A stretch of DNA of 40,360 nucleotides from an uncultured Pyrinomonadaceae bacterium (GTDB taxonomy: Bacteria > Acidobacteriota > Blastocatellia > Pyrinomonadales > Pyrinomonadaceae), in the NCBI GenBank assembly GCA_964246655.1, contig CAXTSK010000001.1, positions 1 to 40,360 on the forward strand, written 5' to 3'. The position numbers and the translations under genes were made by a program. The notes under the pieces were generated by a model. The model saw only the letters and a program-made list of their open reading frames with translations. It ran no database searches and was not told where the DNA came from. Shown here piece by piece: positions 1-40,360 of the stretch (position 1 is the first letter of the stretch; every line of letters begins with the position of its first letter).

Positions 1-200
1 GCGCCGCGCGCCTCCTCGCGCTCGTCTTTGAGCGACTCGTACAGCGGTCGCCGCTGCCCCCGCTCAAGCCCCAACCTCAGCTCGACCTGATAGAGGCGCG
101 CCGTCTGCGCCTGCATCAACCGCTCAAGGTGCTCGATCCGCGCGGCGAGCTGCTCCAACATTTCTCGCGAGGTCTGGTCTGAGGTCTGCTCTTCGGCCAT
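1..200 (-). CDS. hypothetical protein, N-terminal part (gene runs off the left edge)
   Basis: ATG at 200-198 on the minus strand, preceded by GGGAGGG. The frame stays open to the window edge. Translation MAEEQTSDQTSREMLEQLAARIEHLERLMQAQTARLYQVELRL... looks coiled-coil. A junction hairpin (247-307) separates it from the upstream gene, as at other gene boundaries. Confidence 0.35.
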   Translation of the reverse strand, partial: MAEEQTSDQTSREMLEQLAARIEHLERLMQAQTARLYQVELRLGLERGQRRPLYESLKDEREEARG

Positions 201-246
201 ATGCCCTCCCGGCGGGTCAATGATAGTGCAGGAGTGTGTAAAAAGC

Positions 247-307
247 AGTAGACAGTAGTCGGTAGAAAAAGGCGGCAACCACTTCTTTCTACTGTCTACT
301 GTCTACT
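247..307. repeat. junction palindrome, 7-nt units AGTAGAC/AGTAGTC
   Basis: Arm 247-268 agtagacagtagtcggtagaaa pairs with 286-307 tttctactgtctactgtctact at 20/22. The right arm contains the stop codon of the GntR gene. Confidence 0.7.
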
Positions 308-1234
308 ATCTAATTCCTTTGTCAGGAAGCGTTCGACGAAGGCGCGCAACTCTTCGAGGGAGGAGTCGGCGACGACGCGGTAGACGCGCGGGCGGAGGCC
401 GTCGGGTAATTGTCGTGCGGTGAGTGCGTCGGTGATGACGTGTGCGCTCGAACGAAGGCCGCGCTCCCAGCCCGGCGTGCGCGCGTCGCGCAGGTCGAGC
501 GCGTCCGCCTCGACCCCGGCGGCGATGATGAAGACGCGCGCCCACTCAAGAAACATCGGCCAGCGCGAGACGACCGAGACGAGCGCGTCGCGCGGCGGCA
601 CACGCTCGCCCGCGAGCAGTTCCGGTATCGAGCGCGTGTGCAGAAAGATCGGCGACACCTCCGGCGGGAGCGCGCGCCGCACCTCCTCGGCCTTGCTGTA
701 GAGCGCGACGACCGTCCCGCCCGCGAGGCGCGCGGCGTCGGCGCACTCCTCGTAGCCGCAGCCCTCGACGCGGAAGGAGGTCGCGTCGGCGATCTCGGCC
801 ATCAGGATTTCGCGCAGGCCCTCGTCGGGCTCGACGACGAGGAAGTGGTCGGGCGGCTCAAGGCTCAGCCAGTGCTTGACGCGCGCCTGCACGTCGGCGA
901 GCGTGTGCCCCTGCCCGCGCGCGAGCGTGAGGAAGGCGTTGATGAGGCGGTCAAGTTCTAACCGCGAGTCGAGCGGAGCCTCCGCCGGGTCGTCGCCGAG
1001 TTGGCGGACATAGACGCCGCTTCCTTTGCGCACTTCGAGCCAGCCCGCGCGCTCAAGGTCGCCGAAGGCGGCGCTCACCGTGTTCGAGTGGATGCGGAAG
1101 CGACGCGCAAGCTCGCGCGTCGAGGGCAAACGCTGACCCGGCTTCAGGTCGCCGCTCACCACGCCGAACATGATCTGCCGCACGAGCTGCTCGCGCAAAG
1201 GCACGCTGCTGTTCTTCGAGAGCCACAGGCGCAT
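296..1234 (-). CDS. GntR-family transcriptional regulator with an uncharacterised C-terminal domain
   Basis: N-terminal winged-HTH motif VPLREQLVRQIMFGVVSGDLKPGQRLPSTRELARRFRIHSNTVSAAFGDLERAGWLEVRKGSGVYV. The longest ORF starts at TTG 1261; I prefer ATG 1234 because 1253-1299 is a junction hairpin. Confidence 0.85.
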   Translation of the reverse strand: MRLWLSKNSSVPLREQLVRQIMFGVVSGDLKPGQRLPSTRELARRFRIHSNTVSAAFGDLERAGWLEVRKGSGVYVRQLGDDPAEAPLDSRLELDRLINAFLTLARGQGHTLADVQARVKHWLSLEPPDHFLVVEPDEGLREILMAEIADATSFRVEGCGYEECADAARLAGGTVVALYSKAEEVRRALPPEVSPIFLHTRSIPELLAGERVPPRDALVSVVSRWPMFLEWARVFIIAAGVEADALDLRDARTPGWERGLRSSAHVITDALTARQLPDGLRPRVYRVVADSSLEELRAFVERFLTKELDSRQ

Positions 1235-1252
1235 AAGAAGAGTTACAAGTTT

Positions 1253-1299
1253 AAAGTTCAAAGTCGAAAGTTGAAAGCTTTTTCTTCAACTTTGAACTT
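1253..1299. repeat. junction palindrome, 7-nt units AAAGTTC/AAAGTCG/AAAGTTG
   Basis: Left arm 1253-1277 aaagttcaaagtcgaaagttgaaag; right arm 1284-1299 cttcaactttgaactt. The left arm carries one extra 7-mer unit. Confidence 0.6.
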
Positions 1300-1501
1300 A
1301 CTTCCTATAGCCGGGGCGCGTGCGGAGGGCGACGCCTTTGCGCGTGGTGCGGACGCGTATCTTGCGGTACTTGCCGTCGCGCGCGGCGTTGGTCGGGTAG
1401 TAGCCCGGGCTGTACTGCGTGCCGCCCTCGGCGGAGAAGGCGGAAGTAAAAAGGCAACAGGCAAGAGTGAAGACGAAGAAGCGCGCGGCCCTCGTCTTCA
1501 A
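1298..1501 (-). CDS. possible 67-aa ORF, or 3' remnant of a VWA-related acidobacterial-type protein
   Basis: The only in-frame start is TTG 1501, which lies inside the loop of palindrome 1446-1537. The hydrophobic stretch FVFTLACCLFTSAF is encoded by the repeat arm. The tail YSPGYYPTNAARDGKYRKIRVRTTRKGVALRTRPGYRK resembles the C-terminus of much larger VWA-related proteins. Confidence 0.3.
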   Translation of the reverse strand: MKTRAARFFVFTLACCLFTSAFSAEGGTQYSPGYYPTNAARDGKYRKIRVRTTRKGVALRTRPGYRK

Positions 1502-1537
1502 CTGTTGCCTGTCGCCTGTTGCCTGTTGCCTTCTTAC
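1446..1537. repeat. nested palindrome, 7-nt units GGCAACA
   Basis: Outer arms are 1446-1467 gtaaaaaggcaacaggcaagag and 1502-1537 (ctgttgc ctgtcgc ctgttgc ctgttgc cttcttac), matching 20/22 over the shared part. The inner 9-bp stem is 1468-1476/1492-1500. The right arm has two extra units. Confidence 0.7.
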
Positions 1538-1607
1538 TTCTGTCGTCTGCCATCCTGCGTGTGATGCTCTCCGGCGGAAGCGCGGATGGACAGGCGGCGC
1601 CTTTTTT

Positions 1608-1820
1608 TCAGCGCGAGTGCTTGCGGGACGTGCCCTCGCCTTCGCCGCCTGAGTCTTCTTCGGGGCCGGGTGTGCCCCCGTCGGCGATGCCTGCGCCCAT
1701 GCCCGTGGTGCGACCGATAGCCAGGCCGCCATGCGTGCCGCCGCCCGTGCCGATCTCTCCGCCGTCGTCTTCAGTACCGCCGCCGGCCGCGTCGTCTCTG
1801 TCGTCTCTTTCACTGGACAT
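1608..1820 (-). CDS. small acidic Gly-rich hydrophilic protein (70 aa), function unknown
   Basis: ATG 1820 with AAGGAG 11 nt upstream. Translation MSSERDDRDDAAGGGTEDDGGEIGTGGGTHGGLAIGRTTGMGAGIADGGTPGPEEDSGGEGEGTSRKHSR. Third-position GC is high. The competing plus-frame ORF is Pro-rich and looks like a shadow frame. Confidence 0.4.
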   Translation of the reverse strand: MSSERDDRDDAAGGGTEDDGGEIGTGGGTHGGLAIGRTTGMGAGIADGGTPGPEEDSGGEGEGTSRKHSR

Positions 1821-1956
1821 CTGTCGTTCTACTCCTTGTGTGAGAAGTGTCCGAGCCCCGCCGAGCGGGCGGGGCCGTGCCTTTGCGATAAATGCAGCGC
1901 AAGATAAGTACGACCCGAAGACTGTTTGTCTCGTTTGCGGCGGAGGATAGCACAAC

Positions 1957-2005
1957 TTTCGACGGCGCGAACTACTACTTTCCCTCGCCGTCGAAATTTT
2001 CTTTC
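1957..2005 (+). terminator. intrinsic-terminator-like hairpin on the plus strand
   Basis: An 11-bp perfect stem, tttcgacggcg (1957-1967) with cgccgtcgaaa (1986-1996), followed by ttttctttc. No plus-strand CDS lies upstream. It sits about 105 nt before the DUF2721 start. Confidence 0.35.
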
Positions 2006-2110
2006 ACGTCTGCGTCACCGCGCGCGGTAACGAACCTTATGACTGCGGAAAGGTTGCTGTGCACGATGCGCGCGGCCATAATGAAGACGAAGGGAATCTT
2101 GTAGAGACTG

Positions 2111-2671
2111 ATGGAAGCGCTCTCTTCAGCGGTCGCCGTCCTGACGGCGATGATTACGCCCGCCGTGCTCATCTCGGCCTGCGGCGCGCTTATCCTCTCG
2201 ACCTCGACGCGGCTCGGGCGCACGGTGGATCGCGTCCGCATGCTCATCGAACGCTTCGAAGAGACCATGAAGATGCAGGAGGCGGAGGGCGTCGAGATGT
2301 TCGAGGAGCGCCGCTCGTTCCTCTTCAACCAGCTCGACAAGCTGACGACGCGCACGCGCCTGCTCCAGCGAAGCATGCGCGTCTTCTACCTCGCGCTCGG
2401 CGTCTTCGTCGCCACCAGCGTCGCCATCGGCCTCGTCGCCGCTGTCGGGCAGCCGTCGTACGCGTGGCTCCCCGTCGTGCTCGGGCTCTCGGGCGCCTGC
2501 GGCCTCTTCTACGGCAGCGTCCTGCTCATCCACGAGTCGCGCATCGCGCAGGACGCCCTCAACGCCGAGATGGACTTCATCTGGAAGCTCGGACGCGCGC
2601 TCGCCCCGCCCGATCTGCGCCAGACGCGCAGCCCGCACTTCAACCCCCTCACGCTCCGCCGGAAGCTTTAA
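2111..2671 (+). CDS. DUF2721-family membrane protein
   Basis: ATG start. An N-terminal TM segment ITPAVLISACGALILSTSTRLGRTVDRVRML is followed by a coiled region and two C-terminal TM segments, the typical DUF2721 layout. Confidence 0.75.
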   Translation: MEALSSAVAVLTAMITPAVLISACGALILSTSTRLGRTVDRVRMLIERFEETMKMQEAEGVEMFEERRSFLFNQLDKLTTRTRLLQRSMRVFYLALGVFVATSVAIGLVAAVGQPSYAWLPVVLGLSGACGLFYGSVLLIHESRIAQDALNAEMDFIWKLGRALAPPDLRQTRSPHFNPLTLRRKL

Positions 2672-2748
2672 CCGATTCTTTTATTCGACTACTTCGAATA
2701 CAGGGAGCGCGATTTCCTTCCCGACTCGACCGTCGAATCGTGCGAGAG

Positions 2749-2826
2749 TTAACCACAGAGACACAGTTCAAACACAGCTTCATCTTTAGCTGTCTTCAAG
2801 CCGTGTCTCTGTGTCTCTGTGGTTGA
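2749..2826. repeat. palindrome of the CACAGAGA family between convergent genes
   Basis: aaccacagagacacag (2751-2766) pairs perfectly with ctgtgtctctgtggtt (2809-2824). The inner stem is acagct/agctgt. The right arm shows 8-nt periodicity (gtgtctct x2). Confidence 0.75.
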
Positions 2827-2843
2827 TTTTTCAGCGTGACGCG

Positions 2844-4424
2844 TCACTCTTTCGTCCAAAGGTTATCGATCAGACGCCAGATGCCGCGCGGGTTGTCGTC
2901 GCGGAGTTCGACGGGGAGAGACTCTTGAGGAAAGTTCTGATAGCAGACGGGGCGCGCGAAACGCTTGATGGCGGCCGTGCCGACCGAGGTCGTGCGCGCG
3001 TCGGTCGTCGCGGGGTAAGGGCCGCCGTGCTGCATCGCGGCGCAGACTTCGACGCCCGTGGGGAAACCGTTGAAGACTAAACGCCCGGCCTTCTGCTCCA
3101 ACACCGAGACGAGCCACGCGTACTCGCGCAAGTCTTCGGGCGTGCCGTGAATCGTCGCCGTCAGCGCGCCCGCCAGACGCTCGGCCACGCGCCGCAACTC
3201 CTCAACATTTTGACAACCGACGACGAGAGTCGAAGGGCCGAAGACCTCTTCCCCCAACTCTTGATGGTCGAGGAAGGTCGCGGCGTCGGTCGAGAAGACG
3301 TAGGCCGCGGCCTGCGTGCGCGAAGCGTCGGCCGCCGAACCGCTCGCCCCTTGTTGAGTCAGTCGTCGGAGTCTTTCAACGCCCTCCGTATAACCACGCA
3401 GGAGCCCCTGGTTCAGCATCGTGCCCGGCGCCGCGGAGGCGAACAGTTCATCCGCCTTGTCGGCGAACTTATCGAACGGCTCGCCGCGGACGCCGACGAC
3501 GAGCCCGGGGTTTGTGCAGAACTGACCCGTGCCGAGCGTCACGGACTGCTTCAACCCTTCGGCGAACTCCGTGCCGCGTTCGCGCAGGGCGCCCGGCAGG
3601 ACGAAGACCGGGTTGACGCTCCCCATCTCCGCGTAGACCGGAATCGGCTCCGGCCGACGCGCGGCCGCGTCGAAGAGCGCGCGGCCGACGCGCAGCGACC
3701 CTGTAAACCCGACGGCCTTCGTCAAAGGGTGTTCGACGACGGCGAGGCTCACCTCCGGGCTCTGCCCCTGCACGAGCGAGAAGACGCTCGCGGGCATCCT
3801 CGTCTCCTTCACGGCGGCGGCGACGGCGCGCGCGACCAACTCGGACGTGCCCGGGTGCGCGGGGTGCGCCTTCACGACGACGGGGCAACCGGCGGCGAGC
3901 GCAGAGGCCGTGTCGCCGCCCGCGACCGAGAAGGCAAGCGGAAAGTTGCTCGCGCCGAAGACGGCCACGGGGCCGATGGGGATGAGCATCCGCCGCAGGT
4001 CGGGCTTCGGCTGTGGCTTGCGTTCCGGGTCGGCGCGGTCAATCGTCGCCTCGACCCACGAGCCTTCGCGCACGACGCCCGCGAACGTCTTCAACTGAGC
4101 GGTCGTCCGCGCGCGCTCGCCCTTCAGCCTCTCGGCCGGGAGCGCGGTCTCCGCCTGCGCGAGTTCAATCAACTCGTCGCCGAGCGCTTCGACGTTCCGC
4201 GCGATAGATTCGAGAAAGCCCGCGACCTCCTCGGCGCTCTTCCGCCGGTACTGCTTGAAGGCGCGTGCCGCCGAGTCGAACGCGCGCGCGACGACCGCGG
4301 GCGTCGCGTCGTAAAACTCCGGCCCGAACTCACGCCCCTCGGAAGGGTTGAAGGCGCGGAACGTCTTGCCGTCGTCCGCGACCGGCTCGCCTCCGATGAT
4401 GCTTCTGCCGTGTAGCTCAGTCAT
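2844..4424 (-). CDS. aldehyde dehydrogenase, alpha-ketoglutaric semialdehyde (2,5-dioxovalerate) dehydrogenase type
   Basis: 526 aa with an ATG start. Full-length ALDH fold, with GPVAVFGASNFPLAFSVAGGDTASALAAGCPVVVKAHPAHPGTSELV and FTGS...EMGSVNPVF...GQFCTNPG characteristic of the KGSADH subgroup. Confidence 0.9.
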   Translation of the reverse strand: MTELHGRSIIGGEPVADDGKTFRAFNPSEGREFGPEFYDATPAVVARAFDSAARAFKQYRRKSAEEVAGFLESIARNVEALGDELIELAQAETALPAERLKGERARTTAQLKTFAGVVREGSWVEATIDRADPERKPQPKPDLRRMLIPIGPVAVFGASNFPLAFSVAGGDTASALAAGCPVVVKAHPAHPGTSELVARAVAAAVKETRMPASVFSLVQGQSPEVSLAVVEHPLTKAVGFTGSLRVGRALFDAAARRPEPIPVYAEMGSVNPVFVLPGALRERGTEFAEGLKQSVTLGTGQFCTNPGLVVGVRGEPFDKFADKADELFASAAPGTMLNQGLLRGYTEGVERLRRLTQQGASGSAADASRTQAAAYVFSTDAATFLDHQELGEEVFGPSTLVVGCQNVEELRRVAERLAGALTATIHGTPEDLREYAWLVSVLEQKAGRLVFNGFPTGVEVCAAMQHGGPYPATTDARTTSVGTAAIKRFARPVCYQNFPQESLPVELRDDNPRGIWRLIDNLWTKE

Positions 4425-4462
4425 GCCTTGGCCTTTGTTGACTATATGGCTTGTCGAGTTAT

Positions 4463-4497
4463 TGTCTTCAAAGCTGTGCCTCTGTGTCTCCGTGGTG
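4463..4497. repeat. solo half-element of the CACAGAGA family (right-arm type)
   Basis: tgtcttcaaagctgtgcctctgtgtctccgtggtg closely resembles the right half of 2749-2826. Its reverse complement matches 6543-6569 at 25/27. It encodes the last residues and the stop of the dehydratase. Confidence 0.65.
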
Positions 4498-6501
4498 AAA
4501 CTCCTCCGTCTCTAACGCGCGCATGCCCGCTTCGATGACGCGGACGATGCGGTCAACGTCGTAGACGACGCCGCCCCAAGGGCCGCCGCTCGCGTTCTGC
4601 AAGGCCGCCCAGAGACGCGTGTCGTCGGGCAGCGCCGGGTCGGGTTGTAAGTCCGTGCGTGATTGCCGACGTGCCAGCTCTTCGTCCGCCGGTTCGTACA
4701 CGCCGGGCACGCTCTCTTTGACGAGGTCGATGCTGCCTTCCAGCTTCAACGTGTCAACGACGACGCGGATCAGGTCGCCGTCAATCACTTTCCCCACGGG
4801 GCCGCCCGCCAAAGCCTCCGGCCCGACGTGCCCGATGCACGGGCCGCTTGAGACGCCGGAGAAGCGCGCGTCCGTGATGAGCGCGACCGAGTTCGCATAG
4901 GGCATGTACTTGAGCGCCGAGGTGATCTGATAGACCTCCTCCATCCCCGCGCCGAGCGCGCCGCGGCAGATGAGGACGACGACCTCGCCGCCCTTGATGC
5001 GATCTTCGCCGCGGCTCTTGATGGCGGCGATGGTGGCGCGCTCGGTGGTGAAGACGCGCGCCGGCCCCGTCAGACGATAGACCCCTTCGGGGCCGACCGA
5101 CGCGCGGTCGATGGCCGTGCTCTTCACGATGGCGCCCTGCGGCGCGAGGTTCCCTTTGATGTAAGAGATCGTGCTCGTCAGTCCGCGCTCGCGCGCTCGC
5201 GCGGGCGGCATGATGACATCGTCCGGGTCGATGCCTTCCGTCTCCGCGAGGCGCGCGCGGAAGACGCGACGGCGCTCCGACGCGGCCCAGTCGTCCAACA
5301 CTTCGTCTAAACTTTTCCCGACGGCCGTTAAAGCAGTCCCATCTATCAACCCGAGTTCTCTCAAGTGCAGCAACACCTCCGGCACGCCGCCCGCGAGGAA
5401 GACGCGGACGGTCGGGTGCGGCCCGTTCGGCAGCGCGTCCACGAGCCTCGGCACGCGGCGGTTCACGTCCATCCAGTCTTCGACCGTCGGCGGCTTCAAC
5501 CCCGCCGCGTGCGCGACCGCGGGCAGGTGCAGCAGAAGGTTCGTCGAGCCGCCGAAGGCCGCGTGCGCGGCCAACGCGTTACGCACGGACGCGCCGGTTA
5601 AGATGTCGCGCACGCTCAGGCCGAGTTCCCTCTGACGCAGCACCGCGCGCACGGAGCGGCGCGCCGCGTCGAGCCAGACGGGCTGGCCCGAAGGCGCGAG
5701 CGCGCTGTGCGGGACGGAGAGGCCGAGCGCTTCGGAGACGACCTGCGAAGTCGCAGCCGTCCCAAGGAACTGACAGCCGCCGCCCGGCGACGCGCACGCG
5801 CGGCAGCCGATGTCCCCGGCCTCTTCAAGTGTGATCTGTTTGTTAGCGAAGCGCGCGCCGATGGTCTGCGCGCGCCCCGCGTCCTCGCCGTCGCTCGCGG
5901 GCAGAGTCACGCCGCCGGGGACGAGCACCGCGGGCAGGTCGGGCGAGCCCGCGAGCGCCATCAACATCGCGGGCAGACCCTTGTCGCACGTCGCCACGCC
6001 GACGACGGCCTGCCGGTTGGGGAGCGAGCGAATCAGACGGCGCAGAACTATCGCCGCGTCGTTACGATAAGGAAGACTGTCGAGCATGCCGGTCGTCCCC
6101 TGCGAACGCCCGTCGCAAGGGTCTGTGCAGTAACCGGCGAAGGGGATGCAGCCCTTCTCTCTTAACTCTTCGGCCGCGGCCTGCATCAGCAGTCCGACCT
6201 CGAAATGTCCCGTGTGATAGCCGAGCGCCAAAGGTCTCCCGTCGGGCAGACGAATCCCGCCCTGCGTGCTGAGGATGAGGACTTCCGGGCGGCGCAGTTC
6301 CGCAGGGTTCCAGCCCATCCCCACGTCCTGCGTCCAGCCGAAGAGGTCGCCGCTCGGCCGCTCCAACAGGTCTTCGCCCGTGACGGGCAAACGCCCCTCC
6401 GGCCCGGGCCGCGCGGACACGACCCCGTAAACGTCGGGCGAGTCCGACTCGAAAATACCCCCGCGCCCCGGCGCCGTCTCGTCTCCCGTCACGTCAGGCA
6501 T
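4468..6501 (-). CDS. IlvD/Edd-family dehydratase, YjhG/YagF-type D-xylonate dehydratase
   Basis: 677 aa with an ATG start. Collinear with my recollection of E. coli YjhG: PSGDLFG...[118 protein letters not shown]. Confidence 0.9.
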
Positions 6502-6539
6502 CTCGATGAGTGACCTCCCGGGTTGAATTTCACATCAGA

Positions 6540-6572
6540 TTAAACCACAGAGACACAGAGGCACAGCTTTTG
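6540..6572. repeat. solo half-element of the CACAGAGA family (left-arm type)
   Basis: aaccacagagacacagaggcacagctt (6543-6569) is the inverted partner of 4471-4497. It lies 39 nt upstream of the dehydratase start, in the divergent promoter gap. Confidence 0.65.
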
Positions 6573-6607
6573 GGTGTATTATCCAGCCTACACAGAGGAG
6601 AAACAGC

Positions 6608-7054
6608 ATGATCACACGTCGCGACCTCTTCGTCGCACTCTTCGCGGTCGTCGTCACCCTCGGCGCCGTCGCCGCGCGCTCGCAGACCTCCGTCATGCAC
6701 TCGACGCTCTTCGAATGGAACGACGTGACTGCGAAGAAAACGGAGGTCGGCGCGCTGCGCCAGTTCTTCAGGTCGCCGACGGCGACGCTCGACGAGCTGG
6801 AGTTGCACGTCACGACCTTGAACCCGGGCGTCTCTTCGCACCCGCCGCACAAACACCCGAACGAGGAGTTGGTCATCATCAAGGAGGGCACGGTCGAGGC
6901 GATGGTCAACGGCGAGTTGAAGAAGGCCGGGCCGGGCTCCGTCATCTTCAACGCCTCGAACGAGCTGCACTCGATCAAGAACGTCGGGACGACGCCCGCG
7001 ACCTACCACGTCATCAACTGGCGCTCGCCCGGGACACAGAAGGCGCAGCAGTAG
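6608..7054 (+). CDS. secreted cupin-domain protein
   Basis: ATG with GAGGAG 8 nt upstream. Signal-like N-terminus MITRRDLFVALFAVVVTLGAVAARSQ. Cupin motifs HPPHKHPNEELVIIKEG and ELHSIKNVG. Confidence 0.85.
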   Translation: MITRRDLFVALFAVVVTLGAVAARSQTSVMHSTLFEWNDVTAKKTEVGALRQFFRSPTATLDELELHVTTLNPGVSSHPPHKHPNEELVIIKEGTVEAMVNGELKKAGPGSVIFNASNELHSIKNVGTTPATYHVINWRSPGTQKAQQ

Positions 7055-7065
7055 GAGGAAGAGAG

Positions 7066-8262
7066 ATGAGCGGGACACGTGCCGACCGTCGCACATTCAT
7101 CAAGGGCTCACTGACCGTGGCGGCCGGCGCCGTCCTGTTCGCCCTGCCCGAAGAGAAGTCGAAGGCACGCGCGCACGACGTGCACGGAGTCGGGGAAGCG
7201 CGCGTTCAGGAGGGGAGGGCGGAGCCGCCGAAAGAGCCGCGCCTGCGCTTCTCCGTCATCGGCATCAACCACGGACACATCAACGGCCAGATCGGCGCCG
7301 TGCAGAGGGGCGGCGGCCAGCTCGTCTCCTTCTACGCCAAAGAGCCCGACCTCGCCGCCGAGTTCGCGAAGCGCTACCCGCAGGCCCGTGCCGCGCGCGA
7401 CGAGCGGGAGATTCTCGAAGACGACTCGATCAAACTCGTCCTGAGCGCCGCGATACCCGAAGAGCGCGCGCCGCTCGGCGTCCGAGTGATGAGGCACGGC
7501 AAGGACTACATGTCGGACAAGCCGGGCATCACCACGCTCGAACAGCTCGCGGAGGTGCGGCGCGTGCAGAAGGAGACGCGACGCATCTACTCGATCATGT
7601 ACAGCGAGCGCTTCGAGAACGCGGCCACGGTCAAAGCCGGCGAGTTGGTTAAAGCCGGCGCCATCGGCCGCGTCGTGCAAACCGTTGGGCTCGGGCCGCA
7701 CCGCATCAACAACGGGCGGCGCGACCCCTGGTTCTACGAACGCAAACGCTTCGGCGGCATCCTCTGCGACATCGGCTCGCACCAGGCCGACCAGTTCCTC
7801 TTCTTCACCGGCTCGACGCGGGCCGAGGTGGTCGCCTCGCAGACGGGGAACGTCCAGCACCCGCAGCACCCGGAGTTCGAGGATTTCGGCGACATGATGT
7901 TGCGCGGCGACGGCGGGACGGGCTACGTCCGCGTCGATTGGTTCACGCCCGACGGCCTGAGCACCTGGGGCGACGGGCGCCTGACGATTCTCGGCACGGA
8001 CGGCTTCATCGAAATCCGCAAGAACGTGGACATCGCAGGTCGCCCCGGCGGCAACCACCTCTTCTTGGTCGATAAGAAAGAGACTCGCCACATCGACTGC
8101 GCGGGCGTCCGCCTCCCTTACGGCGAACAACTCGTGGACGACATCCTCAACCGCACCGAGACCGCGATGACGCACGAGCACTGCTTCCTCGCCACCGAGT
8201 TGGCGCTCAAGGCGCAGAAGGAGTCGCAGAGAATCGGCCCCGGGAAGATTGAACGAGCATGA
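7066..8262 (+). CDS. Gfo/Idh/MocA-family oxidoreductase with a twin-arginine signal
   Basis: ATG 7066 with AGGAGG 7 nt upstream. Tat motif in MSGTRADRRTFIKGSLTVAAGAVLFALP. Rossmann start RFSVIGINHGHINGQ. The longer track ORF (from 6574) overlaps the cupin gene and is Arg-rich. Confidence 0.85.
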   Translation: MSGTRADRRTFIKGSLTVAAGAVLFALPEEKSKARAHDVHGVGEARVQEGRAEPPKEPRLRFSVIGINHGHINGQIGAVQRGGGQLVSFYAKEPDLAAEFAKRYPQARAARDEREILEDDSIKLVLSAAIPEERAPLGVRVMRHGKDYMSDKPGITTLEQLAEVRRVQKETRRIYSIMYSERFENAATVKAGELVKAGAIGRVVQTVGLGPHRINNGRRDPWFYERKRFGGILCDIGSHQADQFLFFTGSTRAEVVASQTGNVQHPQHPEFEDFGDMMLRGDGGTGYVRVDWFTPDGLSTWGDGRLTILGTDGFIEIRKNVDIAGRPGGNHLFLVDKKETRHIDCAGVRLPYGEQLVDDILNRTETAMTHEHCFLATELALKAQKESQRIGPGKIERA

Positions 8263-9251
8263 AAGTGCTATTCATCGGCGGGACGGGATTCATCAGCACT
8301 GCCGTCAGCCGTCTTGCGGTCGCCGAAGGTCTTGACCTCTACCTGCTCAACCGAGGGTTGAGGAGCGCGGCTCCGCACGGCACACACGGTCTGACCGCGG
8401 ACATCAACAGGCCGGAAGATGTTCGCGCGGCCCTGCGCGGTTTACGGTTCGACGTGGTCGTCAACTGGATCGCCTACACGCCCGAAGACATCGAGCGCGA
8501 CTTGTCGCTCTTCCAAGGTCGCGCCGGGCAGTACGTCTTCATCAGCTCCGCCGCGGCTTATCAAAAGCCGCCCGCGCACTACGTCATCACGGAAGAGACC
8601 CCGCTCGTCAATCCCTTCTGGGACTACGCGCGCGGGAAGATTGCGTGTGAAGAAAGGTTGAAGCGGGCCCACGCCGAGGAGGGTTTTCCCGCAACGATAG
8701 TCCGGCCGTCGCACACGTACGAGACGAACTTCCCCGCCGCCGTCGGGGGCGGCGGCACGTACACGCTCGCCGACCGGATGAAGAAGGGCCTGCCGATTAT
8801 TGTGCACGGCGACGGCACTTCGCTGTGGACTTTGACGCACTCGGAAGACTTCGCGCGAGGCTTCCTCGGCCTGCTCGGCAACGCGGAAGCCGTCGGCCAA
8901 GCCTTCCACATCACCTCGGACGAGGTGCAGACGTGGGAGCAGATATACCGCGCCATCGCCGGGGCGCTGGGCGTGGAGGCGAACGTCCTGCACGTCCCGT
9001 CGGATTTCATCGCGCGCGTGGTGCCGCGCCTCGCAGGGACTCTGCACGGCGATAAGAAGTGGAGCGCCGTCTTCGACAACGGCAAGATAAAGAAGTTCGT
9101 GCCGGGCTTCCGCGCCGCCGTCCCCTTCCGCGAAGGGATTCGGCGGACGGTGGCGTGGTTCGAGGAGGAAGAGCGGCGACGGCGTGTGGACGAGTCCCTC
9201 GTCGAGGAGATGGATTTGGTTGTCAGGTCTTACGCCGCGGTTACCGGCTGA
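8259..9251 (+). CDS. NAD-dependent epimerase/dehydratase-family (extended SDR) protein
   Basis: ATGA overlap with the preceding gene. MKVLFIGGTGFIS glycine-rich loop, followed by an extended-SDR-like YxxxK element (YARGK). Confidence 0.85.
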   Translation: MKVLFIGGTGFISTAVSRLAVAEGLDLYLLNRGLRSAAPHGTHGLTADINRPEDVRAALRGLRFDVVVNWIAYTPEDIERDLSLFQGRAGQYVFISSAAAYQKPPAHYVITEETPLVNPFWDYARGKIACEERLKRAHAEEGFPATIVRPSHTYETNFPAAVGGGGTYTLADRMKKGLPIIVHGDGTSLWTLTHSEDFARGFLGLLGNAEAVGQAFHITSDEVQTWEQIYRAIAGALGVEANVLHVPSDFIARVVPRLAGTLHGDKKWSAVFDNGKIKKFVPGFRAAVPFREGIRRTVAWFEEEERRRRVDESLVEEMDLVVRSYAAVTG

Positions 9252-9290
9252 TGCCGACTTGCAGAACGTGTTAAGGAGAAGGCCGGCGGC

Positions 9291-10067
9291 TCAGGAGTTG
9301 ACGCCGGAGGCGAGCATGCCGCCGTCCACGACGATGGTCTGCCCCGTGATGAAGGAGGCCGCGTCGGAGGCGAGGAAGACCGCCGCGCCCGCCACCTCTT
9401 CGGGGCGGCCGAAGCGTTGCATCGGCGTCCGCAACAGAAGCTCGCGCCCGCGCTCCGTGTCGTCGAGGAACTTCGCGTTGAGCTCTGTGCGGAAGACGCC
9501 CGGCGCAATCGCGTTGACGTTTATCCGGTCGCGCGCCCACTCGCACCCGAGGCTGCGCGTCAAAGCCACCACGCCCGCCTTCGACGCGCCGTAGGCGGCG
9601 ACCTCGTGAAAGGCCACGTAAGAGGAGAGCGACGCGACGTTGACGACGCGCCCGCGGCCGCTCTCCTTCAGCGGCGCGTAGAAAGCCTGACAGGCGCGCA
9701 GCATCCCCGTCAGATTCGTGTCCATGATCGCCTCCCACTCTTCTTCGGAGACTTCCGCCGTGGGCGCGCGCGCGGTGCGCCCCGCCGCGTTGATGAGGAT
9801 GTCCACCGCGCCAAAACGCTCAAGCACCGCGTCGCGCAGCGCGTCGATTGACCCGCGCTCGCCTACGTCCGCCGTCACGGCGTATGCCTTGCCGCCGCCC
9901 CGCTCGATCTCTTCACAGACCTCTCGGACAAGCTCGCCGCGCCGCCCCGAAGGGACTGTTCCGGCCCCCGCGCGCGCGAGCCCGAGCGCGATGGCCCGCC
10001 CGAGCCCCGACGTTCCGCCGACGACGACGGCCACGCGCCCGTTCAAATCGGTGATGTTCTGAGCCAT
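9291..10067 (-). CDS. classical SDR-family oxidoreductase
   Basis: VVVGGTSGLGRAIA cofactor loop, NAAG, and the S...YGASKAGV catalytic motif; 258 aa. Confidence 0.9.
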   Translation of the reverse strand: MAQNITDLNGRVAVVVGGTSGLGRAIALGLARAGAGTVPSGRRGELVREVCEEIERGGGKAYAVTADVGERGSIDALRDAVLERFGAVDILINAAGRTARAPTAEVSEEEWEAIMDTNLTGMLRACQAFYAPLKESGRGRVVNVASLSSYVAFHEVAAYGASKAGVVALTRSLGCEWARDRINVNAIAPGVFRTELNAKFLDDTERGRELLLRTPMQRFGRPEEVAGAAVFLASDAASFITGQTIVVDGGMLASGVNS

Positions 10068-10127
10068 GTTCTTCTCTACTCCGCGGGCGTTTCGGCGACG
10101 GTCGGGGCGCGCGAGAACACCGACGCT

Positions 10128-11462
10128 TTAAAAACTCTCGGCGGCTACGACCTCTTCGGCCCGCATGTCTCTTCCCTCGCCCGCGGAGACCCACTTGCTG
10201 AAGTTGCCGGAGAACATGCGCGTCACGTCGCGCTCGACCTCCGCGCGCGTGACGGCGCGCCCGCTCTCAAGCAGACGCTCGTACGCGTTGTAAAGTGATT
10301 CCGCGATACAGCGGCGCGAGTGCTTCCACTTGTAGACCAGCTGTTCGAGGATGCGCGCGTCCGAGTGCTGCGGGATGAAGGAGGTGCCGAGCAGCTCGAT
10401 GCGCTCCGTCGTAATCTCGGAGACTATCGAGGGGTTGTTGAGGAACCACCAGCAGCCGAACGGCATCAGGTTCGGGAACTTCCGCGCCGAGACGCACAGC
10501 TCGTGCTGGTTCTCGCGCGAGAGGAACGTGGCGAGGAATTTCACGTCCGCGTTCTCCGCACACATGCGCTCGACGGCCGACACGTCCGCGCGGCCGAGCC
10601 CGTCGCCCGCCATCCGCAACGCGGGGTTCACGCCACGCCGCACGCCGACCATCAAAGCGAACGGCAGGTTGTGCGCGCGCGCCGTCGGCAGCACGACCTC
10701 GCGTATGACTCGGCCGCGCGCGTCCCCGTCGGGGTATTTGAAATTGTCCGGGAGCGAAACCGCCATGTAGAGCGGTCCCATGCGCTCGACCCAAACGTCG
10801 AGGAAGCGACGCACCTCCGCGGCGGTCGCGCCCCCGAAGTCCGCGTCCACGAGATAGCCCCGCGCCGCGAGTTCGGCCGCCGCGCTCTCCCAGTCGTTAA
10901 TCAAGCGATCCATGCGGAGCGCCGCGCGGAAACGTCCGTCAATCTCAACGTCGGCTTCCCAGACGCCCGCCTCCCGCGCGTCGAACGGGTCGTTCGTCAT
11001 CACGACCTCGCTCACGCACGCCAACTCCAAAACGCGTTCGAGGTGTTCCGCCGGATCCTGCTCGCGGAAGAAGGCACGCGCCTCATTCAAGTTAAGCGCG
11101 GCCGTGTCGAGCCCGAAGGCGTCGAGCACGGTGACGACCCCACGCGCCGCCTCCGACACCGGCGTGTTCTCCACGAACAGCGTCCGCCAGACGAGGTCGG
11201 CCTGCTCCATCCGCGACATGCGCCAGAAGCTTTCATAGCTCACGTCGGCGGAGCGGAACGTCTCGGCGACGAGGTAGTGATACGTCAGCAGCTCGTCGAT
11301 GCCCGACAATCCCAGCCCGCCGAACTCGGGGGCGTAGAGGTGCGTGTGTAGGTCGATGACCGGAGTTTGGTTAACGGCCTCTTCGACGTGCCGGCGCAGC
11401 GCGGCCTTGTCCGTGAGACGTGCGTGCTGTGCGGCCCGCGTGTCGAGACTGCTTGTCGTCAT
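10128..11462 (-). CDS. divergent glucuronate-isomerase (UxaC)-like amidohydrolase-fold protein
   Basis: 444 aa with an ATG start. N-terminal metal motif VIDLHTHLYAPE. The C-terminal block MPFGCWWFLNNPSIVSEITTERIELLG...HSDAR aligns with UxaC FGSGWWFNDQKDGMERQ...LTDSR as I recall it. Confidence 0.6.
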   Translation of the reverse strand: MTTSSLDTRAAQHARLTDKAALRRHVEEAVNQTPVIDLHTHLYAPEFGGLGLSGIDELLTYHYLVAETFRSADVSYESFWRMSRMEQADLVWRTLFVENTPVSEAARGVVTVLDAFGLDTAALNLNEARAFFREQDPAEHLERVLELACVSEVVMTNDPFDAREAGVWEADVEIDGRFRAALRMDRLINDWESAAAELAARGYLVDADFGGATAAEVRRFLDVWVERMGPLYMAVSLPDNFKYPDGDARGRVIREVVLPTARAHNLPFALMVGVRRGVNPALRMAGDGLGRADVSAVERMCAENADVKFLATFLSRENQHELCVSARKFPNLMPFGCWWFLNNPSIVSEITTERIELLGTSFIPQHSDARILEQLVYKWKHSRRCIAESLYNAYERLLESGRAVTRAEVERDVTRMFSGNFSKWVSAGEGRDMRAEEVVAAESF

Positions 11463-11484
11463 GTCGAGACTCCCTTTCGAAGAA

Positions 11485-12747
<1,263 letters not shown>

Positions 12748-12759
12748 CTTGAAGAATCA

Positions 12760-12795
12760 GGTCAGTACCATCCGCTACCGCGGGTGGTACTGACC
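12760..12795. repeat. intercistronic hairpin
   Basis: An 11-bp perfect stem, ggtcagtacca (12760-12770) with tggtactgacc (12785-12795), and a 14-nt loop. It lies between the GH67 stop and the dehydratase start. There is no U-tract. Confidence 0.5.
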
Positions 12796-12801
12796 GCTAT
12801 A

Positions 12802-14997
<2,196 letters not shown>

Positions 14998-15014
14998 CTG
15001 AAGTTCTGCGACCC

Positions 15015-16730
15015 TTAACGGTAACGGTAGAGCTTGACGCGCTGTATGTCGAACCTGCCCGAGGGCAGACGTATGTGTCGGCCCTGGTGCGTCTGGTCGC
15101 CGTTGAGCCAGCGCCCGGGCTGCCACTGACCGTTTACATATTTTCCTTCCTGCGCCGACACGATGCCGACCAGCGGGTCGCCCGGCGAGTCGGCCTCGAA
15201 GACGATGACGAAGCCCGTGCCCGCGATGACGAACTCGTCCGGCCCCGTGGCGATGACGAGCCCGCCCGACGGCGTGTCGTTCGTCTGCGCGGGCGGCGCC
15301 GCGCCCGGGTTGGCCTGCGCGGGCGGGGCCGAACTCGGGCGCTCGTACGTCACGTTCAGCTTGTACCCGCCGAGCCTCAACTGCTGCGGCACGCGTTGCG
15401 GCTCCGTGCCTTCGGCGAGCAGCCCGACCATCTCGCCCTTGCCCTGGTGCTCCGCGATGAGCGGCGTCAGTTGTTCGACGACCTCGTACCCGGCGGTAAG
15501 TAGCTCCGACGCACGCCCCTCGGCCGACTCGATGCTGAAGGGGCTGAAGCCGATGGCGTCGTGGCGGCCGAAGACGTAGAGCGTTTGCACGGAGTTCTGC
15601 GGCCCGAACTGCACCTCGGGGATGAAGAGAGGATTGCCCGCGACCTGATACTTCCGCGTCCACTCGATGAAGTTCGGGAAGTAGATGTCGGGCGACAGGA
15701 AGTCTAACTGCGGCGCGGCCGCGCGCCACACGTCGAGGAGGTGCGGCAGAGGCCCCGCGCTCGGGTACTGTCCCGGCAGGTAACCCGGACGGATGAGGGC
15801 CGCGTTGACGAACATCGGTATCTTGTACTCCGCCTTGCCGAGTTCCGTCACGCGATTCGCGTAGCGCGCGAAGTGCCACGCCATGAAAATCTCGTCCGTC
15901 GCGTACCCGCGCCCGAAGACCTCCTCCCAACTGCCGCGCGTCTTCCAACCCGAAGCGCCCCACGCCGCGCGCAGCTCAGGCTGTAGCGTCTCCTTATTCT
16001 TCTCCAAGTAAGCCATCAACTCCGCCGGGACAGGCCCGTCGAAGAGTCTTTCGGCGACGGGGCTGCGGTCGCGCGAGTCGGGGATCATGCCGATCTCGTT
16101 CTCGACCTGCACCATGATGACGGTCTGGTCGCGGCCGTCCACCTCGCGCAGGTGGCGCATGAAGGCGGCGAAGGCGCGCCCGTCCGCCTCCATGTTCTCG
16201 CGGCTGAAGGTCGAGAGGATTTCGATGCCGCGCCCCAACCTGTCCTGCGAGCGGGGGAAGCGCTTCTGGTCGTGCTTCACCCACGCCGGCACGTAGGTGG
16301 ACATGCTGTTCTTCCAAGAGGCGAACCAAAGGGGCACGAGCTTGAGCCCGTGCTGCCGCGCGTCACGAAGCAGGCCGTCAACCAACTCGAAGTCGAACTT
16401 TCCCTCAACCGGTTCAATCAACTCCCAGTAGACGGGGATGACGACCGTGTTGAGTTTCATCGCGGCGAGCTTCGGCCACACGCCGCGCATGTACTCAAGA
16501 CTGGACGAGCTTGAGTTCCCCAACTCGCCGCCGCGGACGAGGAAGGGCTTGCCGTCAACGACGAGCTGCGTCGCCGTGCCTTGCTTACGCAGGTGCGGCG
16601 CGGGCGCGGCCTGTTGCCTCGCTTGAAGCGTCAAAGCGTAGCCCGGCAGCAGCGCGCACGCGACGGCGAGCGTAAAGCCCCCGCGCCTCACACGGCGTGT
16701 GAAGCGATGCCCCGGGGATGTCTGTGTCAT
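15015..16730 (-). CDS. glycoside hydrolase, GH35-like TIM barrel with a DUF5597-type C-terminal domain
   Basis: ATG 16730 is preferred over GTG 16805. Signal-like N-terminus. [52 protein letters not shown]...VQVENE, with a C-terminal beta-rich domain. Confidence 0.75.
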
Positions 16731-16820
16731 CAGGGTGATTCTACCCGACGCGTGTCGCCGGGGCGAAAAAAGGGCGGCGTGGCCCGAAGAGTCGGGACGG
16801 GCCACGCCGCCGCGGGCGCG

Positions 16821-19800
16821 CTAGAAGGACAGGCGGGCCGCGAAGCGCATGCTGCGCTGCGCGGTGCCGGTCGTCGCGGTGACGATGCCGAACGTGCTCG
16901 GGTCGGAGATGTTCGCGTTCGGGTTGGCGTAGTTCGGGTGGTTGAAGGCGTTGAGCGCCTCGACGCGTAGTTGCAGGCTGAGCGATTCCCTCAGAGGGAA
17001 GGTGCGGAACAGGCTCAGGTCGAGGTTCTTGAACCCCGGCCCGCGCAGGTTGTTGCGCCCCGCGCTGCCGAAGCGCGCGCCGTTCTCCGACGCCCACGCA
17101 CAGTTTGAGGTGCACAGGTTCGGGGCCAGGATCGTGTTGTCGAAGTAGGGCCGTCCCGGGCCGATGCCGTTCAGGTATCGAATCTCGGAGACAAGCTGGT
17201 TGGGCACCTGCTGGCTCCCGGCGGCGTTCAGGTTCGGCGCCGTGTTCTGCACGACGTAGAAGGGCGTCCCGCTCATGACGCTGAAGAGGCCGGTCAGCTG
17301 GAAGCCGCCGAGTAGCTTGCTGCCGACGCCGTCGCTCAGCCAGCGCTGCGACCTGCCGAGCGGCAGATCCCAGACGAAGTAGCCCTGGAGGTTGTGCGGC
17401 CGGTCGTAGCCCGCGGGGCCGCGGTTGCGCTCGGCCTCGGGCATGTACTGGATTCTCGGGTTGGCGTCGTTGTCGGCGTAGTTGATTGCCTTCGAGAAGG
17501 TGTAGGCGAGCCCGAAGAGCGAGCCCGTCCAGCGCCGGTTGAGCGTCGCCTGCAAAGAGTCGTACGTGGTCGTCTTGTACGGCTGGATCGAGTTGATGTC
17601 GGCGACGATCCTGACGGGGTTGCCCTGCGCGTCGGTCGTAAACAGCGGCCGGCCGTTGTTGCCCAGGCCCGGCGGGCCGGCGTTGATGTTGATGAAGCCC
17701 ATCTGACCGACCGCCCGCGTGCCGACGTAGCCGACGGAACTGGTGAAGCTCATCGGCAGTTGCCGCTCGACGATGAAGTTGAAGGAGTGAATCTCCTTAC
17801 GCATCGGCGTGGCTGGGTAGGTCGTCGTGCCTGTGTTCGAAGGGAGCCTGATGATGCCCTGCGTCAGGTCGGGCGGGGCGCTGGGGTTGATAAGCCCCTG
17901 CCGCAGCGTGGTGACCGGGAGGAAGCCGTTGTTGAAGGTGTTGAAGATGGCCGTGGGCATGGCGAAGAGGTTAACGACCGGGTACGCGTTGCGGAAGTCG
18001 ATGAACGGGCGCGGGTCGGCCGACTGGCCGTAGCCGCCGCGGAGCACAGTCTTGTCATTCCAGCGGTAGGCGACGCCGAAGCGCGGCAGGAACTGCCCCG
18101 GCCCGGACTCGGCCCCGCTGTCCTCGGGCACGCCCGTGAGCCCGCCCGTGTAGACGAGGCCCGTCGCGGGGTCGAAGCGGTTGATGCCCGTGTTGTCCTT
18201 GGTCGGGAACGGGTAGCGCTCCCAACGCAGGCCGTACGTCAGCGTCAGCTTCTGGTTGACCTGCCAGTGGTCACGCGCGTAGAGGGCGTAGGACTTCATC
18301 CGCAGCGAGTTCGGGTTGTGGAGTTGATCCACCTTGCCCGCGCCGCTCGGCAGTCCCAGAAGGAAGTCCGCCCAGTTGTTGAACCGGTTGGCTGTGGCAA
18401 CGAGGGCGGTTGTGACGGCCCCCGGCTGGCCGCAGACGGCCGTCCCGGTGTTGGGGGCGTCGCAGCCTTGCAGCGCCGTGATGTTGCCGCTGAACTGGAA
18501 CGTGCCGCGCACGGTCTGGAAGGTGCCGCCCTGCGGCTGAAAGTGGTTGAGTTGCTGGTTCTGGTAGTCGCCGCCGAAGCGGAACGAGTGCGAGCCCCTC
18601 AGCCAGGAAAGGTTGGTCGAGCCGACGTACTGGTTGTCGCGGAAGATGAACGGGTTGCCGGTGTTCGAGTTCCCCATGTTCGCCCAGTTGGCGACGTTGA
18701 AGAAAGGGATGCCGGCCTGGAGCGGGTCGGTGCCGTTGGTGCCGGGAATCTTCAGCACGTCGAGCCCGAAGTTCGTGCCCGAGACCACGTCGGGGCCGGC
18801 CGCGCCCAAACGCTGGCGCGTGTAGCCGAAGTTGGCGTCGAGGAAGAGCGACCCGTTGAAGGTGTATGTGCCGCCGAGCCCCGCGACCTGCACGCGCCCT
18901 GTCGCCTCGCCCAACTGGCCGCCGTTGATGGCGTCGCCGCCGGCCTCGCCCAGGATGGGCGGCTCGGTAATGAGCGTCGGCGAGATGCTGTAGCGACCGA
19001 AGAACGTCATCCGGTCGGTCGGGTTGTAGTTAATCTTGGTGTCGATGTTGTTGCGGTTGAACTCGGCCGTGCCGTTCGTCAGGTAGTTGTTGACGAAGCC
19101 GGGCAGGTTCGGCGCGGGCAGCCGCTTGATGAGTTCGACGGCCGCGAGGTCGATGCGGCTCGCCGGGATCGTGTTGTTCGCGAAGGGCGTGCGCAGCCGC
19201 GGGTCGGGGCTCGACGCCGGGTCGTAGATGGTCGCGCCGCCCTCGGCCGCCGTCGGGAAGTGGACGTTGCCCTGCGCGTCGGGGCGCAAGGACGCGGGCG
19301 CGATGCTCACCCTGTTGTCGCGCGAGAGGTTCCGACGCGTCGTGCGCTCGAAGTCGGTGAAGAAGAAAAGTTTGTTCTTGAGGATCGGCCCGCCCACCGC
19401 GTAGCCGAACTGCGTGAGCAGGTCTTTCGGGTTCTGCGGCGAGGTCTGGAAGTGGTTGCGCGCGGCGAAGCGGCTGTTCGTGTGATAGACCCAGCCCGTC
19501 CCGTGGAAGTCGTTCGTGCCCGACTTGATGATGACGTTGACGGCGGCGCCGCCCGCCAAGCCCTGCTCGGCGTCGAAGGCGTTGGTGACAATGTTGACCG
19601 ACTGGATGGCCTCGGCCGGCGGGACGTAGGCCGTGTTGGTCGGGAGCCAAGGGTAGGTGATGCTTGACCCGTCGATCTTCGTGTTGTTCTGAAGGCGCGA
19701 AACGCCGTTCACGTTGAAAGAGATGGAACGCTGCGGGCTGCCCGCGGCCGAGTTCTGCTCGCCCGCGAGCACCGAGCCTGGGACAATCTGCATCAAGCTT

Positions 19801-20351
19801 TGGTAGTTGCGCCCGGCGCTGCCCGCGATGGGCAGGTCGTTGACCTGACGGGCCGTCTGCGTGACGTTCACGTCGGCGCGGTCGGTCTGGAGCGCGACCG
19901 CCGTGTCGGCGTTGACCGTGACGGTGTCGCTCACGCCGCCCGGCTGGAGAGTCACATCGACGCGGCGGACGTTGTTGACCTCGATGTTGACCGACTCCGT
20001 CACGGACGTGGTGAAGCCGGTCCCCCCGATGGTGACCTTGTAGACGCCCGGGAGAAGGTCGCTGAACTGGTAGATGCCCTCCCCGTTGGTCGTCGTCTCC
20101 TTCGAGACGTTGGTGCCGTTGTTGACGGCCGTGACGGTCGCGCCGGGCACGGCCGCGCCCGCCGAGTCGGTGACGTTCCCCGTCAGCGAGCCGTAGAGCA
20201 CCTGCGCGCGGGCCGCCCCGGGCAGCGTCAGAGACGTGACGGAGAGGACGAGTGCCCAGACCAGGAGGCCGAACGGCCCGGAGTGTTTGCGTGACTTACA
20301 GTCTTCGTGGCTCTCGACGCGACGCGTAAAGGCTCTGCTTAACTGGAACAT
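16821..20351 (-). CDS. TonB-dependent outer-membrane receptor with an N-terminal carboxypeptidase-regulatory-like domain
   Basis: 1176 aa. ATG with AAGGAGAGG upstream. Signal peptide, then GSLTGNVTDSAGAAVPGATVTAVNNGTNVSKETTTNGEGIYQFSDLLPGVYKV (CarboxypepD_reg). Long beta-barrel ending in the aromatic terminus FAARLSF. Confidence 0.9.
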   Translation of the reverse strand: MFQLSRAFTRRVESHEDCKSRKHSGPFGLLVWALVLSVTSLTLPGAARAQVLYGSLTGNVTDSAGAAVPGATVTAVNNGTNVSKETTTNGEGIYQFSDLLPGVYKVTIGGTGFTTSVTESVNIEVNNVRRVDVTLQPGGVSDTVTVNADTAVALQTDRADVNVTQTARQVNDLPIAGSAGRNYQSLMQIVPGSVLAGEQNSAAGSPQRSISFNVNGVSRLQNNTKIDGSSITYPWLPTNTAYVPPAEAIQSVNIVTNAFDAEQGLAGGAAVNVIIKSGTNDFHGTGWVYHTNSRFAARNHFQTSPQNPKDLLTQFGYAVGGPILKNKLFFFTDFERTTRRNLSRDNRVSIAPASLRPDAQGNVHFPTAAEGGATIYDPASSPDPRLRTPFANNTIPASRIDLAAVELIKRLPAPNLPGFVNNYLTNGTAEFNRNNIDTKINYNPTDRMTFFGRYSISPTLITEPPILGEAGGDAINGGQLGEATGRVQVAGLGGTYTFNGSLFLDANFGYTRQRLGAAGPDVVSGTNFGLDVLKIPGTNGTDPLQAGIPFFNVANWANMGNSNTGNPFIFRDNQYVGSTNLSWLRGSHSFRFGGDYQNQQLNHFQPQGGTFQTVRGTFQFSGNITALQGCDAPNTGTAVCGQPGAVTTALVATANRFNNWADFLLGLPSGAGKVDQLHNPNSLRMKSYALYARDHWQVNQKLTLTYGLRWERYPFPTKDNTGINRFDPATGLVYTGGLTGVPEDSGAESGPGQFLPRFGVAYRWNDKTVLRGGYGQSADPRPFIDFRNAYPVVNLFAMPTAIFNTFNNGFLPVTTLRQGLINPSAPPDLTQGIIRLPSNTGTTTYPATPMRKEIHSFNFIVERQLPMSFTSSVGYVGTRAVGQMGFININAGPPGLGNNGRPLFTTDAQGNPVRIVADINSIQPYKTTTYDSLQATLNRRWTGSLFGLAYTFSKAINYADNDANPRIQYMPEAERNRGPAGYDRPHNLQGYFVWDLPLGRSQRWLSDGVGSKLLGGFQLTGLFSVMSGTPFYVVQNTAPNLNAAGSQQVPNQLVSEIRYLNGIGPGRPYFDNTILAPNLCTSNCAWASENGARFGSAGRNNLRGPGFKNLDLSLFRTFPLRESLSLQLRVEALNAFNHPNYANPNANISDPSTFGIVTATTGTAQRSMRFAARLSF

Positions 20352-20702
20352 TTCTTCCTCTCCTTTCAGAACTGCTGCCAGGACCCGTCTCTCGGGTCTC
20401 TTCGGGCTGAAATCGGAATGGAACCCTTGAAAACCTTCTGGAATGAACTACTTGACCCATTGAGGGAGGGCTAAAAACCGGCTTTACTTTTAGCGTCCAA
20501 ACTTTTAACATGAATTGAACGCCATTAGTTCGAGGGCACAACAATACATTCCGCAAGCTTTTTTGTCAACAAAATCTTGACTCCTACCGGTATCTGTTTG
20601 TTCTGTCCGGAATTCTACTCAGTCTTGCCGCTGTAGTGACCGAAAGCAGGCAATTATTGTAGAGTAAGCGTAACTGTTGAACTATTTGACTTAACGGATG
20701 CC
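20352..20702. promoter_or_regulatory. divergent control region between the TonB-receptor operon and the ROK regulator
   Basis: A 351-bp gap with clearly lower GC than the flanks, and repeated TTGAAC/TTGAC motifs (around 20524, 20576, 20676, 20687). No promoter or operator could be assigned with confidence. Confidence 0.3.
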
Positions 20703-21935
20703 ATGCGGAAAATCAACCTATCCAACTTTCAGGTCGCGACGAGCGAGACGGCGCGCGACATCAACCGCCGCATTCTCCTCAACCTGATACGTACGCGCCA
20801 GCCCATCTCGCGCGCAGACCTCGCGCGTTTTTCGGGTCTTCAGCGCAGCACCGTCTCCTCCATCACCGAACAACTCATCTCCGAACAATGGATCACGGAG
20901 GGCGCGCTCGGCCACGCCCCACGCGGCCGTAAGCCACGTTTTCTGCACCTCAACAACGAGAGGGCGGGCATCATCGGGGTTGACGTGCGACCGCGCCTGA
21001 CGACCCTCGCGCTCACGGACCTCAACGCGCGCATCCTCACGCAGGACTCGCTCCCGACCCCCTCCGACCCGCAGACCTTCCTCGAAGGGCTGGCCGAGCG
21101 CATACAGAACATGCGCCGTTCTCAGCCGCAAATCTTCTGCGAAGGGATCGGCGTCGGCATACCCGGCCGCGTAGACCCCAAGACGCAGCGGCTCGTCTTT
21201 GCCCCGAATCTGGGCTGGCAGGAGGTCGATATCAAACAGGCGCGCACGGTGGACATCAAGGGGCCGCTTGAAGAAGCCACGGGCATCCCCGTCGAAGTCG
21301 ATAACGCAGCCAACTCCTGTGCACTCTTCGAGACCTGGTACGGGAAGCATTCCGAAGGGGTGCACGACCTCATCGCCCTGACCGTGTCGGAGGGCATCGG
21401 GACGGGCATTATCGCCGACGGCGAGTTGCTGCGGGGCGCGACGGGGCTGGCCGCGGAGTTGGGCCACGTCTCTCTGAACGAAGACGGCCCCGTGTGCCGC
21501 TGCGGCAACACTGGCTGCTGGGAGGTCTACGCCTCGAACACGGCGGCCGTCGATTACTACACGCGGATTACGACCAACGCGCGCTCCGACCGCGGCTCGC
21601 AGGACGGCTCCGCCCCGACCTTCGACTCGCTCCTGCGCCTGTGCGACCAGGGCGACCCCAAAGCCATCGAAGCCATCGACCGGCAGGCACACTACCTCGG
21701 CGTCGGCATCGCCATGCTCATCACCAGCTTCGCCCCGAGCCTGATCGTCGTGGCCGCGGAGGTGTCGCGCGTCTGGTCGAGAATCGAACCCATCATCAGC
21801 CGCATCGTGGCCGAGAAGTGCCAACAGCCCTCGGCCACGCGCATCATCCCCGTGGACGAGCTGGCCCACCCGCGCCTGCGCGGGGCGATAGCGCTCATCC
21901 TCCAAAAGCACTTCGTCGCCCCGTCCGTCGCTTAA
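20703..21935 (+). CDS. ROK-family transcriptional repressor (NagC/XylR type)
   Basis: N-terminal HTH INRRILLNLIRTRQPISRADLARFSGLQRSTVSSITEQLI. ROK sugar-kinase fold with GIGVGIPG and the Zn motif GHVSLNEDGPVCRCGNTGCWE. Confidence 0.9.
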   Translation: MRKINLSNFQVATSETARDINRRILLNLIRTRQPISRADLARFSGLQRSTVSSITEQLISEQWITEGALGHAPRGRKPRFLHLNNERAGIIGVDVRPRLTTLALTDLNARILTQDSLPTPSDPQTFLEGLAERIQNMRRSQPQIFCEGIGVGIPGRVDPKTQRLVFAPNLGWQEVDIKQARTVDIKGPLEEATGIPVEVDNAANSCALFETWYGKHSEGVHDLIALTVSEGIGTGIIADGELLRGATGLAAELGHVSLNEDGPVCRCGNTGCWEVYASNTAAVDYYTRITTNARSDRGSQDGSAPTFDSLLRLCDQGDPKAIEAIDRQAHYLGVGIAMLITSFAPSLIVVAAEVSRVWSRIEPIISRIVAEKCQQPSATRIIPVDELAHPRLRGAIALILQKHFVAPSVA

Positions 21936-21955
21936 GTTAGAGGCTGGAAAGACTT

Positions 21956-22006
21956 ATCCCCTTCTATATCAACAACTTAAAAAGGGGATTTGAGAAGCTC
22001 CCCTTT
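21956..22006. terminator. bidirectional terminator-like alternative hairpins in an AT-rich gap
   Basis: atcccctt (21956-21963) pairs with aaggggat (21982-21989). Separately, aaagggga (21981-21988) pairs with tccccttt (21999-22006). On the minus strand the second hairpin is followed by a U-rich run. The site lies between convergent genes. Confidence 0.4.
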
Positions 22007-22117
22007 AATATTCCTGCTTTCATTAATTACCGTCTCTCCGGGCTATATTGTTGCAGTCGCGAACTATTAATCAATAGAAGCAATCGGATTTCACGTTATG
22101 AAAGCTCGCGGCCGCTC

Positions 22118-24190
22118 CTACTTTCTCGCGCTCGGGTCGCCGGTAGGCGGCGGGGCATGGTCTTCTTTGGCGGGCGGGCCGAGCAGTTCGGTGAGGATGG
22201 GCTTCAGCGCGTCGGCCCACACCTGATAACCCTTCACGTCCAAGTGCAGCATGTCCCGGTTGGTCATCCCCTCGTAGAGCCTTCCCCCGCCGTCGGCGAG
22301 CCTGCCGTTGATGTTGACGAACCTGACCCTCTTCCCGTCGGCGAGCTTCGCTATCCGCCTGTTGATTTCGTCGATGATGGGCATGACGGCCACATTATCG
22401 TTGCGGGGCGTGATGCCCATGAGGATGATGGTGGCTTTGGGAGCCTTCCGGCGGCAGAGGTCGAGGATGGCCTTGATGCCTCGCGGAACGTCGGCGGCCC
22501 GCGGGTCGTCTGGGCCTTGCGGAGATGTTCTGCCGACGTTGTTCGTGCCGGCCATCAGGATGATGACTTTGGGGTTGACGCCGTCCAGTTCGCCGTTTTC
22601 CAGACGCCAGAGGATGTTCTGCGTGGTGTCGCCGCCCCAGCCGAAGTCCGCGGCGTTCCAGCCGTAGAAGTTCTGCCGCCAGTTCTCAAGGAACGCCTTG
22701 TACTGCTCGTCGCTCGTGCCCCAGCGCCGCGTGATGGAGTCGCCGAGGAAGTAGAGGTCGATGTGCCCCTTCTTCCTCTTCTCCAAAAGCTCTGCGTGCG
22801 CGAGCATCGAGTTCTGGTCGGGGCGCGGCACGGGCCGGTCTGCGGGCGGTTGGTTAGAGGTCGTTTGACCGGCCGCGCCGGAGTTAGGTTTCACCGTGCC
22901 TCCTTGAACGAGCGTATTCAGCCACTCGGCCGAGCGCGTGGTGAAAGGTCGCTGCTGGGCCGGCGTGGCCTGATGGTTGTGAGGCGATTCCGTCATGGGG
23001 ACGGCCTCTTTCGGCCCCTTAATCTGGTTGTAGGCGATCCAGATGCCGACCGGCGGCGTGACCGTATCCACGAAACCCATGGCGACCAGGGACGGAACTT
23101 TAATGCGCGGGGCGAAGTTGACGGGGTCGAAGTAGAGCGCCGTCTTCATGACCTGCGGGTCGTCGGCGGGCCAGGAGGGATAGCCCGACGCGCGCCCGTG
23201 CAGCGGCCCGTTCGTGTCGCAGCCCGCGGGCTCGTTGACGACGACGTGCGTGATCTTCGGGTGGAGCCCCGCGACGGCGAGGCTCTGCTGTCCGCCCATG
23301 CTCGTGCCCATCACGACGAGCGTGCGGCCGTCCCAGTCCGAACGACCCGCGAGGTAGTCCACGGCTCGATAGTCTGCGAGGTACATTCGCAGGAAGTAGC
23401 TCTTGTCGCGGTCGTCGCGGCCGATGGTGTGGTAGTTCTTCAACTCCTGCGGGAGCGCGTCGTAGAAGGACTGCGGCTGGTCGCCGGGCACGTCGTGCGG
23501 CTCGATGTTGAGCGCGAGCCACCCTTCGGCAGCGCGGTCTGTGACCCACTGCTTCTGCAAAGGGTAAGGCCCGCCGGCCCACTGGAGGATGACGAGCGCG
23601 GGGAACTTGCCCGGCCGCTTCGGCTTCGCCAGTTGCCCGTAGACGTGCGCGCCGCCCACGTTGTCCATCCTGATGGTGGCGTACTCCACGTCGGGCTTTC
23701 CGCTGTCCGCAGCGGTGAGGACAACGTTCTCGGGGACGGCCTTCAGCGTCTTGATTTTTGAAGCCCAGAAGTCGTCGAAGTCCGCCGGACGTGCGACGGA
23801 AGGTTGCAGCCTCTCCGGCGCCACGGCCGCGCCGAGGGCGAGGCCCGCGCCCGTATCTTGCCCCGCGCCGCCCGGGGTTGAGACTTGCACGTAGACCATC
23901 GCGGGCTCGTCCAATGTGGTCTCGATGACGGCGCGGCCGGACGAGAAGTCGAGCGTCCCGGTCTTGATTACGTCCTGATTGTTCTTCCTGACGGCGTACG
24001 TGTAGCCCTCGGTCGGGGCCGCGCCCGGCGGCAGTGCGGCCGTCCAGCCGACCTTCTCGCCGACGGCGTAGATGCCGCTCGCCTTGTACGGCGTGAACGT
24101 CGGCTGCTGCGCCGAGCACAGTTGCGCGGCGAGGTGGACGAGGACGAAGGCCGTGACGGCTGTCCGTGCAAGCTGTCTTAATGGATTCAT
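22118..24190 (-). CDS. secreted bifunctional carbohydrate esterase: acetyl-xylan-esterase-like alpha/beta hydrolase fused to an SGNH/GDSL hydrolase
   Basis: 690 aa. Signal peptide MNPLRQLARTAVTAFVLVHLAAQLCSAQ. Nucleophile elbow GTSMGG in the N-terminal 430 aa. A Pro-rich linker is followed by YFLGDSITRRWG (GDS block), GWGGD and LMAGTNN in the C-terminal 230 aa. Confidence 0.85.
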   Translation of the reverse strand: MNPLRQLARTAVTAFVLVHLAAQLCSAQQPTFTPYKASGIYAVGEKVGWTAALPPGAAPTEGYTYAVRKNNQDVIKTGTLDFSSGRAVIETTLDEPAMVYVQVSTPGGAGQDTGAGLALGAAVAPERLQPSVARPADFDDFWASKIKTLKAVPENVVLTAADSGKPDVEYATIRMDNVGGAHVYGQLAKPKRPGKFPALVILQWAGGPYPLQKQWVTDRAAEGWLALNIEPHDVPGDQPQSFYDALPQELKNYHTIGRDDRDKSYFLRMYLADYRAVDYLAGRSDWDGRTLVVMGTSMGGQQSLAVAGLHPKITHVVVNEPAGCDTNGPLHGRASGYPSWPADDPQVMKTALYFDPVNFAPRIKVPSLVAMGFVDTVTPPVGIWIAYNQIKGPKEAVPMTESPHNHQATPAQQRPFTTRSAEWLNTLVQGGTVKPNSGAAGQTTSNQPPADRPVPRPDQNSMLAHAELLEKRKKGHIDLYFLGDSITRRWGTSDEQYKAFLENWRQNFYGWNAADFGWGGDTTQNILWRLENGELDGVNPKVIILMAGTNNVGRTSPQGPDDPRAADVPRGIKAILDLCRRKAPKATIILMGITPRNDNVAVMPIIDEINRRIAKLADGKRVRFVNINGRLADGGGRLYEGMTNRDMLHLDVKGYQVWADALKPILTELLGPPAKEDHAPPPTGDPSARK

Positions 24191-24198
24191 GTGTCAAC

Positions 24199-26205
24199 CT
24201 ACGCGGGTCTGGCGTCGCCCTTCCCGACCACTTTCCAGTAGAGGTTGTAACGCTCATGCGCGACGCGGTAGAAGGGGACGAGACTCACGTCGTGTGGACG
24301 GCCGATGCCTTTCGTCTCGAACGTCAACGCCTCCCCCGTCGAAGGCTTAATCTGTTTGACCAACTCCTTCACGTCGCCGACCAGCACGGGCACTTCGACC
24401 TTGTCGTTCAGCACGTCGCCGTAGGTGCGCTCGTTGACGATGATGTCCGCTCCGGGCGTCAAACCTTCACGCCCGAGTCTGCCCGCGAGGACGATTGGCC
24501 CGTACATGAAAGCGATGAGGTCTGCGTGCCCGTGTAAGGGTTCCGCGCGGAGCGACATCGGTAGGCGCACCTCGACCGTGTCGCCGTCGCGCCACACGCG
24601 CTTCAACGCGACGTAGCCGCCGGGCCGTCGGGATGTCGTGTGACGGCGTCCGTTGACGAAGACCGTCGCCGCGTCGCACCAGGAAGGGTGACGGACGTTG
24701 AGGGTCAGACTTAAAGACCCTCGAACCTTCAGCCGCAGACGCGTGCGGTCCTGCTCAGGGAAGCGTGTCGTCTGTGTGACGGTCAGCCCCTTCTCTTTCC
24801 AGCTCAAAGTTGAAGGGATGAAGAGGTTGACGTAGAGCGTGTCGGCGCCGCGGAAGTAGATCGAGTCGCCGTACTTGGCGTGGTTCTCCATCCCCGAGCC
24901 CGTGCAGCACCAGAACGAGTCGGTCGGCGTGCAGTAGAGTTTCAGGTAGCCGGGGCGCGTGGGCTGGAAGTAGGTCATCATCCCCGAGTCGGGGTCTTGC
25001 GAGGCGAGGATGCTGTTGTAGAGGGCGCGCTCGTAGTAGTCGGCGTAAGCCGCCGAAGGGTCGAGCGCGAAGAGGCTCCGGGTCAGCCTCAGCATGTTGT
25101 GCGAGCAGCACGTCTCCATCGTCTTGGCCGAGCCAAGATGCTTTAAGAAATCCGCGGGCGGGAAGAAGTGCTCGTTGTCGCCGTTGCCGCCGGTGGCGAA
25201 CGTGCGGTTCTCAACGACCGTGCGCCAGAAGAAGCGCGCCGCCGCGCCGTAATCGTCGCGCCCGGTCAGCTCGTAGAGTCGGTTGAAACCGATGACCTTC
25301 GGGATTTGCGTGTTGGAGTGCAGCTTGTCCAGAGTGTCGCGCCCCCCGGCGAGCGGGACGAGCAGCGCGCGGTGGCAGAACCGCTCGGCGAGCGCGATGA
25401 ACCTCCGCTCGCCCGTGAGGGCGTACACGTCGGCGAGCACCTCGTTCATCCCGCCGTGCTCCGTGTCGAGCATCCGCTGGAACTGTTCGTCCGAGATGTC
25501 GCGCGTGAATTTGACGGCCCAGTCCGAAAGCTTCAAGAGCACGTCGAGCGCCGTCCGGTTGTCCGTGTGCACGTAGGTGTCGCGCAGGCCCGCGAAGACC
25601 TTGTGCATCGTGTACCAGGGCACGCCGACGAAGCGCTTCGCGTCCACGACGGCGCGGAGAGACTGCTCGCCGTCGGGGAAGGCGCAGACGAGGCCGCTCC
25701 CGCCCGCGTCCTGACACTCGCGCAGCTCCGCGACGATGTAATCCGAGCGACGCTTGAACTGCTCGTCGCCCGTCGCCGCGAACATCAACGAGCAGGCGGA
25801 CAGGTAGTGACCCAGCGTGTGTCCGTGACAGCGGATGCCGACCCAGGGCTCCTGCGACTCCCAGCCGCCGTAGACGGGCGCCTTCGGCCGGAGCCCCGCG
25901 TTGACGCGGAAGTTGTGCAGGAGGCGGTCGGGCTCAAGCCGCAGCAGGTACTTCGCGTCGCGCTCCTGCGCCTGCCGGAAAGGCCCTTCGAGGAGCCGCA
26001 CGTCGGTTAAGGGGAAGGCTGACGCGCGCGGCGTCACGGCGCCTTTCACCTGTTCGGAAGGACTGTGCGATTCGGCGGAGGCGAACGCGAGGGGGAAGGC
26101 CGCGCCGAGTGCAGCCGCGCCAACGGCTCTCAACAACTCGCGCCGCGTCAAACGTTCCCCGTCGTCGGCTGACGGACGATTCCGGCCCCGGTCTTCTTTC
26201 TTCAT
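24199..26205 (-). CDS. GH127-family (DUF1680) beta-L-arabinofuranosidase-like hydrolase with a Tat signal
   Basis: The ATG 26205 start is preferred (the longest ORF starts at GTG 26265). RRELLRAVGAAALGAAFPLAFA; LLEGPFRQAQERD; GHTLGHYLSACSLM; METCCSHNMLRL; 8 nt upstream of the esterase gene. Confidence 0.85.
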   Translation of the reverse strand: MKKEDRGRNRPSADDGERLTRRELLRAVGAAALGAAFPLAFASAESHSPSEQVKGAVTPRASAFPLTDVRLLEGPFRQAQERDAKYLLRLEPDRLLHNFRVNAGLRPKAPVYGGWESQEPWVGIRCHGHTLGHYLSACSLMFAATGDEQFKRRSDYIVAELRECQDAGGSGLVCAFPDGEQSLRAVVDAKRFVGVPWYTMHKVFAGLRDTYVHTDNRTALDVLLKLSDWAVKFTRDISDEQFQRMLDTEHGGMNEVLADVYALTGERRFIALAERFCHRALLVPLAGGRDTLDKLHSNTQIPKVIGFNRLYELTGRDDYGAAARFFWRTVVENRTFATGGNGDNEHFFPPADFLKHLGSAKTMETCCSHNMLRLTRSLFALDPSAAYADYYERALYNSILASQDPDSGMMTYFQPTRPGYLKLYCTPTDSFWCCTGSGMENHAKYGDSIYFRGADTLYVNLFIPSTLSWKEKGLTVTQTTRFPEQDRTRLRLKVRGSLSLTLNVRHPSWCDAATVFVNGRRHTTSRRPGGYVALKRVWRDGDTVEVRLPMSLRAEPLHGHADLIAFMYGPIVLAGRLGREGLTPGADIIVNERTYGDVLNDKVEVPVLVGDVKELVKQIKPSTGEALTFETKGIGRPHDVSLVPFYRVAHERYNLYWKVVGKGDARPA

Positions 26206-26308
26206 GGCTTTGCCCGACAATTCTGAGACAGACCCAATATACCGAGCCTGACGTGGTTTCCGCACTCAAAATATTAAAGCAGTTTTCACTTGAGTGAGTA
26301 TGAAGGCA

Positions 26309-26336
26309 GTTAACCGCGGAGACACGGAGGCACGGC
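26309..26336. repeat. degenerate half-element of the CACAGAGA family
   Basis: gttaaccgcggagacacggaggcacggc differs from 6541-6567 by four A-to-G changes. It lies 15 nt beyond the permease stop. Confidence 0.4.
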
Positions 26337-26350
26337 CGGTCGAGTAATCC

Positions 26351-27193
26351 TCACAGGCCGCCTATGAAGCCGACCACCGTCAACAGGCCGAGGCTCAGGC
26401 TGAAGAGGCCCGCCAGCCCTCGCACGGCGAGGTGTGCGCGCGTGAAGCGCGCGGCCGACCCGCACACGCCGCCGGTGCTGACCTATGCCACCGGCATCGA
26501 CGAATGGCAGCGTTCGGCGAAATGGCCGATGGGCGCGAAGCAGGCGATCTACCTCGCGGCGGACGGCAAGGCGGGTTTGGCCAGGCCGACGACCGCGCTC
26601 ATCTGAATCATCCCCCCGGGGGAGCCGACGCCGAAGACGGCGAGATAGAGAAGCCCGACGAAGGGCGACGAGATGGTCGAGAGCACGAGCAGCGTCAACG
26701 CCGCGCTGCCCGCCAGCCCGTGAATCATCCCGACGAACAGCGGGCGACGGCCCAGCCGCAGGCCGTGATGCGTGTGCGGGTCTTCGGGCTCGGGCGCGGC
26801 GGCGGCGAGGTGCGTGTGGACGTGCGGGTGGATGTGCTCGCGCCCGCCGTGGCGGTGCGTGTGGAGGTGGACGCGGCCGCCGCGCGCGAGCTTCCGCAAA
26901 GCGTTCGCGCCCAGCGCGACCAGCATGAGGCCGACTACGAACTCAAGCGCCCGCTCGGTTCGCGCGCCTATCTCGAAATGAAACAGGATCACGGCGGCGC
27001 CCGCGACCAGCAGCGCGAGCGTGTGGCCGAGGCCCCAGAGTCCGCCCACGAGCGACGAACTCCAGACGCTCCTGCGCTCGCTGACGATGGCTGAGACGGC
27101 CGCCAGGTGGTCGGCCTCGACCGCGTGCTTGAGACCCAGCACGAAGCCGAAGGCCAGCACGGGGGCGGCCGAGAGTGGTTCGGTCGGTGTCAT
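26351..27193 (-). pseudogene. nickel/cobalt permease (UreH/NiCoT-related, HX4DH signature), interrupted
   Basis: ATG 27193 lies 5 nt after the hypE stop. LGLKHAVEADHLAAVS signature, and His-rich loop HLHTHRHGGREHIHPHVHTH...HTHHG. The frame hits TAG at 26549-26551 and again at 26483-26485. The expected last TM helix, RFTRAHLAVRGLAGLFSLSLGLLTVVGFIGGL, then continues in the same frame to the stop at 26351. Confidence 0.6.
26469..26579 (+). other. antisense 37-codon fragment of an unrelated gene embedded in the permease
   Basis: The plus frame reads PPVLTYATGIDEWQRSAKWPMGAKQAIYLAADGKAGL, with 32 of 37 codons ending in G or C and non-shadow amino-acid composition. It resembles the C-terminal beta-domain of CocE/NonD (S15 X-Pro dipeptidyl-peptidase-like) hydrolases. 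Confidence 0.4.
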
Positions 27194-27198
27194 GGAAG

Positions 27199-28308
27199 CT
27201 AACAGATTCTCGGGAGCTGTTCGCCGACGAGCATGTCTACGATGCGCGTGCCGCCGAAGCCCGTCCGCATCGCCACGATGCCCTGCGGCTCGGCCTTCAC
27301 CTCGCCGATGACGCACGCGTCGCGGCCGTAGTCGTGCTCCCGCATGCGCGCGACGATAGAGTCGGCCGCGTCGGCCGCCACTATCGCAACCAGCTTCCCC
27401 TCGTTGGCGACGTAGAGCGGGTCGAGGCCGAGAATCTCGCACGCGCCGTGCACCTCCTCGCGCACGGGGATGAGGTCTTCGCGTATCTCGATGCAGACCT
27501 CGGATGCGAGCGCCATCTCGTTCAACGTCGTCGCCACGCCGCCGCGCGTCGGGTCGCGCAGGCAGTGAACCGCGTCCGCGTTGCCGACGCGCGCGGCCTC
27601 GTCCAACATCTCGCGGACGAGCGAGTGGAGCGGCGCGGTGTCGCTCCGGATGTCGGTCTCAAGCTCCAGCTCGCCGCGCGCGATCATGATGGTCGTGCCG
27701 TGGTCGCCGATGGTTCCGCTCAAGATAACTTTGTCGCCGACCTGCGCGCGCGCGGCGGAGATGCGCACGGGCGACTCGATCACGCCGATGCCCGCGGTGT
27801 TGATGAAGACGCGGTCGGCGCCGCCCTTCTGCACGACCTTCGTGTCGCCCGTCACGACTTGCACGCCCGCCTCGTCGGCCGCCTCGCGCATCGAGGCGAG
27901 GATGCGCCGCAACTCCTCGACGGGGAAACCCTCTTCGATGATGAACGCGGAGGAGAGGTAGAGCGGGCGGGCGCCGCTCATCGCGAGGTCGTTGACCGTG
28001 CCGCAGACGGCGAGCCGCCCGATGTCGCCGCCGGGGAAGAAGACCGGCGTGACGACGTAGGAGTCGGTCGTAAACGCCAGCCGCGCGCGCCCCTCGCCTT
28101 CGCCCACCTCGAAGACGGCCTGGTCTTCCAAGGCTTCGAGCAGAGGGTTGCGCAGTTGTTCGAGGAAGAGCCCTTCGATCAGCTCGTGCATCGCGCGCCC
28201 GCCGCTGCCGTGCGCGAGCGTAATCTGCTCGTCCCGGAGCTTGCGCTTCCTCCGACGCGCGCGCTCGACGCGCTCGAAGAGCGGCGATGGTGTGAACTCG
28301 CTTGTCAT
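27199..28308 (-). CDS. hypE: hydrogenase maturation protein HypE
   Basis: ITLAHGSGGRAMHELI, an AIR-synthase-like fold, and the C-terminal motif GEQLPRIC. Confidence 0.95.
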   Translation of the reverse strand: MTSEFTPSPLFERVERARRRKRKLRDEQITLAHGSGGRAMHELIEGLFLEQLRNPLLEALEDQAVFEVGEGEGRARLAFTTDSYVVTPVFFPGGDIGRLAVCGTVNDLAMSGARPLYLSSAFIIEEGFPVEELRRILASMREAADEAGVQVVTGDTKVVQKGGADRVFINTAGIGVIESPVRISAARAQVGDKVILSGTIGDHGTTIMIARGELELETDIRSDTAPLHSLVREMLDEAARVGNADAVHCLRDPTRGGVATTLNEMALASEVCIEIREDLIPVREEVHGACEILGLDPLYVANEGKLVAIVAADAADSIVARMREHDYGRDACVIGEVKAEPQGIVAMRTGFGGTRIVDMLVGEQLPRIC

Positions 28309-28316
28309 CTCAGAAT

Positions 28317-28378
28317 GTTGGGTGTTGGGTGCTGGGTGTTAGGTGCTGGTTAAAACCAAAACCCAACACCTAACACCC
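28317..28378. repeat. junction palindrome, GGGTGTT/AGGTGTT family
   Basis: The left arm is five 7-mers (gttgggt gttgggt gctgggt gttaggt gctggtt). The right arm is aaacccaacacctaacaccc, about 2.5 units. It fills the hypD-stop to hypE-start gap. Confidence 0.75.
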
Positions 28379-28380
28379 TT

Positions 28381-29502
28381 CTAGCTGCCTGCCGCGGAGC
28401 GCTCGGCAATCTTCGAGAGTCGGCCGAAGTTGTAGTAGGCCGCGCACGCGCCTTCGCTTGAGACCATGCACGAGCCGATGGGCGTCTCCGGCGTGCAGGC
28501 CGTGCCGAAGACCTTGCACTCCCACGGCCGCTTGACGCCTTTCAGAATCTCGCCGCACTGGCAAGCCTTCGGGTCGGCCACGCGCAGGCCGGGCACGTTG
28601 AATTTCAGCTCGGCGTCGAAGCGGGCGTACTTGCGGCTGAGCTTCATGCCGCTGTGCGCGATGGAGCCGAGGCCGCGCCACTCGAAGAAGTCGCGCGGCT
28701 CGAACACGTCGAAGAGCACTTCGAGCGCCTTGCGGTTGCCGTCGCGGTTGACGCAGCGCCCGTACTGGTTCTCGACCTCCACCCGACCTTCGACGACCTG
28801 ACGGACGAGCATGTGGATCGACTGAAGGATGTCGAGCGGCTCGAAGCCCGCGACGACGACCGGCTTGCCGTACTCCGCTGGGACGAACTCGTAAGGCCGC
28901 GTGCCGATGACCGTGCTGACGTGGCCGGGGCCGAGGAAGCCGTCGAGTTGCAAGTCGGGCGAGTCGAGCAGCGCCTTCAAAGCCGGCACGATCATGATGT
29001 GGTTGCAGAAGACGGAAAAGTTCTCGACGCCGTCCTTCTCCGCCTGCATGACGGTCAACGCCGTCGAGGGCGCGGTCGTCTCGAAGCCAAGCGCGAGGAA
29101 GACGACGTGCCGGTCGGGGTTCTTCTTCGCCAGCTTCAAAGCGTCGAGCGGCGAGTAGACCATCCGCACGTCCGCACCCGAAGCCTTCGCGTCGAGCAGA
29201 CTCGTCTTCGAGCCCGGCACGCGCATCGCGTCGCCGAAGGTCGTGAAGATGACGCCGGGCCGCTGCGCAATCGAGACGGCGTCGTCCACGCGCCCCAGGG
29301 GGATGACGCAGACGGGGCAGCCCGGCCCGTGAATCATCATGATGTTGGGCGGCAGCAAGTCCTCGATGCCGTACTTGAAGATGGTGTGCGTGTGGCCGCC
29401 GCAGACCTCCATGAACTTAAGCGGGCGCGAGGTCGTGTGCGCGATCTCCGCCGCCAGCCTCTCGGCGATGTCGCCCTGCCGGTACTCGTCTACGAACTTC
29501 AT
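28381..29502 (-). CDS. hypD: hydrogenase maturation protein HypD
   Basis: ATG 29502 with GGGGAGG upstream. MKFVDEYR, EVCGGHTHTI, GPGCPVCV, and a C-terminal Cys cluster. The track ORF extension to 29976 is Arg-rich shadow. Confidence 0.95.
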   Translation of the reverse strand: MKFVDEYRQGDIAERLAAEIAHTTSRPLKFMEVCGGHTHTIFKYGIEDLLPPNIMMIHGPGCPVCVIPLGRVDDAVSIAQRPGVIFTTFGDAMRVPGSKTSLLDAKASGADVRMVYSPLDALKLAKKNPDRHVVFLALGFETTAPSTALTVMQAEKDGVENFSVFCNHIMIVPALKALLDSPDLQLDGFLGPGHVSTVIGTRPYEFVPAEYGKPVVVAGFEPLDILQSIHMLVRQVVEGRVEVENQYGRCVNRDGNRKALEVLFDVFEPRDFFEWRGLGSIAHSGMKLSRKYARFDAELKFNVPGLRVADPKACQCGEILKGVKRPWECKVFGTACTPETPIGSCMVSSEGACAAYYNFGRLSKIAERSAAGS

Positions 29503-30260
29503 ACTCCGGCCTCCCCTTCGACCAAAGACTTGTGCTGCAAGAACTCGTGCACCACGTCCCACATGACGTGGTAGAGGGCGACGTGCGTCTCCTGTACGCG
29601 GTGGATGCTCGAAGTGGGGACGGTCAGACAGAAGTCGAGCAGCCCCGCCGCGCGCAACTCTTCCATCCGACCGCCGTCGCCGCCCGCGAAGCCCAACGTG
29701 CCGAGCTTCAGGCGGCGCGCGGTCGCGAAGGCGTGCGAGAGGTTCTCGGAGTTGCCGCTCGTCGAGATGCCCAGAAGCACGTCGCCTTCCTGCCCGAGCG
29801 CGATGAGCTGGCGCGTGAACACGTCGCCGAAGCCCACGTCGTTCGCGACGGCTGTGACCATCGCCATGTCGTTCGTCAGGCAGATGGCGGGCAGCGCCTT
29901 GCGCCCCACCGTGACGGGGTGCATGAACTCGACGGCGACGTGCTGCGCGTCGGTCGCCGAACCGCCGTTGCCGCACACCAGCAGCTTGCGCCCGCGGTGA
30001 AAAGCCTTCGCCAGCAGGAGCGACGCCGAAAGGATCGTGTCCTTGTTCTCCTCGAAGAACTTCGACTTGACCTCGACGCTCTCGCGCGCCTTCTCCAGCA
30101 GAGAGAAGCGCAGCTCTTCCAACAACTCGCCCGGCCCGCGCTCGTCCGCGTGCAGGAAGGGGTAGAAAGCTCGCGAGAAATCCCCGCCGATTGCGGACTG
30201 CGGATTGCGGATTGCGGATTCGCCCTCTTCCTTCATTCCTTGTTTATTCCCCTGCGGCAT
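29499..30260 (-). CDS. SIS-domain (GmhA/phosphoheptose-isomerase-like) protein
   Basis: LLVCGNGGSATDAQHVAVEF...LLGISTSGNSENL. ATGA overlap with hypD. The N-terminal 25 aa (ESAIRNPQSAI) are encoded by a repeat arm, so the true start is uncertain. Confidence 0.8.
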   Translation of the reverse strand: MPQGNKQGMKEEGESAIRNPQSAIGGDFSRAFYPFLHADERGPGELLEELRFSLLEKARESVEVKSKFFEENKDTILSASLLLAKAFHRGRKLLVCGNGGSATDAQHVAVEFMHPVTVGRKALPAICLTNDMAMVTAVANDVGFGDVFTRQLIALGQEGDVLLGISTSGNSENLSHAFATARRLKLGTLGFAGGDGGRMEELRAAGLLDFCLTVPTSSIHRVQETHVALYHVMWDVVHEFLQHKSLVEGEAGV

Positions 30261-30312
30261 TCACATTCACCTCTTTAACAATCCACAATCCGAATTCCGC
30301 AATCCGCAATCA
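30189..30312. repeat. junction palindrome, GATTGCG family, copy 1
   Basis: Left arm gattgcggactgcggattgcggattgcggattcg; right arm caatccacaatccgaattccgcaatccgcaatc. The 56-nt loop contains ATG 30260. Positions 30278-30312 are identical to 38785-38819 (35 nt). Confidence 0.85.
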
Positions 30313-30576
30313 TTCCAGAGCCGTCTGGAACTGGTCGAACTCGTCCTTGAATTGCCCGATCTCCTCCAGGATGCGCAGCGTCTCCATCGCCTCGTGCTCG
30401 TCGATGCGGGTCATCGCGAAGCCGACGTGAATCAACACGTAGTTGCCGACCGCCGCCTCTTCCCTGTCGAGCATCCCGACGTTGACGTTGCGCCGCACGC
30501 CGCCGACCTCGACCTTGGCGATGAAGTTCTCCGCGTCAACTATCTCGACGATCTTTCCGGGTATCGCTAAGCACAT
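30310..30576 (-). CDS. hypC: hydrogenase assembly chaperone HypC/HupF
   Basis: An 88-aa ORF beginning with the invariant MCLAIPGKIVEI. Confidence 0.95.
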   Translation of the reverse strand: MCLAIPGKIVEIVDAENFIAKVEVGGVRRNVNVGMLDREEAAVGNYVLIHVGFAMTRIDEHEAMETLRILEEIGQFKDEFDQFQTALE

Positions 30577-30581
30577 GGGCT

Positions 30582-32900
30582 CTAAATCCTCCCCGCCAAG
30601 AGGCGGGCGTTGGCGACGGCCGCCTGGCCGAGACTGATGCCGCCGTCGTTCGGCGGCACGCGGCTGTGTGTGAAGACCTCGAAGCCTTCGCGCCGGAGCA
30701 GACGGCTCGCGCGTTCGAGCAGGAGCATGTTCTGGAAGACGCCGCCCGACAGCACGACGCGGTTGATTCTTTGCGCGTCCCTCACGCGGCGCGCGACGGA
30801 CGCGATGAGCGAAGCCACTCCGAGATGAAACTTCGCGGAGACCGTCTCGGGCGCGAGCCCTTCGAGCAGGTCTTCGACCGCGGCACGGACGACGCCTTCG
30901 GCCTTGATGACTCCATCTTCAAGCCCGAACTCGTAACCTTGCGCGCACGCGCGGTCGGCCACAGTCTCCAACTCAATCGCCGCCTGCCCTTCGTAGTTGA
31001 CCGCGCTTCGAACACACAGGAGCCCCGCCACGGCGTCGAACAGGCGGCCCATGCTCGACGTTTCGGGACTGTTCGTGCCGGACCTGGTCATGCCGCGCAG
31101 GGCGCCCCACGCGCGCCGGTCGAGCCTTCGGACGAATGGTAAATCCAAGTTTAGAAAGTCGTCGCCGAAAGTGCGTTGCAGGTAGACGGCGGCCATGCGC
31201 CAGGGCTCGCGGACGGCCCGCGCGCCGCCGGGCATCGGGACGTAGTCGAGGTGCGCGACGCGCTCTGCCCTCAAGAAGTCCGCGACGAAGAACTCGCCGC
31301 CCCACATGCGCCCGTCCGCGCCGAAGCCGAGCCCGTCCAGCGCGACGCCGATGACTTCGCCCTCAATCCGGTTGTCGGCCATGCAGCTCGCGACGTGCGC
31401 GTGGTGGTGCTGGACGCCGACGCGCTCGAACTCATCATTGAGCGCGAGCGCGTACTTCGTTGAGAGGTATTCGGGGTGGAGGTCGTGCGCGATTATTTCA
31501 GGCCGCAGTTGAAAGAGGCGCTTGAAGTGCTCGATGCCCTGCTCGTAGGAGCGCAGCGTCTCAAGGTTTTCCAGGTCGCCGACGTGTTGGCTGACGAAGG
31601 CGTGGCGGTCGCGCGCGAGACAGAAGGTGTTCTTCAACTCTGCGCCGCAGGCGAGGACTTCTCTTTTGAACTTAAAGCCCACCGCCAAAGGCGCGGGCGC
31701 GTAGCCGCGCGCGCGGCGCAAGACCATCTCCCGCCCTTCGTGCGCGCGCACCACCGAGTCGTCCGTCCGCATCTTGATTCGCCGGTCGTTGAGCAGCAAA
31801 TAATCTGCGATGTCGTGCAGACGTTCGCGCGCGTCGCCGTCTTCGTAGCAGATGGGCTCGTCGGAGACGTTGCCGCTGGTCAGCACGAGCGGGCGGTCGA
31901 GTTCTTCAAGAAGCAGTTGATGCAAAGGCGTGTACGGCAGCATGAAGCCGAGCGTCTTCACGCCGGGCGCGATGGCGGCGGGGAGGTTCGAGTCTTCTTT
32001 ACGCGCGAGCAGCACGACGGGGCGGCGCGGCGAGAGGAGCAGAGACTCCTCGGCCTCCGAGACGGCACAGTGGCGTCGCACGACTTCGACGGAACTCGCC
32101 ATCAGCGCGAACGGCTTCTCCTCGCGATACTTCCTCCCGCGCAGGCGTTCGACGGCGGCAACGTCCGTCGCGTCGCAGGCGAGGTGGTAACCGCCGACGC
32201 CTTTAACGGCGACGATCTTCCCGCCCAGGAGCAGACGGCGCACGTGGCCGATGATGTCTATTCCATCAACCTCGTCGAACTCGGCTTCAAGCCCGAACGC
32301 GTCCGTCAGCTTCAAATCTGGGCCGCAAGTCCGGCAGGCAATCGGCTCGGCGTGGAAGCGCCGGTCGAGCGGGTTCTCGTATTCGGCGCGGCACTCGTCG
32401 CACATCGCGAAGTCGCGCATCGTGGTGCGCGCGCGGTCGTAAGGCGTGGCCTCGACGATGGTGAAGCGCGGGCCGCAGTTGGTGCAGTTGATGAAGGGGT
32501 AGCGGTAGCGCCTGTCCGTCGGGTCGCGCATCTCGCGCAGGCAGTCCGCGCAGGTCGCCACGTCGGCCGAGACGGGGACGAACTTTTCGCCCGCGTCGGC
32601 GCTCTCGACAATCCGGAAGTCTTCGTACCGCGCCGGGTTTAAGTCATAGTCCGACTCGACCGACTCGACGAGTGCGAGCGGCGGTGCTTCGGTTTTAAGC
32701 TCGCCGACGAATTGCCCGATTGCGTCCTCGTCGCCTTCCACATCGATGAGCACGCCGGCCGTGTCGTTCAAGACCAGACCTTTGAGCGAGTGCCTTCGGG
32801 CGAGCGCGTAGACGAAGGGGCGGAAGCCGACGCCCTGCACGATGCCGCGCACACGTACCCGGACGCGCGTGAGGGTCAGACGTGTTTGGGCGAGGTGCAT
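30582..32900 (-). CDS. hypF: carbamoyltransferase HypF
   Basis: ATG 32900. Acylphosphatase domain VRGIVQGVGFRPFVY; two zinc-finger pairs (CADCLREM...CTNCGPRF and CDECRAEY...CRTCGP); YrdC-like and Kae1-like domains. The upstream extension of the track ORF translates the repeat (ITHHSSLIT). Confidence 0.95.
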   Translation of the reverse strand: MHLAQTRLTLTRVRVRVRGIVQGVGFRPFVYALARRHSLKGLVLNDTAGVLIDVEGDEDAIGQFVGELKTEAPPLALVESVESDYDLNPARYEDFRIVESADAGEKFVPVSADVATCADCLREMRDPTDRRYRYPFINCTNCGPRFTIVEATPYDRARTTMRDFAMCDECRAEYENPLDRRFHAEPIACRTCGPDLKLTDAFGLEAEFDEVDGIDIIGHVRRLLLGGKIVAVKGVGGYHLACDATDVAAVERLRGRKYREEKPFALMASSVEVVRRHCAVSEAEESLLLSPRRPVVLLARKEDSNLPAAIAPGVKTLGFMLPYTPLHQLLLEELDRPLVLTSGNVSDEPICYEDGDARERLHDIADYLLLNDRRIKMRTDDSVVRAHEGREMVLRRARGYAPAPLAVGFKFKREVLACGAELKNTFCLARDRHAFVSQHVGDLENLETLRSYEQGIEHFKRLFQLRPEIIAHDLHPEYLSTKYALALNDEFERVGVQHHHAHVASCMADNRIEGEVIGVALDGLGFGADGRMWGGEFFVADFLRAERVAHLDYVPMPGGARAVREPWRMAAVYLQRTFGDDFLNLDLPFVRRLDRRAWGALRGMTRSGTNSPETSSMGRLFDAVAGLLCVRSAVNYEGQAAIELETVADRACAQGYEFGLEDGVIKAEGVVRAAVEDLLEGLAPETVSAKFHLGVASLIASVARRVRDAQRINRVVLSGGVFQNMLLLERASRLLRREGFEVFTHSRVPPNDGGISLGQAAVANARLLAGRI

Positions 32901-32901
32901 A

Positions 32902-32977
32902 AGAGTGATGAGTGATGAGTGATGAGTGATAAGAAAGACCGGCGGGCCTTTGTCATCACTCATAACTCATCACTTCT
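32902..32977. repeat. junction palindrome, GTGATGA family, copy 1
   Basis: agagtgatgagtgatgagtgatgagtgataag pairs with tcatcactcataactcatcacttct, about 21 bp with 1 mismatch. The right arm encodes the hypB C-terminus and stop. Confidence 0.8.
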
Positions 32978-33630
32978 TTTACCTCGGTCAGGAACTGTAA
33001 AAGTCCGTCCATCCCTGCGCCGGTCTTCGAAGACACTTCGAAGATTTTCATGCCGGGGCGGACGGACTGGATGTTGGCGCGCGCGGCCTCCGCGTCGAAC
33101 TCGACGGCGGCGGCGATGTCCATCTTGGTGATGACGGCCACGTCCGCCGTGTTGAAGATGGTCGGGTACTTCAAGGGCTTGTCCTCGCCCTCGGTCACGG
33201 AGAGCAGCACGAGGCGCAGGCTCTCGCCGAGGTCGTAGCTCGCGGGGCAGACGAGGTTGCCGACGTTCTCGATGAAGAGCACGTCCATCTCTTCGAGTCC
33301 GAAGTCTTCGAGGCTGCGCTCGACCATCGAGGCGTCGAGGTGGCAGACCGTCCCCGTCGTTATCTGCCGGACGGGCGCATGGCTTCGGGCGAGGCGCGCG
33401 GCGTCGTTCTCGGTGGCGAGGTCGCCGACGAGCGCGGCGACGTTGAGCCGGGGCCGCAGCCGCGTGAGCACGCTTTCGAGGAGAGCGGTCTTGCCCGCGC
33501 CGGGGCTTGAGACGAGGCTGACGACGAAGACGCCGGCCGCGCGGAAGCGCTCGCGAAGACGGCGCGCGAGCAGGTCGTTCTGCTTCAGCACGTTCTGCCT
33601 GACTTCGACCAGGCGGGGCTGCGTGCTCAT
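32956..33630 (-). CDS. hypB: hydrogenase nickel-incorporation GTPase HypB
   Basis: P-loop SSPGAGKTALLE, CHLDASMV, ENVGNLVCPA, ITKMD. Confidence 0.95.
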   Translation of the reverse strand: MSTQPRLVEVRQNVLKQNDLLARRLRERFRAAGVFVVSLVSSPGAGKTALLESVLTRLRPRLNVAALVGDLATENDAARLARSHAPVRQITTGTVCHLDASMVERSLEDFGLEEMDVLFIENVGNLVCPASYDLGESLRLVLLSVTEGEDKPLKYPTIFNTADVAVITKMDIAAAVEFDAEAARANIQSVRPGMKIFEVSSKTGAGMDGLLQFLTEVKEVMSYE

Positions 33631-33974
33631 TGTTCCAGCTCCAGTGCCACGACCTCAAGCTCCTTACCGCGCAAGACCTGCGAAGTGGGCGTGCCGCACG
33701 CGGGGCAGAAGAATTTCTGGACGGAGGCGAGCGTCTGCTCCTCCGCGCATGCGGGGCAGAAGACGACGACGGGCACGTCCTCGATGACGAGGCGCGAGCC
33801 TTCGAGCGGCGTGCCCTCGCACGCCACCTCGTAGGAGAAGAGCAGCGCCTCGCGCACGACGCCCGACAGCGGCCCCAACTTCAAGTGAATCGCGCACACC
33901 TGCACACCGCCGCGCCGCGCCGCCTCCTCCGCGGCCATCTCGATCATGCTCATGGCGATGGAAAGCTCGTGCAT
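33627..33974 (-). CDS. hypA: hydrogenase nickel-insertion protein HypA
   Basis: ATG 33974 gives MHELSIA (the Ni-binding N-terminus). Zinc site CPAC...CPACG. ATGA overlap with hypB. Confidence 0.9.
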   Translation of the reverse strand: MHELSIAMSMIEMAAEEAARRGGVQVCAIHLKLGPLSGVVREALLFSYEVACEGTPLEGSRLVIEDVPVVVFCPACAEEQTLASVQKFFCPACGTPTSQVLRGKELEVVALELEQ

Positions 33975-33977
33975 GAG

Positions 33978-34065
33978 AAGAAAGTGAGCAGTGAGCAGTT
34001 GAAAGAAATACTGCCGCGCTCGCTTCAACTTGAAACTGCTCACTGCTCACCGCTCACTGCTTACT
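33978..34065. repeat. junction palindrome, GTGAGCA units
   Basis: A perfect 17-bp stem, gtgagcagtgagcagtt (33984-34000) with aactgctcactgctcac (34034-34050). The right arm carries extra units out to 34065. The inner element agttgaaag...cttcaact resembles 1253-1299. Confidence 0.8.
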
Positions 34066-34635
34066 GGCAACGATGTCGAACTTGAACTTCAGCTCGTTCT
34101 TGACCTTGAGCATGCCGCCGAGGGCCGTGACCGGCTTGATCTTGTAGTCGGCCTGCCGGATAGTAAACTCGCCCTGCGCGCGGAGGTCTTCGTCCTTGAA
34201 AGTCACCTCCGCCTGAATCCAGAGGTTGGGCTGGGTGACGCCGTGCAGGGTCAGGTTGCCGATGACGCGGGCGCGGTAGAGACCTTCCCTGACGCGGCTC
34301 GCCGTGACGCTCGTGCTCTCGAAGGAGACCTCCGGGTACTTCGAGACTTCGAGCGCGTCTTCGCGCATCATGCGGTCGATCTCGGGGCGATCCTTCTCCT
34401 TCGCTTCGTCCACCGTCGCGAGAGAAGCCGCCTTGATCGTCAGGCGGACGCGCGCCCCTTCGAGCGTGCCGGGGACGAACTCGACCTCGCCCCCGAAGTC
34501 GCCGATGCCGATGACGGGGTTGTGGCCGAGCGAAGAGAGCAGCCCCTCTGCGAACGCCTGCACGGTGAACCGGCTCCGGCCGGCGTCGAGCCGGTAGTGA
34601 ACCACTTCCGCAGCTTCCGCGGCGTTTCCGCTCAT
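34054..34635 (-). CDS. YceI-like (polyisoprenoid-binding lipocalin-like) protein, no signal peptide
   Basis: ATG with AGGAAGG upstream. SRFTVQAF...GHNPVIGIGDFGGEVEF...ASLATVD...REDALEVSKYPEVSFEST...GNLTLHGVTQP fits the YceI beta-barrel pattern. Confidence 0.7.
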   Translation of the reverse strand: MSGNAAEAAEVVHYRLDAGRSRFTVQAFAEGLLSSLGHNPVIGIGDFGGEVEFVPGTLEGARVRLTIKAASLATVDEAKEKDRPEIDRMMREDALEVSKYPEVSFESTSVTASRVREGLYRARVIGNLTLHGVTQPNLWIQAEVTFKDEDLRAQGEFTIRQADYKIKPVTALGGMLKVKNELKFKFDIVASKQ

Positions 34636-34719
34636 AAACCTTCCTGACGAGGGCGGCCGTCAGGGCCGGGCCGCCTCTCAGCTTCTACAGCCTCAGACCG
34701 CGGGCGGCCCGCGCCCCGT

Positions 34720-34962
34720 TCACATCGACCTGAGTTTCATGTAGCGCTCGAAGTCCGGGATAATCGTGGACAGTCCTCCGGCGAGGTTGCCCGGCTCCAA
34801 CAGACCGGCCGGCAGCACGCGGCCCAACGCTTCGCGCGCCTGTTGGCGGATGCTCGGGTTCGCCAGCAGCAACCCGGCCCCCACGATCAGGAAGCCGACG
34901 CCGGCGACCAGGAACGCCATCTCGTTCGAGTCGTTCGAACCGTTAGCCTCATTGTCTGCCAT
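34720..34962 (-). CDS. small single-pass membrane protein (80 aa)
   Basis: ATG 34962 with GAGGAGG 6 nt upstream. TM segment MAFLVAGVGFLIVGAGLLLA. The C-terminus IIPDFERYMKLRSM is paralogous to the next small ORF. Confidence 0.55.
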   Translation of the reverse strand: MADNEANGSNDSNEMAFLVAGVGFLIVGAGLLLANPSIRQQAREALGRVLPAGLLEPGNLAGGLSTIIPDFERYMKLRSM

Positions 34963-34983
34963 CACAGTCCTCCTCTTTTGATT

Positions 34984-35060
34984 CGTGATGAGTGATGAGT
35001 GATAAGTGAAGAGATAAGCGGCAAGAAGCGTTATCCTTCTCATCACTTATTACTCATCAC
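34984..35060. repeat. junction palindrome, GTGATGA family, copy 2
   Basis: cgtgatgagtgatgagtgataagtgaagagataagcg pairs imperfectly with cgttatccttctcatcacttattactcatcac. Confidence 0.7.
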
Positions 35061-35066
35061 CGCCTT

Positions 35067-35222
35067 TCACATTCGTACCATGTTCCAATACCGGCGGATG
35101 TCGTGAAGCTGCGAAATCACGCCGACCGCGACGAGCACGAGCACCGCGCCCCCGAGGATGGGCAAGACGCCGACTTGAGGCCGCCGATGCCTTCTCTTCT
35201 CCAAAGACTCTTTCTGTTTCAT
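35067..35222 (-). CDS. small single-pass membrane protein (51 aa; below the ORF-track cutoff)
   Basis: Hand translation gives MKQKESLEKRRHRRPQVGVLPILGGAVLVLVAVGVISQLHDIRRYWNMVRM. Basic N-terminus, one TM segment, and a C-terminal DIRRYWNMVRM matching the DFERYMKLRSM of the 80-aa neighbour. The stop abuts the repeat arm. Confidence 0.45.
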   Translation of the reverse strand: MKQKESLEKRRHRRPQVGVLPILGGAVLVLVAVGVISQLHDIRRYWNMVRM

Positions 35223-35253
35223 CCGAACTCACCCCTTTCTCTAAATGGCCCCT

Positions 35254-35805
35254 TCACGACACCGCCTGTGCGCGACTCTCGTCCAGAATTTTCGTGACAA
35301 GCGACTCGACCACCCCGACGGCCTCTTCGGCGGCGGCCTCGACCGGCCCGCTCAAACCCATCAGCCCCTCCTCGCCGCCGAGCGTCAACGGCTCGCAGCC
35401 GACGAGCAGGATGCGCTTGAACTCGCCGCCCATGGCCTTCACCATGCCGAGCACCTTCAGGGGGTTCATGCCGTGTGTTTCGACCATTATCCCCCCCTCT
35501 CCGGCGTCGTTCAAATCATTCAGGTCGGGCTCGATGGTGTAGAGCGTGCCGGGCTCTCCGCCGCGCGGGGTCGCGTCCACGAAGACGGTCACGTCGGGGC
35601 CGTCCATGATCGCGTAGGCGAGGTCGAAGCCGCGGATGCCGAAGTCCACCACGCGCACGCCTTCGGGAAGTTGCCGTCCGGCGAGGCGTCGCGCGACCTC
35701 GCAGCCGAAGGCGTCGTCGCCCATGAAGATGTTCCCGATGCCTGCGACGAGGATGCTCGTCGATTTCGGATTTGGGATTGCGGATTGCGGATTGAAGGAC
35801 ATCAT
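35254..35805 (-). CDS. [NiFe]-hydrogenase maturation endopeptidase (HupD/HyaD/HybD family)
   Basis: ILVAGIGNIFMGDDAFGCEVARRL, VDFGIRGFDLAY, VFVDA, HGMNP. There is no alternative start between the loop ATG and the conserved core, so the repeat arm (FNPQSAIPNPKS) must be translated. Confidence 0.9.
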   Translation of the reverse strand: MMSFNPQSAIPNPKSTSILVAGIGNIFMGDDAFGCEVARRLAGRQLPEGVRVVDFGIRGFDLAYAIMDGPDVTVFVDATPRGGEPGTLYTIEPDLNDLNDAGEGGIMVETHGMNPLKVLGMVKAMGGEFKRILLVGCEPLTLGGEEGLMGLSGPVEAAAEEAVGVVESLVTKILDESRAQAVS

Positions 35806-35849
35806 TGCTCTCCCTTAATCCGCAATCCGCAATCCGAGTTCCGCAATTG
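35762..35849. repeat. junction palindrome, GATTGCG family, copy 2
   Basis: A perfect 19-bp stem, ggattgcggattgcggatt (35775-35793) with aatccgcaatccgcaatcc (35817-35835). The 23-nt loop holds the overlapping stop (35802-35804) and start (35805-35803). Confidence 0.85.
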
Positions 35850-36146
35850 AGGAAGCGGCTCGACCTCTTCGGGCGAGAAGAAGAAGCGGTGGCCGGGCTG
35901 GCGTTGCATCCCGAGGTCGCGGCCCGGGTCGTCTTCGAGGACGACCGCCAGGTGGTTTCGGCCCTCGTAGTCCTGCTCGATTGATTCGACGACGGCGACC
36001 TGCCCCGCGAGCGCGAGGTCGAAGATGTCGCCGCCCGCCCTCGGGCGCAGACGGACGCGGTCACCCGCTTTGACCTCCACGCCCGAGACGTTGACGCCCT
36101 CGACCTGCGTCTTCTCCTCAAGCAGTTGCCACTCCCACTCGTTCAT
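35802..36146 (-). CDS. conserved hydrogenase-cluster protein of unknown function (114 aa)
   Basis: ATG start with coding-like composition (VKAGDRVRLRPRAGGDIFDLALAGQVAVVESIEQDYEGRNHLAVVLEDDPGRDLG...GHRFFFSPEEVEPL). The last 17 aa derive from the repeat arm. Confidence 0.7.
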   Translation of the reverse strand: MNEWEWQLLEEKTQVEGVNVSGVEVKAGDRVRLRPRAGGDIFDLALAGQVAVVESIEQDYEGRNHLAVVLEDDPGRDLGMQRQPGHRFFFSPEEVEPLPQLRNSDCGLRIKGEQ

Positions 36147-36156
36147 GGCTTCGTTG

Positions 36157-36244
36157 GTGAATAGTGAATGGTAAATAGTAAATGGAGAAAAGAGGAATCG
36201 GTTTTTAACTATTCACCATTTACTATTTACCATTCACTATTTAC
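36157..36244. repeat. junction palindrome, GTGAATA/GTAAATG units
   Basis: The 29-nt arms 36157-36185 and 36216-36244 match 28/29, with 26 contiguous. The AT-rich 7-mers are gtgaata gtgaatg gtaaata gtaaatg. The right arm contains the stop of the 361-aa gene. Confidence 0.85.
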
Positions 36245-37322
36245 TCCCTTTCAGGCTGCGCATCGCGCCGTGCATCTTCATCAACTGTTCGGCGGGGAGT
36301 TGTTCGGTGCGTTCGAGGATGCGGCGGGCGCGTTCGTCGGCGCCGCGCATCTCGCGCTTCTCCTCGTCGGTCATCGTCATGATGCGGAGCGTCAGTATCT
36401 CGTCGATCTCCGTCCCGTCGAAGAGTTCACCCGCCGACTCGGGCGCGATCTGCGGGTAGTCGTAGAGGATGATGGGCGACGAGAGCACACAGCCGCGCTC
36501 GCCTTCTTCCCCCACCAACACCGGGTACGTCCCGACGTTTTGACAACTGGCGGCGGCTTCCTTGTAGCCTTCGGGCGGGTCGAGCAGCGAGACGAACTCG
36601 CCCCCGCGCACGCTCAGGATGGTGTGGGTCGAGACGAAGGAGCGCATCAACGCTTCGTCCCGACTTCTTCCGTCCGCGCCTTCCAACGGCGTCAGATTCA
36701 GGACGCGCACGTTGATTTTGAACGCGCCCGAGTCTACGCGCTCGGCCGAGACCTCGACGGCGCCTTCGACCGCCTGCCGACGGCGGACGACGACGCCCGC
36801 CACTTGACCATTCGTCTCGTCGCGCAGCGGCTCGACCTCCCGGCTCCGCGGGAAAGAGAACGCGAGCCGCCGCGGCCGTTCGACGACTTCGTCCAGGTTA
36901 AGGGACGAGATACTTACGTCGCGCTCGACCGACTCCTGCCACGTCTGAAACAGCCGCCCGCACACTTCGAGCGACGCGACGACGCTCAAATCCGAGTCGA
37001 AGACGTAAGACTGAATCTGCCTGTCGCCCAGGCCCGCGATCCGCGAGGCGCAGTCGGCGCGCGGCACGCACACCTCGCGCTCGGACAGGTGCAGAAATCT
37101 CACCTTCACGTCGAGCGCCGTCGCCACGCCGCCCTCGGCGAGGCATTCGGTCTGCATCGTCCAAGCCTCGGTTCCGCCCTGCGCGCGGCTGTAAGGCTCG
37201 GGGCAGAGCGCGCCGAAGTTCCAACGCTGCTGGTTCTTCACCGCCGACGGCCGGTACGGGTAGAGGATGTACCCCTCGTAGAGCACCGCGTCGGCAATCT
37301 TTTCCACGAGACCGAGATTCAT
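36237..37322 (-). CDS. conserved hydrogenase-cluster protein of unknown function (361 aa)
   Basis: ATG start. MNLGLVEKIADAVLYEGYILYPYRPSAVKNQQRWNFG...PIILYDYPQIAPES...EIDEILTLRIMTMTDEEKREMR. Globular composition and no family I can name. Confidence 0.8.
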   Translation of the reverse strand: MNLGLVEKIADAVLYEGYILYPYRPSAVKNQQRWNFGALCPEPYSRAQGGTEAWTMQTECLAEGGVATALDVKVRFLHLSEREVCVPRADCASRIAGLGDRQIQSYVFDSDLSVVASLEVCGRLFQTWQESVERDVSISSLNLDEVVERPRRLAFSFPRSREVEPLRDETNGQVAGVVVRRRQAVEGAVEVSAERVDSGAFKINVRVLNLTPLEGADGRSRDEALMRSFVSTHTILSVRGGEFVSLLDPPEGYKEAAASCQNVGTYPVLVGEEGERGCVLSSPIILYDYPQIAPESAGELFDGTEIDEILTLRIMTMTDEEKREMRGADERARRILERTEQLPAEQLMKMHGAMRSLKGSK

Positions 37323-37330
37323 AAGGATTT

Positions 37331-37390
37331 CAGTTTTTAGTTTTTAGTTTTCAGTAAGAACGAATGTCATTAACTGAAAACTGAAAACTG
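37331..37390. repeat. junction palindrome, CAGTTTT units
   Basis: cagtttttagtttttagttttcagt (three units) pairs with actgaaaactgaaaactg (two units). Confidence 0.7.
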
Positions 37391-37394
37391 TCTT

Positions 37395-38030
37395 TCAGTC
37401 ATCGTTCGGCATTAAGCTTTCCAACGTCTGTTCCCACGTCGGAATCCCTTGGCGCATCTTGTAGCGGTAGAGCCGGTCGAACACGTCGCGGCGCAGGCGG
37501 AGCCACGCGCTGTTCGGGTAATAGTGCTCCATCATCTCTTCCCAGACGCGCACCGGCAGGCGGAACTGCGCTTCCCTGTCCCAGGGGATCTGCACGGCCT
37601 GCAAGCCGCGCTCGCCGCCCTCGTAAAAGACCGTGCCGCTGAACATCAGGTTGAGCGGCACTTCACCTGCTTCAAGACCGGCGAAATATTTCGTCGCGGC
37701 CACGTTGAAGTCGAAGGTGCAAGGCACGTGCAGGTCAACCAGCGTGCTCCCCGCGAAGTGAGTCACGACGGCGGTCGTGTGCGTCCAGAGCATCGCGCGC
37801 AGGGTGTGGCCCCAACGCTCCGGCTCGCCGAAGAGGTCTTGCAGACGCCCCTTCTCCTCCGCCGTGTAGTGCCGCTTCGTCGTCTCAATCTGAATCTGGC
37901 AGCGCAGCGTGACGCTCTGAATCTGCTCGCCCGCGTCCGCGTTGGCGATGCGCAGCTTGAAGCAGAGCAGCGGCGCCGCCGCGAAGGGTACGACCTCGGC
38001 CCCCTCGACCTTGAAGCTCAGCTCGGGCAC
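37395..38030 (-). CDS. conserved hydrogenase-cluster protein, DUF6084-like (211 aa)
   Basis: GTG 38030 with AAGGAG 4 nt upstream is preferred over the longest-ORF start inside the repeat. PELSFKVEGAEVVPFAAAPLLCFKLRI...LRCQIQIETTKRHY...LFGEPERWG...VPCTFDFNVAATKYF...PLNLMFSGTVFY. Confidence 0.75.
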   Translation of the reverse strand: MPELSFKVEGAEVVPFAAAPLLCFKLRIANADAGEQIQSVTLRCQIQIETTKRHYTAEEKGRLQDLFGEPERWGHTLRAMLWTHTTAVVTHFAGSTLVDLHVPCTFDFNVAATKYFAGLEAGEVPLNLMFSGTVFYEGGERGLQAVQIPWDREAQFRLPVRVWEEMMEHYYPNSAWLRLRRDVFDRLYRYKMRQGIPTWEQTLESLMPNDD

Positions 38031-38042
38031 GAAACTCCTTAA

Positions 38043-38126
38043 GAGCCGTGAACCGTGAGCCGTAAACCGTGACAAGAATAACTGACCTTAAACTTGTCGC
38101 GGTTCACGGTTCACGGTTTACAGCTT
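38043..38126. repeat. junction palindrome, CCGTGAA units
   Basis: gagccgtgaaccgtgagccgtaaaccgtgacaag pairs imperfectly with cttgtcgcggttcacggttcacggtttacagctt. The right arm encodes the upstream C-terminus KAVNREP and its stop. Confidence 0.75.
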
Positions 38127-38778
38127 TCACCTTCAGCCCGGCGAAGAACGCTTCTATCCCGCGCCAGACCTCAGTACCGCCGGACAGTCCGCGCCAGCCC
38201 GCGCGGATCAGCCCGACGAGCTTGAAGCACTCGTCAATCGGTGCGATGTAGTAGTCGGCCGCGCCGCGCACGCGGTTGACGAGCAGAGCCTCCACGTCCG
38301 GCTCCAACTCGCGCAGCACCGGATTCTCTTCCAAGACCTCGGCCCACGCCGAGAGGTCTAAGAGCGACTCGGTCGCGCCCGCCGGGCTCGGGTAGAGCGC
38401 GAGCGTTCTCCCCGCGGGGCTGCTGTGGAAGAAGAAGGCCATGCCGATGGGGAGCATCAGGCTCTCCCACTGCGCGTCCGACATACGGAAGTCCGCGAGG
38501 TAGCGCACGCGGCGCGGGACGCGCCTGTACTTCGTCTCCGTCTGCCCGCTGAAGAGAATCGCGCACGCCTCGCAGGAGCAGAAGAGCTGGCGGGTCGGCG
38601 GCTCGAATAGGTGCGAGTGTTCGGACGACAGTTCTGCGCCGCACAGGTCGCAGCGCTCCGCCGCCGCCGCGCGCGGCCGCACGAAACGCCGCAGCACTTC
38701 GATTGCGGATTGCGGATTGCGGATTGCGGATTCTCCGACCACAGAAGACGGGCTGTTTTTTTCGAGGTCGTTCGTCAT
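38104..38778 (-). CDS. conserved hydrogenase-cluster protein, DUF5947-like, with a CxxC...CxCxxC motif
   Basis: ATG 38778 lies in the repeat loop; the track start at 38793 is a GTG inside the arm. ERCDLCGAELSSEHSHLFEPPTRQLFCSCEACAILF...YRRVP...MLPIGMAFFF...ALYPSPAGATES. Confidence 0.75.
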   Translation of the reverse strand: MTNDLEKNSPSSVVGESAIRNPQSAIEVLRRFVRPRAAAAERCDLCGAELSSEHSHLFEPPTRQLFCSCEACAILFSGQTETKYRRVPRRVRYLADFRMSDAQWESLMLPIGMAFFFHSSPAGRTLALYPSPAGATESLLDLSAWAEVLEENPVLRELEPDVEALLVNRVRGAADYYIAPIDECFKLVGLIRAGWRGLSGGTEVWRGIEAFFAGLKVKAVNREP

Positions 38779-38819
38779 CTCAGTACAATCCACAATCCGA
38801 ATTCCGCAATCCGCAATCA
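38701..38819. repeat. junction palindrome, GATTGCG family, copy 3
   Basis: The left arm is 4.5 x gattgcg (38701-38733). The right arm is identical over 35 nt to 30278-30312. The 52-nt loop holds ATG 38778. Confidence 0.85.
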
Positions 38820-38821
38820 GT

Positions 38822-39043
38822 TCAGGCCGGCGGCATGTTCGGGCTGTCGTCGTCCGACTCTACTTTGCCGGGGTTGATGGCCGTCGAATCTCTGGCGGTC
38901 GAGCCGCCGGAGGGGCGGTCGGCGTGCGTCGTCCCGGCGTCGTGACGGCCCGGCTCCTTCCCCTCGTCGTCCTTAATCTCCTCGCCCTGACGTGTGCCCG
39001 GCGTGTGCGTCGGCGCGTCCGCCGAAGTGTCCTGGTCTCCCAT
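38822..39043 (-). CDS. small acidic, low-complexity hydrophilic protein (73 aa)
   Basis: ATG 39043 with GAGGAGG 8 nt upstream. The stop abuts a repeat arm, as at other real gene ends. MGDQDTSADAPTHTPGTRQGEEIKDDEGKEPGRHDAG... Confidence 0.45.
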   Translation of the reverse strand: MGDQDTSADAPTHTPGTRQGEEIKDDEGKEPGRHDAGTTHADRPSGGSTARDSTAINPGKVESDDDSPNMPPA

Positions 39044-39067
39044 CGTTCTCTCCTCCTCAAAGACCTT

Positions 39068-39613
39068 TTAAGTAGAGGACAAGGCGGCGACGCTGGCCTG
39101 CCGCTTCCCTATCTGCACGAAGCCGTTCGAGGGGGCGGCGGGCGGCGTCTGCTCCGCGACGCCTTCAGCTTCGATGGCCGCCACGTCGGGCGCCTCCTTG
39201 TAGATCGCCTCCTCGATGGCGAGCTTGAGCGTCATCGAAGACGAAGGGCACGTCTTGCAACTTCCCTGAAGCCTGAGCCGCACCGTCCCCGCCTCGATGC
39301 CGAGCAGTTCGACGTTGCCCCCGTGTGAATCGAGATAAGGCCGCACCTTGTCGAGCGCCTGCAAGACCCTCTCTTCGAGCGGCACGGGATGCAGCCCGTA
39401 GAGCAGCAGCAGGTTCCCGACCAGCTCGTCGCCCGCCAAGCGGTCGAAGATGCGGTAGCCGGCCTCGCCCTCTTCCGCAATGATCTCCATCAAACGGTCG
39501 AGCCCCGCGCCGTGGAAGTCCATCAACGACTGCATCAGCTCCACGGCCGCCGCGCGCGCCTCCGGGTCGGGCAGCGCCTCTATCTTGCGAATCAACTCTT
39601 CGACTTTTTGCAT
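39068..39613 (-). CDS. NifU-C-terminal-domain (Fe-S cluster scaffold-like) protein
   Basis: ATG 39613. An N-terminal helical domain is followed by RPYLDSHGGNVELLGIEAGTVRLRLQGSCKTCPSSSMTLKLAIEEAI, the NifU-like CxxC module. Confidence 0.85.
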   Translation of the reverse strand: MQKVEELIRKIEALPDPEARAAAVELMQSLMDFHGAGLDRLMEIIAEEGEAGYRIFDRLAGDELVGNLLLLYGLHPVPLEERVLQALDKVRPYLDSHGGNVELLGIEAGTVRLRLQGSCKTCPSSSMTLKLAIEEAIYKEAPDVAAIEAEGVAEQTPPAAPSNGFVQIGKRQASVAALSST

Positions 39614-39624
39614 CGCGATTAGAC

Positions 39625-39685
39625 GGGTGTTAGGTGTTGGGTGAAAAACAAGTTGCCTGTCCCCAACACCCAACACCTAACACCC
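39625..39685. repeat. junction palindrome, GGGTGTT/AGGTGTT family, copy 2
   Basis: A perfect 19-bp stem, gggtgttaggtgttgggtg (39625-39643) with cacccaacacctaacaccc (39667-39685), and a 23-nt loop. Confidence 0.85.
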
Positions 39686-39694
39686 AAAACCCTC

Positions 39695-40360
39695 TTATTT
39701 AACTGCCCCGAACATCGGCGAGTGGTGCGTCTCCAGGACTTTGCCCTTCCCGAGGTACATGTGTACGCCGCACGGCAGGCACGGGTCGAAGCTACGCACG
39801 GCGCGCATGATGTCGATGCCCTTGAAGTTGTCAGGCCCGTTCTCTTCGAAGATGGGCGTGCCCTGCACGGCGTCTTCGTACGGCCCCGGCGTGCCGTAGA
39901 TGTCGCGCGGGTTGGCGTTCCAGGGCGTCGGCGGATACGGGTGGTAGTTGGCGATCTTGCCGTCGCGGATGACGACGTGGTGCGAGAGCACGCCGCGCAC
40001 CGCCTCGTGGAAGCCGCAGCCGATGGCCTCTTCGGGAACCTTGAAAGGCTCCCAGGTCTTCGTCCGTCCCGCGTGTAACTCGCCGAGCGCCTGCTCGACG
40101 AAGTAGAGCGCGGCCGCCGCCGAGTAAGCCTGGAAGTACGTGCGCGCGCGGTCGCGCTCAAGCGCGTTCGACCACTTCGGTATCTTCCACTCGAACTCGG
40201 TCTCGGGCTTCGTGGCCGTCTGCGGCAGGTAAATCTTGACGCTCTGGCCGGTCGCCTTGAGATAGCCGATGTCCACCTTGCCCGCGAGCGCCGTGGCCCA
40301 CAGGCGCGCGATGGCGCCGCCGCCCGTCGACACCGTGCCGTGCTCCGAAACGCCGAACGT
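39695..40360 (-). CDS. [NiFe]-hydrogenase large subunit, C-terminal part (gene continues past the right edge); high-affinity group 1h/5-like by context
   Basis: The frame is open to the window edge. C-terminal metal-binding motif RSFDPCLPCGVH, followed by a 21-aa extension MYLGKGKVLETHHSPMFGAVK. The downstream accessory set is typical of actinobacterial/acidobacterial-type uptake hydrogenases. Confidence 0.9.
   Translation of the reverse strand, partial: TFGVSEHGTVSTGGGAIARLWATALAGKVDIGYLKATGQSVKIYLPQTATKPETEFEWKIPKWSNALERDRARTYFQAYSAAAALYFVEQALGELHAGRTKTWEPFKVPEEAIGCGFHEAVRGVLSHHVVIRDGKIANYHPYPPTPWNANPRDIYGTPGPYEDAVQGTPIFEENGPDNFKGIDIMRAVRSFDPCLPCGVHMYLGKGKVLETHHSPMFGAVK

Follow-up and report, generated by a model that had tools for sequence, protein, structure and literature searches.

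Inverted heptamer-repeat arrays resembling cyanobacterial STRR elements at the gene junctions of a Pyrinomonadaceae [NiFe]-hydrogenase operon

The window, a 40,360-nt stretch of DNA from a member of the Pyrinomonadaceae (Acidobacteriota), carries a group-1h [NiFe]-hydrogenase/hyp operon on its minus strand, and stem-loops occupy 11 of the 18 junctions of this operon. Repeat search, TRF and RNA folding recovered in place all 11 hairpins that a sequence-only reading had reported here, as well as four outside the operon. The short tandem arrays claimed for the arms were confirmed: both arms of the operon hairpins are arrays of 7-nt units (TRF period 7 or 8). Predicted folding energies range from -17.7 to -60.3 kcal/mol (z -4.0 to -9.7), and none of 200 shuffles folded equally stably. 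The operon hairpins are listed below with their minimum free energies in kcal/mol.

39625..39685, minus strand: hairpin between the hydrogenase large-subunit gene and a NifU-like gene; unit GGGTGTT, 19-nt arms, 100% complementary; -43.7, z -7.0; stop TAA (39695-39697) 9 nt ahead of the stem, ATG (39611-39613) 11 nt beyond, without SD.
38700..38819, minus strand: hairpin between a 73-aa ORF and DUF5947; unit GATTGCG, 32-nt arms, 91% complementary; -60.3, z -7.8; stop TGA (38822-38824) 2 nt ahead of the stem, DUF5947 ATG (38776-38778) in the large loop, 3' arm (AATCCGC)n translated as SAIRNPQSAI.
38040..38129, minus strand: hairpin between DUF5947 and DUF6084; unit CCGTGAA; -51.3, z -9.7; stop TGA (38104-38106) included in the 5' arm, AAGGAG and GTG (38028-38030) beyond the 3' arm.
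37331..37390, minus strand: hairpin between DUF6084 and a 361-aa gene; unit CAGTTTT, TRF period 7 in both arms; -17.7, z -5.0; stop TGA (37395-37397) 5 nt ahead of the stem, ATG at 37320-37322.
36157..36244, minus strand: hairpin between the 361-aa and 114-aa genes; GTAAATA plus GTGAATG as a 14-nt super-unit, 36-nt arms, 92% complementary; -41.0, z -9.3; stop TAG (36237-36239) within the 5' arm, ATG (36144-36146) 10 nt past the stem.
35757..35853, minus strand: hairpin spanning the junction of the 114-aa gene and the maturation-protease gene; unit GATTGCG; -50.4, z -7.8; upstream stop and protease ATG overlapping in the loop (ATGA, 35802-35805), adjoining AAGGGAGAG; both arms coding, the 5' arm for ...DCGLRIKGEQ* and the 3' arm for MMSFNPQSAIPNPK.
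34985..35060, minus strand: hairpin separating a 51-aa membrane ORF (35067-35222) from an 80-aa membrane protein; unit GTGATGA; -32.6, z -5.5; stop TGA (35067-35069) 6 nt ahead of the stem, then AAGAGGAGG and ATG (34960-34962) beyond.
33978..34066, minus strand: hairpin between YceI and HypA; unit GTGAGCA; -40.7, z -4.0; stop TGA (34054-34056) in the first repeat unit, ATG (33972-33974) 8 nt past the stem, without SD.
32903..32977, minus strand: hairpin between HypB and HypF; unit GTGATGA; -39.9, z -9.2; HypB stop TGA (32956-32958) inside the 5' arm, so that the HypB tail ...VMSYE* is repeat-encoded; HypF ATG (32898-32900) 10 nt past the stem.
30188..30312, minus strand: hairpin between HypC and a SIS (GmhA-like) gene; unit GATTGCG, 32-nt arms, 88% complementary; -55.4, z -6.0; HypC stop TGA (30310-30312) forming the first stem bases, SD and ATG (30258-30260) in the large loop, 3' arm translated as SAIRNPQSAI.
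28316..28378, minus strand: hairpin between HypD and HypE; unit GGGTGTT; -34.5, z -5.3; stop TAG (28381-28383) 2 nt ahead of the stem, ATG at 28306-28308.

The sequence-only reading had almost every gap of the operon filled; the seven junctions without a hairpin consist of overlaps and short gaps of 8-34 nt, together with an 87-nt G+C-rich spacer that lacks heptamers. It had also overstated the perfection of the stems, since arm complementarity is 79-100% and only the element at 39625-39685 matches along its whole 19-nt arm. Nor do all elements differ in sequence, as families recur: three elements have GATTGCG, two GGGTGTT and two GTGATGA. The similar hairpins outside the operon (RNAfold energies in kcal/mol) are the following.

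247..307, minus strand: hairpin at the 3' end of a GntR-family regulator gene (Pfam); unit CAGTAGA, TRF period 7; -35.9.
1253..1299, minus strand: weaker hairpin upstream of the GntR gene; unit AAGTTGA, 15-nt arms, 93% complementary, TRF period 7; -22.7; score under the inverted-repeat threshold used.
1443..1540, no strand assigned: hairpin among small ORFs; GGCAACA units, TRF period 7; -58.7.
2749..2826, no strand assigned: hairpin between convergent genes, DUF2721 (plus strand) and aldehyde dehydrogenase (minus strand) (Pfam); 8-nt CACAGAGA units, TRF period 8, perfect 16-nt arms; -43.3.

A gapless inverted-repeat finder returned 17 strong inverted repeats in the window, 14 of them with periodic arms (period 7 in 13, period 8 in one). 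Together with a comparison set of 80 related loci (1.34 Mb in all), 245 strong inverted repeats were found, 133 of them with period-7 arms, as opposed to 7 in a dinucleotide shuffle. TRF arrays numbered 383 at period 7, compared with 56 at period 6 and 61 at period 8. The units fall into at least 80 families, and mixed units occur within arrays; distinct units share a weak A-R-T-G core (3.55 bits of information versus 3.06 +/- 0.12 for random heptamers). Each hairpin has its own loop and internal sequence, with just 11 weak similarities among 139 hairpins, and there is no match in Rfam.

Placement is strongly biased, as judged from gene calls made by a crude codon-usage caller. Only 7 of 139 hairpins lie within genes, nearly all being intergenic, with median distances of 4 nt from the upstream stop and 17 nt to the downstream start. 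The stereotyped position at gene ends reported earlier is polar as well: 71 of 95 hairpins are nearer the upstream stop and 24 nearer the downstream start (p = 1.5e-6), and an independent metagenome sample of non-hydrogenase hairpins gave 26 versus 4 (p = 6e-5). The G/purine-rich arm comes first: G exceeds C in the 5' arm of 89 of 95 hairpins, and likewise in 73 out of 82 metagenome hairpins whose G and C counts differ. Moreover, the 3' arm is poor in start triplets (1.8 per 100 nt versus 10.3 in the 5' arm) and stop triplets (2.6 versus 9.3). Unpaired (GATTGCG)n arrays behave alike: long ORFs start right behind the C-rich reading 26 times and behind the G-rich reading 5 times, and stop right ahead of the G-rich reading 16 times versus 6. 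Eight of the 11 operon hairpins fit the earlier statement of a distal arm that stops 2-20 nt short of the next start; the exceptions are the three GATTGCG elements (30188-30312, 35757-35853 and 38700-38819), whose loop contains the start codon and whose 3' arm codes for NPQSAIR-type residues. This tight placement could be a by-product of inserting 60-120 nt into 10-40-nt spacers while the start region is left unstructured.

The hairpin often sits where the ribosome-binding site of the next gene would be, and conserved hyp genes begin 8-22 nt beyond the stems. With start sites anchored by tblastn to the proteins of the window, a strong SD precedes the same orthologous genes at 65% of 401 hairpin-free junctions versus 23% of 70 hairpin junctions. 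Loss of the SD may amount to damage and not to design, its position being physically overwritten by the 3' arm. The genes behind hairpins are conserved, intact and mostly devoid of an SD; therefore, the hairpin context must support translation.

The hairpins are concentrated in hydrogenase clusters, at 1.55 per 10 kb compared with 0.26 in the flanks (about 6-fold), and they occupy 14-23% of cluster junctions versus 1.2% of flanking co-directional junctions. A strong inverted repeat follows the large-subunit gene in 33 of 47 loci; at this HhyL-NifU junction, 23 of the 47 carry a heptamer hairpin, built from 18 different units, and 10 more carry one of another kind. Heptamer hairpins also recur between YceI and HypA (18 of 41 related loci, 10 different units) and at the junction of 34985..35060 (8 of 12). 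The 23-kb sugar-utilisation region of the window has none, despite many short co-directional gaps. Complete clusters contain a median of 1-2 hairpins, compared with 11 in the window, and 7 of 42 have none at all. Because many related clusters work without them, the hairpins would modulate and are not required; they are dispensable. Divergent and convergent junctions carry hairpins at about the background rate, and coupling is therefore not their sole role.

Comparison of close relatives indicates that the hairpins turn over fast. Genomes with a HypF 83-87% identical to that of the window have a given junction either vacant or occupied by other units, and empty sites show single-unit remnants or seeds. 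Relatives L001 and L035 have a bare 22-nt gap at the junction of 38040..38129; that of 36157..36244 is likewise a bare gap, of 20 nt, in L001 and holds an AAGTTCA hairpin in L035. L001 also lacks the HypC-SIS element, and its SIS protein starts with MSKESAKDFSRAF. At HypD-HypE, GGGTGTT is found again in L002, while L001 and L035 have ATGATGA, and the orthologous HypB-HypF hairpins of L001 and L035 differ in copy number and loop. No target-site duplication was evident in three empty-versus-filled junction comparisons, in which the native spacer was replaced, not interrupted. The unique loops and these three junctions argue against simple insertion of a ready-made element.

Two published systems are the nearest precedents. 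Cyanobacterial STRR hairpins, composed of 7-bp repeats, lie between hupS and hupL of uptake-hydrogenase operons, where a role in transcript stabilisation or translation coupling has been proposed (PMC2670836). In Geobacter metallireducens, paired opposite-strand sites of tandem 7-9-nt repeats have IS elements at a fixed distance, and a repeat-recognising protein was proposed as their binder (PMC2700814). By these published descriptions the window hairpins are alike in architecture to both systems. The sequence-only reading was thus too strong in stating that the hairpins fit no named family; its interpretation is otherwise supported in part, in that the elements are not classical terminators (no U-tract), are not CRISPR, sit at stereotyped positions and have no transposase among the window genes scanned with Pfam. 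Judged by architecture, they seem to be a relative of the cyanobacterial repeats that has gone unreported. They are best explained as STRR-like repeat palindromes, two inverted arrays of 7-nt units around a unique spacer, which Pyrinomonadaceae and other soil bacteria carry in gene junctions.

As to function, the sequence-only reading had suggested possible roles in mRNA stability or processing, translational coupling or targeted insertion. We give roughly even chances to the hypothesis that these are self-expanding palindromes that are transcribed through and act post-transcriptionally, affecting the stability or processing of the mRNA and a coupled translation that does not depend on an SD. 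Replication slippage would lengthen and alter them on the spot, and inverted duplication or template switching would copy one arm onto the other. Occasional copying among junctions of one genome, to which the sharing of units within loci points, would spread them with no dedicated transposase evident. Inside a polycistronic operon, with no promoter room and no U-tract, they must be transcribed through, and the transcripts would fold into stems of 17-33 bp. A stem at or within a few nt of the upstream stop may block 3'-to-5' decay or, alternatively, offer a target for double-strand processing. The 3' arm, rich in C and A, poor in G and with few start and stop triplets, may substitute for the SD and form the leader of the following cistron. 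This leader would be masked by the purine-rich 5' arm until a ribosome that ends translation of the upstream gene opens the stem, which would couple translation of both cistrons. The predominant absence of an SD behind hairpins favours an effect on translation. Stem mismatches show no sense-strand G-U bias (38 G-U, 40 A-C), which, together with the hairpin-free complete clusters, disfavours an essential or strongly selected RNA function.

That missing bias and those hairpin-free clusters also fit a neutral or selfish origin, in which slippage-prone heptamer palindromes are tolerated without function in the operon and the placement rules are a residue of purifying selection. We regard this as a possible, less probable account. 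Variable presence and rapid unit turnover among close relatives are consistent with it, as are the occurrence of hairpins in every type of intergenic junction, the arbitrary N- and C-terminal peptides that arise where arms run into coding ends, and the lack of enrichment of units stop-free in all six frames (37% versus 41% expected). However, neutrality does not readily accommodate the roughly 6-fold enrichment over adjacent DNA of the same genomes, the empty sugar-utilisation region, the repeated filling of particular junctions by unrelated units, as at HhyL-NifU, or the conserved, intact genes that follow hairpins mostly without an SD.

It is improbable that the hairpins are non-autonomous mobile elements of the REP/BIME/REPIN or MITE type, moved in trans by a RAYT-like or IS enzyme that targets gene-boundary hairpins. 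A unit is shared by 10.2% of hairpin pairs within a locus and by 3.2% of pairs across loci, an excess of about threefold (none of 1000 permutations attained the observed figure). A CCGTGAA element with a common inner stem (GTGACAAG/CTTGTCAC) occurs both in the window and in L001/L035, but not at the same junction, and the ATGATGA hairpin at HypD-HypE of L035 is nested within another palindrome. Additionally, (GATTGCG)n is present in at least 120 metagenome contigs of G+C 0.36-0.72, and the Geobacter sites have their associated IS elements. Nevertheless, the unique loops, the replaced spacers with no target-site duplication evident, the many unit families devoid of a conserved head sequence, and a window in which no transposase was found all speak against mobility, and the arms of three window elements flank native start regions 55-60 nt apart.

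Terminators or attenuators without a U-tract, setting an expression gradient along the operon, are very unlikely: strong stems do stand directly behind stop codons, and the most often occupied junction follows the large-subunit gene, where a step-down in expression would make sense, but no hairpin has a U-tract, a terminator scan gave 5 terminator-like sites versus 11.9 expected by chance with none at a hairpin, and with only 8-22 nt from stem to next start there is no promoter room, so that 11 efficient terminators would silence the conserved hyp genes. Just as little credence attaches to a DNA-level or phase-variation device, in which the arrays bind a repeat-recognising protein, in line with the weak A-R-T-G core, or 7-nt slippage switches the SIS, protease and DUF5947 genes: the number of different units speaks against a single binding protein, and the majority of hairpins are entirely non-coding. 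Still, (AATCCGC)n does lie in the 5' coding region of these three window genes, where a change of one unit is a frameshift, and copy number varies among orthologous hairpins.

From 26.5 kb to its end, the window carries genes on the minus strand only, and these form a single [NiFe]-hydrogenase operon. HypA to HypF were identified from translations and conserved gene order rather than from Pfam.

Genes of the hydrogenase operon in transcription order (26.5 kb to the end of the window, minus strand)
Hydrogenase large subunit (C-terminal part)
NifU-like protein
73-aa ORF (g73)
DUF5947 protein
DUF6084 protein
361-aa protein without Pfam match (g361)
114-aa protein without Pfam match (g114)
HycI-type maturation protease
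Two small membrane ORFs
YceI
HypA
HypB
HypF
HypC
SIS/GmhA-like protein
HypD
HypE
NicO-like nickel transporter

By its predicted gene content, the operon corresponds to the group 1h/5 high-affinity hydrogenase clusters of Acidobacteria, and the group 1h enzyme is credited with atmospheric H2 scavenging in soil members of this phylum (PMC5900883). In the rest of the window, the Pfam-scanned genes serve sugar utilisation, GH67, GH127, a TonB-dependent receptor and a ROK regulator among them; the gapless inverted-repeat finder detected zero heptamer hairpins in this 23-kb region. The per-kilobase G+C content of the window is 62-71%, apart from one stretch of 58%.

It is well supported that the elements in the operon are heptamer-repeat palindromes. 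A repeat search recovers every hairpin that the sequence-only reading had listed. TRF reports period-7 arrays in both arms of most hairpins, and each of the 15 has an array in one arm or more, the period being 8 for the CACAGAGA hairpin. An arm holds 2.4-5.4 copies of its unit. Folded as coding-strand RNA, the 11 operon hairpins reach -17.7 to -60.3 kcal/mol (z -4.0 to -9.7), and 0 of 200 shuffles was equally stable. The gapless inverted-repeat finder returned 17 strong inverted repeats in the window, 14 of them with periodic arms (13 of period 7, one of period 8). Several details of the first description had to be revised. Hairpins do occupy gene junctions, but only 11 of the 18 operon junctions are filled rather than almost all; arm complementarity is 79-100%, so that stems cannot be called often perfect; and the sequences do not all differ, since GATTGCG builds three of the hairpins and GGGTGTT and GTGATGA two each. 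The rule that the distal arm ends before the next start codon fails in three GATTGCG elements, where the loop holds the start codon and the 3' arm lies within the ORF.

To place the window among its relatives, 80 related loci were retrieved from public genomes with HypF. Of these, 78 are labelled Acidobacteriota, Blastocatellia, Pyrinomonadaceae or Chloracidobacterium, the two exceptions being "bacterium" and Heliomicrobium; the best HypF matches to the window have 87%, 85% and 83% identity. The window and these loci (1.34 Mb) contain 245 strong inverted repeats, 133 with period-7 arms, versus 7 and 0, respectively, after dinucleotide shuffling. The median distance between arms is 27 nt (quartiles 17-49 nt). 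TRF finds 383 period-7 arrays in the same set, many with no partner array recognised by the program. The units fall into at least 80 families. When the 85 distinct units were optimally rotated, a weak common A-R-T-G core emerged (3.55 bits vs 3.06 +/- 0.12 for random heptamers of equal composition), which hints at common descent of the units or at a shared constraint. Two unpaired 8-nt repeats were also seen in the window:

6546-6566: array of CACAGAGA x 2.6, the unit of the 2749-2826 hairpin, in a short gap after a dehydratase gene (4468-6501); no partner arm found
26317-26335: short repeat CGGAGACA x 2.4 without partner, directly 3' of the last operon gene; it could be a decayed arm

The sequence-only reading could assign the hairpins to no named repeat family. 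We found that the architecture of the STRR repeats fits, though neither their units nor their host do, and that the hairpins lack those defining features of REP/RAYT elements, MITEs and intrinsic terminators that were tested. Knowledge of STRR repeats goes back to about 1990; their units are CCCCAGT (STRR1), TTGGTCA (STRR2) and CAACAGT (STRR3). Among 206 hairpins here, TTGGTCA occurs in 2, and CCCCAGT and CAACAGT in none. In filamentous cyanobacteria, these 7-bp repeats form hairpins, reported between hupS and hupL in uptake-hydrogenase operons; transcript stability or translational coupling has been proposed, and the function is given as unknown (PMC2670836). Both systems consist of tandem heptanucleotide units in intergenic DNA, whose inverted arrays pair into hairpins in hydrogenase operons. 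However, the host here belongs to the Acidobacteriota (Pyrinomonadaceae) rather than to the filamentous, heterocyst-forming cyanobacteria, and here up to 11 junctions per operon are filled, the Shine-Dalgarno sequence (SD) is displaced and some arms lie within ORFs. A literature search found no description of such hairpins in Acidobacteria; 14-mers of the GATTGCG array matched nothing, and 7-mers matched primer sequences alone.

Paired tandem arrays on opposite strands are also known from Geobacter metallireducens as "predicted global regulator binding sites" of classes 1-3, a class that itself has no agreed definition. They are described as 3-5 tandem repeats of 7-9 nt, set in opposite-strand pairs at variable distance, with multiple families per genome and insertion sequences at a fixed distance, and are read as DNA binding sites; unlike for the hairpins here, that description reports neither stop/start placement nor operon saturation (PMC2700814). 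A unit of the CTCCTGA type found in Geobacter also occurs in 3 of our hairpins.

Mrazek (2007) is said to have described a genome-wide heptamer excess. Heptamer units include GGGAATC in Xanthomonas and GGGGATT in Nostoc; GATTGCG (rotated, GCGGATT) is one base from the latter. Although heptamer repeats were recognised decades ago, they are not known to have a demonstrated function. Other heptameric simple-sequence repeats are mostly single arrays and have been studied as G-quadruplex formers, whereas the inverted pair is a regular form here, as the 133 period-7 cases among 245 strong inverted repeats indicate. Heptamers are an over-represented repeat size in many bacteria, intergenic and occasionally in inverted pairs (PMC4692102). 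TAACTGA heptamers occur in marine Beggiatoaceae, cyanobacteria and Bacteroidetes, with a proposed role in translation (PMC4679880), and in Beggiatoaceae their arrays lie directly 5' of start codons (PMC4679880, PMC4692102). The C-rich arrays here likewise precede start codons, but TAACTGA is a single unit with 169 direct sets versus one indirect repeat and forms no hairpins.

REP/BIME/REPIN elements resemble the hairpins in being extragenic palindromes, often intercistronic and co-transcribed. REPs stabilise the upstream mRNA segment, as at malE-malF of E. coli. A REP family, however, shares one conserved sequence, including its head, and comes with a cognate RAYT gene, whereas the hairpins comprise at least 80 unit families with repeat-built arms and unique loops. 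This identity was rejected, since in place of a single conserved palindrome with a head tetranucleotide there is just the weak A-R-T-G core. The Pfam-scanned ORFs of the window include no RAYT (Y1 HUH transposase) and, as first noticed, no other transposase. MITEs were rejected because a conserved internal sequence is absent and no target-site duplication is evident at three compared junctions. Intrinsic terminators had already been discounted for want of a U-tract, and indeed none of the hairpins has one; a terminator scan gave 5 sites vs 11.9 expected, and no coding-strand heptamer hairpin coincided with any of them. The stem lies 8-22 nt from the next start codon, which leaves no room for promoters. 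Rfam families gave no match at gathering score on either strand of the whole window. CRISPR arrays, with direct repeats of 24-48 nt and unique spacers of similar size, were rightly set aside, given the head-to-tail 7-nt units in inverted pairs.

Because the loci share one conserved gene order in the cluster, its junctions can be compared between them.

Occurrence of heptamer hairpins at gene junctions (loci or junctions with a hairpin / total)
Large subunit-NifU: 23/47 loci, 18 different units; other hairpin in 10 more loci
YceI-HypA: 18/41 loci, 10 different units
51-aa ORF-membrane protein: 8/12 loci
HypA-HypB: 0/51 loci; genes overlap
HypF-HypC: 1/76 loci; gap of 7 nt
Co-directional, both neighbours cluster genes: 69/493 (14%)
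Co-directional, one neighbour a cluster gene: 22/95 (23%)
Co-directional, flanking DNA: 2/168 (1.2%)

Independently of gene calls, hairpin density is 1.55 per 10 kb in clusters vs 0.26 outside. Of the 42 clusters complete from large subunit to HypE, 7 have no hairpin; the median is 1-2 per cluster, and the maximum of 11 is reached in the window. Therefore, hairpins are dispensable and the window is an extreme case. The operon bias may stem from selection or from mutational bias. Selection might, for example, favour long-lived mRNA under starvation, because stationary-phase induction has been reported for Pyrinomonas (PMC5900883). The bias is local to the Pyrinomonadaceae clusters and not a property of the unit, as three or more GATTGCG copies occur in at least 120 metagenome contigs (L081-L200; G+C 0.36-0.72) and no hydrogenase genes were found near the arrays in these 120 loci. 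The GATTGCG unit has no stop codon in any of the six frames. At 18 sites, the metagenome arrays lie at contig ends, which suggests that short-read assemblies may break at them.

The stereotyped placement noticed at the outset is confirmed across the loci. Among 139 periodic hairpins, 132 lie outside called genes and 7 inside, and 95 lie between co-directional genes, which equals the background share of junction types. The median distance is 4 nt from the upstream stop codon and 17 nt to the downstream start, and hairpins are nearer to the stop in 71 cases vs 24 (p = 1.5e-6). Independent metagenome contigs without hydrogenase genes show the same tendency (26 vs 4, p = 6e-5). Moreover, the two arms differ in composition: G exceeds C in the first-read arm of 89/95 hairpins (73 of the 82 metagenome cases with unequal G and C), and this arm is purine-rich in 84/95. 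The arm order of a palindrome holds on both strands and is thus uninformative on which strand matters; any 5'-to-3' process nevertheless meets the purine arm first. The second arm carries 1.8 start and 2.6 stop triplets per 100 nt vs 10.3 and 9.3 in the first. Unpaired (GATTGCG)n arrays follow suit: a long ORF starts no more than 45 nt behind the array in 26 cases for the C-rich reading and in 5 for the G-rich one, and a long ORF ends directly before the array in 16 cases for the G-rich reading, compared with 6.

The hairpins also displace translation signals. With starts anchored by tblastn and a strong SD defined as a duplex energy of -6 kcal/mol or lower at -18 to -4, the same orthologous genes have a strong SD in 65% of 401 hairpin-free junctions vs 23% of 70 with an upstream hairpin. 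Typically, 10-13 nt separate the end of the 3' arm from the start codon, so that this arm occupies the SD position. Genes behind hairpins are intact and conserved; therefore, they must be translated in the hairpin context. An SD brought close across the stem base, in the manner of phage T4 gene 25, does not hold as a general explanation: the 15-nt stretch preceding the 5' arm is SD-like (-6 kcal/mol or lower) in 20% of cases vs 14% of random coding 15-mers.

Some arms are part of the predicted proteins. HypB, DUF5947, g361 and g114 take their C-terminal residues and their stop codons from the 5' arms. Through the following 3' arms, the SIS protein, the maturation protease and DUF5947 gain predicted N-terminal extensions of the NPQSAIR type:

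30188-30260, minus strand: (AATCCGC)n arm inside an ORF
35757-35805, minus strand: (AATCCGC)n arm inside an ORF
38700-38778, minus strand: (AATCCGC)n arm inside an ORF

Relatives lack such extensions, so gene predictions in these genomes carry repeat-derived termini, with false N-terminal extensions and altered C-termini.

Comparison of the three closest genomes (the window and the related loci L001 and L035) revealed rapid turnover: coding flanks align closely and junction contents differ.

Contents of orthologous junctions in the window, L001 and L035
g361-g114: window, GTAAATA hairpin; L001, empty 20-nt gap; L035, AAGTTCA hairpin
Large subunit-NifU: window, GGGTGTT; L001, CCGTGAA; L035, CCGTGAA
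HypD-HypE: window, GGGTGTT (likewise in the related locus L002); L001, ATGATGA; L035, ATGATGA nested in another palindrome

The proposal that hairpins are insertions was examined by ortholog alignment. Empty and filled junctions were seen; at the three compared (g73-DUF5947, DUF5947-DUF6084 and g361-g114) the native spacer is replaced at filled sites, and inspection by eye of empty against filled sites showed no evident target-site duplication. Empty sites retain single-unit remnants or seeds, such as CGGTTCA in the DUF5947-DUF6084 spacer of L001, or GCAGTCAGCCATC in a relative at the site of the window's GCAATCCGCAATC. Units can be mixed within an array (AATGCGG beside AATGATG in L035), and loops are unique, with just 11 weak similarities among 139 hairpins in a loop-vs-loop comparison. 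Unit sharing is higher within a locus (10.2% of hairpin pairs) than between loci (3.2%; 0 of 1000 permutations as high), and a CCGTGAA element with an identical inner stem is found at different junctions in different genomes. From these comparisons we infer that hairpins probably grow and homogenise in place, by slippage and arm-to-arm copying, with some copying from junction to junction. Double-strand-break repair with telomere-like repeat addition, considered as the source of the polarity of the G-rich strand towards the centre, was dropped because a separate template would be required for each of at least 80 units.

A second type of palindrome, about 120 nt long with conserved ends (T/G)(T/G)AGGGGCAGGGCAAGTCC...GCCCTGCCCCT(A/C)CAA, occurs at a different junction in each of two relatives and, unlike the heptamer hairpins, resembles a classical MITE or REP-like repeat:

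L035, ~12595-12737: HypC-SIS junction
L003 (a further HypF-retrieved locus), ~5913-6037: SIS-HypD junction

We favour, as an inference, read-through stem-loops that would act post-transcriptionally, in segment stability or processing and in SD-independent, coupling-dependent translation. The main rival is a purely neutral or selfish reading. Three observations argue against strong selection on an RNA structure: stem mismatches show no sense-strand G-U excess (38 G-U vs 40 A-C), many clusters are hairpin-free, and units stop-free in all six frames are not enriched (37% vs 41% expected). A more elaborate version of the post-transcriptional reading, in which heptamer palindromes combine an SD-substituting coupling device, transposase-free self-spread and preferential retention in hydrogenase operons, is in our view rather unlikely as a whole. 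In such a device, the G-poor, C/A-rich 3' array would serve as an SD-independent leader of the next cistron, and the purine-rich 5' array at the upstream stop would mask this leader until a terminating ribosome melts the pairing. The element would build itself and spread by slippage plus arm-to-arm template switching, without a transposase, and its retention would be favoured in a starvation-expressed high-affinity hydrogenase operon, in parallel to the cyanobacterial hup STRR hairpins.

The clusters offer a natural experiment, as equal junctions are empty, filled or differently filled across 42 complete orthologous clusters and hairpin junctions are mostly SD-less. This experiment bears on whether such elements stabilise or process mRNA, couple the translation of neighbours or have no effect.

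Two further features of the operon were observed:

35067-35222, minus strand: ORF of 51 aa that has a hydrophobic core, follows a good SD and is of a kind that annotation easily overlooks; tblastn matches lie beside the protease gene in 14 related loci
34636-34719, minus strand: G+C-rich spacer of 87 nt between a membrane ORF and YceI, the sole long operon spacer without heptamers

The latter spacer contains a block, GAGAGGCGGC(C/G)CGGCCC, that is conserved in L001 and L035, and may represent a promoter within the operon or some other type of structured element.

Follow-up and report, generated by a model that had tools for sequence, protein, structure and literature searches.

This locus raises the question of why two distant inverted repeats share nearly identical arms around unrelated loops, each of which holds the start codon of a downstream gene. 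The window, i.e., the whole stretch of 40,360 nucleotides that was analysed, contained a minus-strand operon for a group-1h-like [NiFe]-hydrogenase (hhy/hyp), and its host was a Pyrinomonadaceae-like acidobacterium. In our study, the two copies were found to be members of a lineage-specific group of "heptamer-zipper" palindromes, in which convergent tandem arrays of a 7-nt unit, (GATTGCG)4-5 ... (CGCAATC)4-5, are present at cistron boundaries. The structural and evolutionary identity proposed here, a heptamer-array palindrome family with a translated arm and copying within the genome, is very probable; the whole proposal, which includes a putative role at the RNA level, stands at about an even chance.

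Arms, loops and reading frames of the GATTGCG hairpins

The copies at nucleotides 30189–30312 (copy A) and 38701–38819 (copy B) were recognised, by direct reading and with a repeat finder, as inverted repeats with (GATTGCG)n and (CGCAATC)n arms. TRF gave a period of 7 with 4.6–4.7 copies per arm, and (GATTGCG)3 with ≤3 mismatches matched 15 times in the window vs. 0 times in 100 shuffles. The right arms (30278–30312 and 38785–38819) were identical at 35 of 35 positions, as stated in the first-pass annotation. The left arms (30189–30224 and 38701–38736) had been described there as one base apart over about 34 nt; they are nearly identical, with one mismatch in the first 32 nt, but the count over 36 nt was two. 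The loops, previously given as unrelated and 52–56 nt long, were no more alike than shuffled sequence (local score 11; shuffle mean, 11.3) and measured 53 and 48 nt. Each of them carried, as claimed, the ATG of the downstream gene on the minus strand, at 30260–30258 (SIS) and 38778–38776 (DUF5947).

On the minus strand, the 5′ arm of copy A (30278–30312) reads GATTGCGGATTGCGGAATTCGGATTGTGGATTGT and shares its first bases with the TGA stop codon of hypC (30310–30312). The loop (30225–30277) is the SIS initiation region and contains the SD GAGGTGA (30273–30267), an ATG-TGA mini-ORF (30266–30261), the ATG at 30260 and a second in-frame ATG at 30236, which fitted the orthologues better than that at 30260. 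The 3′ arm, an (AATCCGC)n array (30189–30224), is translated as ESAIRNPQSAIG in the SIS-domain protein and forms an 11-aa insert relative to most orthologues. The 5′ arm of copy B (38785–38819, minus strand) begins 2 nt past the stop codon (38822–38824) of a 73-aa acidic ORF, followed by a loop (38737–38784) with the ATG at 38778 and the first ~14 DUF5947 codons (MTNDLEKNSPSSVV). Its 3′ arm, a perfect (AATCCGC)4.6 array (38701–38736), encodes GESAIRNPQSAI, after which the protein continues with the conserved (V)LRRFVRPR. A third minus-strand copy of the GATTGCG unit (copy C) was present at 35757–35853, where both arms are coding: a 114-aa protein has its C-tail LRNSDCGLRI from the 5′ arm, an ATGA stop/start overlap (35805–35802) and the SD AAGGGAGAG are located in the apical loop, and the 3′ arm supplies FNPQSAIPNPKS at the N-terminus of the HycI protease.

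Folding energies, suggested earlier as a check, were strong for both copies: −53.7 kcal/mol (z = −5.2) and −60.3 kcal/mol (z = −8.4), computed for the mRNA strand. The predicted folds consisted of stems of 16–17 bp and 13–16 bp divided by a 3 × 3 internal loop; the GATTGCG hairpins have a conserved GGAAUUCGG internal loop.

The first-pass annotation had also claimed that the left (3′) arm is translated and places the same peptide near the N-termini of two unrelated proteins, with a variant in the protease. Both claims held in our study. The peptide GESAIRNPQSAI was found in the SIS and DUF5947 ORFs and FNPQSAIPNPKS in HycI. In SIS, the conserved DFSRAFYPF stands directly after the arm with no intervening start codon, and in DUF5947 the loop-encoded N-terminus MT(N/T)D was conserved across the orthologues, the third codon positions differing only by synonymous changes; no start beyond the DUF5947 arm showed such conservation. 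A GTG start of DUF5947 at 38697–38695 was rejected: many orthologues have L or A at this codon, in contrast to the conserved MT(N/T)D start. In the predicted proteins the 3′ arm is thus shown to be translated as (E)SAIRNPQSAI, a peptide that, judged from the orthologues, is dispensable and variable, and at three junctions one arm is predicted to be translated into the tail of the adjoining protein. The GATTGCG/CGCAATC unit is free of stop codons in every frame of both strands, and the arms are therefore able to extend into coding ends. The shared peptide is a by-product, which varies or decays among orthologues. In the annotation of these genomes, tails at either protein terminus (N or C), such as SAIRNPQSAI, are to be read as repeat-derived and not as functional motifs.

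The dissimilarity of the loops arises because each loop consists of its own gene's SD/ATG and first codons. The orthologues showed locus-specific gene sequence at this place, in agreement with the earlier view that the loop is not the cargo of a mobile element. A MITE was rejected on the same ground, since the unrelated loops are native gene sequence conserved in orthologues and there is no conserved internal sequence; it was also rejected for the lack of a target-site duplication, the flanks (GGAAT and GGCGG; GAACT and GAAGT) having no direct repeat.

Heptamer hairpins of the operon and its relatives

At least 14 tandem-heptamer hairpins were present in the window, 11 of them inside the hydrogenase/hyp operon, with about 10 different units within 12 kb. 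The tandem-heptamer nature of the arms, the third GATTGCG copy (35757–35853) and about 11 heptamer hairpins with other units were absent from the first-pass annotation. Hairpins occupied 11 of the 17 operon junctions (about two thirds), vs. 3 hairpins in the remaining 28 kb. Most were located between a stop and a start codon or overlapped the end of the upstream ORF. On the minus strand, the ATG follows the 3′ arm without an SD at the hhyL/NifU-like junction (GGGTGTT, 39625–39685; 11 nt), the junction of DUF6084 and a 361-aa gene (CAGTTTT, 37331–37390; 8 nt), the junction of the 361-aa and 114-aa genes (GTAAATA/GTGAATG, 36157–36244; 10 nt) and the YceI/HypA junction (AGTGAGC, 33983–34066; about 12 nt, with the stop TAA in the first unit). 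The GGGTGTT unit was found again at the HypD/HypE junction (28320–28378, minus strand), where the ATG lies 11 nt past the arm. In the minus-strand AACCGTG hairpin (38040–38129), the DUF5947 stop is within the 5′ arm, and the SD AAGGAG and the GTG start of DUF6084 come after the 3′ arm. The GTGATGA unit was present 5′ of an 80-aa gene (34986–35059, minus strand), followed by the SD AGAGGAGGA, and at the HypB/HypF junction (32891–32986, minus strand), where the HypB stop is within the 5′ arm and the probable HypF ATG within the base of the 3′ arm. Outside the operon, unstranded hairpins were found at the 3′ end of a GntR-family gene (GTAGACA, 247–307), upstream of the GntR-family gene (AAGTTCA, 1254–1299) and in a region upstream of this gene without a Pfam-supported ORF (GGCAACA, 1435–1548).

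Period 7 alone was enriched, with 20 arrays compared to 0–1 for periods 5, 6, 8 and 9. In the window, the G-rich array was without exception 5′ of the C-rich one; of the opposite-type pairs, 40 of 41 in the hydrogenase loci and 14 of 15 in viral contigs had this order. Distant relatives (≤72% identity in a HycI-based contig scan), which served as negative controls, contained essentially no heptamer arrays. The 5′ arm started from −46 to +9 nt relative to the upstream stop codon, and many arms overlapped coding ends. In the commoner geometry, the 3′ arm ended 8–13 nt ahead of a start codon without an SD. The median SD duplex energy was +0.4 kcal/mol at 25 junctions with a hairpin beside the start vs. 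−6.5 kcal/mol at 62 junctions without one (p = 9e-7), junction counts from related genomes being non-independent. Stop triplets were common in 5′ arms (28 of 31), less so in 3′ arms (11 of 31) and absent from both arms of the pure GATTGCG copy.

The start codon was in the loop in only 3 of the ~14 window hairpins. This count bears on the reading of the first-pass annotation, i.e., that a dedicated cis-regulatory structure encloses the initiation region in its loop and controls initiation of SIS, DUF5947 and HycI, which we consider unlikely. The arms do bracket initiation regions at three junctions that share one geometry, with the native initiation region in the loop; the DUF5947 version is old and its pairing was kept; and in the relatives L068 and L070 a proximal degenerate 3′ arm, present in addition to the distal coding arm, allows alternative pairings. 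A dedicated device is not supported, as most heptamer hairpins enclose no start codon and the hairpin is missing in most SIS orthologues and in some of those of DUF5947 and HycI. A start codon in a loop of ~50 nt is, moreover, not occluded. The geometry is also confined to the only unit that is stop-free on both strands, which points to tolerance and not to design.

The same heptamer-hairpin phenomenon was found in the Pyrinomonadaceae relatives, where gene order was conserved and syntenic, units turned over at orthologous junctions and array length varied among orthologues. Orthologues lacking the element, with which a comparison had been suggested, do exist: the SIS hairpin was missing in most orthologues, the DUF5947 hairpin in L024 and the HycI hairpin in L022, L023 and L072. 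These absences are a counter-point to a function, as they make the hairpins dispensable. Pairing of the DUF5947 hairpin was kept in six lineages with different units and changes in both arms (in L022, for example, GGATGGCGG / CCGCCGTCC). Retention was scored by cognate vs. non-cognate duplex energies, as tandem units leave the alignment register ambiguous for column-wise covariation; cognate pairing of the DUF5947 arms was better than non-cognate pairing, and 27 of 720 permutations did as well. The matched changes of the two arms could also stem from templated palindrome repair instead of selection.

These variants bring in a second alternative, in which the repeats are non-adaptive, i.e., by-products of slippage or template switching, or selfish elements, that accumulate where they are tolerated (spacers and dispensable tails) without a regulatory role, their pairing surviving only by concerted mutation or by the harm that an unfolded insert would do to coupling. 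We regard this as less likely than the whole proposal above, though it is the most likely of the alternatives. Orthologous junctions showed presence and absence of hairpins together with unit turnover; a decayed coding insert remains in L072 without its 5′ arm; solo arrays occur in relatives, and a complete hairpin has overwritten a linker inside HypF. Viral contigs hold the same arrays, and the stem mismatches showed no strand bias. The excess of heptamers has been attributed to polymerase slippage, and no function was found for the repeats of Xanthomonas (PMC4692102). Slippage alone, however, does not produce one fixed orientation of the inverted pairs (40/41), and the concentration in the operon (11/17 junctions vs. 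3 hairpins in the other 28 kb), the regular spacing to start codons without an SD and the pairing kept across diverged DUF5947 orthologues also speak against it.

On the mRNA strand, the stem mismatches comprised about 42 G.U vs. 36 A.C, i.e., without a preference for G.U, and both strands folded about equally well, the whole-segment folds of the two strands being mixed. An origin at the DNA level or a neutral origin fits these two results equally. We also weighed a DNA-level element, i.e., a cruciform, a protein site (for a hydrogenase-cluster regulator or a nucleoid protein) or a recognition hairpin of the REP/RAYT or IS200 type. The equal folding and an orientation rule that is the same on either strand would fit such an element. 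Three 7-bp units match two turns of B-DNA, which is also in its favour, and the cluster of the relatives carries a NarL-type response regulator. Against it, the ~10 units found within 12 kb are unrelated to one another, a diversity incompatible with one sequence-specific binder, and on this ground the binding site of a single regulator was rejected. The arms are moreover within coding sequence and lack the GTAG/CGTC tags of REPs, target-site duplications and a conserved internal sequence, and the window genes that were scanned included neither a transposase nor a RAYT. The DNA-level element is accordingly very unlikely.

Comparison with known repeats

An excess of heptamer repeats in bacteria has been on record since 2007, and to our knowledge its only described inverted-pair form is that of Xanthomonas. 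The convergent GGGAATC pairs of Xanthomonas are the closest known counterpart; these SSRs were described together with the GGGGA(C/T)T repeats of Nostoc (Rehm et al., 2015; PMC4692102). Each Xanthomonas genome contains 70–75 convergent pairs on opposite strands, typically with ~4 copies of the 7-nt unit, which are transcribed and mostly intergenic, lying between genes of the same direction and near the point where the upstream ORF ends (PMC4692102). Their length and sequence differ between close relatives, and no regulatory role was found for them by Rehm et al. (PMC4692102), which is a counter-point to the role proposed here. The hairpins of our study resemble them in the tandem 7-nt units, the convergent G-rich strands and the variation of length and sequence between close relatives. 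Xanthomonas has one G-quadruplex-capable unit, whereas many unrelated units were found here and most are unable to form G4; GATTGCG and most other units have no GGG tracts, which are present only in the GGGTGTT family. Unlike those of Xanthomonas, the arms here often overlap ORF ends and are translated, and they bracket start codons or replace the SD 8–13 nt before the start; the host here is an acidobacterium. The locus is a far denser and more varied example, with hairpins at about two thirds of the junctions, a strict orientation, a regular spacing without SD and arms translated on both sides.

Direct TAACTGA repeats of Beggiatoaceae and cyanobacteria and the cyanobacterial STRR (MacGregor, 2015; PMC4679880) are likewise arrays of heptamer units, with several types in some genomes, and the last unit of a TAACTGA set is only a few nt from a start codon; a translational role was proposed for these repeats (PMC4679880). 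They are, however, direct arrays that almost never form inverted pairs, and no long hairpins are predicted for them. The REP/REPIN and BIME elements of the gamma-proteobacteria (Di Nocera et al., 2013, PMC3733652; Bertels and Rainey, 2011, PMC3116915) are similar in being dispersed palindromes just past stop codons in operon spacers, with concerted evolution within a genome, and their mRNA hairpins can stabilise the upstream cistron. They differ in their 20–40-bp units without an internal 7-nt periodicity, the GTAG/CGTC tags, mobilisation by RAYT, a strictly extragenic position and one or few sequences per genome. A REP/REPIN identity was rejected because the arms begin with TGATTGCGG / GATTGCGG, without a GTAG or CGTC tag, and are not extragenic, the 3′ arms being translated in SIS, DUF5947 and HycI and the 5′ arm in the 114-aa protein. 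The palindromic elements of Rickettsia (RPEs) are in-frame palindromic repeats in coding genes that are translated as extra peptide segments. They are conserved elements of 100–150 bp inserted as a unit. RPEs lack the tandem-heptamer build of the present hairpins, and no native gene sequence is enclosed between their two arms.

An integron attC site was rejected, as the core-like motifs of the GGGTGTT family are in the opposite order to R''(RYYYAAC)/R'(GTTRRRY), and the conserved syntenic gene order shows that these are not mobile cassettes. An intrinsic (rho-independent) terminator, i.e., a short GC-rich stem with a U-tract behind it, was rejected also, since none of the heptamer hairpins gave a minus-strand terminator in a scan; the sequences after the 3′ arms are GGCGGGGAU and GAAGUGCUG. 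There were no Rfam matches at the gathering score in the whole window. A literature search found neither the exact repeat strings nor a paper on heptamer hairpins in Acidobacteria, and a run search found no RNA run containing the locus, the partial matches being only in soil DNA runs.

In the hmw genes of H. influenzae, a 5′-UTR hairpin on (ATCTTTC)n that is cleaved by RNase III was shown experimentally (Rapun-Araiz et al., 2025; PMC12721329). There, as predicted here, the heptamer array is an arm of a long mRNA hairpin upstream of the start. The hmw hairpin differs in that the repeat is in one arm only and the pyrimidine-rich arm is 5′, in the opposite orientation; it is also a single locus tied to phase variation of an adhesin. 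A phase-variation switch, in which a 7-nt array within the first 25 codons changes by one unit and the frame shift turns SIS, DUF5947 or HycI off, is the least probable of the alternatives. The unit length is not divisible by 3, arrays are present in N-terminal coding sequence and differ in length between orthologues, and phase variation of hmw is driven by a heptamer repeat (PMC12721329). On the other side, all orthologues examined were in frame, a soil oligotroph uses these genes as housekeeping maturation factors and most arrays are found in non-coding spacers.

Probable formation of the arrays and their predicted role in the mRNA

The arrays probably arise and stay uniform through replication slippage together with templated copying between the arms and between loci. 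Replication slippage has a bias towards heptamers in many bacteria. Both window copies have the derived GATTGTG, which the orthologous arms lack, and from this shared substitution we infer that the SIS-type 5′ arm would have been copied recently onto the DUF5947 junction in the window genome. The arms would be nearly identical because of such recent copying, and gene conversion within the genome is the best explanation. The exact 34-nt arm was found at 0 of 72 related loci. In L070, all 15 arrays of the ~15-kb locus analysed were GATTGCG, and this unit behaves as a dispersed repeat family in that relative; the array was also present in 48 IMG/VR contigs.

In the polycistronic mRNA, the arms are predicted to fold into an interrupted stem of 30–33 bp (−54 to −60 kcal/mol) that begins at the upstream stop codon. 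Such a stem would most likely act post-transcriptionally, as a barrier against 3′-exonucleases; it may also be an RNase III site that separates the cistrons, and it would couple downstream initiation to translation of the upstream gene. In the three GATTGCG cases, a closed loop of ~50 nt would present the initiation region, and the stem would have to be melted by the ribosome some 7–26 codons into the gene. A bolder proposal, to which we give a low probability, is that heptamer-zipper hairpins may be an unrecognised modular system shared by the Pyrinomonadaceae and their phages: the convergent arrays, G-rich and C-rich, at cistron boundaries would be the product of a polar process of repeat addition or conversion, RNA stems would take the place of SDs and impose either termination-reinitiation coupling or RNase III punctuation on a starvation-induced hydrogenase operon, and nothing would keep the arms from growing into protein termini.

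Whether such repeats act on the mRNA and which mechanism creates convergent arrays are questions of long standing, and at this locus both can be tested directly because of the density of the hairpins and the natural variants with and without each hairpin in close relatives. With the arms translated, the predicted N-terminal peptides are (M)KEEGESAIRNPQSAI, MTNDLEK... and MMSFNPQSAI.

Anatomy of the two reported hairpins

The first-pass annotation had described two distant copies with near-identical arms around unrelated loops, and this description was confirmed. Direct reading of the window and a repeat finder located inverted repeats at 30189-30312 (hypC/SIS junction) and 38701-38819 (acidic ORF/DUF5947 junction). 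The right arms, which are the 5' arms in the mRNA of these minus-strand genes, matched at 35/35 positions (30278-30312 and 38785-38819). The left arms had two mismatches in 36 positions, of which one fell within the first 32, and the loops of 53 and 48 nt were no more similar than shuffled sequence. The arms of both copies were built of tandem heptamers, (GATTGCG)n on the plus strand and (CAATCCG)n, with 4.6-4.7 units each. The (GATTGCG)3 sequence, with ≤3 mismatches, was matched 15 times in the window and 0 times in 100 shuffles; the two-copy observation is real and far above chance expectation. The folding energies that the annotation had suggested computing were predicted as -53.7 and -60.3 kcal/mol on the minus (mRNA) strand (z = -5.2 and -8.4, respectively), and the plus strand was predicted to fold almost as strongly.

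The 5' arms contained an 8-mer irregularity, GGAATTCGG (with GAATTC inside), at 30287-30294 and 38794-38801. In the predicted fold it gives a 3x3 internal loop in the stem, with helices of 13-17 bp; segments of this length may fall below the usual requirement of RNase III. The GGAATTCGG sequence recurs in 5' arms of GATTGCG hairpins elsewhere, at 9906-9930 and 6710-6745 of the related locus L068 and in the SIS arm of the related locus L070.

Arms as coding sequence

Comparison of orthologues at SIS, DUF5947 and HycI supports the claim that the left arm is translated. The N-terminus of the SIS protein was MSKESGKDFSRAFYPF in most orthologues and MPQGNKQGMKEEGESAIRNPQSAIGGDFSRAFYPF in the window, where the conserved DFSRAFYPF directly follows the arm with no ATG, GTG or TTG in between. 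The 11-aa insert was also found in the orthologues P0122, P0125, P0133, P0137, P0150 and P0220 (e.g., MTKETE-SAIRNPQSAI-GGDF), and decayed inserts in P0163, P0187 and P0210. Two candidate starts were present, both in the loop: ATG 30260, with the stronger SD (GAGGTGA, 6 nt upstream), and the in-frame internal ATG 30236, which gives exactly the SIS architecture of the insert-bearing orthologues. The claim that the start lies in the loop holds with either. A minimal ORF (ATG TGA) was found between the SD and ATG 30260, and the in-frame ATG follows it at once (30266-30258).

Every DUF5947 orthologue started with MT(N/T)D..., the third-position differences being synonymous (ACG/ACA, AGC/AGT), and each contained an (N)PQSAI-type stretch of variable length leading into the conserved LRRFVRPR. 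Conservation did not extend to a start codon downstream of the arm. A third GATTGCG hairpin, with both arms coding, was present at 35757-35853 between the 114-aa gene and HycI. Where this hairpin was present (window, L021, L068), the 114-aa protein carried the tail ...LRNSDCGLRI... and HycI carried MMSFNPQSAIPNPKS, whereas neither tail was found in the loci without it (L022, L023, L072). As the arm-derived peptides are variable and losable, they are by-products.

The GATTGCG/CGCAATC unit contains zero stop codons in all frames of both strands, and the family can therefore be coding. Among 31 hairpins, stop triplets were found in 28 of the 5' arms and 11 of the 3' arms; the pure GATTGCG copy has them in neither arm. 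The unit was also present inside HypF of relatives (L070 7784-7876 and 8360-8416; L021 17013-17049), where a full hairpin overwrites the interdomain linker and a solo C-array adds QSAI(RNPQSAI) just before VLRR, the same residues that flank the DUF5947 insert (NPQSAIEVLRR). Upstream ORFs were found to enter 5' arms and to stop at the first in-frame array stop (DUF5947 end, 38093-38129; HypB end, 32953-32986), which results in lineage-specific C-termini, e.g., ...KVKAVNREP-stop versus ...KAKSGAGREAARA in DUF5947 orthologues.

Heptamer hairpins across the operon and its relatives

A minus-strand, group-1h-like [NiFe]-hydrogenase cluster occupied the right-hand 12 kb of the window, in the order large-subunit end, NifU-like, 73-aa acidic ORF, DUF5947, DUF6084, two unknown genes, HycI protease, small ORFs, YceI, HypA, HypB, HypF, HypC, SIS-domain protein, HypD and HypE. 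The left 26 kb contained a xylan/uronate utilisation cluster with nothing unusual. The nearest relatives were Pyrinomonadaceae MAGs, and the gene order of the cluster was kept in L021, L022, L023, L068 and L072.

A period scan found 20 period-7 arrays in the window versus 0-1 for periods 5, 6, 8 and 9. Pairing of these arrays yields at least 14 hairpins, 11 in the hydrogenase operon and three near 250-1550, with about ten units: GATTGCG three times, GTGATGA and GGGTGTT twice, and AACCGTG, AGTGAGC, GTAAATA, CAGTTTT, GTAGACA, AAGTTCA and GGCAACA once. Close relatives contained 14 (L021), 16 (L022), 16 (L068), 15 (L070) and 9-10 (L024, L029) arrays, the GATTGCG family accounting for 15/15 in the fetched L070 locus; period-7 arrays were essentially absent from 20 more distant hydrogenase loci. 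Exact (GATTGCG)3 was found in 48 putatively viral or proviral IMG/VR contigs (L073-L120), and other heptamer units were present in many of these. Several IMG/VR contigs (e.g., L089, L102, L109) contained 8-13 heptamer arrays, with units including GTAGCCG, GAACCGG and GAATGCA.

A common unit and near-identical arm stretches (e.g., GGGTGTTAGGTGTTGGGT) with unrelated loops were also found between 39625-39685 and 28320-28378 and between 32891-32986 and 34986-35059. The pattern of shared arms and different loops is therefore general here and not peculiar to the reported pair. The geometry of conserved arms around start-containing loops was correct at both reported junctions; the dedicated initiation-bracketing device proposed from it is not supported.

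At 25 junctions (window, L021-L023, L068, L072), the hairpin end lay -8 to +19 nt from the start codon, mostly 8-13 nt before it, and the upstream stop was inside the 5' arm or ≤9 nt away at all but one. In the window, an SD-less start 8-13 nt past the 3' arm followed the hairpins 39625-39685, 37331-37390, 36157-36244, 33983-34066 and 28320-28378. The SD duplex energy in the 20 nt before the start had a median of +0.4 kcal/mol at these 25 junctions versus -6.5 kcal/mol, a strong SD, at 62 hairpin-free ones in the same operons (Mann-Whitney p = 9e-7), a pattern that is no more than suggestive because the counts include orthologous junctions and rely on called start codons. The HypB-HypF junction has its stop in the 5' arm and a probable ATG in the base of the 3' arm, and a start codon in the loop defines a second class, of three GATTGCG junctions.

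Among neighbouring opposite-type arrays ≤130 nt apart, the G-rich/C-poor array preceded the C-rich/G-poor array in 40 of 41 pairs at the hydrogenase loci (window, L021-L024, L029, L068, L070) and in 14 of 15 in the IMG/VR contigs (L073-L120). This strict order is a genuine asymmetry; since the reverse complement of a hairpin obeys it too, it is uninformative on the acting strand. The same "convergent" arrangement was reported for 70-75 GGGAATC pairs of Xanthomonas (Rehm et al., PMC4692102).

History, origin and possible function

Judged from the orthologous loci, the DUF5947 hairpin is old. A predicted duplex of -40 to -58 kcal/mol flanked by the acidic-ORF stop and LRRFVRPR was present in the window, L021, L022, L023, L025 and L072 despite differing units (arms GGATGGCGG / CCGCCGTCC in L022). 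It was weak in L029, and L024 contained no duplex there, only stop-AG-ATG. Cognate arms outpaired swapped arms, equalled in 27/720 permutations. On the same comparison the SIS hairpin is the younger one and its distribution is patchy: L021 and L023 (spacer 22 nt) lack it, L022 has a different palindrome, and L072 retains a decayed coding insert with the 5' arm missing. In L068/L069 and L070/L071 it was present with the GGAATTCGG irregularity and loops of 80-90 nt containing a degenerate proximal 3' arm. The L022 palindrome is GC-rich and resembles those at 34640-34720 of the window, in the 80-aa gene/YceI spacer, which lack heptamer periodicity (GGGGCGCGGGCCGCCCGCGG; GAGGCGGCC...GGCCGCCCTC).

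The DUF5947 5' arm of the window was identical to its SIS 5' arm, including a derived GATTGTG found neither in the L068 and L070 SIS arms nor in any orthologous DUF5947 arm. The DUF5947 junction of the window also lacked the ~45 nt found between arm and ATG in L021-L023. The simplest reading is that recent within-genome gene conversion carried the SIS arm to the DUF5947 junction. Each loop is still the initiation region of its own gene.

With the anatomy, conservation pattern, arm translation and predicted stability of the hairpins established, we propose that the arrays would originate by heptamer-biased slippage together with templated copying from one arm or locus to another. In mRNA they would form intercistronic hairpins acting post-transcriptionally, whether by blocking exonucleases, by possibly offering RNase III a site, or by coupling downstream initiation to upstream translation. 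The main rival is a purely non-adaptive origin, since stem mismatches on the mRNA strand showed no G.U preference (~42 versus 36), every hairpin was dispensable in one relative or another, and a regulatory role was not found for the Xanthomonas repeats (PMC4692102). A functional precedent exists in the (ATCTTTC)n-armed hairpin of the Haemophilus influenzae hmw 5'-UTR, where cleavage by RNase III raises expression (PMC12721329). The wider hairpin pattern makes both function and origin testable.

Rfam gave zero matches across the whole window. A terminator was rejected, its signature being absent at the heptamer hairpins. The GTAG/CGTC tag of REP elements was absent and the location was not extragenic; the conserved interior and target-site duplication of MITEs were both absent, and the defining features of attC were not found. 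Among described repeats, the convergent heptameric SSR pairs of Xanthomonas (PMC4692102) come closest; the heptamer arrays of cyanobacteria and Beggiatoa (PMC4679880) are related kinds. Unlike the Xanthomonas pairs, the hairpins here have many units, mostly without G4 potential, and an acidobacterial host, and their arms lie within coding ends and bracket start codons or replace the SD. Our literature search found no description of such heptamer hairpins in Acidobacteria; they add variation to a known, unexplained bacterial repeat type.

A second intergenic repeat family, unrelated to the heptamers, had the core CACAGAGACACAGAGGCACAG and ~8-nt periodicity. It was found at 2757-2823 (hairpin), 4474-4494, 6546-6566 and 26315-26335 in the window and at 3668-3830 in L068. 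An inverted pair of this family (4470-4496 / 6544-6570, 96% complementary) flanked a dehydratase gene, and a large palindrome of the family was nested inside the loop of the L068 DUF5947 hairpin.
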